From positions 750,001 to 782,000 of the forward strand of contig JALDRA010000001.1 in the NCBI GenBank assembly GCA_031316235.1: a stretch of DNA of 32,000 bases. Reading direction: 5' to 3'. Of this stretch, positions 1 to 32,000 are shown one piece after another. Made by a program: the position numbers and the translations under genes. The stretch comes from Candidatus Scalindua sp. Lineage in GTDB: Bacteria; Planctomycetota; Brocadiia; Brocadiales; Scalinduaceae. A model generated the notes under the pieces. That model worked only from the letters and a program-made list of their open reading frames with translations. It was not told where the DNA came from and made no database searches. Numbering within the stretch: the first letter of the stretch is position 1; each line of letters opens with the position of its first letter.

Positions 1-286
1 TTGAAAAACGGGTGAAAAGTTCAGTCTTCTTTCCAATCTCAGAGAAAATCTTTGCCCTGGTGTAGCGGGTAATGTCGTGAGTAACAGTGAATGTTCCATA
101 GGCCCCGGATCCCTTGGCATGCATACGCCTCTCGGGAATGACTTCTCGATCAAAGTGGGCAAGTTTCTCAAGGAACCATGCATCTTGCAGCAGCTGAGGA
201 CCGCGAGGTCCCGCAGTTATTACATTTTGATTGTCAGGTACGGGAGCACCGGCATTGGTTGTCAGCTTCTTTTTTTGGTCTTTCAT
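1..286 (-). CDS. katA: Monofunctional heme catalase, N-terminal 95 codons (partial, continues past window start)
   Basis: Absent from the ORF track because it runs off the edge. The reverse complement gives ATG at 286-284, then [95 protein letters not shown]. This is a typical catalase N-terminus including the distal-His motif RMHAKG. GGAG lies 8 nt upstream (complement of 295-298). Confidence 0.9.
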
Positions 287-389
287 GGTTACTTCTCCTT
301 TCATGTTTGATTGTGTGCGGCTGACATTAAGGACACTGCGGCAGGGAAAACAGGCTGCTTCTCTCTTTTTCAAAATATCGCGAGATGTT

Positions 390-528
390 TATAGTCATCC
401 CATAATGGTTTTCGGATAAAATCCGAGATAAAATTGAGCGAGTAAAGTCCCCGGCGCTTTTTGTCCGGGGGTACCTTCACCAGGATTTGGTTTCCGGTAA
501 AACCGAAAATCAAATCGGTTTTAGTATA
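390..528 (+). repeat. Family-1 structured intergenic repeat, copy A (long form, diverged 5' end)
   Basis: TATAGTCATCCCATAATGGTTTTCGGATAAAATCCGAG...CAAATCGGTTTTAGTATA aligns end to end with the copies at 5626 and 6189. It also aligns, reverse-complemented, with those at 13536, 14018 and 31183. Confidence 0.9.
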
Positions 529-1017
529 ACCTCCAATACCTCGTATTATACAAAATCAAAAGTAGTCATCAATGATAATCGCAACATCAGAAAAAATATT
601 TTGCCTCAATGCATTTCTTTAAACATAACAACCTCTCGATCCAATCTTACCTTTCTTCGGTCAACCTGCCGCTTGCATGGCATTCATACCAGAGTGAAAA
701 CCTGACAGGCATCACAGAATCGCCAACACAGTCCTTCCGGGCAGTGGAACATATTCCGGGGCTGCCCGTCCTGCCACACTGCCGTTGTCTGAAGCCTGCC
801 CTCTCGAAACATGTTTCAATCAGTTTCGGGATTATCACCGATATTCAGCCTGTGAAGCGTTGTGGGTAGAAAAGGGAAAGATTATGATAATGAAACGTAT
901 CAGATCTGCCATTGGCTTCAACAGAATAAAATGATTTGCAATATGTTTCCCATTATTGTAAACAAGATATATTGAACTGAACGCCAGGAATCAATCAAAT
1001 CAGAAAGGGGCGAGAAA

Positions 1018-1182
1018 ATGAAATGTCCGGAGTGCGACAGAGAATATCGATCCGATGAGGTAATGTGTGATTGCGGATATATATTTGAGGAGGAAGATCG
1101 TATTGCATCCGATCAGGAAAGAGGCGTAAATGATGAGGAAGACAATAGTGGAGATTCAAACTGCCCGCAGCATGAAAACTGA
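1018..1182 (+). CDS. Small zinc-ribbon protein (54 aa), hypothetical
   Basis: Below the ORF-track size cutoff. ATG 1018 is preceded by AAAGGGG. Translation is MKCPECDREYRSDEVMCDCGYIFEEEDRIASDQERGVNDEEDNSGDSNCPQHEN with TGA at 1180-1182. It has a CxxC...CxC pattern and an acidic tail. Confidence 0.5.
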   Translation: MKCPECDREYRSDEVMCDCGYIFEEEDRIASDQERGVNDEEDNSGDSNCPQHEN

Positions 1183-1498
1183 AAGGATCTCTCCAGGTTT
1201 TTCGGGCAGGAATCAGCGCAGGCCGGCAGCCTGTATGCCTGCCCAGACGTAACTTTCAGGGTGGAAGCTCATTCGGCCTCGATGTACCGTCTGGATAATG
1301 ACTCCTCCTCCGTCTTTGACGCAGCAGCTTAATTAGTGTTTGAACGAAAACTGCCCATCTACGGTGTTGCCGTAATAATTAAAGGTTTCTCTCAATTTAC
1401 CGACAATTTACCAACAGGTTTTTTTCCTGACCTTAAAAAACGGTTGAAATTTCAGCCCTTTCTGTTTTAATGAATTGCATGGAGGAAACGGAGGTCTT

Positions 1499-2533
1499 AT
1501 GCGAAAGATAGTAGTAACGGGAGGATTGGGTTATATCGGTTCGCACACAGTTGTCGAGTTAGTAAATAACGGCTATGTGCCCATTATTGTAGACAATCTT
1601 TCAAACTCATACTCCGATGTCCTTTCCTGGCTTGAAAAAATTGTAGACCACAGACCTTTGTTTTATCAGATTGATTGTACTGAAAAAGAGGCATTTCGTA
1701 CTGTTTTTCAGGACCACGACACCATAGAGGGTGTTATTCATTTTGCGGCCTTTAAGGCTGTTGGTGAATCGATAGAGAGACCGATCCAGTATTATCAAAA
1801 TAACCTGGGCTCGTTACTTTCATTATTAGATTTAATGAGCGAACAGGGAGTGAACAACCTCGTATTCTCTTCATCATGTACGGTATATGGTATTCCTGGA
1901 GGTACGATACAGGTAGACGAAAATACGCCCCTGCAGAAACCAAATTCTCCATACGGCCAGACCAAGATCATTTCGGAACAGATAATATCTGATGCCGCTT
2001 TTTCATCAAATATCAGGTCGGTACTTCTTCGCTATTTCAATCCTGTCGGGGCACACGAGTCGATACAGATTGGCGAGCTACCCATAGGGATACCAAATAA
2101 TCTTGTCCCCTTCATCACACAAACGGCAATCGGTATCCGGCACAAACTCTCCATTTTCGGAAATGATTATGATACACCAGACGGCACCTGTATTCGAGAT
2201 TTTATCCATGTCTCAGACCTCGCACATGCACACGTCAAGGCCCTTGAGTACCTGGATAAACAAGAGGAGGATGTTTCAATCTTTAACCTTGGTACCGGAA
2301 AAGGAAACTCGGTAATGGAATTAGTAAACACATTTGAACAGGTTACCGGGCATGATCTCAGCTATGAATTTGCCCCGCGACGGGCAGGAGATGTACCGGC
2401 AATTTACGCCAACGCAGACAAATCAAACCGGTTGCTCGATTGGACATGCAGATACTCCCTTGAAGATTCTTTATCCACTGCCTGGGCCTGGCAGAAGCAT
2501 CTGAAAGAGATCAATTTCAAGATAGAGCAGTAA
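1499..2533 (+). CDS. galE: UDP-glucose 4-epimerase
   Basis: MRKIVVTGGLGYIGSH Rossmann motif, SSSCTVYG and PYGQTK (YxxxK) catalytic motifs, full-length GalE-like. ATG 1499 sits behind GGAGG. The track start at 1475 is probably an upstream in-frame extension. Confidence 0.9.
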   Translation: MRKIVVTGGLGYIGSHTVVELVNNGYVPIIVDNLSNSYSDVLSWLEKIVDHRPLFYQIDCTEKEAFRTVFQDHDTIEGVIHFAAFKAVGESIERPIQYYQNNLGSLLSLLDLMSEQGVNNLVFSSSCTVYGIPGGTIQVDENTPLQKPNSPYGQTKIISEQIISDAAFSSNIRSVLLRYFNPVGAHESIQIGELPIGIPNNLVPFITQTAIGIRHKLSIFGNDYDTPDGTCIRDFIHVSDLAHAHVKALEYLDKQEEDVSIFNLGTGKGNSVMELVNTFEQVTGHDLSYEFAPRRAGDVPAIYANADKSNRLLDWTCRYSLEDSLSTAWAWQKHLKEINFKIEQ

Positions 2534-2593
2534 GGAATTTCCATGCCGCTTAATCTCATTAAGATCCTCGGAACCATTCAGAGGTCCCTTAGT

Positions 2594-3394
2594 TCATGAA
2601 CCTGAACTCTGATAATGATTAACCCCATATTTCCATACCACGAGTGATATCGAAAAAAGGATTATCCCCACAACCGGTGTACCCATCTCTAACGCCGGAT
2701 GCAGAAGATCATCTCCCGATCGATCCAGAAAAAGATGAGCCGGGTAGAAGTTTATGAACGCAATAGGGAACACGAAGGTCAGAAAAAACTGTACACCTGT
2801 ATTGTAGATGCTCACAGGGTATACGATAAACTCCCTGCTTGAGAATACTGCCGTATGGACCAGCGACCGGTTTCTCAAAGTCCAGAAGGCTACCGCCGAA
2901 ACCATGAGACGAATGGCCCCTGCGATCAGGACACCCCCAATCACCACTACCGGAAAGAGAGCAATCTTCTTGAGTGTCCACTCTATCCCGGAAATGTGTG
3001 TACTGAACCAGAGCGCGGCAAACCCCATAACCAGATGGGCCACCGTTGATATCTCGAACCTGGAAAAAATAACCTGCCCCAGCGGACTCAGTGGTCGTAC
3101 CAGCACTCTGTCAAATCCCCCGGAAATAATCATTTCGTCAAATTGAATCAACTGGGAGAAAATAAGGTTGGTAAATCCATGAGCCATTGCAAGAAGGGTA
3201 TACAAAAAAGCCATCTCCCCCAACGACCAGCCCTGTATTTCATGGAACTGGTTCAAGACTACAAGGAGAAGAGCAATTTGACCTATATAAAATATCAGGA
3301 TAGCAAATATGTAAAAGAGAAAACTGGTTTTATATTCCATCCTGGCTCGTAACGATGTTATAATAATGGCAAGGTAAATTCCTATAGTCTCCAT
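2594..3394 (-). CDS. ABC-2 family transporter permease (COG3694/COG4587-type membrane subunit)
   Basis: 266-aa polytopic membrane protein. It is adjacent (2-nt gap) to a second 266-aa permease and downstream of a COG4586-like ATPase, the usual trio arrangement. Confidence 0.65.
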   Translation of the reverse strand: METIGIYLAIIITSLRARMEYKTSFLFYIFAILIFYIGQIALLLVVLNQFHEIQGWSLGEMAFLYTLLAMAHGFTNLIFSQLIQFDEMIISGGFDRVLVRPLSPLGQVIFSRFEISTVAHLVMGFAALWFSTHISGIEWTLKKIALFPVVVIGGVLIAGAIRLMVSAVAFWTLRNRSLVHTAVFSSREFIVYPVSIYNTGVQFFLTFVFPIAFINFYPAHLFLDRSGDDLLHPALEMGTPVVGIILFSISLVVWKYGVNHYQSSGS

Positions 3395-3396
3395 AG

Positions 3397-4197
3397 CTAT
3401 CCTCCCTGAATAATGAGTTTATTTTTCCCTGCATTCCACATCAGTTTCCCAATTCCCATCATTATCAAAAGCCACACTCCCTGGGTAATGAGTATCGTAT
3501 GGATTTCCGATAACGGTACTCGTCCAATAAGGATAACGGCAGGTGAATAGAGCATGTGCTTGAAGGGGAGGAGATGTGTCAGGGGTTTCAGCATTTCCGG
3601 GAAAAAATCGATAGGGACAATTCCGCCGGCAAAGAAAGTAAACAGAGAATACTTAAAAAGCATGAACGGAAATATCTCAACAAACCAGAATGCAAGCAGC
3701 CCCACGGTAAAATGAAGCATGGAAAGCAAGAGGTAGCCCAGAACGGCTGAGAGAAGGAATGCAAGCAGCCTCAGCAGCTCAAACGGAACAGAGATATCAT
3801 AGAGAAAAATTGAAATAATAACAATGGGAAATGTCCTCGCCAGAAAATGGAAGAGAGAGTGCCCGATATTCTCGGCCAGATTCATAAACATAAAGGAGGT
3901 TGGTCTTATGAGCTCAGTTGCTATAGAGCCGTCCTCAACTTTTTTATGGATGATCGAATCATCCATAGTAAAGGCTATTCTGACAGCCATGGCCACAACC
4001 GCATAGGTAACAATTGACGATAAGGTAAAACCGTTATGCTCTTTTACCTCAAACTGTGCGTATAAGGCCTTCCACAATGAAGTAAATATGAATACGTAAA
4101 GAAAACCGTTTACGATCCCGATAAAGTAATCGAACCGGTATGTTATCTGCTTCTGAAATGATATTGAAACAAATTTAAAAAAGACTTTGGGACTCAT
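3397..4197 (-). CDS. ABC-2 family transporter permease (second membrane subunit)
   Basis: 266-aa polytopic membrane protein paired with 2594-3394. The family call is from architecture and context, not a search. Confidence 0.65.
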   Translation of the reverse strand: MSPKVFFKFVSISFQKQITYRFDYFIGIVNGFLYVFIFTSLWKALYAQFEVKEHNGFTLSSIVTYAVVAMAVRIAFTMDDSIIHKKVEDGSIATELIRPTSFMFMNLAENIGHSLFHFLARTFPIVIISIFLYDISVPFELLRLLAFLLSAVLGYLLLSMLHFTVGLLAFWFVEIFPFMLFKYSLFTFFAGGIVPIDFFPEMLKPLTHLLPFKHMLYSPAVILIGRVPLSEIHTILITQGVWLLIMMGIGKLMWNAGKNKLIIQGG

Positions 4198-4347
4198 GAT
4201 TTGAACTTACCAATCCTCACAGAAAAAGAGCACTTCACCCTTTCAGATATACTAAAACCGGACAGCTTTGTAATTCAGCTATTCTGCCCTTTTTGAGTTC
4301 CGGCCGGGCCGGTATTAATCATACATCAACTTTCAACACAATCATTT

Positions 4348-5361
4348 CTACAGGGGTATCGCTAACGCATCACTGTTGTGGTAAATATTCTTAATAATGC
4401 TCTCAACTGATGGTTCTCTTACAGAAAGATCCTTTATCTTATAGTTCGTGGCAAGAAAGCTGACAACTTCACCTATCCCGGTATTTCCTTTATCAAACTT
4501 GAGCCACTTCGTACAACCTTCTTCATTTATGACAGTGACACCCGGTATCTCTTCAACTGCAACAACGTCTTCGTAAAATTCAACCTCAATTATCTTTTCA
4601 TGTACAAACTGCCGCTTTAAAGACTCCGTCTCACCGTCAAAGATAATGCTTCCTTCATCGAGGATAATAAGCCTTTTACACATCTGCTCAATGTCGTTCA
4701 TATCATGGGTGGTAAGGATGATGGTCGTTCCTTCTTCCCGATTAATTTCCAGAAGAAATTTCCTTATCGCATCTTTTACGAGAACATCAAGACCAATGGT
4801 AGGTTCGTCCAGAAACAGCACCGGAGGACTGTGAATAAGCGATGCTGCTATATCACACCTCATCCTTTGCCCGAGAGAGAGTTTGCGGACAGGCATCTTC
4901 ATCAAAGGTTTAAGATCCAGGGCCTTTTCCAGACGCCCCATCTGATATAAAAAGTCTGGTCTGGAGACACGAAATATCACCCTCAACATCTCAAATGATT
5001 CCCTGACCGGAAGATCCCACCAGAGTTGTGTTCGCTGGCCGAACACAACTCCTATTTTAGCGGCGTTCTTCTTCCGATTCTCATACGGGACAATTCCGCT
5101 CACCGTTGCGCTGCCGGATGAGGGTACGAGAATGCCCGTTAACATTTTAATGGTCGTTGACTTTCCTGCACCATTCTCGCCAACATAACCAACGAATTCT
5201 CCAGGTTTTATCTGAAAGCTTATACCATCGACAGCTACAATCTTCCTTCGCCGTCTATGAAAAAGGGCCTTTATTCTTCCCATAAACCCTTTACCGGATT
5301 CGTCTACCGAAAACTCTTTTCGTAAATCCCTCGCTTCTATCGCTATCTTGCCTTCTCTCAT
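4348..5361 (-). CDS. ABC transporter ATP-binding protein (COG4586-like)
   Basis: Walker A GENGAGKSTT, signature LSLGQRMR, Walker B LFLDEPTIGLD, H-loop TTHDM. Start chosen at MREGKIAIEARDLRKEF (cat at 5359-5361). The track start at 5436 adds 25 atypical residues. Confidence 0.85.
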   Translation of the reverse strand: MREGKIAIEARDLRKEFSVDESGKGFMGRIKALFHRRRRKIVAVDGISFQIKPGEFVGYVGENGAGKSTTIKMLTGILVPSSGSATVSGIVPYENRKKNAAKIGVVFGQRTQLWWDLPVRESFEMLRVIFRVSRPDFLYQMGRLEKALDLKPLMKMPVRKLSLGQRMRCDIAASLIHSPPVLFLDEPTIGLDVLVKDAIRKFLLEINREEGTTIILTTHDMNDIEQMCKRLIILDEGSIIFDGETESLKRQFVHEKIIEVEFYEDVVAVEEIPGVTVINEEGCTKWLKFDKGNTGIGEVVSFLATNYKIKDLSVREPSVESIIKNIYHNSDALAIPL

Positions 5362-5625
5362 ATCTTTCTCTCTACACTCCTGATCAGGAGAAATGTGATA
5401 CGTTTTACCTGTTGTACGTTCATCGCATTGAATCATATCCGTTTTCTCTTGAGGGTCCAGAAAAAACCTCTGATATTTATCGTTCTCAGTTTCACGTCAG
5501 ATCTGGCCGGGCTGAAAGTCCTCGAAGCTTTCTGTCCCGGGATCAAGCTTGACTGCAGGCGCAGCCGAAGCTGCACTGAGGATTCTGCGAGTAAAGAACG
5601 GACGAAGATGGCCTGAAAAATACAG

Positions 5626-5764
5626 TATACTCATCTCATACTGGATTTCGGATAAAATCCGAGATAAATTTGAGCGAGTAAAGTCCTCGGCGCTTTTTGT
5701 CCGGGGATACCTTCACCAGGATTTGGTTTCCGGTAAAACCGAAAACCAAATCGGTTTTAGTATA
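5626..5764 (+). repeat. Family-1 structured intergenic repeat, copy B (long form, best reference copy)
   Basis: TATACTCATCTCATACTGGATTTCGGATAAAATCCGAGATAAATTTGAGCGAGTAAAGTCCTCGGCGCTTTTTGTCCGGGGATACCTTCACCAGGATTTGGTTTCCGGTAAAACCGAAAACCAAATCGGTTTTAGTATA. Confidence 0.95.
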
Positions 5765-5932
5765 CCTGCCCGGCTGATGTCTTTCGTCAGCCCGGACAAC
5801 CATTCCGGAGGAGAGAGACGGGCGAGAATACCAGGTTATTTTCTCCTGCATCCTTTCAGTATATTGATAAAAGGGCCCGTAATCTAATGAATTTTAATAC
5901 TGAAAAGAAATTCATTGCAGGAGAGATAACAG

Positions 5933-6174
5933 ATGGCAATTCGAAGCAGTGAGACAGCCACAAAGGTTCAGCCCTGGCATGAGGGCTTAACTGGTTGTCA
6001 CCATCACCCTGACGGTGATCAGATCTTTCCGATTATCGAAGGTACAGATACATCCATATGAGAGATGGAAACGAAGGATCTTTAACAGGAGAGACTGTAA
6101 CTTATCTCTTGAGATGCCCATGGCAGAAAGCTGAACAACTGAATCCACCAAAACTTCTAGAAAATAGCAGGTAA
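5933..6174 (+). pseudogene. Possible frameshifted small cupin-fold gene remnant
   Basis: AGGAG lies 9 nt before ATG 5933. Frame 1 gives MAIRSSETATKVQPWHEGLTGCHHHPDGDQIFPIIEGTDTSI, stopping at 6059-6061. The overlapping frame from 6058 gives MRDGNEGSLTGETVTYLLRCPWQKAEQLNPPKLLENSR, stopping at 6174. HHHPDGDQIFPIIEG resembles cupin motif 1 (HxH...E...G) and the second frame resembles the following beta-strands. One indel would join the two frames. Confidence 0.3.
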
Positions 6175-6188
6175 AAAGCCGATTTGTT

Positions 6189-6300
6189 TATACTCATCTC
6201 ATACTGGATTTCGGATAAAATCCGAGATATAATTGAGCGGGTATACCTTCACCAGGATTTGTTTTCCGGTAAAACCGGAAAACAAATCGGTTTTAGTATA
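6189..6300 (+). repeat. Family-1 structured intergenic repeat, copy C (short form lacking the central hairpin)
   Basis: TATACTCATCTCATACTGGATTTCGGATAAAATCCGAGATATAATTGAGCGGGTATACCTTCACCAGGATTTGTTTTCCGGTAAAACCGGAAAACAAATCGGTTTTAGTATA. Confidence 0.95.
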
Positions 6301-6367
6301 TCGTAACCCGCGACCAGGAAATGGAGTTAAAAGAAACATTCCCTCCGCTGACTCAAAGAATCCCCAT

Positions 6368-6997
6368 CTACTGTTTGAAGTTCTTTAACTCTTCCAGTGT
6401 TGCAAAACTCCGCAGTCTCTCTCCTCTTGAATCGGCAAGTGACTTCAGCTCGTTGACACCCGAAAAGAGATCATGGCTCATCTCAACAATTTGTTCGTGG
6501 CTGAGAGGACCCAGGTCCCAGAGAACCTCAAAGACACTCTTCCGCAGGTCATTACTGAGCTCTGGATAACACTCTTCCATCTCTCTCTCTCTCTCTTCCC
6601 TGGAATTATAGGCTGGTTTTCCACTCTTTATCAGTCGTCCGTCAATATAAATATTCCACAAATATTTATACCTGCGGTATGCACCGCTTCCATCTTCCGG
6701 TACACTGCTTTCTCTATACTTAAACCCTTTCTCCAACTGATCAAAGACATGCATGAGTTCGTGTACTACCCTCCCATCAAGATTATCCAGTTCATCTACG
6801 ATCTCCAACACCAATGTCTCCGCTCCAGAATCAAGATAATTCATGTCTATTGGAGCATCAGAAGGAGTATGCCTGATAGTTATACCTTTCAGTTTCTGAC
6901 TTATGCCCAGCTCCCGTGCCGCATCCTCAACCATCTTAAAGATAGCCTCTTTATTTTCAAAGCCCTCTTCAATAACCATGTTTGTACTGGTACCCAT
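6368..6997 (-). CDS. Hypothetical protein with HExxH motif (putative zinc metallopeptidase-like)
   Basis: Contains VVHELMHVF. Start chosen at MGTSTNMVIEEG (cat at 6995-6997) behind AGAGGGA. I do not recognise the family. It contains a (GA)8 tract encoding REREREM. Confidence 0.55.
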   Translation of the reverse strand: MGTSTNMVIEEGFENKEAIFKMVEDAARELGISQKLKGITIRHTPSDAPIDMNYLDSGAETLVLEIVDELDNLDGRVVHELMHVFDQLEKGFKYRESSVPEDGSGAYRRYKYLWNIYIDGRLIKSGKPAYNSREEREREMEECYPELSNDLRKSVFEVLWDLGPLSHEQIVEMSHDLFSGVNELKSLADSRGERLRSFATLEELKNFKQ

Positions 6998-7213
6998 AAC
7001 CTGTTTCCCTCTTTTTATTTCTGAGGTCCGGACTGAGGACACTTGATTTCCAGCCGAACCCTTATCCTAAAACCTGCCAAATGAGCGGTATCAAGTTTCT
7101 TAACCTGAGATAATGATATGAAAACCATGACGGAAATGCAACCTCTTTTCTCTCGAAGACGCTCTATACATTATATTTTTCTTTTGATTAATTTCCTGTA
7201 TACTATATATTTT

Positions 7214-7382
7214 ACAGTAGTATCCGGTTAGGTTTTTGCCTGCATGACTTTTGTCAAATCCGAACACTTTTATCGTGAACCCGGAGATTCGTTCATCCTG
7301 GTATTCCAGCAGACACCTTGCAGGGATGACATCTCTGGGGCTATCGTTAAAATATGTGCAAGCATCCAAACGGATAGTGATG
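7214..7382. mobile_element. Decayed copy of the family-2 MITE (intact copy at 29277-29444)
   Basis: Aligns almost without gaps over about 169 bp to 29277-29444. The left end CAGTAGTATCCGGTTAGGTTTTTGC matches CAGTAGTGTCCGGTTAG(A/G)TTTTTGC. Internal blocks GTCAaAtCCGAAC..TTTATCG..TCGTT..ATTCC..ATGACA..TGGGGC..TTAAA are shared. The internal hairpins and right terminal repeat are eroded. Confidence 0.7.
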
Positions 7383-7425
7383 CTTTTATCTATACAGAAT
7401 AACCTTTTCACGGGAGATGGTAAAG

Positions 7426-7755
7426 ATGTCAAATATTGATGCCGTTACGAGCGACGACTTTGATCAAGTGGTACTTAAATCTACAGTTCCTGTACTCGTT
7501 GACTTTTTCGCAGTATGGTGCGGGCCATGCAAAACGGTTTCACCAATCCTGGATGAATTATCCAAGGATTTCGACGGCAGGGTCAAGTTTGTCAAAGCAG
7601 ATATTGACGCTGACGATAATAAAGAATTGGCAGCTAAATATGGTATCATGTCTGTACCGACCTTATTGCTCTTCAGTAATGGTGAAGTAAAAGAGACAAT
7701 AGTCGGCGTAACAAGCAAGAGTAAACTTACACAAACACTGGAAGGAATTTTATAA
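7426..7755 (+). CDS. trxA: Thioredoxin
   Basis: WCGPCK active site, about 109 aa, typical TrxA fold sequence (VLVDFFAVWCGPCK...GIMSVPTLLLF). The start may be ATG 7426 (GGAG 10 nt upstream) or ATG 7417. Confidence 0.92.
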   Translation: MSNIDAVTSDDFDQVVLKSTVPVLVDFFAVWCGPCKTVSPILDELSKDFDGRVKFVKADIDADDNKELAAKYGIMSVPTLLLFSNGEVKETIVGVTSKSKLTQTLEGIL

Positions 7756-7954
7756 CTTTCCGGAAATTGCTGTATAGTATAGTTAGTGCCGGAACGGTAA
7801 CCCGGTTGTTGAACTAAAACTGTCCGGTTTCAAAGGGCGTTACTCTCGTAATCCGAAGAAACTAATGTACTTGAAGATTACGGAATTATTACTGTAACGC
7901 AGTAGACGATTGGTTTTCGTTCAACCACCTATATTAGAAAGGGAACTTATTATC

Positions 7955-9142
7955 ATGAGAAGAGTCTACCTCGACCACATGTCTGCAACAGCTACAGACC
8001 CGAAAGTTGTAGAAGAGATGATGCCTTTTTTTTCGGAAATTTTCGGGAGCCCTTCCTCTCATCTGCATGGATACGGACTCAAAGCGAAAAAGGCAATTGA
8101 TGAGTCAAGGAACAAAGTTGCAGATCTGATTCATGCCAAACCTGATGAGATAATCTTCACATCTACCGGAAGTGAAGCCAACAACCTGGCATTAAGGGGC
8201 ATTGCCCATGCCAATAAAGCAAAAGGAAAGCATATTGTAATCTCAGAAATCGAGCATTTTTCTGTATTATACACGGCACGTGAATTAGAAAAGGAGGGTT
8301 TTCGGGTAACGTATTTGAAGGTAGACAAGGAAGGCCTGGTAAACCCGGACGATGTCGCTAAGGCGATCACCGATGAAACCATCCTTGTTTCCATCATGCA
8401 TGCAAATAATGAAATCGGCGTAATCGAACCTATTGAAGAGATCGGACGCATTACGAAAAATAAGGGTGTCATATTTCACACAGATGCAGTAGCAACAGCA
8501 GGAGTTATCCCCGTTAACGTTTCACAATTCGGGGTGGACGCCTTAAGTTTAGCTTCACAGCCTTTTTACGGGCCTAAAGGTGTCGCGGCATTGTACCTGA
8601 GAGACGACATTGATATTATCCCCATCATGAGCGGAGGTGCCCAGGAAGGCGGCAGAAGGCCGGGTACGGATAATGTACCCGGAATTGTCGGAATGGGTAA
8701 AGCCGCTGAAATTGCCAAAACCGAGATGGAGTCTAGAATTAAACATCTCGTCCCGCTTCGTGACAAGATAATCGATGGACTTCAAAAGAGCGTAAAATAC
8801 CTTCATTTCACTGGACATCTCACCAAAAGGCTTCCGGGACATGTCAGTTTCTGGATATCCTTTGCAGAAGGGGAGACCCTTGTCTTGCTCTTGAACTACA
8901 ATGGTGTGGCCACTGCGAGCGGTTCCGCCTGCAGCTCCCCGGACCTTCAGGCGTCTCATGTGCTAACCGCCATCGGGGTACCACCTGACGTATGTCACGG
9001 ATCTATAACGGTAAGTCTTGGTAAGGATAACAGTGAAGAAGATGTTGATTATTTCCTGGAAACATTACCAAAGGTAGTTGACCGATGCTGGCAGATGTCT
9101 CCTCTCTATGAGGATGAATTAAAGAAAGAGCAGCAGGCCTAA
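7955..9142 (+). CDS. NifS/IscS-like class V aminotransferase-fold protein lacking the PLP-binding lysine
   Basis: Collinear with IscS: TSTGSEANN, SEIEHFSV, IFHTDA, catalytic-Cys loop ATASGSACSS. The SGHKIYGPKG motif reads LASQPFYGPKG, with codons CAG CCT at 8558-8563. Start chosen at MRRVYLDHMSAT (ATG 7955). Confidence 0.85.
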   Translation: MRRVYLDHMSATATDPKVVEEMMPFFSEIFGSPSSHLHGYGLKAKKAIDESRNKVADLIHAKPDEIIFTSTGSEANNLALRGIAHANKAKGKHIVISEIEHFSVLYTARELEKEGFRVTYLKVDKEGLVNPDDVAKAITDETILVSIMHANNEIGVIEPIEEIGRITKNKGVIFHTDAVATAGVIPVNVSQFGVDALSLASQPFYGPKGVAALYLRDDIDIIPIMSGGAQEGGRRPGTDNVPGIVGMGKAAEIAKTEMESRIKHLVPLRDKIIDGLQKSVKYLHFTGHLTKRLPGHVSFWISFAEGETLVLLLNYNGVATASGSACSSPDLQASHVLTAIGVPPDVCHGSITVSLGKDNSEEDVDYFLETLPKVVDRCWQMSPLYEDELKKEQQA

Positions 9143-9343
9143 TTGCCGTTTTCGAACACCACCAGGTGAATCCATCTACGGTATTATGCCGGGAATGTAA
9201 TTCAATGTGAAGCAGGTATTGAGGTTATCTGATGCCGATTTCTATTGGCAGGCAGGTCTTAGCTATTATTTTAATTTGCGGAACAGAACCGGGCAGTCAG
9301 CGATGTCGGGAGCTATGTTCCACTCTTTATAGGAGAAGAAACA

Positions 9344-9568
9344 ATGCCATTATACGAATATCGATGTAAAAAATGTGATAAGAGTTTTGAGATATTACAT
9401 AAGAGTAACGAAAAAGCCGTATGCCCTGAATGCGGAGGAAAATCCATGGAAAAACTTTTCTCCGTGTTTGCAAGTGGAGGCTCATCTGATTCATCCTTAA
9501 ATGGAACAGGACCTTCATCTTCACCGGGATGCAGTTCCGGTGGTTGTGGATGCGGCATGAATATGTGA
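9344..9568 (+). CDS. FmdB-family zinc-ribbon protein (CxxC_CxxC_SSSS type)
   Basis: MPLYEYRCKKCDKSFEILHKSNEKAVCPECGG is the signature N-terminus of this family. It has a Gly/Ser/Cys-rich tail. AGGAGAAG RBS. Confidence 0.85.
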   Translation: MPLYEYRCKKCDKSFEILHKSNEKAVCPECGGKSMEKLFSVFASGGSSDSSLNGTGPSSSPGCSSGGCGCGMNM

Positions 9569-9677
9569 TACGTTACACAGCGTAGCCCACTCAAGGCTGA
9601 AGTACCCTGAGTGAACTCTGGTCCATAAAGCAGATAATCTCCCCGCATCGGTGCGGGCAAACATTCTGGCTGAGAAC

Positions 9678-9743
9678 GGGGGTGTTTACCTGGCTGCAAG
9701 GACTGGGCGGGCCTCTTGCGGTCCCTGTAGCTCCGTCACCCCC
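9678..9743. other. 66-nt GC-rich imperfect hairpin between convergent genes (possible bidirectional terminator or part of an ncRNA)
   Basis: GGGGGTG (9678-9684) pairs with CACCCCC (9737-9743). An inner helix GCTGCAAGGAC / GTCCCTGTAGC pairs 9 of its 11 positions as Watson-Crick, with one C/A mismatch and a T-G apposition that is a G-U wobble on the + strand. No clean U-tract follows on either strand. Confidence 0.35.
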
Positions 9744-9794
9744 TTCTTCAGGTTTCTGGAATTGAATAGATGACGGCACTCTCAGCCGCTGAAT

Positions 9795-10400
9795 TTACAG
9801 CATTACCATGACACTCATCATGGCCGTTGACCATATAATATCTGCCGGCAGGTGAAGCTTGCAGGTGGTATCGAAGAGAAGATCGGCTCTGGGAGGAAAC
9901 TCTTCGTCACCCTTCCAGAGTATTATGGTAACAGGAATTCTTGGAAAAGGAAAGAGCCTTAACGACGCATCTCCGTATCCTGATTTTTCTCCGCCAAGTT
10001 CCTCTCCACGTATCAGGAACCCGTTGATATCATTGCCATATCTGTGTGCAATTTTATCAAGCGGAAGAATATGTGACCCTTTTAAGTAGATCTGCCCGGC
10101 TTCGAAGTCTTCAGGTTTTTCCAACTCTCCCGTGAGAAGAATATCCCTTGCATTGCTGAGATAGCAGAGGATTGAAATCCTGGAAAAATAACTCAGCTTA
10201 TTCAGCAGAATCTCACCGGCAGGTGAATCGCTCAGGATCTTTTTTTCAATAGGAAAAACAAGAATCTCCGAGCCGAAAGATTTAAGAACATACCGGCATT
10301 CCCCCTTATCATAAGTTACCTCCGCCCGTCTGGAGACATCTTCCGGTTTCAGATCTCCAAGAATTTTCCAGGCCCGTTCTTCGCCTGTTGATAAACTCAT
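9795..10400 (-). CDS. DUF3786-like protein (hypothetical)
   Basis: 201 aa. The C-terminal block FPFPRIPVTIILWKGDEEFPPRADLLFD...LPADIIW resembles my memory of DUF3786 proteins from anaerobes. Not verified by search. Confidence 0.45.
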   Translation of the reverse strand: MSLSTGEERAWKILGDLKPEDVSRRAEVTYDKGECRYVLKSFGSEILVFPIEKKILSDSPAGEILLNKLSYFSRISILCYLSNARDILLTGELEKPEDFEAGQIYLKGSHILPLDKIAHRYGNDINGFLIRGEELGGEKSGYGDASLRLFPFPRIPVTIILWKGDEEFPPRADLLFDTTCKLHLPADIIWSTAMMSVMVML

Positions 10401-10411
10401 TATTCTACTGT

Positions 10412-10437
10412 TATACTCACCTTATAATGGTTTTCGG
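10412..10437 (+). repeat. Family-1 repeat, 5'-terminal fragment
   Basis: TATACTCACCTTATAATGGTTTTCGG matches the 5' end of copies A and B (TATACTCATCTCATACTGGATTTCGG / ..CCCATAATGGTTTTCGG). The rest of the element is missing or diverged. It lies 12 nt from the DUF3786-like start codon. Confidence 0.6.
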
Positions 10438-10529
10438 TTTTCAGAAACTCGATTTCACATAAACTCATACCCTGAAATGCCAGGAATCATTGTACCATGG
10501 GTATATGAACTTTCATTTATCCAACAACC

Positions 10530-10787
10530 TCAGAGAACATAAATCCATAAAAACACCAGAAGAGTAAGGATTAAGACAATGTACAAAAAAGTTCTATTTT
10601 GAAAAAGAGAGGTCGATGGACGTGCATTTACTACCTCATCATCCTCATGAAGATCAAGACCATCATATATTGTTTCCTCAGACCAGCCGGTGTTTTCATC
10701 AGAACCACATTCGGGACATACCTTGGCCTTTGGCAGTAACTCTGCTCCACAATTCGGGCAGGCAAAATAATCATGCATGAATTTCAA
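10530..10787 (-). CDS. Zinc-ribbon protein with C-terminal transmembrane helix (hypothetical)
   Basis: CPNCG...CPECG zinc ribbon, an acidic linker, then the hydrophobic tail FLYIVLILTLLVFLWIYVL. Confidence 0.6.
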   Translation of the reverse strand: MKFMHDYFACPNCGAELLPKAKVCPECGSDENTGWSEETIYDGLDLHEDDEVVNARPSTSLFQNRTFLYIVLILTLLVFLWIYVL

Positions 10788-10952
10788 CTCCTTGAACTGT
10801 AAACCGCTTCATCTACCATCACAGACCTTGAATAATAATTTTCTTCATTAATTTCCTGCTACTGCACTGTCACGCAAACTCAACCATCACCAGAACTTTT
10901 TTCAGCCGCACACTGAGCCATGAGCCTCCTCTTTACCCTGGACTTAATCGGT

Positions 10953-13391
10953 TCAATTCATATCCTCTGGCGTTATCAGGCCACATAACACCTTATTCAG
11001 CACCTTGATTTCAAACGGTTTTGACACACCTCCACAAAAACCGTACCATTTAAAATTGGATAAAATCGGATCATTGGAGTATCCACTTGACACTATCGCC
11101 TTTACGTCAGGATCTATCTCAAGCAGTCTCTTAACCACTGTCTCTCCTCCCAGTCCGCCAGGTATGGTTAAATCCAGTATAACCGCATCAAAGGAGTCAT
11201 CCTCTTCTATAGCATTCCTATACAAACGAATTGCTTCTTCCCCTTCTCTGCATACCTCAACATCGTATCCGATGTTCCTCAGCAGCTGGCTTGTTGTATA
11301 TCTGATCTGCACCTCATCATCCATTATCAATATCCTTCCCTTGCCTGCAATTGGGCTTTCCTGCTTATCATCATTCACCGGGACCTCTTCTTCAGATATC
11401 GGTATATAGAAATGGAAGGTTGTTCCGGCCCCTATCTCCGATTCTACACTGATATATCCTCCATGGAACTTAATAATGGAAAAACAAACCGCAAGTCCCA
11501 GGCCGCTGCCCTTCTCCTTTGTCGTGAAATATGGATCAAATATCATGTTAGTATGCTCTTTTTGTATTCCGTATCCATAATCCACAACAGTTACCTTGAT
11601 GTAATCTCCGGGTTTCAGCGTGGGAACTTCCTTGCGGTCTATGGTGACATTTTCAGCAAAGACCTCTATCATACCGCCTTCCGGCATGGCCTGATCGGCA
11701 TTAATTATGAGATTGTTGATTACCTGGCTGATCTGTCCTGCATCAATATCGACAGGCCAAAGGTCATCAGGCAAAGAAATGTTGCACGTGACTTTTGAAC
11801 CTCTCAGGCTGAAACTGATTGTATCTTCTATCACTTCCCTGATAGAGGATGGCTGCTTTATCGGTAATCCACCTTTAGAAAAGGTAATGAGCTGAAATGT
11901 GAGCTTCTTTGCCATAAAAGCTATTTTTTCTACTTCTCTCAGATTTTGATATGGCGCGTCCTCTTTATGCACTCCCATCTTCGCAAGTGCTATATTCCCC
12001 AGTATACAGGCAAGATAGTTATTGAAATCGTGTGCAATACCACCGACAAGGATCCCCAGAGATTCAAGTTTTTGTATTCTGAGACGCTCTTTTTCTATTT
12101 TCTTCTGCTGGGTAAGGTCAATGGCAACTCCGATTGATCCTACGAGTTTTTTACTCGTATCATAGCGCGGGTGAATGGTATAAAAGACCGGAAACACTTC
12201 ACCACCTTTGCGAATCAGAATCGTCTCCCCGAAAAACCCCTTTTCCCCTCTTCTCAAAGCCTCCTGCATTGCAGTTATATCTTTAATGAATTCCTGAGGA
12301 TGGAGGGTGGCGAACCGTTCTCTTAATACTTCCTCTTTGGAGTATCCAAATATCTTTTCTGCACCCGGGCTGAAATTCAATATCTTCGTACCTTCTCCAC
12401 CAAGATCAGTCATGATAAGCGCAACGTTATCTACCGCATCGTACATCGCACGCAGAGACCCTTCCTGTTCATGTAAACCCTCTTCCGCCTTTTTGCGTTT
12501 GACCATTCCTGCCAACGTGTTCGCTATTGATTCCAGGAACAACTCCTCCCGTTCAGGTCTTTTCCCCAATTCGTCAAGATAGAGCAATAGTACACCAATC
12601 ACCTGTTCATCCAGCCTGATAGGTACAATGTAGTGACCATGTGAAACAATTTCTTTGTAGAGGTTCTCGTCTCGATCATCAACAGAATATTTATACATGA
12701 TATTTCTAAACTGGGCGGCCCTGCCACAGAGACAATGCCCGAACGTAACGGAAGAACACATCTTAACATGTTTCTTATCCAGACTTCGGTTTACCTTCAC
12801 TACAAGTATTTCTGGCTCATCTTCCACAAGAAATATTCCACCCTTTGGCAGTGCAGACATCCAGGGTACGGAAAGAATCACATCCAGAGATTCTTCCAGC
12901 TGTTTCGTGAGATCAATCTCCTTTAGTGATATCTTGAGGAGTTTATTCAGTACCTCCTGGTTCTGGTACGTCTCCTTCAATTCCTGATCCACTTTTTTAC
13001 GTCTGTTGACCTGGTTAATGGTAGAGAGGAGATGATCGATGTTTAATGGTTGCGTCTCGGACGATATCGCAGTTTTCACTGCTTCAATACCGTTATCCGG
13101 GGTAACAAAAGACGACATCAAGATAAATTCGGTTGAAGGCGAAATATCTCTTAATTTCCTGCTCAGTTCATCACCGGCAATGTCCGGCAACTTAACAGCT
13201 ATAAGGACGATGTCATAACTTTTGTACTTTATCAGGGTGACCGCATCCTTGCCACCATAACAACACTCAACAGTACAGTCATTACCCTCCAGGAACTCCT
13301 TCAAGCCCTCAGAGAGTACTTCATTATCATTAATAATAAGTATGTGAGTTTCTGTTTCCATCACAGGAGTCGTTTGAAACGAAGCGTTCAT
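10953..13391 (-). CDS. Hybrid sensor histidine kinase (pseudo-receiver, GAF, PAS, HisKA, HATPase_c, receiver)
   Basis: H-box GGIAHDFNNYLACILG. ATPase N/G boxes INNLIINADQAM, DYGYGI, GSGLGLAV. C-terminal receiver ILIMDDE...AVILDLTIPGG...SSGYS...KPF. GAF-like CLCGRAA region. N-terminal receiver-like fold with Ala in place of the phospho-Asp. Confidence 0.9.
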   Translation of the reverse strand: MNASFQTTPVMETETHILIINDNEVLSEGLKEFLEGNDCTVECCYGGKDAVTLIKYKSYDIVLIAVKLPDIAGDELSRKLRDISPSTEFILMSSFVTPDNGIEAVKTAISSETQPLNIDHLLSTINQVNRRKKVDQELKETYQNQEVLNKLLKISLKEIDLTKQLEESLDVILSVPWMSALPKGGIFLVEDEPEILVVKVNRSLDKKHVKMCSSVTFGHCLCGRAAQFRNIMYKYSVDDRDENLYKEIVSHGHYIVPIRLDEQVIGVLLLYLDELGKRPEREELFLESIANTLAGMVKRKKAEEGLHEQEGSLRAMYDAVDNVALIMTDLGGEGTKILNFSPGAEKIFGYSKEEVLRERFATLHPQEFIKDITAMQEALRRGEKGFFGETILIRKGGEVFPVFYTIHPRYDTSKKLVGSIGVAIDLTQQKKIEKERLRIQKLESLGILVGGIAHDFNNYLACILGNIALAKMGVHKEDAPYQNLREVEKIAFMAKKLTFQLITFSKGGLPIKQPSSIREVIEDTISFSLRGSKVTCNISLPDDLWPVDIDAGQISQVINNLIINADQAMPEGGMIEVFAENVTIDRKEVPTLKPGDYIKVTVVDYGYGIQKEHTNMIFDPYFTTKEKGSGLGLAVCFSIIKFHGGYISVESEIGAGTTFHFYIPISEEEVPVNDDKQESPIAGKGRILIMDDEVQIRYTTSQLLRNIGYDVEVCREGEEAIRLYRNAIEEDDSFDAVILDLTIPGGLGGETVVKRLLEIDPDVKAIVSSGYSNDPILSNFKWYGFCGGVSKPFEIKVLNKVLCGLITPEDMN

Positions 13392-13535
13392 GTCCCAACA
13401 TGAACGTAAAGGCCGATTATATGCATGCTGTCGACAGTTTGAAAGGGTTGATATCTTAGCTTTTCCCGCACCGCAAGCGGTATCTTTTCATTCACCACTC
13501 TGGAAAAGAGCTGGTTTCTCTACAGAGATTAAGAT

Positions 13536-13675
13536 TGTATTAAAACCGATCTGGTTTCAGATTTTTCTAAAAACCAAAGCCTGGTTGCCGGTATCCCCGG
13601 ACAGAAAACGCCGAGGACTTTTCTCGCTCCGTTTTTTCCCGGATTGTATCCGAAAACCATTACAACAGGTAAACC
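13536..13675 (-). repeat. Family-1 structured intergenic repeat, copy D (long form, subfamily b)
   Basis: The reverse complement reads ..TAATGGTTTTCGGATACAATCCGGGAAAAAACGGAGCGAGAAAAGTCCTCGGCGTTTTCTGTCCGGGGATACCGGCAACCAGGCTTTGGTTTTTAGAAAAATCTGAAACCAGATCGGTTTTAATACA. Both termini are diverged. Confidence 0.85.
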
Positions 13676-14017
13676 GAATCACACAAAAATAGATACAGAA
13701 ATTCAGGTAACAGTGAGACTCGGAGAACAAGACTTGCACTAAGATGCCCAATAATCACAATGTGCAATTTTTCCCCGCTGAAATTCGTCGTATTTTACTG
13801 TTGTTACTTCTAATTTTCCATATAATTATGGCAATACTCTTCGTGAGCCCGAGTGTCTTGTTCACTGTACAAGCAATTGATATCTTTCATTTCATGTAAG
13901 GTACTTCTTTTTTTTGTTTTGAAAAAATCCGGAATCTATGTTAAAAAGCACTAATAATTTTTACCTTCTGTCAACGTGAAAGAGGATCTGATCACGTTCT
14001 AAAAAAAAGCGCGCCGT

Positions 14018-14130
14018 TATACTAAAACCGATTTGGTTTTCGGTTTTACCGGAAACCAAATCTTGGTTGCGGTTATACTCGCTCAATTTTATCTCGGATT
14101 TTATCCGAAATCCAGTATGAGATGAGTATA
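14018..14130 (-). repeat. Family-1 structured intergenic repeat, copy E (short form)
   Basis: The reverse complement reads TATACTCATCTCATACTGGATTTCGGATAAAATCCGAGATAAAATTGAGCGAGTATAACCGCAACCAAGATTTGGTTTCCGGTAAAACCGAAAACCAAATCGGTTTTAGTATA. It ends 8 nt before ATG 14139. Confidence 0.95.
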
Positions 14131-14138
14131 CATTATTG

Positions 14139-15221
14139 ATGATGAGAAGAAACAGAGACAAAAAGGTGTATAAAAAAGGATTTAATCTTTTTGAAGCATA
14201 CCCGATGACCTTTTCAGAAAAAGTGGAATCCGTTGGGTATGATGGACCTGCAGAGGCTTTTACCATTCCATCACCTGGTTCAAAAGTCGAGCATATTGTC
14301 ATAAACCTCTGCCCTACTGAACCATGGGCACTTCCAAACTCAATAGCCATAGAGAATAATGCCCAGGAATTCTTTTCACAACTGGATACCGTACGAAAAC
14401 AACTCTTTGATGAATCATGCTGCCATGTCGTCATAAGTGCTCACGAAAGGGACCTGATGAGAGAAGTACAGGGGTTCAAGGGGTATGGTGACTGGCTGCA
14501 CACATACCTGCTGGATCCCATATACCCCCATGATGATCCAGTCCTTATATTGAATGAACTCCTGGGGTTAGACCTTGCCTTTGGTCAGGATAGCGTTGAA
14601 ATAGGTGTTCTTTTTTTAGATGCCCAGACCGTTACCGGTATATTTGAGCATCATATTCAAGGGAACAGATACAGTACCCGTCTCATACCCATATCCGGAA
14701 CCGGGTTAGTGAAAAACAAAATTCTCAAGGTTACGCCCGGTACTCCTCTTCGTGTACTGCTGGAGGGGAACATCAAACAAAATATCACCTACCGGGCATT
14801 TATTGACGGTCCGTTAAAGGGGTCTGAAGTCACCGATTTTAGTCAGAAGTTAAACTGGTCGACAAACAATATCGTTGTTCTTGAGGAAAAAGATTACAAG
14901 ACACCATTTCCTTATGTAAATTTAGACAAGCTGCTTTTTACGACAAGCCTGATGGGTGAATTGAGACACTGCGTATACTGTAATCATTGTGACGATATAT
15001 GCCCTGTCGGTTTAGAACCAGTCCTGTTCTGGCAATGTCACGAACGGGGAGAGAAGCAGAAGGCGCACCTTTATCGATTAGACAAATGTATCGAATGTGG
15101 ACTCTGCAGCTTTATCTGCCCTTCAAAGCTGGAGCTCCTTCAGGCTATCAAGGATTGTAAGTCAATTACCGCTGCAGATCAGGGCCCGGGAACAGATCAG
15201 AGTAAAGGGGCGGATGGATAA
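14139..15221 (+). CDS. RnfC/NqrA-like subunit with two 4Fe-4S motifs and no NADH/FMN loop
   Basis: CVYCNHCDDICP and CIECGLCSFICP (CxxCxxCxxxCP, twice). IVINLCPTEPW aligns to the NGAECEP segment of RnfC/NuoF-type domains. No GxGGAGFP loop and no long N-terminal RnfC_N region. It is the first gene of an nqr/rnf-like operon. Start may be ATG 14139 or 14142 (TTG 14136 in the track). Confidence 0.7.
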   Translation: MMRRNRDKKVYKKGFNLFEAYPMTFSEKVESVGYDGPAEAFTIPSPGSKVEHIVINLCPTEPWALPNSIAIENNAQEFFSQLDTVRKQLFDESCCHVVISAHERDLMREVQGFKGYGDWLHTYLLDPIYPHDDPVLILNELLGLDLAFGQDSVEIGVLFLDAQTVTGIFEHHIQGNRYSTRLIPISGTGLVKNKILKVTPGTPLRVLLEGNIKQNITYRAFIDGPLKGSEVTDFSQKLNWSTNNIVVLEEKDYKTPFPYVNLDKLLFTTSLMGELRHCVYCNHCDDICPVGLEPVLFWQCHERGEKQKAHLYRLDKCIECGLCSFICPSKLELLQAIKDCKSITAADQGPGTDQSKGADG

Positions 15222-15239
15222 CTTTCCACTTTCGTGGGA

Positions 15240-16361
15240 ATGGCAGAGAATTACATGAAAATAAATCGGATTTCAAAAAATAAAGATCCTTTTGTCAATA
15301 AAACTCTCAACAGGATTGAATCATTCATACATACACGACCCAGGGTCAATTTTCTTTTCGGGTCGCTTTTCGATGCCTTTGACGGACTTATAAGAAGTGC
15401 AAAAGACACTTCCAAGTCTCCTCCCTTCATTCGAAATCAGATGGATGTAAAACAGTATATGGGTGGTGTCATTGTGGCATTAATTTTTGGTTGGGTACTC
15501 CCCGCCATTTATTTCTATGGATTTTTCTGCGTTGTCCCCAAGATTATTGTATCTTTTGTTGTCGGTGTTTTTATTGTAGAGGTACTATGGGTCATCCTTG
15601 CCAGAGAAACGAAGATCAATGAAGGAGGATTTGTAACGTGCCTCTTTATCCCTGCATTCTTACCTCCCCAGGCACCTCTCTGGCTTGTCGGTGTGGGAGC
15701 TGCTGTCAGCATACTCCTCAGAAATATCCTTGGAGGGGTAGGAAACAATCTTGTGAACCCGGCCCTGTTGGGGCGTCTGATCTTGACTATCTGTTTTCCC
15801 TCTGTAATTGTCTTCGGCTGGCAGGAACCCCTTACGACTCTCCCAACCCTGCAATCCCTGCAATATGGAGTTGATGCGGTCACCCACGCAACTCCCCTGA
15901 TGCTCTACAAGGAAACAGGAGAGATAACATCGTACATTTCTCTCTTACTCGGAACCGGTACCGGTTCCCTGGGAGAAACGTGCCGGATAGCCATTCTCAT
16001 AAGCGGAATATGGTTATGCATAAAGCGGATTGCAAACTGGAGAATTCCCGTTGCTTTTTTAGGGAGCGTATTTTTCTTCGCTCTCCTGTTCTCTCTGCTG
16101 AGGGGAGAGACGGTGATACCGCCAATGCTGCAGCTCATGAGCGGAGGTCTTATCTTTGCTGCATTCTTTATGGCAACAGATCCGGTTACGACAACATACA
16201 ATCAGACGAGTAAGTGGATATTTAGTATCGGTTGCGGTTTTTTTACCGTGGTAATCAGAAATTTTACTCCTGTCCCTGAAGGCGTCATGTATGCCATCCT
16301 GCTGATGAATCTGATAGGGATCCCGATCCAATCTATCGTCTTACGGATAAAGTACCGATAA
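15240..16361 (+). CDS. NqrB/RnfD-like membrane subunit
   Basis: GVDAVTHATPL (flavinylation-type Dxx[ST]xA[ST] motif) and FFMATDPVTT near the C-terminus, polytopic. The start is ambiguous (GTG 15234, ATG 15240 or ATG 15255). Confidence 0.85.
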   Translation: MAENYMKINRISKNKDPFVNKTLNRIESFIHTRPRVNFLFGSLFDAFDGLIRSAKDTSKSPPFIRNQMDVKQYMGGVIVALIFGWVLPAIYFYGFFCVVPKIIVSFVVGVFIVEVLWVILARETKINEGGFVTCLFIPAFLPPQAPLWLVGVGAAVSILLRNILGGVGNNLVNPALLGRLILTICFPSVIVFGWQEPLTTLPTLQSLQYGVDAVTHATPLMLYKETGEITSYISLLLGTGTGSLGETCRIAILISGIWLCIKRIANWRIPVAFLGSVFFFALLFSLLRGETVIPPMLQLMSGGLIFAAFFMATDPVTTTYNQTSKWIFSIGCGFFTVVIRNFTPVPEGVMYAILLMNLIGIPIQSIVLRIKYR

Positions 16362-16441
16362 TTGCCGATCCATCAAGACTTGAAACGAAAATCAATGAAT
16401 TAAATACCTGTACCCTTTGAATAACGAAAGCACGTAAAAAA

Positions 16442-17152
16442 ATGAATGAATTGAGAAACATCATAACAAGGGGTTTCACGATCTTCCTCATTACGACAAT
16501 ACCGTGTACCATACTGCTCACCATCTACTTTGTTACTTCTCCGAGAATAGCAGAATATCATGAGATAAAATTGAAAAAATCTGTCCTTGATATTTTTAAA
16601 ATTCCCTATAAAGTTAATGAGCGGCAACTCTTCCTCTTTACATTGAGCAGTCCTGATAAAGAAGATATCAGAAAGGTTTTTGAAGACAACATAACCGTTG
16701 AAAACCTGCCAGAAACCGTAATATCAGATCGAACAGCGGGAGATCTTCAAAAAGAGAAAAAAGAGAAGAACCTCTTCAGGTATTATAAGGAGGGGAAATT
16801 AGAGGGTACAGGTTTTGTAGTAACAAAATTCGGCTATGGATTTAATAAGGCGGCCGACATTTCACTCTTTCTCTGTGTAGCCCCGGACCAGGAGACTATA
16901 AAGGGTATCGAGGTACTGGAACACGCGGAGACACCAGGCCTTGGAGGCAGAATGACTGATGATGAATTTAAGAGACAATTTATAGGGAAAAAGGTGAAAC
17001 CGAAACTCTCCTTTGTCAGCGACAGAGAATCAGCGGGTGACAACGAAGTACATGCTATTACGGGAGCTACTTACTCAAGTAAAGGGTTGGAAGCGATAAT
17101 TAATGAAGCAATGGAAACATTCTGGCAGGAAATAGAGGCGAAGAGCAAATGA
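16442..17152 (+). CDS. NqrC/RnfG-like FMN-binding subunit
   Basis: N-terminal anchor helix and VHAITGATYSSKG (the [ST]GAT flavin-attachment motif of the FMN_bind domain). His occupies the position usually held by Asp three residues before the T. Confidence 0.8.
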   Translation: MNELRNIITRGFTIFLITTIPCTILLTIYFVTSPRIAEYHEIKLKKSVLDIFKIPYKVNERQLFLFTLSSPDKEDIRKVFEDNITVENLPETVISDRTAGDLQKEKKEKNLFRYYKEGKLEGTGFVVTKFGYGFNKAADISLFLCVAPDQETIKGIEVLEHAETPGLGGRMTDDEFKRQFIGKKVKPKLSFVSDRESAGDNEVHAITGATYSSKGLEAIINEAMETFWQEIEAKSK

Positions 17153-18573
17153 ATGTGATTGCAAGATATATAAGACAAGCAGCAAAGTTCTTTTTACGGG
17201 ACAATTATATCATAACGTCCGCAGCAGGGCTCGGTTTTTGTTCAGCACTGGCAGTTACCAACAAGATGGAAAATTCCCTTACCATGAACGTTGGGATTGT
17301 TTTTGTTACCTGTGGAAGTTACTGTCTTGTGTATCCGTTCAGGAAATTAATCCTGGCATCGGGTACACATCACAGGATTACGCTCCTCATGATAATCATA
17401 TCCGTATTTGTTGCGATATTTAATCTGATAACACAGGCACTGATACCCAGGATTGCCTTTAGTATTCAGGCTTATATCGACCTTATTACCACGAACTGCA
17501 TCGTCCTTGCCGTAATTTCTGAAGGCCTGACCTATGAATTCTGGGATGCGCAGAAAAAGATCCTGAAGGCATGCCTGGGATACTCTATTGCCCTTGTCTT
17601 TTTAGCCCTTATGAGGGAACCTCTGGGATTTGGAACGATTCTTAATTTCCGGGTGCTCCCCGAGAGTTTTCCGGTAGTGATATTAATGATAACCCCTGTG
17701 GGTGGTTTTTTCGCCCTGGCGTTATGGAGACTCATGCTCAGGCCATTATTTATAAAAACAGGTGTTGTATTGCAGGAAAGGCCTCAGGAAGAAGCCCCTG
17801 AAACAGCTGCACAGGCAGCACCTCCTGCTTCCCTTCCCCCAAAATCAAAATTACCAGTGATGTCGAAAAAGTTCATCATCACTCTGGGAGTGGGAGCCGT
17901 TCTTATCGCAAGCCTACTCCTCAACCTTAAGGCTTTTCCATCGTTTCAGAGCCAGATGAGAGTCTTATTTCCCCTGTTTCTGAGCGCCCTGTTTTTTGAT
18001 GGTATCGTATTGAGTAAGCTTCTGGGAATCTGTCCTCTCTTAAATAAATCAAGACAGATTGATACCGCATGGAAAATGGGTCTGGCAGTCGTCATCGTCG
18101 TCACCTTATCCACAAGCCTTAACTGGATAGTTTATAACAAGGTATTGCTTAACGTAAGTGATTACGTTGCAACAATCTCTCCCGTTTCGATACGGCTTGA
18201 AAAGATATTCTACCTTACGGTCTTCATTGTTACCATTGCTACATTTGTACAGATACTTGGAGTACTGCTCAGACGTTTTGCAATGGACATCTATCAGCAA
18301 ATGGGTCAGTTTCTTGAACTCATCACCGTAAACTGCATCGTCCTTGCAAGCTCCACCTTTACCATCCCTTCAGGTCTCCCGTTCTGGTCTACGACTATTA
18401 CGGCCTTTGGTTTTGGTCTCCATTGGCTCATGGTATGTGTCTGGCTTGCGGTATTACGGCGTCAAAGGCTGTTTGTTGCATCAAATTCATGGGATGAAGA
18501 TTCTCTGGCAATACTCCTTTTGGGAATCATGGCAGCTATCTTTACCGGCATCGGGATGATAAACATCTTTTAA
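17149..18573 (+). CDS. Fused NqrD/RnfE-like + NqrE/RnfA-like membrane subunit (474 aa)
   Basis: The N-half has GLGFCSALAVT and IDLITTNCIVLA. The C-half has LLGICPLLNKS and LELITVNCIVLA. These are the two hallmark Cys-containing half-helices of each paralog. The halves are joined by a Pro/Ala-rich linker (QERPQEEAPETAAQAAPPASLPP) plus an extra hydrophobic helix FIITLGVGAVLIASLLLNL. The start overlaps the upstream stop (ATGA). Confidence 0.8.
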   Translation: MNVIARYIRQAAKFFLRDNYIITSAAGLGFCSALAVTNKMENSLTMNVGIVFVTCGSYCLVYPFRKLILASGTHHRITLLMIIISVFVAIFNLITQALIPRIAFSIQAYIDLITTNCIVLAVISEGLTYEFWDAQKKILKACLGYSIALVFLALMREPLGFGTILNFRVLPESFPVVILMITPVGGFFALALWRLMLRPLFIKTGVVLQERPQEEAPETAAQAAPPASLPPKSKLPVMSKKFIITLGVGAVLIASLLLNLKAFPSFQSQMRVLFPLFLSALFFDGIVLSKLLGICPLLNKSRQIDTAWKMGLAVVIVVTLSTSLNWIVYNKVLLNVSDYVATISPVSIRLEKIFYLTVFIVTIATFVQILGVLLRRFAMDIYQQMGQFLELITVNCIVLASSTFTIPSGLPFWSTTITAFGFGLHWLMVCVWLAVLRRQRLFVASNSWDEDSLAILLLGIMAAIFTGIGMINIF

Positions 18574-18636
18574 ACGTAATCGTATACATATGGCTTCAAT
18601 GAAAATACCGGAACAAAAAGTTACAGGGACCATACA

Positions 18637-20274
18637 ATGCTAACGCCTATTATATTTACCTTAATAGTTATTGTCGTACTTATGCTCGCATTGTCCGGCC
18701 TGAGCGAGATAATATACCAGCTGTTCGGCAAAGGGAAGAGACTACGGCTGGTTATCCACAGTGACAATGAATTCAAGAAGGAATTAGATTTTGAAGGCGG
18801 GGAGAAATTGCTCTCTATTCTTCAAACCAAGGGATTTAATATCTCCTCCGGATGCGGTGGAAATGCCACATGTGGGCAATGCAAGGTAAAGTTGCTTACA
18901 AACATGGGAACCTATGCTCCTACCGAGGCTCCTCTCTTTGATAGCATGGCAAGAAAAGAAACGAGGGAGTTTCTTGAAGAGGGCAAGGGTGACGGGTATA
19001 CGAGACTCTCCTGCCAGGTGAGGGTAGATAAAGATGTCGATATATATCTCCCGGGTTCAACGCTGCACGTAAAAAAATATACTGCACGAGTTTTAAAAAA
19101 GATACAACTCACCAGCGATAAATATGAAACACACCTACACCCATTTCAGAAATTTGACTTTATTCCAGGTCAATATATACAGATACGGCTCCCCGATGAT
19201 TATGTAGAGGAGCATTACAAGGAATTTGGTGAAAAGATACAGTGTTATTGCAAAGAAATTGACAAGAGATTTATACCCTATACCCCTGGACTTGATATAT
19301 ATCGTGCCTATTCATTGGCTACGACAAAAACAGAACCATTGAAATTGATTACGAGAATCGCGCCCATCAACCCCCGTGTTCCGATTGAAAAGGGAGGTGT
19401 ACCGTGTATTGGACCTCGATGTATAAAAGATTATATTCAAGATGAATCAATCTGGAATTTATGGGTTGGAGACAGAATACGGTTTACAGGTCCCTATGGG
19501 AATTTCCACCTTGTGAAGGAGAAACACCAGGCGGTCTTCGTCGCAGGTGGTGCCGGTTTAGCCCCCATCCTTGCACTGATGGAGCAGTGGTTCAATGAAG
19601 GACGTCATGAGAGTATATTTTTTTTCCTCGGTGAAAGGAGATTTCAGGATATACCTTTACGGTATATATCAAGGTGGTTAAAACAGGAGAAAGAATTTTC
19701 CAATTTCAAATTTATACCCGTTTTGTCAGGTGCGTTTAAGGGAGATGATCCGGCAGAGATGGACAGTCTGGATAAAGAGTGCCTTGATCAGGCTTCAGAT
19801 GAACTGAAGGGAGATATTTTAGAAGAGGGGCTGATAGATGAAAGCGGTGATAAATGGTCAGGCAAAACAGGTTTTATCGGCCCTTTGCTCACCGAATATC
19901 TCTCTCCCGGCGCTGACACGGTCTTCTATCTGTGTGGTCCCGCTCCCATGACCGTAACCGTTATCGATTCTGCGGCAAATAACCTCGGTATAGAGAAAGA
20001 TCGTGTCCAGTTCGATGATTTTACGGGCACACTTACGCCCTCTCTTGACCTGATCTACCAAAACATCGAGTTGAAAAAGAAAATTGAGGCGCTTCATCTG
20101 CTCCATGCCGATGAGTATCTAAAAAAGATAAGCCTCATTCTGATCATAAAGCTGATACTCAGAGATAAAATCGACGATAGTTACACGTTTCTCGATAAAG
20201 TCAAAAACATTGTGGATAATGACGGGGGGAGTAAAGAGGCCGCCCTGGAATCGTTATTGAAGGAATATGATTAG
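18637..20274 (+). CDS. NqrF-like reductase subunit (TM anchor, 2Fe-2S ferredoxin, FAD/NAD(H)-binding) with insertions and a C-terminal extension
   Basis: N-terminal TM helix. SSGCGGNATCGQCKV...RLSCQV (Cx5Cx2C...C as in NqrF). RAYSLAT (RxYS FAD motif). VFVAGGAGLAP and YLCGPAPM (NAD-binding). At 545 aa it is much longer than the roughly 400-aa size I recall for NqrF. Confidence 0.8.
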   Translation: MLTPIIFTLIVIVVLMLALSGLSEIIYQLFGKGKRLRLVIHSDNEFKKELDFEGGEKLLSILQTKGFNISSGCGGNATCGQCKVKLLTNMGTYAPTEAPLFDSMARKETREFLEEGKGDGYTRLSCQVRVDKDVDIYLPGSTLHVKKYTARVLKKIQLTSDKYETHLHPFQKFDFIPGQYIQIRLPDDYVEEHYKEFGEKIQCYCKEIDKRFIPYTPGLDIYRAYSLATTKTEPLKLITRIAPINPRVPIEKGGVPCIGPRCIKDYIQDESIWNLWVGDRIRFTGPYGNFHLVKEKHQAVFVAGGAGLAPILALMEQWFNEGRHESIFFFLGERRFQDIPLRYISRWLKQEKEFSNFKFIPVLSGAFKGDDPAEMDSLDKECLDQASDELKGDILEEGLIDESGDKWSGKTGFIGPLLTEYLSPGADTVFYLCGPAPMTVTVIDSAANNLGIEKDRVQFDDFTGTLTPSLDLIYQNIELKKKIEALHLLHADEYLKKISLILIIKLILRDKIDDSYTFLDKVKNIVDNDGGSKEAALESLLKEYD

Positions 20275-20281
20275 ACGTATC

Positions 20282-21082
20282 CTATTCAATTCTCATGGGT
20301 ATTCCCTTGTCAGACAGGAATTTCTTAACCGTAGCGACCTCGAACTCTTTGAAATGGAAGACGGAAGCGGCCAGGGCAGCATCCGCTTTGCCCAGGGTAA
20401 ATACCTCATAAAAATGATCAAGTGTTCCCGCACCACCCGAAGCGATGACAGGTATCTCAAGGTTCTCTGAAATTGTCCTCGTGAGTTCCAGGTCATATCC
20501 ATCCTTTGTACCGTCACAATCCATGCTTGTAAGGAGGATCTCTCCTGCCCCCCGTGACGCTATCTCCTTTGCCCACTCGCAGACATCGAGACCGGTTGGA
20601 GTGCGACCGCCATGAATATAGACTTCCCAGCGAGGCATGTTGGTCGGGTGAGGCGATAGTCTGCCTGAGGAACCGCTCTTCACCCTTTTTGCATCAATAG
20701 CCACAACGATACATTGACTGCCGAAACGCCTTGATGCCTTACTTACAAAATCAGGATCGTTTACGGCTGTGGTGTTGATGGATATTTTGTCTGTACCGGC
20801 ATTGAGTAGTGACCGAATATCCTCAATCGTCCTGATCCCGCCACCTACCGTTAGAGGCATGAATACCTTTTCTGCTGTTCTCCGAACTACATCAATAATA
20901 ATGTCTCTCTTTTCATGAGAAGCCGAAATATCAAGAAATACTATTTCATCTGCACATTGCCTGTCGTACAATTCAGCTATTTCCACGGGATCACCAGAAT
21001 CTCTTAAATCCAGAAATTTTGTCCCTTTTACGACTCTTCCGTCTTTAACGTCAAGGCAGGGGATTATTCTTTTTGCAAGCAT
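20282..21082 (-). CDS. hisF: Imidazole glycerol phosphate synthase, cyclase subunit
   Basis: [20 protein letters not shown]..., [33 protein letters not shown]. Classic HisF throughout. Confidence 0.95.
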
Positions 21083-21334
21083 TTCAGGTAAGGATTCAGA
21101 AAAAAAAAATAACTTGATACTTTAACGTGTTCAGTTCCAGGTCATGGTTAACTGCAGTTTCAGCAAGTGAAGAGCGGAAGAAAAGATCACCTGATGCCTG
21201 CAAACGAGATGGGGTGGGGAGTGCCAGGGTATTTTATCTGTCTCCCTGGAGAACAACCTGCCGAACGGTTCGCATCTCAAGCTGTTACTGAAGCCGGCAC
21301 TTCCCGGGTTAATACGTGACCAGATTCAGCCAGG

Positions 21335-24289
21335 TCACAATCCCTTCCGTTCACAGAGCCTTTCAAAAGCGATTTCGCGACAATCAGGAGCGACATCTAT
21401 AATGTGAGGTTCCAGATCGGTTTGGACAAGCCTTTCGGTCCCCTTGGTTAGCAATCCATTAAACTCGGGGAATTTTTCTACCAACAGTTTTCTGATTGAG
21501 GTAATAGTACTGAAATCCTTCAATCCACCAATCTTCGCCAGAAGGCTGGTGTTAGTCGAATCATCACCAACAGGAAGGTTCGTGTTTAAGAATGCAAGAT
21601 ATCCCTTGTCAGTAAGCACTGCTCCCTCGCTCCTTAACGGGTCGACCAACGGTATGTGTACGTCCGCCTCCACATCACACCTGTAGTTACTCATCGCAAT
21701 GACTTTAACGGGTGCAGTAAGTTTGGTTTCCAGACATACTCCTACAAGCAAAATGCAATCTACTTCAGGGTTATCCCAGGGCTTTGCACCAATCTTACTT
21801 AAAAAGGCCGCATTGGCACTATTTTTCAGTTTGGCATGCGGAAATTTGTTCGGTTCTGATTTTTTACCCGGCAGATAATAGAGAGTACCCTTTTTCTCAT
21901 CGCAGAGACTTTTTGCGGTAAAAAGAGTCTCAACGGTTAATCTGGGAGAAACAATAACAGCCAATTTCTTCGCATTGTCCAGGATACTTCGAGAACTGTC
22001 CAGCCGGTCTCTGAGTTCGTTATCACCAAGCTCAATGCCCTTATCCTGCAGCTGATTTGAAAATCTTCCCTCTCGGCAAATCAGTGCGCTGTTGACAGGA
22101 TCGTTGTCCACGCTTTCTATTTTTGTAATCAAGCCCTCTTTGGTATGCACCTTTATAGCGCACCCCCTCTGACAGGAAGTGCAACTGCTGATAACAGTTT
22201 CGGTAAGCCAGGGACCGTATTCCTTACCGGTATTTTCCGCCAAAGCGCCGGTTGGGCACAAATCTATGCACATTCCGCAGGCGTCACAGTCAGTATCCTG
22301 AAGCCGATCCTCAAAGTTCGGTGCAACCTTTGTGGAGAAACCCCTGTTCACAAAAGACAAGGCTGAAATATTTCTCACTTCACTACAGATCCTTACACAG
22401 CTGCCGCACGTAATGCATTTATCCGCTTCAATACAGATAAAGGGATGCCTGGTATCAACATGGTACTCTCTCCGGTCACCCTTAAATTTCACATCACCGA
22501 TGCCGTACTCGGTGGAGTAATCCCTGAGGTCACAATCAAAACGAGCCTTACAGCCGCACTCTATGCAGCGAGTGGCTTCAGCCATTGCTTGAGCTTCATT
22601 GATACCGACATTTATGGCGTTATACCCCCCCCCTGCCATCCTCACTTTAGCAGGATATGTAGCTTCCATGGCCCGCTTCTGATGAACATAACGGGGTGAA
22701 TAATCTGCCATATCAAGATCTTTCAATCTCCCTTTGGTAATCTGATACTCCTTTTTAATTTCAACTTTGGCACCGCTCAAGAGGAGATTGATCGCTTTCG
22801 CCGCCTGTTTTCCCTCGGATACTGCACGAATTACGGTATCAGGCCCCCATGCACAGTCCCCTGCCGTAAAAACACCCTCTACCGATGTCACCATAGATTT
22901 CTGGTCATATTTAAAGGTATTCCATCGGGTACAATCGGGTACAATCTTCTCATCTTCCACACAGGAGAGGTCTGGATCTTGTCCAATGGCGGCAATAATC
23001 AAATCAAATTCAAGATCTTCTCCGCTCCCCTCAATTGGCTCAGGCCTTCTCCTGCCGGAATCATCAGGATCCCCAAGTTTCATGGAAACCACCCGCAGAC
23101 CTTTAGCAATCCCGTTTTCCACAAGCACCTCCTCCGGCGCAGTCAGATACCTGAACTCCACACCCTCTTCCATGGTCTCATCCTGCTCATGCTGGAGTGC
23201 CGGCATCTCTTCCTGTGATCTTCGGTAAATCAGGGTAACATTTCTTGCACCGCATCGCATTGCGACCCTTGCACAGTCCATCGCTGTGTCGCCCCCTCCC
23301 AGAACAGCAACACTTCTCCCCATTTTTACCGGTTCCTCAAGCACAACCTTACGGAGAAAATCAATCCCTCCGATTACACCCACAGCCTCTTCATTTTTTA
23401 TCCCCATCTTTTTGGCTTTATGTGCACCGATAGCCAGAAGTACCGCTTCTGCACCATTGCTTTTGAGATCTTCAATAGTAAAATCCTTACCCAGTCTCTG
23501 ATTGTAATGCACTGTTACCCCAAGATCAATGATTGCACTGATTTCTTTATCCAGTTTATCCCATGGCAACCTGAATTTTGGTATACCGTATCGCGTCATC
23601 CCTCCCAGGGCAGGTAGAGCTTCATAGAGATCCACCGCATGCCCCTGCTGCCTCAGAAAATAGGCCGCAGAGAGTCCTGCCGGTCCACCACCCACAATTG
23701 CCACCTTTCTGCCGGTATCCGGTAGCGTCTCAGGGAGAAACGGACCATACTCCAATTCATATTCAGATGCAAACCTCTTCAGTGGGTTAATGGCTACCGG
23801 TTCGTCAACGAGACCTCTTCTGCATTGAGCTTCACACGGATGGGGACAAATTCTCCCGCAAACGACCGGAAGAGGATTTCTCTCTTTGATTAATCTGACT
23901 GCAGCAGGATAATTTCCGTTTGATATATGTGCTATGTATCCCTGAACATCAATGTTTGAAGGGCAGGTGTCCTCACAGGGTGCAATACAGTCACCGCTGT
24001 GGTCAGACAACAGAAGGTCAAGGGCCATTCTCCGGGTTTTCCTGATCGCTTCAGTATCGGTCATGATCGCCATACCCGGTGTTACCGCTGTACTGCAGGC
24101 GGGTATCATGTTCTTTGCTCCCTTTACCTCTACAACACATAAAAAACAGCTTGTATACGCTTTTAATCTATCGTCAAAACAGAAGGTCGGAATCTCAATC
24201 CCCTGACTTTTTGCCGCCTCTCTGATTGTTGCACCAGAGGGGACCTCTATCTCTTTACCATTTAATGTTATTATGACATTCTCACTCAT
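21335..24289 (-). CDS. Multidomain Fe-S flavoprotein: 2Fe-2S ferredoxin + GltD-like FAD/NAD(P)H module + NuoG-like Fe-S domains + short MopB-like tail
   Basis: N-terminus TFCFDDRLKAYTSCFLCVVEV...IPACST (2Fe-2S). DHSGDCIAPCEDTCP...VCGRICPHPCEAQC (GltD-type clusters). VAIVGGGPAGLSAAYFL and VAVLGGGDTAMDCAR (two dinucleotide folds). CITCGSCVRIC, CDACGMCIDLCPTGAL, CTSCQRGCAIKV (MopB-type 4Fe-4S). About 280 aa follow the last motif. Start chosen at MSENVII (cat at 24287-24289). Confidence 0.75.
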   Translation of the reverse strand: MSENVIITLNGKEIEVPSGATIREAAKSQGIEIPTFCFDDRLKAYTSCFLCVVEVKGAKNMIPACSTAVTPGMAIMTDTEAIRKTRRMALDLLLSDHSGDCIAPCEDTCPSNIDVQGYIAHISNGNYPAAVRLIKERNPLPVVCGRICPHPCEAQCRRGLVDEPVAINPLKRFASEYELEYGPFLPETLPDTGRKVAIVGGGPAGLSAAYFLRQQGHAVDLYEALPALGGMTRYGIPKFRLPWDKLDKEISAIIDLGVTVHYNQRLGKDFTIEDLKSNGAEAVLLAIGAHKAKKMGIKNEEAVGVIGGIDFLRKVVLEEPVKMGRSVAVLGGGDTAMDCARVAMRCGARNVTLIYRRSQEEMPALQHEQDETMEEGVEFRYLTAPEEVLVENGIAKGLRVVSMKLGDPDDSGRRRPEPIEGSGEDLEFDLIIAAIGQDPDLSCVEDEKIVPDCTRWNTFKYDQKSMVTSVEGVFTAGDCAWGPDTVIRAVSEGKQAAKAINLLLSGAKVEIKKEYQITKGRLKDLDMADYSPRYVHQKRAMEATYPAKVRMAGGGYNAINVGINEAQAMAEATRCIECGCKARFDCDLRDYSTEYGIGDVKFKGDRREYHVDTRHPFICIEADKCITCGSCVRICSEVRNISALSFVNRGFSTKVAPNFEDRLQDTDCDACGMCIDLCPTGALAENTGKEYGPWLTETVISSCTSCQRGCAIKVHTKEGLITKIESVDNDPVNSALICREGRFSNQLQDKGIELGDNELRDRLDSSRSILDNAKKLAVIVSPRLTVETLFTAKSLCDEKKGTLYYLPGKKSEPNKFPHAKLKNSANAAFLSKIGAKPWDNPEVDCILLVGVCLETKLTAPVKVIAMSNYRCDVEADVHIPLVDPLRSEGAVLTDKGYLAFLNTNLPVGDDSTNTSLLAKIGGLKDFSTITSIRKLLVEKFPEFNGLLTKGTERLVQTDLEPHIIDVAPDCREIAFERLCERKGL

Positions 24290-24470
24290 TATCAATACCT
24301 GGAGTTTTAATTATGTAAAGTAAAATTTCTATTTAGTAGTTGAACGGAATCTACCCGTCTCATGCGTTGCAGTAATAATTCCTTACTCTCCGCTTACTTT
24401 CCGGTTATTAAATCAGCACGCATTTTGTCACTGAGCAGTTTTTTTCCAGTCACGGGTTTCCGTTCACCTA

Positions 24471-26249
24471 TTATTTTACCTGAATAGCTTTGGAGTTACA
24501 GACCTCAAAACACATCCCGCAGTTTATACATTTTGCCTGAATAATAGTATAGGACCCTTTTACTTTCTTTTCTCCCGTAATTGCACCAACCGGGCATTGA
24601 ATCTGACACAAGGAACAGCCAATGCAGTCGGCAGGGATAATAGTGTGGGTTATCAGGCTTTTGCACACACCGGCAGGGCATCTCCTATCTTTAATATGTG
24701 CCTCATACTCGCTGCGGAAATATTTCAGCGTGGTTGCAACGGGATTGGGTGCAGTCTGCCCAAGTCCGCACAGGCTAGCCTTTGTTATCTGTTCAGTCAG
24801 CTCATCAAGCGCATCCAAGTCTGACATCTCAGCCTCTCCGTCACAAATCTTGGTCAAAAGCTCCCTCATCCTCAAGGTACCAATTCTGCAGAAAGTGCAT
24901 TTTCCACACGATTCCAGCTGGGTAAAACTGAGGAAATACTTGGCAAGGTCAACCATGCAGGTAGATCCATCCATCACGATCATGCCACCGGATCCCATAA
25001 TGGCGCCTGTAGCATTTATCGCAGCATACTCGATTGTCGTATCAAAAAGGCTTTCCGGGATACATCCCCCGGATGGTCCTCCAAGCTGTACAGCTTTAAA
25101 TGGCTTTCCCGATGATGGCCCGCCACCGATATCCTCCAGCACGTCTCGTATCTTTGTACCCATCGGGACTTCAACCAGACCTCCTTTTTTAATGGCCCCT
25201 GCCAGTGCAAACACCTTTGTACCTTTGGAATCTTCAGTCCCGTATGCAGCATAGGCGGCCCCGCCATTATTAATTATCCATGGCAGATTAGCCAGGGTTT
25301 CAACATTGTTTATTATGGTCGGCTTACCGAATAAACCTTTCACAGCAGGAAATGGAGGTTTAAATCTCGGCATTCCCCGATCTCCCTCAATTGAGGCAAT
25401 CAGGGCAGTCTCCTCTCCGCAGACAAAAGCACCTGCACCTTCCTTTATTTTTATGTCAAACGAGAAACTGCTTCCCTGAATATTTTCCCCTAGTACACCC
25501 AGTTCATGAGCGTCCTTTATCGCTTTTCCGAAGTTTTTCACAGCCAGTGGATATTCTGCCCGGATATACGCATATCCCCTGGCAGCTCCGATGGCATATG
25601 CAGCGATCATCATGCCTTCAATGATATTGTGAGGGTCTCCTTCTAAAAGCGAGCGGTCCATAAAGGCTCCCGGGTCGCCCTCATCACCATTACAGATAAG
25701 ATACTTGACATCTCCTTCAGATTTTCTGGCAAAATTCCACTTGACATGCGTGGGAAATCCTGCACCGCCCCGTCCTCTGATACTGGAAATTTTAATCTCC
25801 TCGATAACCTGATCAGGCGACATTTCAGCAACAATTTTTTTAATTGCTTTATAACCGTCCCTCTTCTGATAATCCGAAATTGATGTGGGATCCAGATATC
25901 CGACATTCCGGAGAGCTATCCTGGTTTGATGCCCCAGATACTGCCATTTATGAGAATCCTGTTTCTCGGGTGAGTAAATCAAATGTTCCTCCAGGGGTTC
26001 ACCCTCCCCTTTATGAAACTTTATGATTTGCGGAACTGTTTTCTTTGTGACTTGACCGTATATATATCTGTTGCCGTTGTTATCATGTATCTCGGTGATT
26101 ACCTCCTGATGGCACATACCGACACAACCAACAGTTCTGATGTTTATTTCCGGAGCGTATTTCCGGAAGGCTTCTATCACCTCTTTTGAGCCTGCAGCGA
26201 TTCCACAGGTCCCTTCTCCAACGATTACGTTAAGATTATTTGCATCCAT
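24471..26249 (-). CDS. NuoF/HydB-like NAD(H)-binding FMN Fe-S subunit with extra N- and C-terminal cluster domains
   Basis: GRGGAGFPTHVKW (FMN/NADH loop), ICNGDEGDPGAFMDR, ESCGKCTFCRIG (N3 cluster). C-terminal CIGCSLCQIQCP and CINCGMCFEVC. An N-terminal thioredoxin-like segment carries TCGIAAG...GCVGMCHQE. Confidence 0.88.
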   Translation of the reverse strand: MDANNLNVIVGEGTCGIAAGSKEVIEAFRKYAPEINIRTVGCVGMCHQEVITEIHDNNGNRYIYGQVTKKTVPQIIKFHKGEGEPLEEHLIYSPEKQDSHKWQYLGHQTRIALRNVGYLDPTSISDYQKRDGYKAIKKIVAEMSPDQVIEEIKISSIRGRGGAGFPTHVKWNFARKSEGDVKYLICNGDEGDPGAFMDRSLLEGDPHNIIEGMMIAAYAIGAARGYAYIRAEYPLAVKNFGKAIKDAHELGVLGENIQGSSFSFDIKIKEGAGAFVCGEETALIASIEGDRGMPRFKPPFPAVKGLFGKPTIINNVETLANLPWIINNGGAAYAAYGTEDSKGTKVFALAGAIKKGGLVEVPMGTKIRDVLEDIGGGPSSGKPFKAVQLGGPSGGCIPESLFDTTIEYAAINATGAIMGSGGMIVMDGSTCMVDLAKYFLSFTQLESCGKCTFCRIGTLRMRELLTKICDGEAEMSDLDALDELTEQITKASLCGLGQTAPNPVATTLKYFRSEYEAHIKDRRCPAGVCKSLITHTIIPADCIGCSLCQIQCPVGAITGEKKVKGSYTIIQAKCINCGMCFEVCNSKAIQVK

Positions 26250-26373
26250 TATTCAACTTTCAATAAATAATTGGGTAAACCATCAGCAGCGGCTGATAGG
26301 TCATATAAAACTATTACACCCCGGAAGACAGAAAGGAAAGAAAGATAGTACTCACCTCAACACTCTATTGCCA

Positions 26374-26886
26374 TTATAAATTGGCAACGATCTCTTCGCT
26401 CTTTTTGGCATGCTTTTTCAATGCCCTCTGTGCAGCAGCGCCTGTAAGATTGCCTGAAACCTCATCTGAGATAACCATCACTGGTGCCTGACTGCAGCAT
26501 CCGATACAGGCAACCTGTTCAATAGTATAGCTTCCGTTTTCAGCTGTATCCTGCTCTTCGTCAGCAATATTGAGCATGTGCCGGAGAGAAGTGTTGAGTC
26601 TGTCCGCACCTGAAACATGGCAGGCGGTTCCATGGCATATTTTTATAATGTGCCGTCCGACAGGCTTTAATCTGAATTGGGAATAAAAGGTAGCGACTCC
26701 GTAAACCTGCCTACCGGTTATATCGGTATTTTGAACTATCAGATCCATCGCAGCCCTCGGCAGATAGCCGTATTGTGATTGAACAGCCTGCAACAGCGGA
26801 ACTGTTGACGATGAATCACTTCCAATCTTCTTTATCCATTCCAAAACAACTTCGGGTTCTACTTTAGCTTCTAAGGCTTGACTCAT
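26374..26886 (-). CDS. NuoE/HydC-like 2Fe-2S subunit
   Basis: KICHGTACHVSG...CIGCCSQAPVMV, the thioredoxin-like 2Fe-2S motif of NuoE. 170 aa. Confidence 0.88.
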   Translation of the reverse strand: MSQALEAKVEPEVVLEWIKKIGSDSSSTVPLLQAVQSQYGYLPRAAMDLIVQNTDITGRQVYGVATFYSQFRLKPVGRHIIKICHGTACHVSGADRLNTSLRHMLNIADEEQDTAENGSYTIEQVACIGCCSQAPVMVISDEVSGNLTGAAAQRALKKHAKKSEEIVANL

Positions 26887-27065
26887 TTCAGGTAATTTTG
26901 TTCTTCAGTTAAAAAAATAAGTTTCGCTTATAAATCCGTTATTCTTATGCACACATATAGTACCAGTTAACTACTCAAAAATACAACCATTTTTTCATAA
27001 GTATTCAGACAGATTCAGGACATCACATCATGGAAACAACGCGGCTCTGCTTTCTCAAGCACTAT

Positions 27066-27836
27066 TTAAAAGTCTTTGAGAGGACTGCTGGCATTAGCGT
27101 ACAATCTTTTCGGTATCCTGCCCGACAGGTATGCCAGACGTCCAGATTCACAAGCCAGCTTCATAGCCTTTGCCATCGATACCGGGTCCCTGGCCTTGGC
27201 AATACCGGTATTTAATAAAACCCCCTCACATCCGAGTTCCATGGCGATGCTGACGTCGGATGCCGTCCCCACCCCGGCATCAACAATCACGGGCACGCTC
27301 AGTGTCTCAAGAATGATCCTTATATTATTTTGATTTAATACACCCTGACCTGACCCAATTGGAGAACCTGCAGGCATAACACTTGTTGCACCTGCATCCT
27401 GCAGTCTTCTGGCAGTTATCGGGTCATCTGATGTATAGACAAGGACAGTAAACCCCTCTTTCACCAATATTTCAGTCGCTTTCAAGGTTTCGATCGGGTC
27501 TGGTAAAAGGGTGTTTTCATCTCCCAGAACCTCCAGTTTTACCATATCTGAGATTCCCATCTCCCGGGCCAGGAGTGCGGTTCTTACCGCTTCATCGGAT
27601 GAATAGCACCCTGCGGTGTTCGGCAGTATCGTATATTTGTCTCTGTCAATATGATCAAGCAGGGACTCTCCGGGCTTCCCCCCGATATTTGCACGTCTTA
27701 CTGCTACCGTAACTACCTGAGTACCACTGGCTTCCAGAGCTTTTTTCATAAGAGGAAATGTTTCATATTTTCCGGTGCCTACAAATAACCTGGAATCAAA
27801 CCTATATTTGCCGATTTTGAGTCTCGTATCTTCCAT
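27066..27836 (-). CDS. thiG: Thiazole synthase
   Basis: [17 protein letters not shown] (Schiff-base Lys context), [25 protein letters not shown]. Full-length ThiG. Confidence 0.95.
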
Positions 27837-27839
27837 ATA

Positions 27840-28040
27840 TCACCCGCCACCAACGAAGGTGACCACTTCTAAATTGTCACTTTCCTGTAATTTTATCTCA
27901 TTAAATTGTGTACGTGGAATTATTTTACGATTTTTTTCAACAGCAACGAATCTCATGTCTATATCCAGCTCTTCCAGCAGCTTGGCAATAGATGTGCCCT
28001 CCGAACACTCCAGTTTTTCATCGTTCACGGTAATTTGCAT
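27840..28040 (-). CDS. thiS: Sulfur-carrier protein ThiS
   Basis: 66 aa, MQITVNDEK..., ends in VGGG (C-terminal Gly-Gly), immediately upstream of thiG. Confidence 0.9.
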   Translation of the reverse strand: MQITVNDEKLECSEGTSIAKLLEELDIDMRFVAVEKNRKIIPRTQFNEIKLQESDNLEVVTFVGGG

Positions 28041-28175
28041 TTTACTCTCAATCCATGTGCTGCCTGTTTCACGATCGTATCCACCATATAATTTTCCATT
28101 ATTCTAATTAGCTTTATAACAATTTCAAGGAAAAAGAGTTTTTGACATGGTATCGGTATTCAGATATACTTTCAT

Positions 28176-28260
28176 GCTGAGCTAAAAGTGCCCGCCTACA
28201 GCGCTGCTGTAAGGATTTCGTTATCCTTACGCGACGTGTATCCGGGCACGTTAGCTCAGC
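28176..28260. other. 85-nt extended hairpin in the thiS / udg divergent intergenic region
   Basis: GCTGAGCTAAAAGTGCCCG (28176-28194) pairs with CGGGCACGTTAGCTCAGC (28243-28260) with one unpaired A. The nested hairpin GTAAGGAT-TTCGTT-ATCCTTAC lies at 28209-28230. Confidence 0.6.
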
Positions 28261-28385
28261 GTGAGAGTTTCCGTCAGGCAATTAAATTATTCAGATTAAT
28301 ACCGGTGAATGACAATTGTTTTTTCCCGTAATTCATAGTTCACCACTTAGTAGGTAAGATAGTAAAAGGATCTTGTCAGTCTTCC

Positions 28386-29192
28386 ATGTCCAGGAACATA
28401 ACTCCCTCATTTCAATCTCCAAATAGAGAAGAAACTAAGACTGAAATCCTCTCCCTGCTGAATATCCTGTATCATAAAGTTGATTTAGAGAGAACATTTG
28501 GCGTGAGTGATCTTCAGGTATCTCCCTCCGGTGTACATCACCCTGCACTTGAAAAAAATACCGTCACAAAACAGATCAAACAGAAAATAATCAGCAATGA
28601 AACCAGGATTCCTGAAGAGCCGGAATATGATCAAGCAGATAACGTTTCAACACTTAAGAGCCTGGAAGAACAGGCAAAACAGTGCACAGACTGTGAACTG
28701 TCAAAGAGCAGAACAAACGTTGTTTTTGGAACAGGCTCGCCGAACTCTGACCTTATGTTTGTTGGCGAGGCACCGGGTTATTATGAAGATATCAAAGGAG
28801 AACCATTCGTTGGAAAAGCCGGACAGCTCTTGACAAAAATTATTGAAGCCATCGACTTGAAAAGAGGTGAGGTATACATTGCCAACGTATTAAAATGCCG
28901 TCCACCAGGGAACAGAAACCCCTCTCCCAATGAAATTATTTCCTGTACACCCTATTTATTTCAGCAAATTGATCTCATAAACCCGAAGATAATTTGCGCT
29001 CTCGGAACATTTGCAGCACAGGCATTGCTTAAGTCAACAGCCACGATTGGTACATTGCGTGGAAAATTTCATGAATTCCGGTCAACAAAACTCATCGCTA
29101 CGTACCATCCTGCTTACCTGTTACGAAATCCCAGTGAAAAGAGAAAAACCTGGGAAGACATGAAAAAGATCCGTGATTTTTTAAACTCGTAA
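28386..29192 (+). CDS. Family-4 uracil-DNA glycosylase with N-terminal extension
   Basis: CTDCELSKSRTNVVFGTGSPNSDLMFVGEAPGYYEDIKGEPFVGKAGQLL, NVLKCRPPGNRNP, ATYHPAYLLRNP. These are the family-4 (4Fe-4S) UDG motifs. About 95 non-conserved residues precede them. Confidence 0.9.
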   Translation: MSRNITPSFQSPNREETKTEILSLLNILYHKVDLERTFGVSDLQVSPSGVHHPALEKNTVTKQIKQKIISNETRIPEEPEYDQADNVSTLKSLEEQAKQCTDCELSKSRTNVVFGTGSPNSDLMFVGEAPGYYEDIKGEPFVGKAGQLLTKIIEAIDLKRGEVYIANVLKCRPPGNRNPSPNEIISCTPYLFQQIDLINPKIICALGTFAAQALLKSTATIGTLRGKFHEFRSTKLIATYHPAYLLRNPSEKRKTWEDMKKIRDFLNS

Positions 29193-29276
29193 GATATCAA
29201 ATCTTAGGCGCTCAGAGCGTCAAAGTTGCCAATATGTTGTCGTTATTTTATAAGTTGTTGAAGTTTTCATTTTTAG

Positions 29277-29444
29277 TCAGTAGTGTCCGGTTAGATTTTT
29301 GCGTAGGCGGCTTTCGTCATACCCGAACGCCTTTATCGGGTATCCAGTGACTCGTTTCATCATAGATTCCCGCTAAAAACATGCGGGAATGACAGTTTTG
29401 GGGCAATAAATTAAATACGCAAAAACCTAACCGGACACTACTGA
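29277..29444. mobile_element. Family-2 MITE: 168 bp, 30-bp terminal inverted repeats, flanked by the 7-bp direct repeat TTTTTAG
   Basis: The left end is TCAGTAGTGTCCGGTTAGATTTTTGCGTA. The reverse complement of the right end is TCAGTAGTGTCCGGTTAGGTTTTTGCGTA (one mismatch). TTTTTAG occurs at 29270-29276 and 29445-29451. Internal hairpins are ATACCCGA/TCGGGTAT (29319-29343) and ATTCCCGC/GCGGGAAT (29366-29390). Confidence 0.85.
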
Positions 29445-29471
29445 TTTTTAGTTAAAATTCTAAATAAAAAT

Positions 29472-29622
29472 ATCGAAATACGAAACAAATCCAAAATTCA
29501 AATTTCTACCCGCTCAAAATACAAACTATTTTTTACCCTATATTCTTTCGTTTTTGAAATTTGGAATTTGGATTTAAAATTGTTTCGAATTTCGGGTTTC
29601 GTGCTTCGGATTTATTCTATCA
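29472..29622. repeat. AT-rich imperfect palindrome built from CGAAA(T/C)-type short motifs (family 3)
   Basis: The left arm ATCGAAATACGAAACAAATCCAAAATTCAAATTTC (29472-29506) corresponds to the reverse complement of the right arm, ..CGAAATTCGAAACAATTTTAAATCCAAATTCCAAATTTC (29565-29622). The spacer is about 58 bp. Confidence 0.65.
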
Positions 29623-29729
29623 AACTATAATAAAAAAATATGGGTCTTTTCTTTATAGCAATAAGGGAAGATTTGAAAACTTCCGGCCTGGTCAGGTCTG
29701 GAATTAAAATTTCAGAAACCGTATTGCCC

Positions 29730-31028
29730 TTATAAATTCTTTATGCACCCTTGAAGCTCTCGTATTATTTCACTCACGTAATTTGAAATGTTCTTGAAGC
29801 CCTTGCCCTCCCCCATTAAACAGATACACCTCTCCGATATCTCTAAGGCCCTCGACAGGTGCTTCTTTTGACGATCAGTAAAAATTATCGCTCTTTCGGG
29901 CATGTATCGTATGTACTCCGAAAACTCCGCAGTCAACAACTCTTCAAGTACTGAGAATCCCCGGGTTTCAAGGGCACTTATCCTGCATATGGGAAGTGAA
30001 TGGTCTATCCCGAGCACTGACGTGTCTAATTTCTGAGGCAGGTCCGTCTTATTTACAACAACAATAACAGGAGTTTTACGAGGGTTTCTGCTTCCCTTAC
30101 ACCCCCTTGATATTTCCATGACAAATTCAAACAATTCCCTATCTTTGTCCTCACCGGGAATTGAATTATCAATCACATACACTATCTTGTCTGCCCTCCT
30201 TAATTGCTTCCTGGTAGCTGAAACACCAAGTTTTTCTACAGCATCCATTGTCTCTCTCATACCGGCAGTATCAACAATCGTAAAGGGGATGCCATAAACT
30301 GAGACCAGAACATCAATCGCATCACGTGTCGTACCCGGTTCTTCGTGGACAATAGATCTCTCCTCCCTTAAAAGAGCATTAATGAGTGTCGATTTCCCCA
30401 CATTTGGTCTTCCTGCAATTACCAGCCTTTGCGGTGAAGTAATTGCGCATCCAAAGGTAGCGGTTCCAATTATTTCACTCAAGCTTTTATGGATATGAGG
30501 TAACTGTTGTTTGATATTTTCATATTCAGCATTTATGATAAGATCCTTAATAAAAGAAGATAACGCACCATTATATTGGTCAATGAGGACTTTGGCACTT
30601 AACTTTGTCTTCGCCTGAGGTATTTCTCTGTACGCCTCTTTCTGAATAAGATCAATCTTCCCATTCATATAAGATCGTTCCGTAAGCTCTTCCCAATGTG
30701 CTTCCCGGGCCCCTGCAGAGAGTATACATTCAAGTGTCTTTTTAACCGCCTGAATACCACCATGGCAGTTAACCTCAACTAAATCCTCACCCGTATAGCT
30801 ATCCTCTTTTCGAAGTATATTAACGATCACTTCATCAACGGGTCTTTCATCCATGTAAATCTTTCCATAATGAAGACTCTTTGATTGGGCGGTTCTCAGG
30901 TCTCCATTCCTCTTTCCTCTAAAAACGGCATTTACTATCTCCCGAGAACGGGGCCCTGATACCTGAACCACACCTATTCCCCCCTCCCCTATAGGTGTAA
31001 CAATAGATGCGATTGTTTCTCCATTCAT
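29730..31028 (-). CDS. mnmE: tRNA modification GTPase MnmE (TrmE)
   Basis: N-terminus ETIASIVTPIGEGGIGVVQVSGP. G-domain motifs GRPNVGKSTLINALL, GTTRD, DTAGMR, NKTDL. The C-terminus reads GCIKNL rather than the canonical terminal CIGK. Confidence 0.88.
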   Translation of the reverse strand: MNGETIASIVTPIGEGGIGVVQVSGPRSREIVNAVFRGKRNGDLRTAQSKSLHYGKIYMDERPVDEVIVNILRKEDSYTGEDLVEVNCHGGIQAVKKTLECILSAGAREAHWEELTERSYMNGKIDLIQKEAYREIPQAKTKLSAKVLIDQYNGALSSFIKDLIINAEYENIKQQLPHIHKSLSEIIGTATFGCAITSPQRLVIAGRPNVGKSTLINALLREERSIVHEEPGTTRDAIDVLVSVYGIPFTIVDTAGMRETMDAVEKLGVSATRKQLRRADKIVYVIDNSIPGEDKDRELFEFVMEISRGCKGSRNPRKTPVIVVVNKTDLPQKLDTSVLGIDHSLPICRISALETRGFSVLEELLTAEFSEYIRYMPERAIIFTDRQKKHLSRALEISERCICLMGEGKGFKNISNYVSEIIRELQGCIKNL

Positions 31029-31182
31029 TTATATACTACCGATCCGTAAAATATTTTTCTCAGCCCACCGCGCTCGACCGCATGGCAATGTTGATTCCTG
31101 AGGGCTCAGCCAAACCCTTAATCAGACAGGGAGTTTTAAAATAATCTGTTGGTAAAAAGTGATTTAAAACGTGAATTCCTCA

Positions 31183-31297
31183 TATACTAAAACCGATTTG
31201 GTTTTAGATTTTTCTAAAAACCAAAGCCTGATTAATGGCACGTTCGCTCCGTTTTTCCCCGGATTTTACCCGAATACCATTAGTTAAGATGAGTATA
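31183..31297 (-). repeat. Family-1 structured intergenic repeat, copy F (short form, subfamily b)
   Basis: The reverse complement reads TATACTCATCTTAACTAATGGTATTCGGGTAAAATCCGGGGAAAAACGGAGCGAACGTGCCATTAATCAGGCTTTGGTTTTTAGAAAAATCTAAAACCAAATCGGTTTTAGTATA. Confidence 0.9.
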
Positions 31298-31743
31298 CAG
31301 GGAGTAAGACACTATCAGAATCAGGCAAAATTGTCAAATCCCCCCCTTTTTTCCAAGCACAATTCAACGAACTTGATAGAGGGAAAAAAGGGATGGATGG
31401 TAAGCTATCATAATGCGTTTAACGTCTGCACGTAATACATACCGCAGATGTATTATACTGAGGAAAACTTATAGCAGGAAAAAAATGATAAAAGAGATGG
31501 TGTTCACTCATGGTACCCTAACAGCCCCAGGGTTAATTGACGCATCGTCATCGTTACAGTCAACATCTGAATTGTAACCGTCTCCATAATCAGAGACATC
31601 CCTTTAAATTCTCTTTGACAATTCCCGGGAACGTAGATATGGTATTGAACATCAAAAATCCATCAGGGAATCAGAAGGTTGAATCAGCAAAGCACCGTAA
31701 CAAACGATACGGTCCTGCGGACTGAAAGGGTCTCAACTCAATC

Positions 31744-32000
31744 ATGAAAAAGATCAGGATACTTGTGAATAATATCTCAGCTATTGCAGATCTTGGAGAA
31801 AGTAAGACCTCAGAGGCAATCTGGGATGAGCTGCCAATTGAGTGCAGGGTAAATACCTGGGGAGAGGAGATCTATTTTGAGATCCCCGTAACCTCTCAGT
31901 TAGACTCAACTGCCAAAGAAGTAGTTGAAAAAGGTGATCTGGGATACTGGCCGACAGGAAAGGCATTCTGTATATTCTTCGGACCGACTCCTGCCAGCCG
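31744..32000 (+). CDS. Cyclophilin-like fold protein (TM1367-like), N-terminal part, continues past window end
   Basis: ATG 31744. Translation is MKKIRILVNNISAIADLGESKTSEAIWDELPIECRVNTWGEEIYFEIPVTSQLDSTAKEVVEKGDLGYWPTGKAFCIFFGPTPAS. The GD(L/I)xYWPxGxAxCIFFG block is how I remember this family. It is missing from the ORF track because no stop falls within the window. Confidence 0.6.
   Translation, partial: MKKIRILVNNISAIADLGESKTSEAIWDELPIECRVNTWGEEIYFEIPVTSQLDSTAKEVVEKGDLGYWPTGKAFCIFFGPTPAS

Follow-up and report, generated by a model that had tools for sequence, protein, structure and literature searches.

The repeat found in the intergenic regions of the window, the 32,000-nt stretch of Candidatus Scalindua DNA analysed here, is most probably a non-autonomous MITE that is mobilised in trans by a transposase of the IS630 type. 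It is a fresh example of well-known selfish DNA rather than a novel RNA or regulatory system, because it inserts at TA like the IS630/Tc1-mariner transposons. The high-copy MITE fills a large share of the intergenic regions of Scalindua, a marine anammox bacterium (six copies per 32 kb here). Short-read assemblies break exactly at its copies, which is one practical reason why anammox MAGs are fragmented. In the literature searched, no MITE was described from Scalindua or any other anammox bacterium, and therefore the family would serve as a marker for annotation and strain typing.

Copies in the window and in related genomes

The six full copies listed in the earlier note were all re-found, with the same coordinates and strands (nhmmer E-values 2e-45 to 2e-26), copy F being the most diverged (Table 1). 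Two size forms were recognized, the 139-nt form (A, B and D) and the 112–115-nt form (C, E and F), separated by a 27-nt GC hairpin. With 112–140 nt and no coding content, the window copies are in the size range of MITEs (<300 bp). The only ORFs overlapping them (5549–5887, 13390–13692 and 13961–14434) had no Pfam matches. Copy D lacked a proper 5' terminus, having GGTTTACCTGTTG where TATACTCATCTCA was expected, and is probably immobile, judging from this degenerate end. The 3' end motif ATCGGTTTTARTAYA occurred seven times in the window (0.21 expected). The hairpin-1 motif TTCGGRTAMAATCCG also occurred seven times (0.24 expected), six of them inside copies; the seventh match, at 22924, had two mismatches and was of the chance type.

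Table 1 Repeat copies, their parts and related elements in the window.
Feature	Position	Strand	Description
MITE copy A	390..528	+	139-nt form with GC hairpin cassette; nhmmer 151 bits
MITE copy B	5626..5764	+	139-nt form; reference copy
Copy B, 5' TIR	5626-5651		
Copy B, domain-1 closing helix	5628-5638/5671-5680		predicted
Copy B, hairpin 1	5645-5665		predicted
Copy B, GC hairpin cassette	5683-5708		predicted
Copy B, hairpin 3	5715-5755		predicted
Copy B, 3' TIR	5739-5764		
MITE copy C	6189..6300	+	112-nt core form; perfect 15-bp hairpin 3
MITE copy D	13536..13675	-	140-nt form; hairpin-3 variant TTTTTAGAAAAATCT
MITE copy E	14018..14130	-	113-nt core form; 5 nt short of ORF starting 14136
MITE copy F	31183..31297	-	115-nt core form; upstream of mnmE
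3'-terminus remnant	4248..4262	-	TATACTAAAACCGGA as read on + strand
Isolated GC hairpin cassette copy	5514..5543	+	AAAGTCCTCGAAGCTTTCTGTCCCGGGAT
Complete sister-family MITE	10412..10506	+	95 nt; TATACTCACCTTATAATGGTTTTCGG...CCATGGGTATA

The presumed fragment at 4248–4260 proved to be a genuine remnant of a 3' end, and extends to 4262. The one at 10412–10437 does not belong to the family. It forms the 5' end of a complete element (95 nt; ends TATAC...GGGTATA) from a sister family, which also includes a 2.08-kb insert at locus L106. There, the sister element carries a group II intron RT and lies inside a copy of the MITE, at CCGGTA-TA-AAATTG, with a TA duplication.

The element is abundant in Candidatus Scalindua/Scalinduaceae MAGs, and a scan found it at 119 loci at least. 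The named loci among the matches listed were all from Scalindua, Scalinduaceae or Planctomycetota MAGs. Together with the window, these loci gave about 190 nhmmer hits and at least 113 distinct full copies, the window's six included, and a single MAG held at least 52 distinct full copies. Related genomes thus hold a large family, in line with the expectation from the window. Copies were dispersed and nearly all intergenic (104 of the 113 distinct full copies outside crude ORFs), and the mix of intergenic types holding them equalled the background. Both orientations were found, without bias toward the flanking gene ends (44 vs 39 and 48 vs 43). As in other MITEs, the many dispersed copies had lineage-specific insertion sites. 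For example, L030 had a copy within an Rnf/Nqr-type operon, and the syntenic region of the window had none; the alignment of the two (~75% identity) is too diverged for a base-by-base empty site. In L030 the element contributes the final codon and the stop codon of an Rnf/Nqr-type gene, showing that the MITE can reshape gene ends.

Termini and TA target duplication

The element spans from TACT... to ...AGTA, with a TA flanking it on either side. Its ends are sharp, the base composition switching abruptly at TATACTC (first base T in 156 of 166 copies) and at TTAGTAT-A (last base A in 164 of 178), and both are >90% conserved (79 copies). The flanks are symmetric, with A/T ahead of the 5' TA and T/A behind the 3' TA. 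Each insertion duplicates the single TA that it enters, with a preference for TA in a WTAW context. The TIRs are imperfect and 26 bp long, with TATACTCATCTCATAATGGTTTTCGG at the 5' end and TATACTAAAACCGATTTGGTTTTCGG as the reverse complement of the 3' end. They are perfect over 6 bp (TATACT...AGTATA) and agree at 18 of the 26 positions.

Target duplication was assessed by comparing filled sites with uninterrupted paralogous repeats, for five independent events. In the L009/L016 comparison, the empty site reads CCTTG-TA-CCTGG and the filled one CCTTG-TA-[element]-TA-CCTGG; L101 is filled at the same site, by a different variant of the element. TA duplications were further found at CTCTGA-TA-TCTCG (L031 vs L033/L058), at GTTAA-TA-AATTAC (L076 vs L104/L097) and in the filled/empty pair L060 vs L037. 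A TA duplication had been considered possible and unproven in the earlier note, and is shown by these five comparisons, as is the MITE reading. The other reading, of a closing helix, disagrees with the folds predicted for copies B and C, where the 5' end is paired to an internal GAGTA in the first half and not to the 3' end; copy A shares this architecture. By these predicted folds, the inverted termini represent TIRs rather than a closing helix. Exact-protein look-ups for empty sites of the window's own copies gave only same-strain short-read Logan contigs, which end inside these copies, so that no filled/empty polymorphism was seen there.

Probable relation to IS630-family transposons

Insertion at TA, with duplication of that TA, is a property of the IS630 family (PMC2170065), and both the TA insertion and the 2-bp TA duplication known from IS630/Tc1-mariner elements were found here. 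A metagenome search with a TIR-plus-exclusion pattern retrieved three different insertion sites (L126, L131 and L133) of an element beginning with TATACTCAAACC[G/A]AAATGGTTTTCGG. In L126, the ORFs that follow this terminus match the IS630-family transposase model NCBIfam NF033545 (E-values 2.7e-14 and 1.6e-16), and the homologues of this transposase have DDE_3 and HTH_33 domains. The L126-type terminus, the closest match found to the MITE ends, agrees with the 5' TIR at 21–22 of 26 positions and with the 3' TIR at 22–23 of 26, compared with only 18 of 26 between the two ends of the MITE. The TIRs are thus similar to those of a transposase-encoding element (21–23/26), the similarity applying to one end and to another host; the left end of the L126-type element was not recovered. 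Because the L126-type contigs have a G + C content of 33–36% and carry no MITE copy, this element probably belongs to an organism other than Scalindua. Beyond the 26-bp TIR we found no subterminal or internal similarity between the two, and thus no sign that the MITE derives by deletion from an L126-type IS. An IS630/Tc1-mariner-type DDE transposase encoded elsewhere would bind the TIRs and would cut and paste the element in trans. The TIRs of an IS630-family partner gene would be of the form TATAC(T/C)CA...TGGTTTTCGG, plus a flanking TA.

Neither an autonomous element with the TIRs of the MITE nor a multi-copy transposase ORF was found in the 0.92 Mb of Scalindua loci examined. Facing TIR pairs 0.25–4 kb apart in the 119 Scalindua loci were rejected as parent elements: those in L018 and L100 enclose ordinary genes, and that in L106 the sister MITE with its RT. 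Between candidate pairs spaced by 1–2.5 kb, the content was likewise either ordinary genes or a group II intron. The nearest homologues of the L126 transposase had about 50% identity. TIRs of another kind, (A)TACCAAYYYGC..., were found in these homologues (P0001, P0002, P0008, P0065 and P0111), and all five lie outside Scalindua contigs. Four other pattern matches (L121, L123, L125 and L129) were in or beside ordinary genes, had no transposase, and are probably due to chance or unrelated.

Some IS5-family groups also yield 2-bp TA duplications, and the MITE could be mobilised by a non-IS630 transposase, for example from the IS5/IS427 group, or, like the Correia elements, by an unknown enzyme. 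This would agree with the failure to find an IS630 transposase in the Scalindua sequence examined, and with the different, lower-GC background of the matching IS630 element. We consider it unlikely, because the 26-bp TIR is closer to the IS630-family terminus than the MITE ends are to each other, and because strict TA targeting with duplication is a hallmark of IS630/Tc1-mariner elements (PMC2170065).

An IS630-mobilised MITE has a parallel in RUP (repeat unit of pneumococcus), for which IS630-Spn1 is the proposed mobiliser. RUP is a ~107-bp non-coding intergenic MITE with about 100 copies, inserted at TA, having TIRs similar to an IS630-family element and often found inside other repeats or IS (PMC2229807, PMC10969869). 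Likewise, the Scalindua element (112–139 bp) inserts at TA, has IS630-like TIRs and is recurrently found inside a second repeat family. The two are likened by description, not by sequence, and they differ in several respects: the Scalindua host is a Planctomycetota anammox bacterium, the TIRs are of 26 bp vs 9 contiguous bp in RUP, the Scalindua MITE is modular, with added palindrome cassettes, and the matching IS was not found in the Scalindua sequence examined. The family opens no new mechanism; with its TA/TIR link it is another case, beside RUP, tying a bacterial MITE to the IS630 family.

The Correia/NEMIS elements of Neisseria are also similar, being 100–200 bp long, with ~24–26-bp TIRs, a terminal TA with target duplication, internal segments that produce size variants, and long hairpins (PMC2229807, PMC10969869). 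However, Correia elements have promoters, an IHF site, a preference for sites upstream of genes and RNase III cleavage, whereas the Scalindua copies scanned had no promoter-like sites and showed no orientation or position bias. ISY100/IS630 elements move by cut-and-paste almost exclusively into TA, which is duplicated, and it is the N-terminal HTH domains of their transposase that recognise the TIRs (PMC2170065). A transposase of this family is encoded by the L126 element, with its MITE-like TIR. The ISY100/IS630 elements are autonomous, 1–1.4 kb long and transposase-encoding, whereas the window elements encode nothing. ERIC/IRU and Stowaway-type MITEs are small TA-flanked palindromic repeats, intergenic and in either orientation (PMC2229807). 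Both are likened here by description, not by sequence: ERIC has very short 7-bp TIRs and some of its copies modulate mRNA decay, and Stowaway elements are eukaryotic.

Internal architecture, folding and nested palindromes

Three size classes were found, of 112, 139 and 160–200 nt. The 112-nt core may consist of two palindromic half-units, joined between GAGTA and TACC. GC-rich palindrome cassettes would have been added at this junction and in the hairpin loops, giving the 139-nt and 160–200-nt forms, and cassette-bearing sublineages would then have amplified. The hairpins would be a by-product of palindromic DNA, with no selected RNA fold.

Alternatively, the copies could be structured small RNA genes or cis-regulatory motifs (attenuators, terminators or RNase targets), with functional hairpins and copies maintained by selection. 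Effects on transcripts are known from other bacterial MITEs (PMC10969869). The copies folded far better than shuffled sequence (z-scores from -5.2 to -7.2), and about 90% of the cells in the proposed helices were paired. On the + strand, G-U pairs prevailed over A-C in hairpin 1 and the GC hairpin (248 vs 91 cells), and hairpin 3 of copy C, followed by GGTTTTAG, was terminator-like. However, the reverse strand folded equally well, and at the apex of hairpin 3 the opposite strand was favoured. RNAalifold gave no consensus structure for 79 copies, and pairing in a manual structure reached 90.3%, vs 89.7% in column-shuffled controls. Double-sided changed pairs numbered 9, vs 5.9 ± 1.6 after shuffling, and 25 of the 500 shuffles reached 9. 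Covariation thus did not exceed the shuffled level. A role as terminator or promoter was rejected, because copy C alone passed the terminator scan, no promoter-like sites were found inside the copies scanned, and orientation was unbiased. Rfam gave no matches at gathering scores in the whole window, and the repeat thus matched no named RNA family; at E < 10, the region 5400–6400 gave noise only (best E-value 2.3, 18 bits vs a gathering score of 139). Together with the TA duplications, which show spread by transposition, these results make the structured-RNA alternative very unlikely.

The MITE carries recurrent GC-rich palindromes, namely P1, P2 and the 27-nt hairpin, at fixed positions: at the unit junction, and in the loops of hairpin 1 and hairpin 3, where they directly precede TAAAA. 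In places these palindromes form arrays of 2–3 units, and they are found outside the MITE as well. The REP-like ones (P1 and P2), present in many copies and alone, sometimes in arrays of alternating orientation, and the hairpins of which the element is built, recall REP/BIME-type palindromes, spread by RAYT (IS200/IS605-like Y1) via single-stranded DNA hairpins. As the origin of the repeat this is extremely improbable, because 26-bp TIRs and a 2-bp TA duplication are not made by Y1 transposition (PMC2817692), and because the element is AT-rich and 112–140 nt long, vs a 20–40-nt GC palindrome. A REP/BIME origin is applicable to the nested cassettes only, being contradicted for the whole element by the TA duplications.

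It is conceivable, though doubtful, that another, separate type of mobile mini-element, the GC-rich palindromes, uses the MITE as its landing site. If these were independent site-specific loop insertions, made for example by a RAYT or IS200/IS605-like single-strand transposase, non-coding mobile DNA in Planctomycetota would here be organised in two nested tiers, and the hairpin variants might then be under RNA-level selection. In the window, the piece at 5514–5543, previously listed as a fragment of the family, is indeed repeat-related, but it is a stand-alone copy of the GC hairpin module. Downstream of it, at about 5589–5598, there is a GCGAGTAAAG piece.

The repeat family in the window and in Scalindua genomes

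The intergenic repeat is a real family. Its six full copies in the window were recovered, at the coordinates and on the strands of an earlier note, by repeat finding, by a six-way alignment and by an nhmmer profile. Chance alone would give 0.21 occurrences of the conserved 3′ end motif in the window, and seven were found. The hairpin-1 motif was also found seven times (0.24 expected), six times within copies and once as a chance-type match with two mismatches at 22924. Copies A, B and D measured 139–140 nt and copies C, E and F 112–115 nt, the difference being one 27-nt GC-rich hairpin (AAGTCCTCGGCGCTTTTTGTCCGGGGA) between GAGTA and TACC. The 5′ terminus of copy D was degenerate. ORFs overlapping the copies gave no match in Pfam. 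A supposed fragment at 10412–10437 proved to be the 5′ end of a complete sister-family element, 95 nt long.

The window encoded Rnf/Nqr-type subunits, DUF3786, NuoF-like and other anaerobe-type proteins, and a contig of Scalindua sp. RBC_AMX3 was syntenic with it at ~72–77% nucleotide identity, which places the window in a related Scalinduaceae genome. A 22-mer from the 3′ end of the repeat, searched in one genome per species, matched at least 119 loci. Among the matches listed, all named loci were Candidatus Scalindua, Scalinduaceae or Planctomycetota MAGs, and a few short contigs were binned elsewhere. In these loci (0.92 Mb) plus the window, the profile gave ~190 distinct hits and 113 distinct full-length copies, the window's six included, with at least 52 of the full copies in RBC_AMX3, 29 in SCAELEC01 and 20 in CBDCUS01. 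These counts come from a biased sample and are minimum values; they bear out the large family that had been predicted.

Short-read contigs of the same strain (L120 and L138–L141, Logan SRR28338161 and SRR28338162), with proteins identical to those of the window, ended inside copies A, B, D and F, and ran through the low-copy sister element without a break. The repeat thus directly fragments assemblies of the window's organism. The family is therefore of practical interest for the annotation and assembly of anammox genomes.

Insertion at TA and anatomy of the element

The element boundaries were sharp, with T as first base in 156 of 166 copies and A as last base in 164 of 178, and the sequence outside was unrelated between copies. 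Beside the terminal TA, A/T was preferred symmetrically, giving a WTAW context. We joined both flanks of each copy and searched the other loci for the product; several copies had an uninterrupted paralogous counterpart. Five such comparisons were independent, with a lone TA at the empty site and TA-element-TA at the filled one, which establishes the target duplication that had been considered possible. An orthologous comparison pointed in the same direction: in RBC_AMX3 a copy lay between two Rnf/Nqr-type operon genes, and its counterpart in the window was a 63-nt spacer without it. Together, such properties define a TA-duplicating MITE.

The same RBC_AMX3 copy, at the extreme 3′ end of an Rnf/Nqr-type membrane subunit gene, provided its last codon and stop (...IRIY*, TAC TAA from TATACTAAAACC). 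The window orthologue ended ...INIF*, without a MITE.

The MITE ends formed an imperfect 26-bp terminal inverted repeat (TIR), 18/26 identical (TATACTCATCTCATAATGGTTTTCGG versus TATACTAAAACCGATTTGGTTTTCGG, the 3′ end being given as its reverse complement). Two palindromic half-units appear to make up the 112-nt core. The 5′ one, TATACTCATCTCA...TGAGCGAGTATA, was closed by TACTC/GAGTA and contained hairpin 1 (TTCGGAT AAA ATCCGA); the 3′ one was a long hairpin, GATTTGGTTTCCGG TAAA ACCGAAAACCAAATC. Their GAGTA/TACC junction was the exact site of the 27-nt hairpin in the 139-nt form. Forms of 160–200 nt in other Scalindua genomes had extra GC-rich palindromes in the hairpin 1 and hairpin 3 loops, abutting the 5′ side of TAAAA.

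The nearest parallel is RUP of Streptococcus pneumoniae, a 107-bp MITE with ~108 copies, TIRs resembling IS630-Spn1, TA targets and a tendency to insert into other repeats (PMC2229807). TIRs of 24–26 bp, TA termini and size variants are features that Correia elements have in common with the Scalindua family. In the literature searched, no MITE was described from Scalindua or any other anammox bacterium. The family has the defining MITE features tested; for a co-resident autonomous partner, the search covered the window and the 0.92 Mb of loci and gave none.

Candidate transposase and RNA reading

Elements of the IS630/Tc1-mariner type have as their hallmark that they target TA and duplicate it (PMC2170065). 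Neither the window nor the Scalindua loci contained a transposase, and long TIR pairs considered as a parent element enclosed ordinary genes or a group II intron. We scanned metagenomes for the degenerate 26-bp TIR, choosing the bases after it so as to exclude MITE continuations. Of 14 matches, seven were MITE variants and three (L126, L131, L133) were insertions, each at its own site, of a single longer element that starts TATACTCAAACC[G/A]AAATGGTTTTCGG. In L126, two opposite-strand ORFs after the terminus matched the IS630-family transposase model NF033545 at positions 2–135 (E 2.7e-14) and 148–258 (E 1.6e-16). They overlapped at an A_AAA_AAG heptamer, where they are joined. Such sites are typical of −1 frameshifting, and the sequence suggests programmed −1 frameshifting in this element. 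The C-terminal ~40 profile positions were unmatched, so the L126 copy may be defective.

The one recovered end was 21–22/26 identical to the 5′ TIR of the MITE and 22–23/26 to the 3′ TIR, closer to either than these are to each other. Beyond the TIR, the two elements had no similarity. The contigs had 33–36% GC and no MITE copies, and the element therefore probably belongs to a different host. The nearest relatives of its transposase (~50% identity, DDE_3 plus HTH_33) had other TIRs. For these reasons, mobilisation of the MITE by an IS630-type enzyme is a well-supported inference rather than a demonstration.

Nothing here requires that the copies also function as RNA. They folded far better than shuffled sequence, but so did the reverse strand (z −5.2 vs −5.3, and −7.15 vs −7.04). 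The predicted folds of copies B and C, with an architecture common to copy A, paired the 5′ end with the internal GAGTA, not with the 3′ end as in the closing helix that the earlier note considered. Nor did the structural covariation check favour an RNA: across 79 copies, the proposed helices were paired in 90.3% of cells versus 89.7% after shuffling, and RNAalifold gave no consensus structure. Pairs changed on both sides numbered 9, versus 5.9 ± 1.6 in shuffles (value reached in 25 of 500). By G-U versus A-C asymmetry, hairpin 1 and the GC hairpin favoured one strand and the hairpin 3 apex the opposite one. Orientation was random at gene 3′ ends (44 co-oriented, 39 anti-oriented) and 5′ ends (48 and 43), and tandem, convergent and divergent spacers occurred in background proportions. 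Only copy C passed a terminator-like scan, no promoter-like sites were found inside scanned copies, and Rfam gave no match. Incidental effects on transcripts, such as those known for Correia and ERIC elements (PMC10969869), may occur.

Nested palindromes and other repeats

Many MITE copies contained GC-rich palindromes, namely P1 (CCTGCCTGTGCG..CGCACGCAGACAGG), P2 (CCCGCCCGGCCTGTCAGCCGTTCGGACGGG) and a third (CCCGCCTGAACGACATGTCG.GCAGG), mostly directly 5′ of TAAAA in hairpin loops and sometimes in arrays of 2–3 units of alternating orientation. They had no copy in the window, and also occurred outside MITEs, which is REP/BIME-like. Recurring at fixed loop positions, these cassettes could represent another mobile mini-element, a second one with site specificity.

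A second abundant family, ~150 nt, was bounded by TIRs of its own (AGTGTTTGAACGAAAACT...AGTTTTGGTTCAAACACT). At its centre, CCTTG-TA-CCTGG was a recurrent MITE insertion site, with at least two independent insertions; the diverged window copy at 7777–7928 had no TA at this position. In L106 we found three-level nesting, a MITE being split at TA (CCGGTA-TA-AAATTG) by a 2.08-kb sister-family element with TIRs TATACCCATCACAAATTGGTTTTCGG, whose 415-aa ORF resembles, by eye, the reverse transcriptase of a group II intron.

Features in the window and in other loci
Feature	Location	Strand	Remarks
MITE copy A	390-528	+	
MITE copy B	5626-5764	+	
MITE copy C	6189-6300	+	
MITE copy D	13536-13675	-	
MITE copy E	14018-14130	-	
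MITE copy F	31183-31297	-	
Sister-family element	10412-10506	+	95 nt
Filled/empty case 1	L009/L016		empty CCTTG-TA-CCTGG
Filled/empty case 2	L101		same host-repeat site as case 1, different element variant
Filled/empty case 3	L031		CTCTGA-TA-TCTCG
Filled/empty case 4	L060		
Filled/empty case 5	L076		GTTAA-TA-AATTAC
MITE at Rnf/Nqr-type gene	L030:3940-4110		RBC_AMX3; compared with window 18520-18640
IS630-family element	L126:2016-3072		metagenome Ga0272440; also L131, L133
P1, P2, third palindrome	L009:250-450; L018:400-560		also L017, L023, L037, L040, L046, L067, L086, others
~150-nt repeat	7777-7928	-	
~150-nt repeat, partial	1336-1380; 24336-24400		
~150-nt repeat elsewhere	L001:314-481		also L026, L045, L052, many other loci
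Three-level nesting	L106:390-2560		
415-aa ORF	L106:580-1827	-	
MITE-like unit	29264-29457		42-nt inverted arms (83% complementary), 110-nt core
Copy of its arm	7215-7239		25 nt, 96% complementary to 29419-29443
Isolated GC hairpin cassette	5500-5625		region holding the cassette and a GCGAGTAAAG piece

The isolated GC hairpin, directly upstream of copy B, and its right flank (TCAAG...GCAGGCGCAGCC) were shared with L058:7727, which suggests a further small repeat family with the same GC cassette.

What the first reader, a model, noticed from the sequence alone, without database searches (positions are those of the whole stretch)
14139..20274. Five-gene membrane redox operon that mixes Rnf and Nqr features
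The gene order is RnfC/NqrA-like, NqrB/RnfD-like, NqrC/RnfG-like, a fused D+E (RnfE+RnfA) subunit, then NqrF-like. The last subunit is clearly NqrF-type, with a TM anchor, Cx5Cx2C...C 2Fe-2S, RxYS FAD and an NAD-binding fold. That feature defines Nqr and is absent from Rnf. The first subunit keeps two CxxCxxCxxxCP ferredoxin motifs, which are typical of RnfC, and NqrA as I know it carries no Fe-S cofactor. No RnfB-type polyferredoxin gene is present, and no apbE or nqrM-like gene lies in or beside the operon. Published evolutionary scenarios derive Nqr from an Rnf-like ancestor by loss of RnfB, gain of NqrF and cofactor loss in RnfC. This cluster looks like an intermediate or independently recombined form, so its electron input and output could differ from both canonical complexes.
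Basis: partly seen in the sequence, partly recalled or inferred. Interest (0 to 1): 0.72.

Follow-up and report, generated by a model that had tools for sequence, protein, structure and literature searches.

The report
Anammox Nqr-type complex keeping RnfC iron-sulfur sites
This is the anammox bacteria's own version of a membrane NADH-oxidising redox complex that belongs to a large, little-described class sitting between the well-known Rnf and Nqr ion pumps, so it is real and conserved but is neither a one-off hybrid nor a textbook Na+-NQR.

Summary
Window 14136-20274 (+) carries five tightly spaced genes: an RnfC/NqrA-like subunit A with two CxxCxxCxxxCP motifs, NqrB/RnfD, NqrC/RnfG, a fused NqrD+NqrE, and an NqrF-type subunit. 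No rnfB, apbE or nqrM lies in the 32 kb.

The window comes from Candidatus Scalindua. The same five genes occur in Kuenenia, Brocadia and Jettenia, where papers call them "Na+-NQR with fused D and E".

It is not a unique mosaic. Its nearest relatives form a widespread class (Omnitrophota, Planctomycetota, Spirochaetota, Bipolaricaulota, Desulfobacterota). In that class subunit A keeps both [4Fe-4S] motifs, lacks RnfC's FMN/NAD motifs, and the operon ends in nqrF. Among 80 species loci, 44 paired such an A with nqrF. All 20 with an FMN-motif RnfC lacked it.

In a concatenated B+C+D+E tree the class is a grade between Rnf and canonical Nqr, with canonical Nqr nested inside. Anammox sits on a long branch outside both canonical clades.

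Anammox-specific traits:
- D-E fusion with an extra helix.
- Deletion of A's barrel-sandwich domain.
- An extended NqrF.
- Replacement of the three acidic residues critical for Na+ translocation.

Most likely path: NADH through the conserved cofactor chain to A's clusters, then probably menaquinone. Acceptor and ion coupling are unproven.

The parts
14136..15221 (+). Subunit A (361 aa). It is RnfC-derived. It keeps the N-terminal arm motif (KKGFNL), lacks the barrel-sandwich domain, has a degenerate NuoF-like FMN/NAD domain, and ends in a C-terminal 2x[4Fe-4S] ferredoxin domain.
   Evidence: best PDB sequence matches are RnfC 9eri_C and 7zc6_C from residue ~140 onward; domain deletion seen in the alignment; the AF2 core is confident, and Foldseek gives RnfC at E=1.8e-17 against NqrA at 9e-12; the FMN/NAD motifs are lost.
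14970..15005 (+). First CxxCxxCxxxCP motif of subunit A (residues 279-290).
   Evidence: Sequence. C279, C282, C285 and P290 are invariant and C289 is at least 90% conserved across 60 anammox and Desulfobacterales homologs. All eight Cys are invariant in the 29-sequence cross-phylum alignment.
15087..15122 (+). Second CxxCxxCxxxCP motif of subunit A (residues 318-329).
15234..16361 (+). Subunit B (375 aa), NqrB/RnfD type, with about 9 hydrophobic helices. The flavinylation threonine (THAT, equivalent to V. cholerae NqrB T236) is present. The D397 equivalent is Gln.
   Evidence: RnfD scores 127-136 bits against NqrB at 114-116 bits..
16442..17152 (+). Subunit C (236 aa), NqrC/RnfG type, with one N-terminal transmembrane helix, an FMN_bind domain and a TGAT flavinylation motif.
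17149..18573 (+). Fused D+E subunit (474 aa). The N-terminal half is NqrD/RnfE-type and the C-terminal half is NqrE/RnfA-type. All four Cys ligands of the intramembrane [2Fe-2S] are present (C31, C117, C295, C396). The D133 equivalent is Lys137 and the E95 equivalent is Gly371.
   Evidence: invariant across 121 anammox fusion proteins.
17872..17928 (+). Extra hydrophobic helix (residues 242-260) in the D-E linker. An odd number of linker helices is needed to join two six-helix halves of opposite membrane orientation.
   Evidence: Kyte-Doolittle score 2.38. The topological argument is inference from the known inverted arrangement of NqrD and NqrE.
18637..20274 (+). Subunit F (545 aa), NqrF type, with a transmembrane anchor, a 2Fe-2S ferredoxin domain, and FAD and NAD(H) binding domains. 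It shares the FAD-domain insertion of canonical NqrF. It also has an anammox-specific ~35-aa insertion at about residues 366-402.
20029..20271 (+). Anammox-specific C-terminal extension of subunit F, about 80 aa (residues ~465-545). It follows the conserved FDDF terminus of canonical NqrF.
   Evidence: present in Scalindua and Brocadia, absent from canonical and other class members. Kuenenia F is 545 aa.
13392..14135 (.). 744-nt upstream intergenic region holding two copies of a dispersed palindrome-containing repeat. The promoter was not identified.

Best explanation
The five genes encode the anammox-lineage form of an Nqr-type membrane redox complex. The complex belongs to a broad class in which the input module is NqrF and the cytoplasmic output subunit A is still an Fe-S protein derived from RnfC.

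Proposed electron path:
1. NADH is oxidised at the FAD of subunit F.
2. Electrons pass through F's [2Fe-2S] to the Cys4-ligated cluster inside the fused D-E subunit.
3. They cross to the covalently bound FMN of C on the outer face.
4. They return through the FMN of B, and presumably B's riboflavin.
5. They reach the two [4Fe-4S] clusters of A.

Subunit A can no longer bind FMN or NAD. The clusters must therefore hand electrons to something else. The most likely acceptor is menaquinone at the A/B interface. In the cell the whole path may run backwards, making NADH from quinol.

What is shown: gene content, cofactor-ligand conservation, loss of the FMN/NAD motifs, class membership and phylogenetic position.
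What is inferred: actual cluster occupancy, the acceptor, the direction of flow and the ion coupling.

The anammox form has replaced all three acidic residues that are critical for Na+ translocation in Vibrio Nqr. Its ion coupling is therefore probably altered.
For: Cofactor ligands are conserved:
- The flavinylation Thr is present in both B and C, and the four D/E cysteines are present.
- Those cysteines are invariant in 121 anammox fusion proteins.
- All eight cluster Cys of A are invariant across a 29-sequence, multi-phylum alignment with 36% mean identity. This argues for selection on the clusters.

A's FMN/NAD motifs are lost. GGAxFPT, NxAECEPY and KYPQGxEKQ are missing in anammox and in the whole class.

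There is a strict anticorrelation across 80 GTDB loci:
- 44 loci pair an A with Fe-S motifs and no FMN motif with nqrF.
- 20 loci have an RnfC with the FMN motif and no nqrF.
- No locus combines the FMN motif with nqrF.

Structure: the AF2 core is confident, and Foldseek ranks RnfC (E=1.8e-17) above NqrA (9e-12).

Phylogeny:
- RNF is monophyletic at 100%.
- Canonical NQR plus a Desulfobacteraceae Fe-S form groups at 100% and nests inside the class at 100%.
- Anammox is monophyletic at 100% and lies outside both canonical clades.
- Paralog rooting agrees, but with weak support.

Conservation: the five genes are present in Kuenenia, Brocadia, Jettenia and Scalindua.

Literature:
[quoted passage not shown] Complexome profiling reportedly detected these ion-translocating complexes in Kuenenia (PMC6828613, citing de Almeida 2016).
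- Photoaffinity data place the quinone head group in a pocket of NqrA (PMC12901251).
Against: - No biochemical data were available to me. Cluster occupancy in A is inferred from motifs alone.
- The ferredoxin domain of the AF2 model has low confidence (pLDDT 35-55).
- All five proteins score below the NCBIfam Nqr cutoffs.
- Loss of B-D397, D-D133 and E-E95 means the mechanism may differ from Vibrio Nqr.
- Nothing in the sequence identifies the acceptor.
- A's position within the class is unresolved (support 30-44%, long branch of 0.65).
- The trees are neighbour-joining with a simple distance correction.
- The key anammox paper (de Albuquerque/de Almeida et al. 2016) could not be read. It may already describe some of this.
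Confidence: 0.7

Rival explanations
1. It is an ordinary Na+-translocating NADH:quinone oxidoreductase, as annotated in anammox papers. On this reading A's Fe-S motifs are vestigial or purely structural, and electrons leave from riboflavin in B directly to menaquinone.
For: - It has an NqrF-type subunit and no rnfB.
- The literature uses this name for it (PMC6828613, PMC7275097).
- F shares the canonical NqrF insertion in the FAD domain.
- Canonical Nqr is nested within the same class.
Against: - All eight Cys plus the CP prolines are invariant over deep divergence. That is not expected of vestiges.
- The three acidic residues reported as critical for Na+ translocation are all replaced in anammox (PMC12901251).
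- Every subunit scores below the Nqr equivalog cutoffs.
- A is closer to RnfC than to NqrA in both sequence and fold.
Confidence: 0.15
2. It is a re-wired ferredoxin-linked enzyme. A's exposed distal [4Fe-4S] cluster would exchange electrons with a soluble ferredoxin, or with another Fe-S or flavoprotein partner, while F handles NAD(P)H. That would give an NAD(P)H:ferredoxin (or other acceptor) oxidoreductase without RnfB.
For: - A has Fe-S motifs but no flavin or NAD site, so its clusters need a partner.
- Related operons occur in phyla that are mostly fermentative anaerobes.
- Spirochaete relatives swap F's FAD/NAD domain for a NuoE/NuoF-type module, which shows that input modules are exchangeable.
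- A NuoE/NuoF/GltD-fusion cluster lies 1 kb downstream in this window.
Against: - By analogy with Rnf and Nqr, the F/RnfB side is the low-potential input. Running ferredoxin in at A and NAD out at F would couple a downhill reaction to ion influx (inference).
- Anammox genomes reportedly carry a separate canonical Rnf (PMC6828613).
- The downstream NuoEF-like cluster is not next to the operon in Kuenenia or Brocadia.
- Omnitrophota relatives have a polyprenyl synthetase directly downstream, which hints at a quinone link.
Confidence: 0.12
3. It is a recent mosaic, created in Scalindua by recombination between an rnf operon and an nqr operon.
For: Only the superficial mix of Rnf-like and Nqr-like best hits.
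Against: - The same architecture, with the same subunit lengths, is present in Kuenenia, Brocadia and Jettenia and in a much more divergent sister lineage, L163.
- Every subunit is equidistant from, or outside, both canonical clades.
- There is no compositional break across the operon.
Confidence: 0.02

Closest known systems
Na+-NQR of Vibrio cholerae (NqrABCDEF; PDB 7xk3, 8a1w)
   Same: - NqrF-type input subunit with a transmembrane anchor, 2Fe-2S, FAD and an NADH site.
- The FAD-domain insertion is shared.
- Flavinylated B and C subunits.
- Cys4 site in D/E.
- Same gene order.
- No RnfB.
   Different: - A carries two [4Fe-4S] motifs, whereas Vibrio NqrA has none.
- A lacks the barrel-sandwich domain.
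- D and E are fused.
- F is ~135 aa longer.
- B-D397, D-D133 and E-E95 are replaced.
- No apbE or nqrM is nearby.
- All subunits score below the equivalog cutoffs.
Rnf complexes (A. woodii 9eri, C. tetanomorphum 7zc6, A. vinelandii 8ahx)
   Same: - A's best sequence and fold matches are RnfC.
- Both [4Fe-4S] motifs are retained.
- The core D/G/E/A homologs score as well as or better against Rnf than against Nqr.
   Different: - There is no RnfB.
- A lacks RnfC's FMN/NAD motifs and its N-terminal domain.
- An NqrF-type subunit is present.
- It falls outside the Rnf clade.
Fe-S-bearing NqrA-like subunit plus NqrF operons of Omnitrophota, Planctomycetota, Spirochaetota, Bipolaricaulota and Desulfobacterota. 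Databases annotate these variously as Nqr, Rnf or '4Fe-4S dicluster domain-containing protein'.
   Same: The defining combination is shared: A has two Fe-S motifs and no FMN motif, the core is B-C-D-E, nqrF is the last gene, and there is no rnfB.
   Different: - Those operons have six genes with D and E separate.
- Their A is full length (450-510 aa).
- Their F is 360-430 aa.
- The three acidic residues are kept.
'Na+-NQR' of Kuenenia stuttgartiensis and 'Ca. Jettenia ecosi' as listed in anammox genome and complexome papers (PMC6828613; de Almeida et al. 2016, not readable here)
   Same: It is orthologous, with the same five genes and the same subunit lengths.
   Different: None structurally. 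The papers I could read do not mention A's Fe-S motifs, the domain deletion or the lost acidic residues.
NQR/RNF-like partial systems of Actinobacteria and CPR (Meheust et al. 2021, PMC8238504)
   Same: They reuse NqrB/RnfD together with an NqrF-type NAD-binding domain.
   Different: Those are single fusion proteins giving a one-way path, and they have no A, D or E subunits. The operon here keeps the full two-way core.

Membership tests
Canonical Na+-NQR | NqrF subunit with a transmembrane anchor, Cx5Cx2C...C 2Fe-2S, RxYS FAD site and GGxGxxP NAD site | tested here: met
   It scores only 169 bits against the 295-bit cutoff of TIGR01941.
Canonical Na+-NQR | NqrA without redox cofactors (NQRA_N, NQRA_2nd and SLBB domains; no Cys motifs) | tested here: not met
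   - Two CxxCxxCxxxCP motifs are present.
- No NQRA Pfam domain is detected.
- nqrA TIGR01936 scores 49.8 bits against a cutoff of 321.
- Canonical NqrA from 17 loci has no such motif.
Canonical Na+-NQR | Flavinylation threonines in NqrB and NqrC, and four Cys ligands in NqrD/NqrE | tested here: met
Canonical Na+-NQR | [quoted passage not shown] | tested here: not met
   They are Q, K and G in the window. The D133 position is K/R and the E95 position is G/S in 121 of 121 anammox fusions. The role of these residues is as cited in PMC12901251.
Canonical Na+-NQR | Subunits pass the curated NCBIfam equivalog cutoffs and nest in the Nqr clade | tested here: not met
   all are below cutoff. ANX+NQR grouped in 0 of 100 bootstraps.
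Canonical Na+-NQR | NADH:quinone oxidoreductase activity coupled to Na+ export | not testable with these tools
   This needs purified enzyme.
Rnf complex | RnfB polyferredoxin input subunit | tested here: not met
   None in the 32-kb window. None is adjacent in Kuenenia, Brocadia or L163.
Rnf complex | RnfC with two [4Fe-4S] clusters plus an FMN/NAD site (GGAxFPT, NxAECEPY, YPQGxEKQ) | tested here: not met
   The Fe-S motifs are present but all three FMN/NAD motifs are degenerate: GYDGPAE, NLCPTEPW and YPHDDP. rnfC TIGR01945 scores 102.6 bits against a cutoff of 246.
Rnf complex | Core subunits nest in the Rnf clade | tested here: not met
   ANX+RNF grouped in 3 of 100 bootstraps.
Fe-S-A / NqrF class (operational definition made here) | A subunit with two intact [4Fe-4S] motifs and no FMN glycine loop | tested here: met
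Fe-S-A / NqrF class (operational definition made here) | nqrF-type gene closing the operon, with no rnfB | tested here: met
Fe-S-A / NqrF class (operational definition made here) | Core subunits branch with the class, outside canonical Rnf | tested here: met
   The clade of all NqrF-bearing operons separates from RNF with 91-100% support. The exact position of anammox inside it is unresolved.
Fe-S-A / NqrF class (operational definition made here) | [4Fe-4S] clusters actually assembled and on the electron path | not testable with these tools
   Only motif conservation is shown.

The most novel reading that the evidence does not exclude
The Rnf/Nqr superfamily has a third major, functionally distinct class: NqrF input with a [4Fe-4S]-bearing, flavin-less output subunit. 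The class is spread across many anaerobic phyla, and canonical cofactor-less Nqr evolved from within it. On this reading the clusters are on the electron path. The anammox version has lost all three Na+-critical carboxylates and fused D with E, so it would no longer be a Na+ pump. It would instead be a differently coupled (H+ or uncoupled) NAD(H)-linked conduit, which would change the current sodium-based model of anammox energy conservation.
Probability: 0.3. Interest if true: 0.8.

Novelty: new variant of a known kind. Interest (0 to 1): 0.62.

Why it matters
There are three reasons.

1. Evolution of Rnf and Nqr. The accepted story (Rnf, then loss of RnfB, gain of NqrF, then a cofactor-less NqrA) has had no living intermediates in the reviews I could read (PMC4014512, PMC12174285). 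This operon and its relatives are such forms. They fix an order of events: NqrF gain and FMN/NAD loss go together, and Fe-S loss comes last. That makes the scenario testable with real proteins.

2. Mechanism. A [4Fe-4S] pair sits where Vibrio NqrA has nothing, next to the pocket that photoaffinity labelling links to the quinone head group. This bears on the unsettled question of what NqrA does and where quinone is reduced.

3. Anammox bioenergetics. These globally important nitrogen-cycle organisms are modelled as using this complex as a Na+ pump. The conserved loss of the three carboxylates needed for Na+ translocation in Vibrio says that assumption needs an experiment.

Tried and rejected
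- The key anammox papers (de Almeida 2016, Kartal 2013) and the Vibrio mutagenesis papers (Juarez 2009, Shea 2013) are not held. I relied on secondary citations in PMC6828613, PMC9325076, PMC7275097 and PMC12901251.
- Ten literature searches found no paper describing an Fe-S-bearing NqrA. This included a check of the 22 papers that contain both 'NqrA' and '4Fe-4S'. That is absence in an open-access library, not proof of absence.
- I first took the palindromic repeats upstream of the operon (13535-13662 and 14017-14117) for a regulator site. They turned out to be a dispersed repeat with 6 copies in the window, so I dropped them as operon-specific.
- The consensus promoter and terminator scan gave nothing above shuffled expectation.
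- My first regex for the FMN loop (GG[AGS].[FY]P) might have misclassified near-RnfC members such as P0256 (GKGGFP). I re-examined this with a three-motif alignment table. The class still lacks the canonical motifs.
- No maximum-likelihood tree software was available. Only neighbour-joining with bootstraps was run, and the exact position of the anammox clade remains unresolved.
- The AF2 model of A did not resolve the ferredoxin domain (pLDDT <50 for residues 259-338).
- The downstream NuoE/NuoF/GltD-fusion cluster was considered as a partner. It is not syntenic in Kuenenia or Brocadia.

Full report
**What is in the window**

Five co-directional ORFs fill 14136-20274 on the + strand, with gaps of 12, 80, -4 and 63 nt. 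hisF lies convergent 7 nt after the last stop. Base composition is even across the region.

Pfam and NCBIfam assignments:
- Subunit A (361 aa): Fer4 dicluster hits. The rnfC model TIGR01945 matches only from model position 149 (102.6 bits, cutoff 246). nqrA models score 40-65 bits.
- Subunit B (375 aa): NQR2_RnfD_RnfE at E=3e-79. rnfD scores 210 bits against nqrB at 197-202.
- Subunit C (236 aa): FMN_bind. rnfG scores 70 against nqrC at 60.
- Fused D+E (474 aa): two Rnf-Nqr domains. The first half is RnfE/NqrD-like and the second half RnfA/NqrE-like.
- Subunit F (545 aa): Fer2 and NAD_binding_1. nqrF TIGR01941 scores 169 bits (cutoff 295).

Only rnfD (210 bits against a cutoff of 207) reaches a curated cutoff.

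- Two CxxCxxCxxxCP motifs in A, at residues 279-290 and 318-329.
- Cx5Cx2C...C, RAYS and GGAGLAP in F.
- An N-terminal hydrophobic helix in F.

A, the 592-aa NuoF-like protein and the 986-aa fusion protein are the only window ORFs with ferredoxin-type motifs. No neighbour matches RnfB, ApbE or NqrM.

**Source and conservation**

The fused D+E protein has homologs of 76-99% identity labelled Candidatus Scalindua, and a 66% homolog in Candidatus Brocadia.

The same five-gene operon, with the same unusual lengths, occurs in:
- Brocadia: A 344, B 367, C 244, DE 474, F 542 aa.
- Kuenenia stuttgartiensis CP049055.1: 348, 367, 227, 472, 545 aa.
- An unnamed, much more divergent lineage, L163: 365, 378, 215, 475, 542 aa. 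It is 25-47% identical to the window proteins.

Homologs of A of 334-384 aa, all with Fer4 hits, come from Scalindua, Brocadia, Jettenia, Kuenenia and 'Wunengus'. Flanking genes differ between genera, so no accessory gene is syntenic.

The anammox literature I could read treats the cluster in three ways:
- It notes that Rnf versus Nqr annotation is confused and that 'nqrA was missing' (PMC9325076).
- It assigns it a role in the sodium motive force (PMC7275097).

None of these papers mentions Fe-S motifs in A.

**What subunit A is**

- By sequence, A's best solved relatives are RnfC of A. woodii, C. tetanomorphum and A. vinelandii, aligned from RnfC residue ~140-150 to the end. V. cholerae NqrA matches only the last 75 residues.
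- An AF2 model built on a 60-sequence alignment has a confident core (residues 20-255, pLDDT mostly above 80) and a poorly resolved ferredoxin domain.
- Foldseek ranks RnfC first (E=1.8e-17 to 1.4e-15), then NqrA (9e-12), then NuoF-type flavoproteins.
- A cross-phylum alignment shows that anammox A keeps the N-terminal 'F-x-G-G-x-x-F' arm but lacks the ~100-residue barrel-sandwich domain that follows it in relatives.
- The three RnfC motifs that build the NuoF-type FMN/NAD site (GGAxFPT, NxAECEPY, KYPQGxEKQ) read GYDGPAE, NLCPTEPW and YPHDDP in the window. They are equally degenerate in the other anammox genera.

So A is an RnfC derivative that has very probably lost flavin and NAD binding but keeps both cluster sites.

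**It belongs to a large class**

A full HMMER search with A over 1.84 billion representatives gave 3597 hits.

- After the anammox cluster, the best scores (110-144 bits) go to 450-510-aa proteins. These have both Fe-S motifs but no FMN glycine loop.
- Canonical RnfC (430-440 aa, GGAxFP and ECEPY present) scores lower, at about 78-94 bits.

A scan of one genome per GTDB species with an alignment of this family returned 80 loci. I annotated them by ORF calling and phmmer:

| Type of A subunit | nqrF-type gene at operon end | Loci |
|---|---|---|
| Fe-S motifs, no FMN loop | present | 44 |
| Fe-S motifs, no FMN loop | contig ends before it could be seen | 10 |
| Fe-S motifs, no FMN loop | absent (other arrangement) | 6 |
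| Canonical RnfC with FMN loop | absent | 20 |
| FMN loop | present | 0 |

- The 44 loci come from Omnitrophota, Pirellulales, Phycisphaerae/Sedimentisphaerales, Spirochaetota, Bipolaricaulota, a Thermotogae MAG, Eisenbacteria, Desulfobacteraceae and Brocadiia.
- Where the canonical-RnfC loci were checked, RnfB was present (L039).
- The F proteins of the class have Fer2, FAD_binding_6 and NAD_binding_1 domains and are ~360 aa.
- NCBIfam scores form a continuum from Rnf-like to Nqr-like.
- At the Nqr-like end, a Desulfobacteraceae locus has a fully canonical NqrF (587 bits). About 120 Desulfobacterales homologs of its A subunit carry NQRA_N, NQRA_2nd and Fer4 dicluster domains. Many of these are named 'Na(+)-translocating NADH-quinone reductase subunit A' by NCBI or JGI.
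- By contrast, NqrA from 17 Vibrio-like canonical operons has no such motif.

Fe-S-bearing NqrA-like subunits are therefore common.

**Phylogeny**

I used neighbour-joining with 100 bootstraps on B alone, on D+E and F, and on concatenated B+C+D+E (933 columns, 66 operons).

- Canonical Rnf is monophyletic (100%).
- Canonical Nqr plus the Desulfobacteraceae form is monophyletic (100%). It is nested, with 100% support, next to the Planctomycete-type members of the Fe-S-A/NqrF class.
- All nqrF-bearing operons separate from Rnf (91-100%).
- The anammox clade is monophyletic (100%) on a long branch (0.65). It falls in the basal part of the class with weak support (30-44%).
- The anammox clade grouped with Rnf in 3 of 100 replicates and with canonical Nqr in 0 of 100.
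- Rooting each of the D and E paralogs with the other puts Rnf basal in both halves, but with weak support.
- In the F alignment, anammox F shares with canonical NqrF a ~30-residue insertion in the FAD domain that the short class members lack. It also has its own ~35-residue insertion and ~80-residue C-terminal extension.

The picture fits the published scenario (PMC4014512) and adds an order of events. Gain of NqrF and loss of A's flavin/NAD site go together. Loss of the clusters is a late event on the line to Vibrio-type Nqr. The caveats are simple distance methods, long branches, and canonical Nqr sampling limited to relatives of Vibrio NqrF.

**Mechanistic residues**

A Vibrio-like operon served as ruler. 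Its numbering reproduces NqrB T236, D397, E144 and D346, NqrD C29, C112 and D133, and NqrE C26, C120 and E95.

Conserved in the window proteins:
- Both flavinylation threonines.
- All four D/E cysteines. These are invariant in 121 anammox fusion proteins.

Replaced in the window proteins:
- They are Gln, Lys and Gly in the window.
- The D133 and E95 equivalents are K/R and G/S in all 121 anammox fusions. The B-D397 equivalent is Gln in all three anammox B sequences compared.
- They are conserved as acids in the Rnf, class and Nqr sequences compared.
- The divergent sister lineage L163 still has the B and E carboxylates. The loss is therefore specific to the main anammox group.

The D-E linker contains one extra strongly hydrophobic helix (residues 242-260). 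That is what is needed to join two six-helix halves of opposite orientation (inference).

**How it most likely works**

- Shown: a complete cofactor-ligand set for the path F(FAD, 2Fe-2S), then D-E cluster, then C-FMN, then B-FMN; two intact cluster motifs in A under strong conservation; no flavin/NAD site in A; no RnfB.
- Inferred: NADH is the donor at F. Electrons return to the cytoplasmic side through B and reach A's two [4Fe-4S] clusters, which pass them to the terminal acceptor.
- I favour menaquinone at the A/B interface, for three reasons:
  - Canonical Nqr descends from this class.
  - Photoaffinity labelling places the quinone head group in a pocket of NqrA (PMC12901251).
  - Two Omnitrophota operons are followed directly by a polyprenyl synthetase.
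- A soluble Fe-S or flavoprotein partner cannot be excluded.
- Anammox bacteria must make NADH, so the path may run in reverse in vivo (general knowledge).
- The loss of the three carboxylates suggests that ion coupling differs from Vibrio Nqr. Whether the complex pumps Na+, pumps H+ or pumps nothing cannot be decided from sequence.

**Comparison with what is known, and verdict**

Current reviews state that RnfC has FMN plus two [4Fe-4S] clusters and that NqrA has no cofactor. They do not mention intermediates, fusions or anammox (PMC12174285; PMC9588780). Among the open-access papers searched, none describes an Fe-S-bearing NqrA. The subscription literature, notably de Almeida et al. 2016, could not be checked.

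The operon fails several defining tests for canonical Nqr:
- A cofactor-free A subunit.
- The Na+ carboxylates.
- The equivalog cutoffs.
- Clade membership.

It also fails the tests for Rnf:
- RnfB.
- The FMN/NAD site in C.
- Clade membership.

It meets the operational definition of the Fe-S-A/NqrF class. I rate it a new variant of a known kind. The genes are known and named in anammox genomes. The class they belong to, the retained clusters, the domain deletion and the lost Na+ residues appear not to have been described.

Noticed in passing
window 499-521(-), 5735-5757(-), 6271-6293(-), 13543-13565(+), 14025-14047(+), 31190-31212(+): A dispersed intergenic repeat with core AAACCGATTTGGTTTTCGGTTTT and an internal 15-nt palindrome. 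It has six copies in 32 kb, against 0.01 expected. Two copies, each part of a ~100-nt duplicated segment, lie upstream of the operon. It looks REP- or MITE-like.
   Followed up: partly
window 21335-26886 (- strand): A three-gene cluster convergent with the operon:
- a NuoE-like 2Fe-2S thioredoxin-like protein (170 aa);
- a NuoF-like protein with Complex1_51K, NADH_4Fe-4S and Fer4 domains (592 aa);
- a 986-aa fusion of Fer2_4, a GltD-like Fer4_20 plus Pyr_redox_2, Fer4_Nqo3 and Molybdop_Fe4S4.
It looks like an NADH-linked, possibly bifurcating, module. It is not next to the operon in Kuenenia or Brocadia.
   Followed up: partly
L007, L009, L012, L014, L015 (Spirochaetota loci): In these relatives the F subunit is only 149 aa, with a transmembrane helix and a 2Fe-2S ferredoxin domain but no FAD/NAD domain. 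In L014 it is followed by NuoE-like and NuoF-like genes, and L007 carries a Fer2_4/Fer4 gene downstream (Pfam); L007, L012 and L015 have ORFs of matching size and Fe-S motif count in the same positions. L009 has the 149-aa F, but no such ORFs were seen downstream of it. This appears to be a fourth kind of input module on the same core.
   Followed up: partly
L025, L026, L027, L031 (Helcococcus and a Bacillota MAG): Only L031 was checked at these positions. There, an otherwise Rnf-like operon has non-cysteine residues (V, S, R, T) at all four RnfE/RnfA cluster-ligand positions. The four loci also share an enlarged (506-666 aa) G subunit, and E-E95 is lost in L031.
   Followed up: no
L150 (metagenome contig ERZ827522, positions 46-375): An RnfC-type C-terminus with two Fe-S motifs lies directly upstream of an otherwise Vibrio-like nqrB-F (NqrF 80% identical to V. 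cholerae). It is either a real Fe-S NqrA in a gammaproteobacterial-type operon or a chimeric assembly.
   Followed up: no
L072 15369-16361 and L054 14603-15598 (Omnitrophota): A polyprenyl synthetase gene directly follows nqrF in two Omnitrophota operons of the class. This hints at a link to isoprenoid quinone synthesis.
   Followed up: no
L001 11439-12174 (Brocadia): Two small genes, one with a TumE domain, are inserted between the fused D-E gene and nqrF in one Brocadia genome. This looks like a toxin-antitoxin-type insertion inside the operon.
   Followed up: no
L163 (Logan SRR22388139 contig, 5347-11269): An unnamed lineage has the same five-gene architecture (short A, fused D-E, long F) but only 25-47% identity to the window proteins. 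It retains the B-D397 and E-E95 carboxylates. Its organism was not identified.
   Followed up: partly
window 9795-10400 (-) and 10953-13391 (-): Upstream of the operon, on the opposite strand, lie a DUF3786 protein and an 812-aa hybrid sensor kinase with two receiver domains plus GAF, PAS and HATPase domains. A regulatory link to the operon was not examined.
   Followed up: no

Follow-up and report, generated by a model that had tools for sequence, protein, structure and literature searches.

A conserved single-ORF fusion of NqrD/RnfE- and NqrE/RnfA-like halves, with a predicted thirteenth membrane helix, in anammox bacteria

The window analyzed here is a 32,000-nucleotide stretch of a Candidatus Scalindua genome. 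It carries an RNF/NQR-hybrid operon of five genes, conserved among anammox bacteria, and one gene of this operon encodes, in a single reading frame, two halves that resemble the NqrD/RnfE and NqrE/RnfA membrane subunits. The genes of the operon, and the parts of the fused gene, are as follows.

14136..15221, + strand: operon gene 1, shortened RnfC/NqrA-like subunit with two CxxCxxCxxxCP [4Fe-4S] motifs
15234..16361, + strand: RnfD/NqrB-like membrane subunit (PF03116, E 3.1e-79; rnfD 210.1 bits, NqrB 201.8 bits)
16442..17152, + strand: RnfG/NqrC-like FMN-binding subunit with an N-terminal membrane helix (PF04205; RnfG 70 bits, NqrC 60 bits)
17149..18573, + strand: fused NqrD/RnfE-NqrE/RnfA gene, an uninterrupted ORF of 474 aa
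17149..17760, + strand: N-half, NqrD/RnfE-like six-helix domain, residues 1-204 (NCBIfam RsxE 123.9 bits, NqrD 122.6 bits)
17239-17241, + strand: C31, motif GFCSALAV, N-half
17497-17499, + strand: C117, motif TTNCIVLA, N-half
17761..17865, + strand: soluble linker, residues 205-239, Pro/Ala/Glu-rich with a Lys-rich end (KSKLPVMSKK)
17866..17931, + strand: extra (13th) transmembrane helix as indicated by hydropathy and AlphaFold2, residues 240-261, KKFIITLGVGAVLIASLLLNLK
17932..18570, + strand: C-half, NqrE/RnfA-like six-helix domain, residues 262-474 (NCBIfam rnfA 143.3 bits, nqrE 124.9 bits)
18031-18033, + strand: C295, motif GICPLL, C-half
18334-18336, + strand: C396, motif TVNCIVLA, C-half
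18637..20274, + strand: NqrF-like subunit, 545 aa (PF00111, PF00175; nqrF TIGR01941 169.3 bits, cut-off 295)

For the first subunit, which may actually begin at ATG 14139, RnfC gives a better match (102.6 bits) than NqrA does (65.4 and 49.8 bits). The NCBIfam RnfC model aligns to it from model position 149 on, its Pfam matches are all of Fer4 type, and no NADH/FMN domain was detected in it. The NqrF-like subunit consists of a membrane helix, a 2Fe-2S ferredoxin domain, an FAD/NAD(H) domain, and extra segments. The operon contains no RnfB-like gene; for this reason, and given the RnfC-like protein with no detected NADH/FMN domain, it falls outside RNF (RnfABCDGE). The RnfG/NqrC-like gene ends in an ATGA overlap with the start codon of the fused gene, which itself stops with TAA at 18571-18573. 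No further PF02508 matches were found elsewhere in this 96.85%-complete Scalindua genome, in which the fused gene supplies the only Rnf/Nqr-type membrane domains. Brocadiaceae genomes, in contrast, hold two to four further rnf/nqr matches; the divergent sensor kinase recurs in the Brocadiaceae genome examined.

Two separate matches to Pfam PF02508 (Rnf-Nqr) fall within the 474-aa protein (201.8 bits against a gathering cut-off of 23.8; E 1.1e-59), with domain scores of 104.6 and 109.5 bits in the whole-genome search. NCBIfam assigns residues 26-209 to NqrD/RnfE models and 273-473 to NqrE/RnfA models. Sequence matches to PDB chains divide in the same way: the N-half, which begins with an amphipathic helix, aligns with RnfE (9eri_E) over residues 10-192 and with NqrD (7xk3_D) over 19-172, and the C-half aligns with NqrE (7xk3_E) over 275-442 and with RnfA (9eri_A) over 274-469. 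C31, C117, C295, and C396 align with the ligand cysteines of these chains and are invariant in all 59 fused homologues compared, as are both N-C-[IV] half-helix motifs. The first-pass annotation had described one ORF with both paralogous halves and all four hallmark cysteines, in the same motifs, and on both points it was borne out. It had further noted that in Nqr these positions of the D and E subunits jointly hold an intramembrane Fe-S centre; this metal centre is more correctly a [2Fe-2S] cluster (PMC10643135).

Judged by HMM scores, the two halves are roughly equidistant from Rnf and Nqr. The N-half misses the NqrD equivalog cut-offs (122.6 versus 235 and 110.6 versus 244.85 bits; NCBIfam NF006777 and TIGR01939), the C-half misses that for NqrE (124.9 versus 247.55; TIGR01940), and the RnfE/RnfA subfamily models (TIGR01948, TIGR01943, and NF009070) are missed likewise (rnfE 112.9 versus 213.4, rnfA 143.3 versus 229.3, RsxE 123.9 versus 184). 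Because both halves score well under all of these curated cut-offs, some functional divergence of both is possible. Since the halves share just 24% identity with one another (E 2e-07), their sequences point to an origin by fusion of long-diverged paralogues, not by recent internal duplication.

Hydropathy and AlphaFold2 secondary structure both give a helix count of 6 + 1 + 6 = 13. Confidence in the two AlphaFold2 models is moderate (pLDDT 60.0 and 77.6; pTM 0.56 and 0.73). The first, built from fused homologues only (pLDDT 60), was used just for secondary structure and the C-half fold; the second was built on an alignment of fused sequences with RnfE singles (A5). An alignment that also included RnfA singles (A4) was discarded, as it placed RnfE singles on C-half columns. 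Searched with Foldseek, the N-half of the second model matches NqrD/RnfE chains with TM-scores of 0.80-0.86 (rmsd 2.3-2.5 Å), and the C-half of the first model matches NqrE/RnfA with TM-scores of 0.77-0.81; thus, as modeled, each half appears to adopt the six-helix fold of the NqrDE/RnfAE subunits. Helix breaks are predicted at residues 23-30, 114-117, 291-294, and 394-396, so that in both halves helices I and IV are broken at the cysteines, matching the description of RnfA/RnfE (PMC9588780).

Between the halves lies a soluble linker, QERPQEEAPETAAQAAPPASLPPKSKLP, that has no predicted secondary structure (AlphaFold2 pLDDT <50) and would be cytoplasmic. It varies in sequence and length among orthologues, and between clades its identity falls to 17-30% versus 46-76% for the domains; the whole stretch between the two domain motifs, linker plus extra helix, is of variable length (67-85 aa) and in frame in all. 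The additional hydrophobic helix that the earlier reading had placed after a Pro/Ala-rich linker is present as described, FIITLGVGAVLIASLLLNL. Averaged over 19 residues, its Kyte-Doolittle hydropathy peaks at 2.38, one of the highest values in the protein, and AlphaFold2 predicts a helix at 240-261 with a pLDDT of about 81-82. A hydrophobic 19-mer occupies this position in 59/59 fused homologues (Kyte-Doolittle 2.06-3.31), in a segment of 19-22 residues that is flanked by Lys/Arg on its N-terminal side only. G249 is invariant in a 15-sequence alignment and at least 90% conserved among the 59. The helix would carry the chain from the cytoplasmic to the outer side.

RnfA/RnfE and NqrD/NqrE are classic paralogous membrane proteins of opposite orientation, and they hold an unusual mid-membrane [2Fe-2S] cluster, the redox-linked conformational switch of which drives RNF/NQR pumps. 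The topology of RnfA/RnfE was reportedly treated by Saaf et al. in 1999. The topology of NqrD is the inverse of that of NqrE, and four Cys of the two together bind one [2Fe-2S] cluster (PMC10643135); an inverse arrangement has also been described for RnfA and RnfE (PMC9588780), which are listed as an antiparallel heterodimer pair (PMC3962082). In free-standing RnfE/NqrD, lysine and arginine (K+R) are concentrated on the side of the termini in 64/64 sequences (10.7 versus 2.5), whereas in free-standing RnfA/NqrE this is so in 0/55 (1.5 versus 6.8). The fused halves retain these opposite biases, with 12 K+R on the termini side versus 4 on the other side in the N-half, and 4 versus 7 in the C-half. 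Under the 13-helix model, the mean K+R is 25.4 inside versus 8.4 outside, and inside exceeds outside in both halves of all 59 sequences. This charge bias supports an antiparallel arrangement of the two halves in the membrane. The proposal that 13 helices preserve the inverted arrangement, which an even count would have contradicted, is therefore supported along three lines: hydropathy, secondary structure from AlphaFold2, and the K+R bias of the loops.

Sequence comparison across genomes confirmed the fusion as real and conserved. Stop-free, full-length orthologues were found in 25/26 species genomes of the family to which this genome belongs and in 46/47 of a second anammox family, with identities of 64-90% in these two large families; in a phylum-wide sample, all 17 genomes of the second family had a stop-free, full-length match. 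A third, uncultured clade, at ~45% identity, has the same operon and gene order; no genome for it was found among GTDB species representatives. Several of the assemblies with the stop-free fused architecture are closed genomes, and named records with the fusion include Scalindua, Brocadia, Jettenia, Kuenenia, and Wunengus. The earlier claim of a real, selected fusion in place of a missed stop thus gained support from some 70 species genomes of two families and from the third clade.

The fusion is near-unique among 1.84 billion representative proteins. Candidates for independent D-E fusions were rejected: P0126 (377 aa) is an RnfE-RnfA read-through with no linker helix and a one-contig singleton, P0238 seems to be frameshifted, and P0157 results from an artefactual internal duplication. 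Three Planctomycetota matches spanning both halves contain stop codons and are separate genes, nqrD and nqrE are separate in a Calditrichaceae locus, and five long ORFs in metagenome loci have a single Rnf-Nqr domain each. Separately, we observed a Scalindua-type copy on a contig (L062) of a "Thermodesulfobacteriota" MAG, which is probably mis-binned.

We consider a single-chain NqrD-NqrE (RnfE-RnfA) heterodimer with 13 helices and inverted pairing to be, with high probability, the best explanation of these data. The chance that the fusion is artefactual in the Scalindua genome, through misassembly, a frameshift, or a missed stop, is close to nil. Databases do contain isolated rnfE-rnfA read-throughs such as P0126, and in one family of the anammox order rnfE and rnfA lie in the same frame with only a TAA between them, but the same stop-free architecture, with ~70 extra residues, occurs in independent assemblies of two families and the third clade, and such conservation at the sequence level already refutes the artefact for practical purposes. 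It is also very improbable that the extra segment is peripheral or re-entrant instead of spanning, with the halves parallel or one of them a non-functional remnant. AlphaFold2 confidence is just 55-70 in parts of the C-half, which favors such a reading, yet the length and hydropathy of the segment throughout the homologues and its one-sided Lys/Arg flank speak for a spanning helix. A 12-helix chain, moreover, would place the K+R-rich loops of the C-half on the outside in 59/59 sequences, the reverse of what all 55 free RnfA/NqrE show, and because all four cysteines and both N-C-[IV] motifs are invariant, both halves are probably functional and contribute to one common site.

A third reading, that one translated chain acts as two proteins by way of an internal start near Met238 or of cleavage, either within the exposed linker or C-terminal to the extra helix, we regard as unlikely. 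In-frame ATG (17860, Met238) and GTG (17857) codons stand just ahead of the extra helix, disorder is predicted for the linker, the helix with its Lys-rich n-region, hydrophobic core, and NLKA (KK + hydrophobic + NLKA) resembles an internal signal-anchor or signal peptide, and at least one free-standing NqrE-like protein (P0234) has a signal-peptide-like N-terminus. Against this, Met238 is replaced by I, V, or L or is absent in relatives and other clades, and no Shine-Dalgarno sequence was found 5' of 17860 (AGAGG precedes the start codon at 17149); both points speak against reinitiation at this ATG, which the first-pass annotation had named as a possible objection. The residues after the helix (NLKA, NVKA, NINA, NIKT, HIQT, and GLGW) form no conserved small-x-small cleavage motif, and it would be unexpected for ~70 lineages all to keep the frame open across a fast-evolving linker if separate products were needed.

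The closest known systems are the fused NqrDE proteins of Jettenia ecosi J2, Brocadia, and Kuenenia, which share the D-like half, variable linker, hydrophobic helix, and E-like half, as well as the five-gene operon, at 64-67% full-length identity to the Scalindua protein. Brocadiaceae linkers have a conserved C-E-C motif, unlike the Pro/Ala/Glu-rich Scalindua linker. Fused NqrDE has already been mentioned for the Candidatus Jettenia ecosi operon (PMC6828613), the orthology of which to the Scalindua operon we checked and found to hold, and PMC9325076 cites de Almeida et al. 2016 (Kuenenia complexome) for "RnfEA" versus "NqrDE".

NqrD and NqrE of Vibrio cholerae Na+-NQR (chains D and E of PDB 7xk3, 8a1t, and 8acy) have the same fold (TM-score 0.80-0.84 for D, 0.77-0.80 for E), likewise broken helices I and IV, and a K+R bias that indicates inverted topology; the four cysteines of the fused protein have their counterparts in C26/C120 of NqrE and, in NqrD, in the cysteines that were mutated in PMC10643135. 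They are, however, two polypeptides of ~200 aa each with no linker helix, identity to the fused protein is just 26-31% with scores at about half of curated cut-offs, and the first ("A") subunit of the Scalindua operon has RnfC-type Fe-S motifs that set it apart from Vibrio Na+-NQR. Homology to RnfE/RnfA of RNF (A. woodii 9eri, C. tetanomorphum 7zc6, A. vinelandii 8ahx; E. coli YdgQ/YdgL) is equal or slightly closer (rnfA 143 versus nqrE 125 bits), and the RNF gene order, E then A, is that of the fused protein. In RNF, though, the two are separate genes in an operon with RnfB and a full RnfC, whereas the Scalindua operon has an NqrF-like subunit in place of RnfB and an RnfC-like subunit with no detectable NADH/FMN part.

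Eukaryotic FEX fluoride channels and DUF606 fusions likewise combine a pair of homologous domains of opposite orientation with a single extra membrane helix, although their folds and functions are unrelated to those of fused NqrDE; FEX has 4 + 1 + 4 helices and one vestigial pore, as opposed to 6 + 1 + 6 helices with ligands kept in both halves. A transmembrane linker helix that forces an antiparallel arrangement is a known principle (PMC5417652), and the duplication, divergence, and fusion route has been described (PMC3962082). With its orientation read from the charge bias, fused NqrDE would belong among antiparallel two-domain fusions with a transmembrane linker.

We propose that the fused protein serves RNF/NQR redox-driven ion pumps as the membrane module in which the intramembrane [2Fe-2S] cluster sits. 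The N-half would insert like NqrD/RnfE, with both termini cytoplasmic; after a disordered cytoplasmic linker of ~35 residues with lysines at its end, helix 240-261 would take the chain to the outer face, where the C-half would insert like NqrE/RnfA with both termini outside. The inverted pseudo-twofold pairing would thereby be preserved, and therefore two cysteines from each half could bind the cluster mid-membrane. As in Na+-NQR, electrons may reach the cluster from the cytoplasmic side, where the NqrF-like subunit would donate them from its 2Fe-2S domain, and leave it on the opposite side for the FMN carried by the RnfG/NqrC-like subunit, presumably with ion pumping; fusion would secure 1:1 stoichiometry and correct antiparallel assembly.

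Given the printed mention of the fusion, its many copies in public databases, and an established linker-helix principle, the fusion is not new and the discovery is modest; what this analysis adds is its taxonomic limits, its near-uniqueness, and its place as the sole source of Rnf/Nqr-type membrane domains in the genome. We put forward only tentatively, at somewhat less than even odds, the wider reading that this is the only natural single-chain version of the RnfA/RnfE (YdgL/YdgQ) antiparallel pair, the "fused" stage, not described until now, of the duplication-divergence-fusion route, and part of an enzyme that is specific to anammox bacteria, distinct from RNF and NQR alike (NqrF-type NADH input, RNF-like membrane core, and a stripped RnfC-like 2×[4Fe-4S] subunit), and the sole such pump in Scalindua. 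A natural single chain with a topology-inverting helix would indicate that the pair can be covalently joined with its ligands kept, and the single-chain form, with fixed stoichiometry, one gene, and the option of asymmetric mutagenesis of the halves, may be useful for structural work, expression, and engineering. The RNF/NQR-hybrid operon of anammox bacteria is poorly characterized; because it carries the sole Rnf/Nqr-type membrane domains in Scalindua, it probably matters for the NADH/ferredoxin/quinone and sodium economy of this organism.

Five co-oriented genes on the + strand of the window form an operon, and the fourth is a single uninterrupted open reading frame that carries both an NqrD/RnfE and an NqrE/RnfA half, as the first-pass annotation had described.

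14136-15221, + strand: shortened RnfC/NqrA-like protein with two CxxCxxCxxxCP motifs
15234-16361, + strand: RnfD/NqrB-like protein
16442-17152, + strand: RnfG/NqrC-like FMN-binding protein
17149-18573, + strand: fused NqrD/RnfE-NqrE/RnfA protein, 474 aa, uninterrupted
18637-20274, + strand: NqrF-like protein

The fused frame opens at an ATG that overlaps the stop codon of the preceding gene (ATGA), ends at TAA, and encodes two Rnf-Nqr domains (Pfam). Residues 26-209 align to NqrD/RnfE models and residues 273-473 to NqrE/RnfA models (NCBIfam), and PDB chain matches place RnfE and NqrD on the first half and NqrE and RnfA on the second, in agreement with the original assignment. The N-half (residues 1-204) and C-half (262-474) are only 24% identical, so the protein arose by joining paralogues that had diverged long before, not by internal duplication. 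The motifs read by eye were all found in place, and the four cysteines (C31, C117, C295, and C396) are invariant across 59 fused homologues. In Na+-NQR, four cysteines bind a mid-membrane [2Fe-2S] cluster between inverted subunits (PMC10643135).

The claim that this is a real fusion, and not a missed stop codon, holds across genomes. A word-indexed protein search returned >115 full-length proteins (466-475 aa, 76-99% identity), with Candidatus Scalindua (AMX11, arabica, japonica) as source names, which marks the window as DNA of a Scalindua-type anammox bacterium. Among 91 species genomes from the same order, stop-free matches were present in 25 of 26 genomes of the window's own family (over residues 1-474 or 4-474, 77-90% identity, the few shortened matches sitting on small contigs) and in 46 of 47 genomes belonging to a second family (64-67% identity); three further families of the order carry rnfE/rnfA-type genes only in separate form. 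Across 401 genomes drawn evenly from the phylum, the fused gene was confined to the two anammox families, and three other matches spanning both halves are interrupted by stops and so represent separate genes. Named carriers include Scalindua spp., Brocadia pituitae, B. carolinensis, Jettenia ecosi J2, a Kuenenia sp., and Wunengus. For practical purposes, this conservation rules out an assembly artefact. On a contig labelled as an uncultured Thermodesulfobacteriota MAG, a Scalindua-type fused gene is cut at the contig end (L062, 1-756); this contig is probably mis-binned.

Searching databases for Rnf-Nqr pairs within one protein recovered them in the two anammox families and in a third clade (P0121, P0270, and P0271), which is ∼45% identical to both families and known only from short Logan contigs, including L013 (SRR22388260) and L020 (SRR29324594). 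Gene order in the third clade matches that of the window's operon, and a hydrophobic segment again separates the halves; no species-representative genome for it was present in the collections searched. When 1.84 billion representative proteins were scanned exhaustively with HMMER, no other convincing two-domain relative emerged beyond these clades, the remaining matches being one linker-less singleton read-through and plainly broken sequences. From 80 metagenome loci picked for RnfE/NqrD relatives, we recovered 75 D/E-type and 61 A/E-type separate genes and one fused gene, an anammox orthologue. In one of the three families with separate genes, probably the basal anammox lineage (L014, 5744-7006; L015; L019), rnfE and rnfA adjoin in the same frame, separated by a single TAA (…GEKI*MTGEL…) without a linker or linker helix, and are followed by rnfB.

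Several lines of evidence support the proposal of 13 helices with inverted halves. Hydropathy analysis gives six hydrophobic segments per half and one between them (KD 2.38, among the highest scores in the protein). We built two AlphaFold2 models, one from 59 fused homologues (pLDDT 60) and another with 45 free RnfE/NqrD sequences added (pLDDT 77.6, pTM 0.73). Both begin with an amphipathic helix at the N terminus, followed by six membrane helices, a disordered stretch (205-239), a confident helix at 240-261, and six more helices. In both models, helices I and IV of the N-half are broken at the cysteines, with the same two breaks in the C-half; such breaks are the hallmark of RnfA/RnfE (PMC9588780). 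In Foldseek comparisons, the N-half matches NqrD/RnfE chains with TM-scores of 0.80-0.86 (rmsd 2.3-2.5 Å) and the C-half matches NqrE/RnfA with 0.77-0.81.

Orientation was evaluated with the positive-inside rule, counting Lys+Arg on each side of the membrane. With 13 helices assumed, the 59 fused proteins average 25.4 such residues on the N-terminal side versus 8.4 on the other, and both halves comply with the rule in all 59. Free-standing RnfE/NqrD proteins carry the excess on the side of their termini in 64/64 cases (10.7 versus 2.5), and free-standing RnfA/NqrE proteins in 0/55 (1.5 versus 6.8); the two halves of the fusion retain this opposition (termini side versus other: N-half, 12 versus 4; C-half, 4 versus 7). 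With 12 helices, the C-half would break both the rule and the charge pattern of its family. In every clade, the segment leading into the extra helix ends in Lys/Arg-rich residues, which fits a helix that enters the membrane from the cytoplasmic side. These data support a predicted 6+1+6 topology with antiparallel halves. Two other proteins are further topologically “legal” variants: P0198 (338 aa), an RnfG(FMN_bind)-RnfA fusion whose periplasmic domain runs straight into the outside-facing N terminus of RnfA, and P0234 (274 aa), which is NqrE-like and has an N-terminal extension resembling a signal peptide.

The stretch between conserved domain motifs varies from 67 to 85 aa by lineage and is in frame every time, and the soluble linker is the least conserved region (17-30% identity between clades versus 46-76% in the domains). 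Two separate products could arise by internal initiation at Met238 (ATG 17860) or by processing. Met238 is replaced by I, V, or L or is absent among relatives, no Shine-Dalgarno-like sequence precedes ATG 17860 (AGAGG precedes the true start at 17149), and no conserved signal-peptidase motif follows the extra helix across relatives; both routes therefore appear unlikely, judging from sequence. The linker of Brocadiaceae orthologues (P0120, P0272, P0277, and P0285; L017, 6494-7933) conserves a Cys-x-Cys motif (C-E-C or C-G-C) that might form an additional metal or redox site; near this position the third clade has CC or C and Scalindua none.

The operon seems to stand between RNF and NQR. Its first gene, with an ambiguous start (TTG 14136, ATG 14139, or ATG 14142), encodes a protein that aligns to the RnfC model only from model position 149 and has only ferredoxin-type Pfam matches (two 4Fe-4S motifs); no NADH/FMN or N-terminal RnfC domain was detected in it by Pfam or NCBIfam. 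The whole enzyme is a hybrid: its input is of the NqrF type, its core resembles RNF, and its RnfC-like Fe-S subunit has no detectable NADH/FMN domain. In the RnfD/NqrB-like subunit, the position of the covalent-FMN motif (usually D-x-x-[ST]-G-A-T) is occupied by DAVTHAT (15873-15893), with the His kept in Scalindua and Brocadia orthologues and DAITSAT in the third clade. The RnfG/NqrC-like subunit has VHAITGAT in Scalindua (17051-17071), His replacing the usual Asp, which is present in Brocadiaceae (VDAITGAT). The NqrF-like subunit is 545 aa long (542 aa in Brocadia and Jettenia) versus ∼405 for NqrF, and the NqrF model match stops near residue 367, which indicates insertions and a C-terminal extension. 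Divergently transcribed from the operon is a gene for a large hybrid sensor kinase (10953-13391, - strand), and a Brocadiaceae genome (L017) has a comparable 803-aa kinase and a response regulator at the equivalent flanking position; this common placement suggests that operon regulation is conserved.

From Na+-NQR/RNF structures, we infer that the single chain would build the D-E module. At the cytoplasmic face, the 2Fe-2S domain of the NqrF-like subunit would supply electrons to its cluster, which would pass them on across the membrane to the FMN of the RnfG/NqrC-like subunit, accompanied by redox-linked alternating access. Fusion would secure 1:1 stoichiometry and correct heterodimer assembly, and the linker helix may stand in for unassisted translocation of the RnfA/NqrE N terminus. 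PF02508 has no further match elsewhere in the 96.85%-complete genome, so this enzyme is the organism's only one of its type, unlike in Brocadiaceae genomes, which have extra separate rnf/nqr copies.

The observation is confirmed and its interpretation supported. There is little novelty in it, since the fusion has been noted in print for Candidatus Jettenia ecosi (PMC6828613), whose contig has a five-gene operon of identical layout and a fused gene of 479 aa, 65% identical to that of the window. A passage of PMC9325076, citing de Almeida et al. 2016, names a Kuenenia “RnfEA,” earlier annotated “NqrDE.” The fusion has no mention in a 2025 RNF/NQR review, and no linker-helix analysis was found in the searchable literature. 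That a transmembrane linker can impose antiparallel domains is already established: FEX fluoride channels have two homologous domains and a transmembrane linker that forces antiparallel orientation (PMC5417652), and PMC3962082 describes antiparallel DUF606 proteins both as heterodimers and as fusions and places YdgQ/YdgL (RnfE/RnfA) among the antiparallel heterodimer pairs. What we add is useful rather than a discovery: the topological rationale for the fusion, its taxonomic limits, a third clade, and the near-unique architecture.
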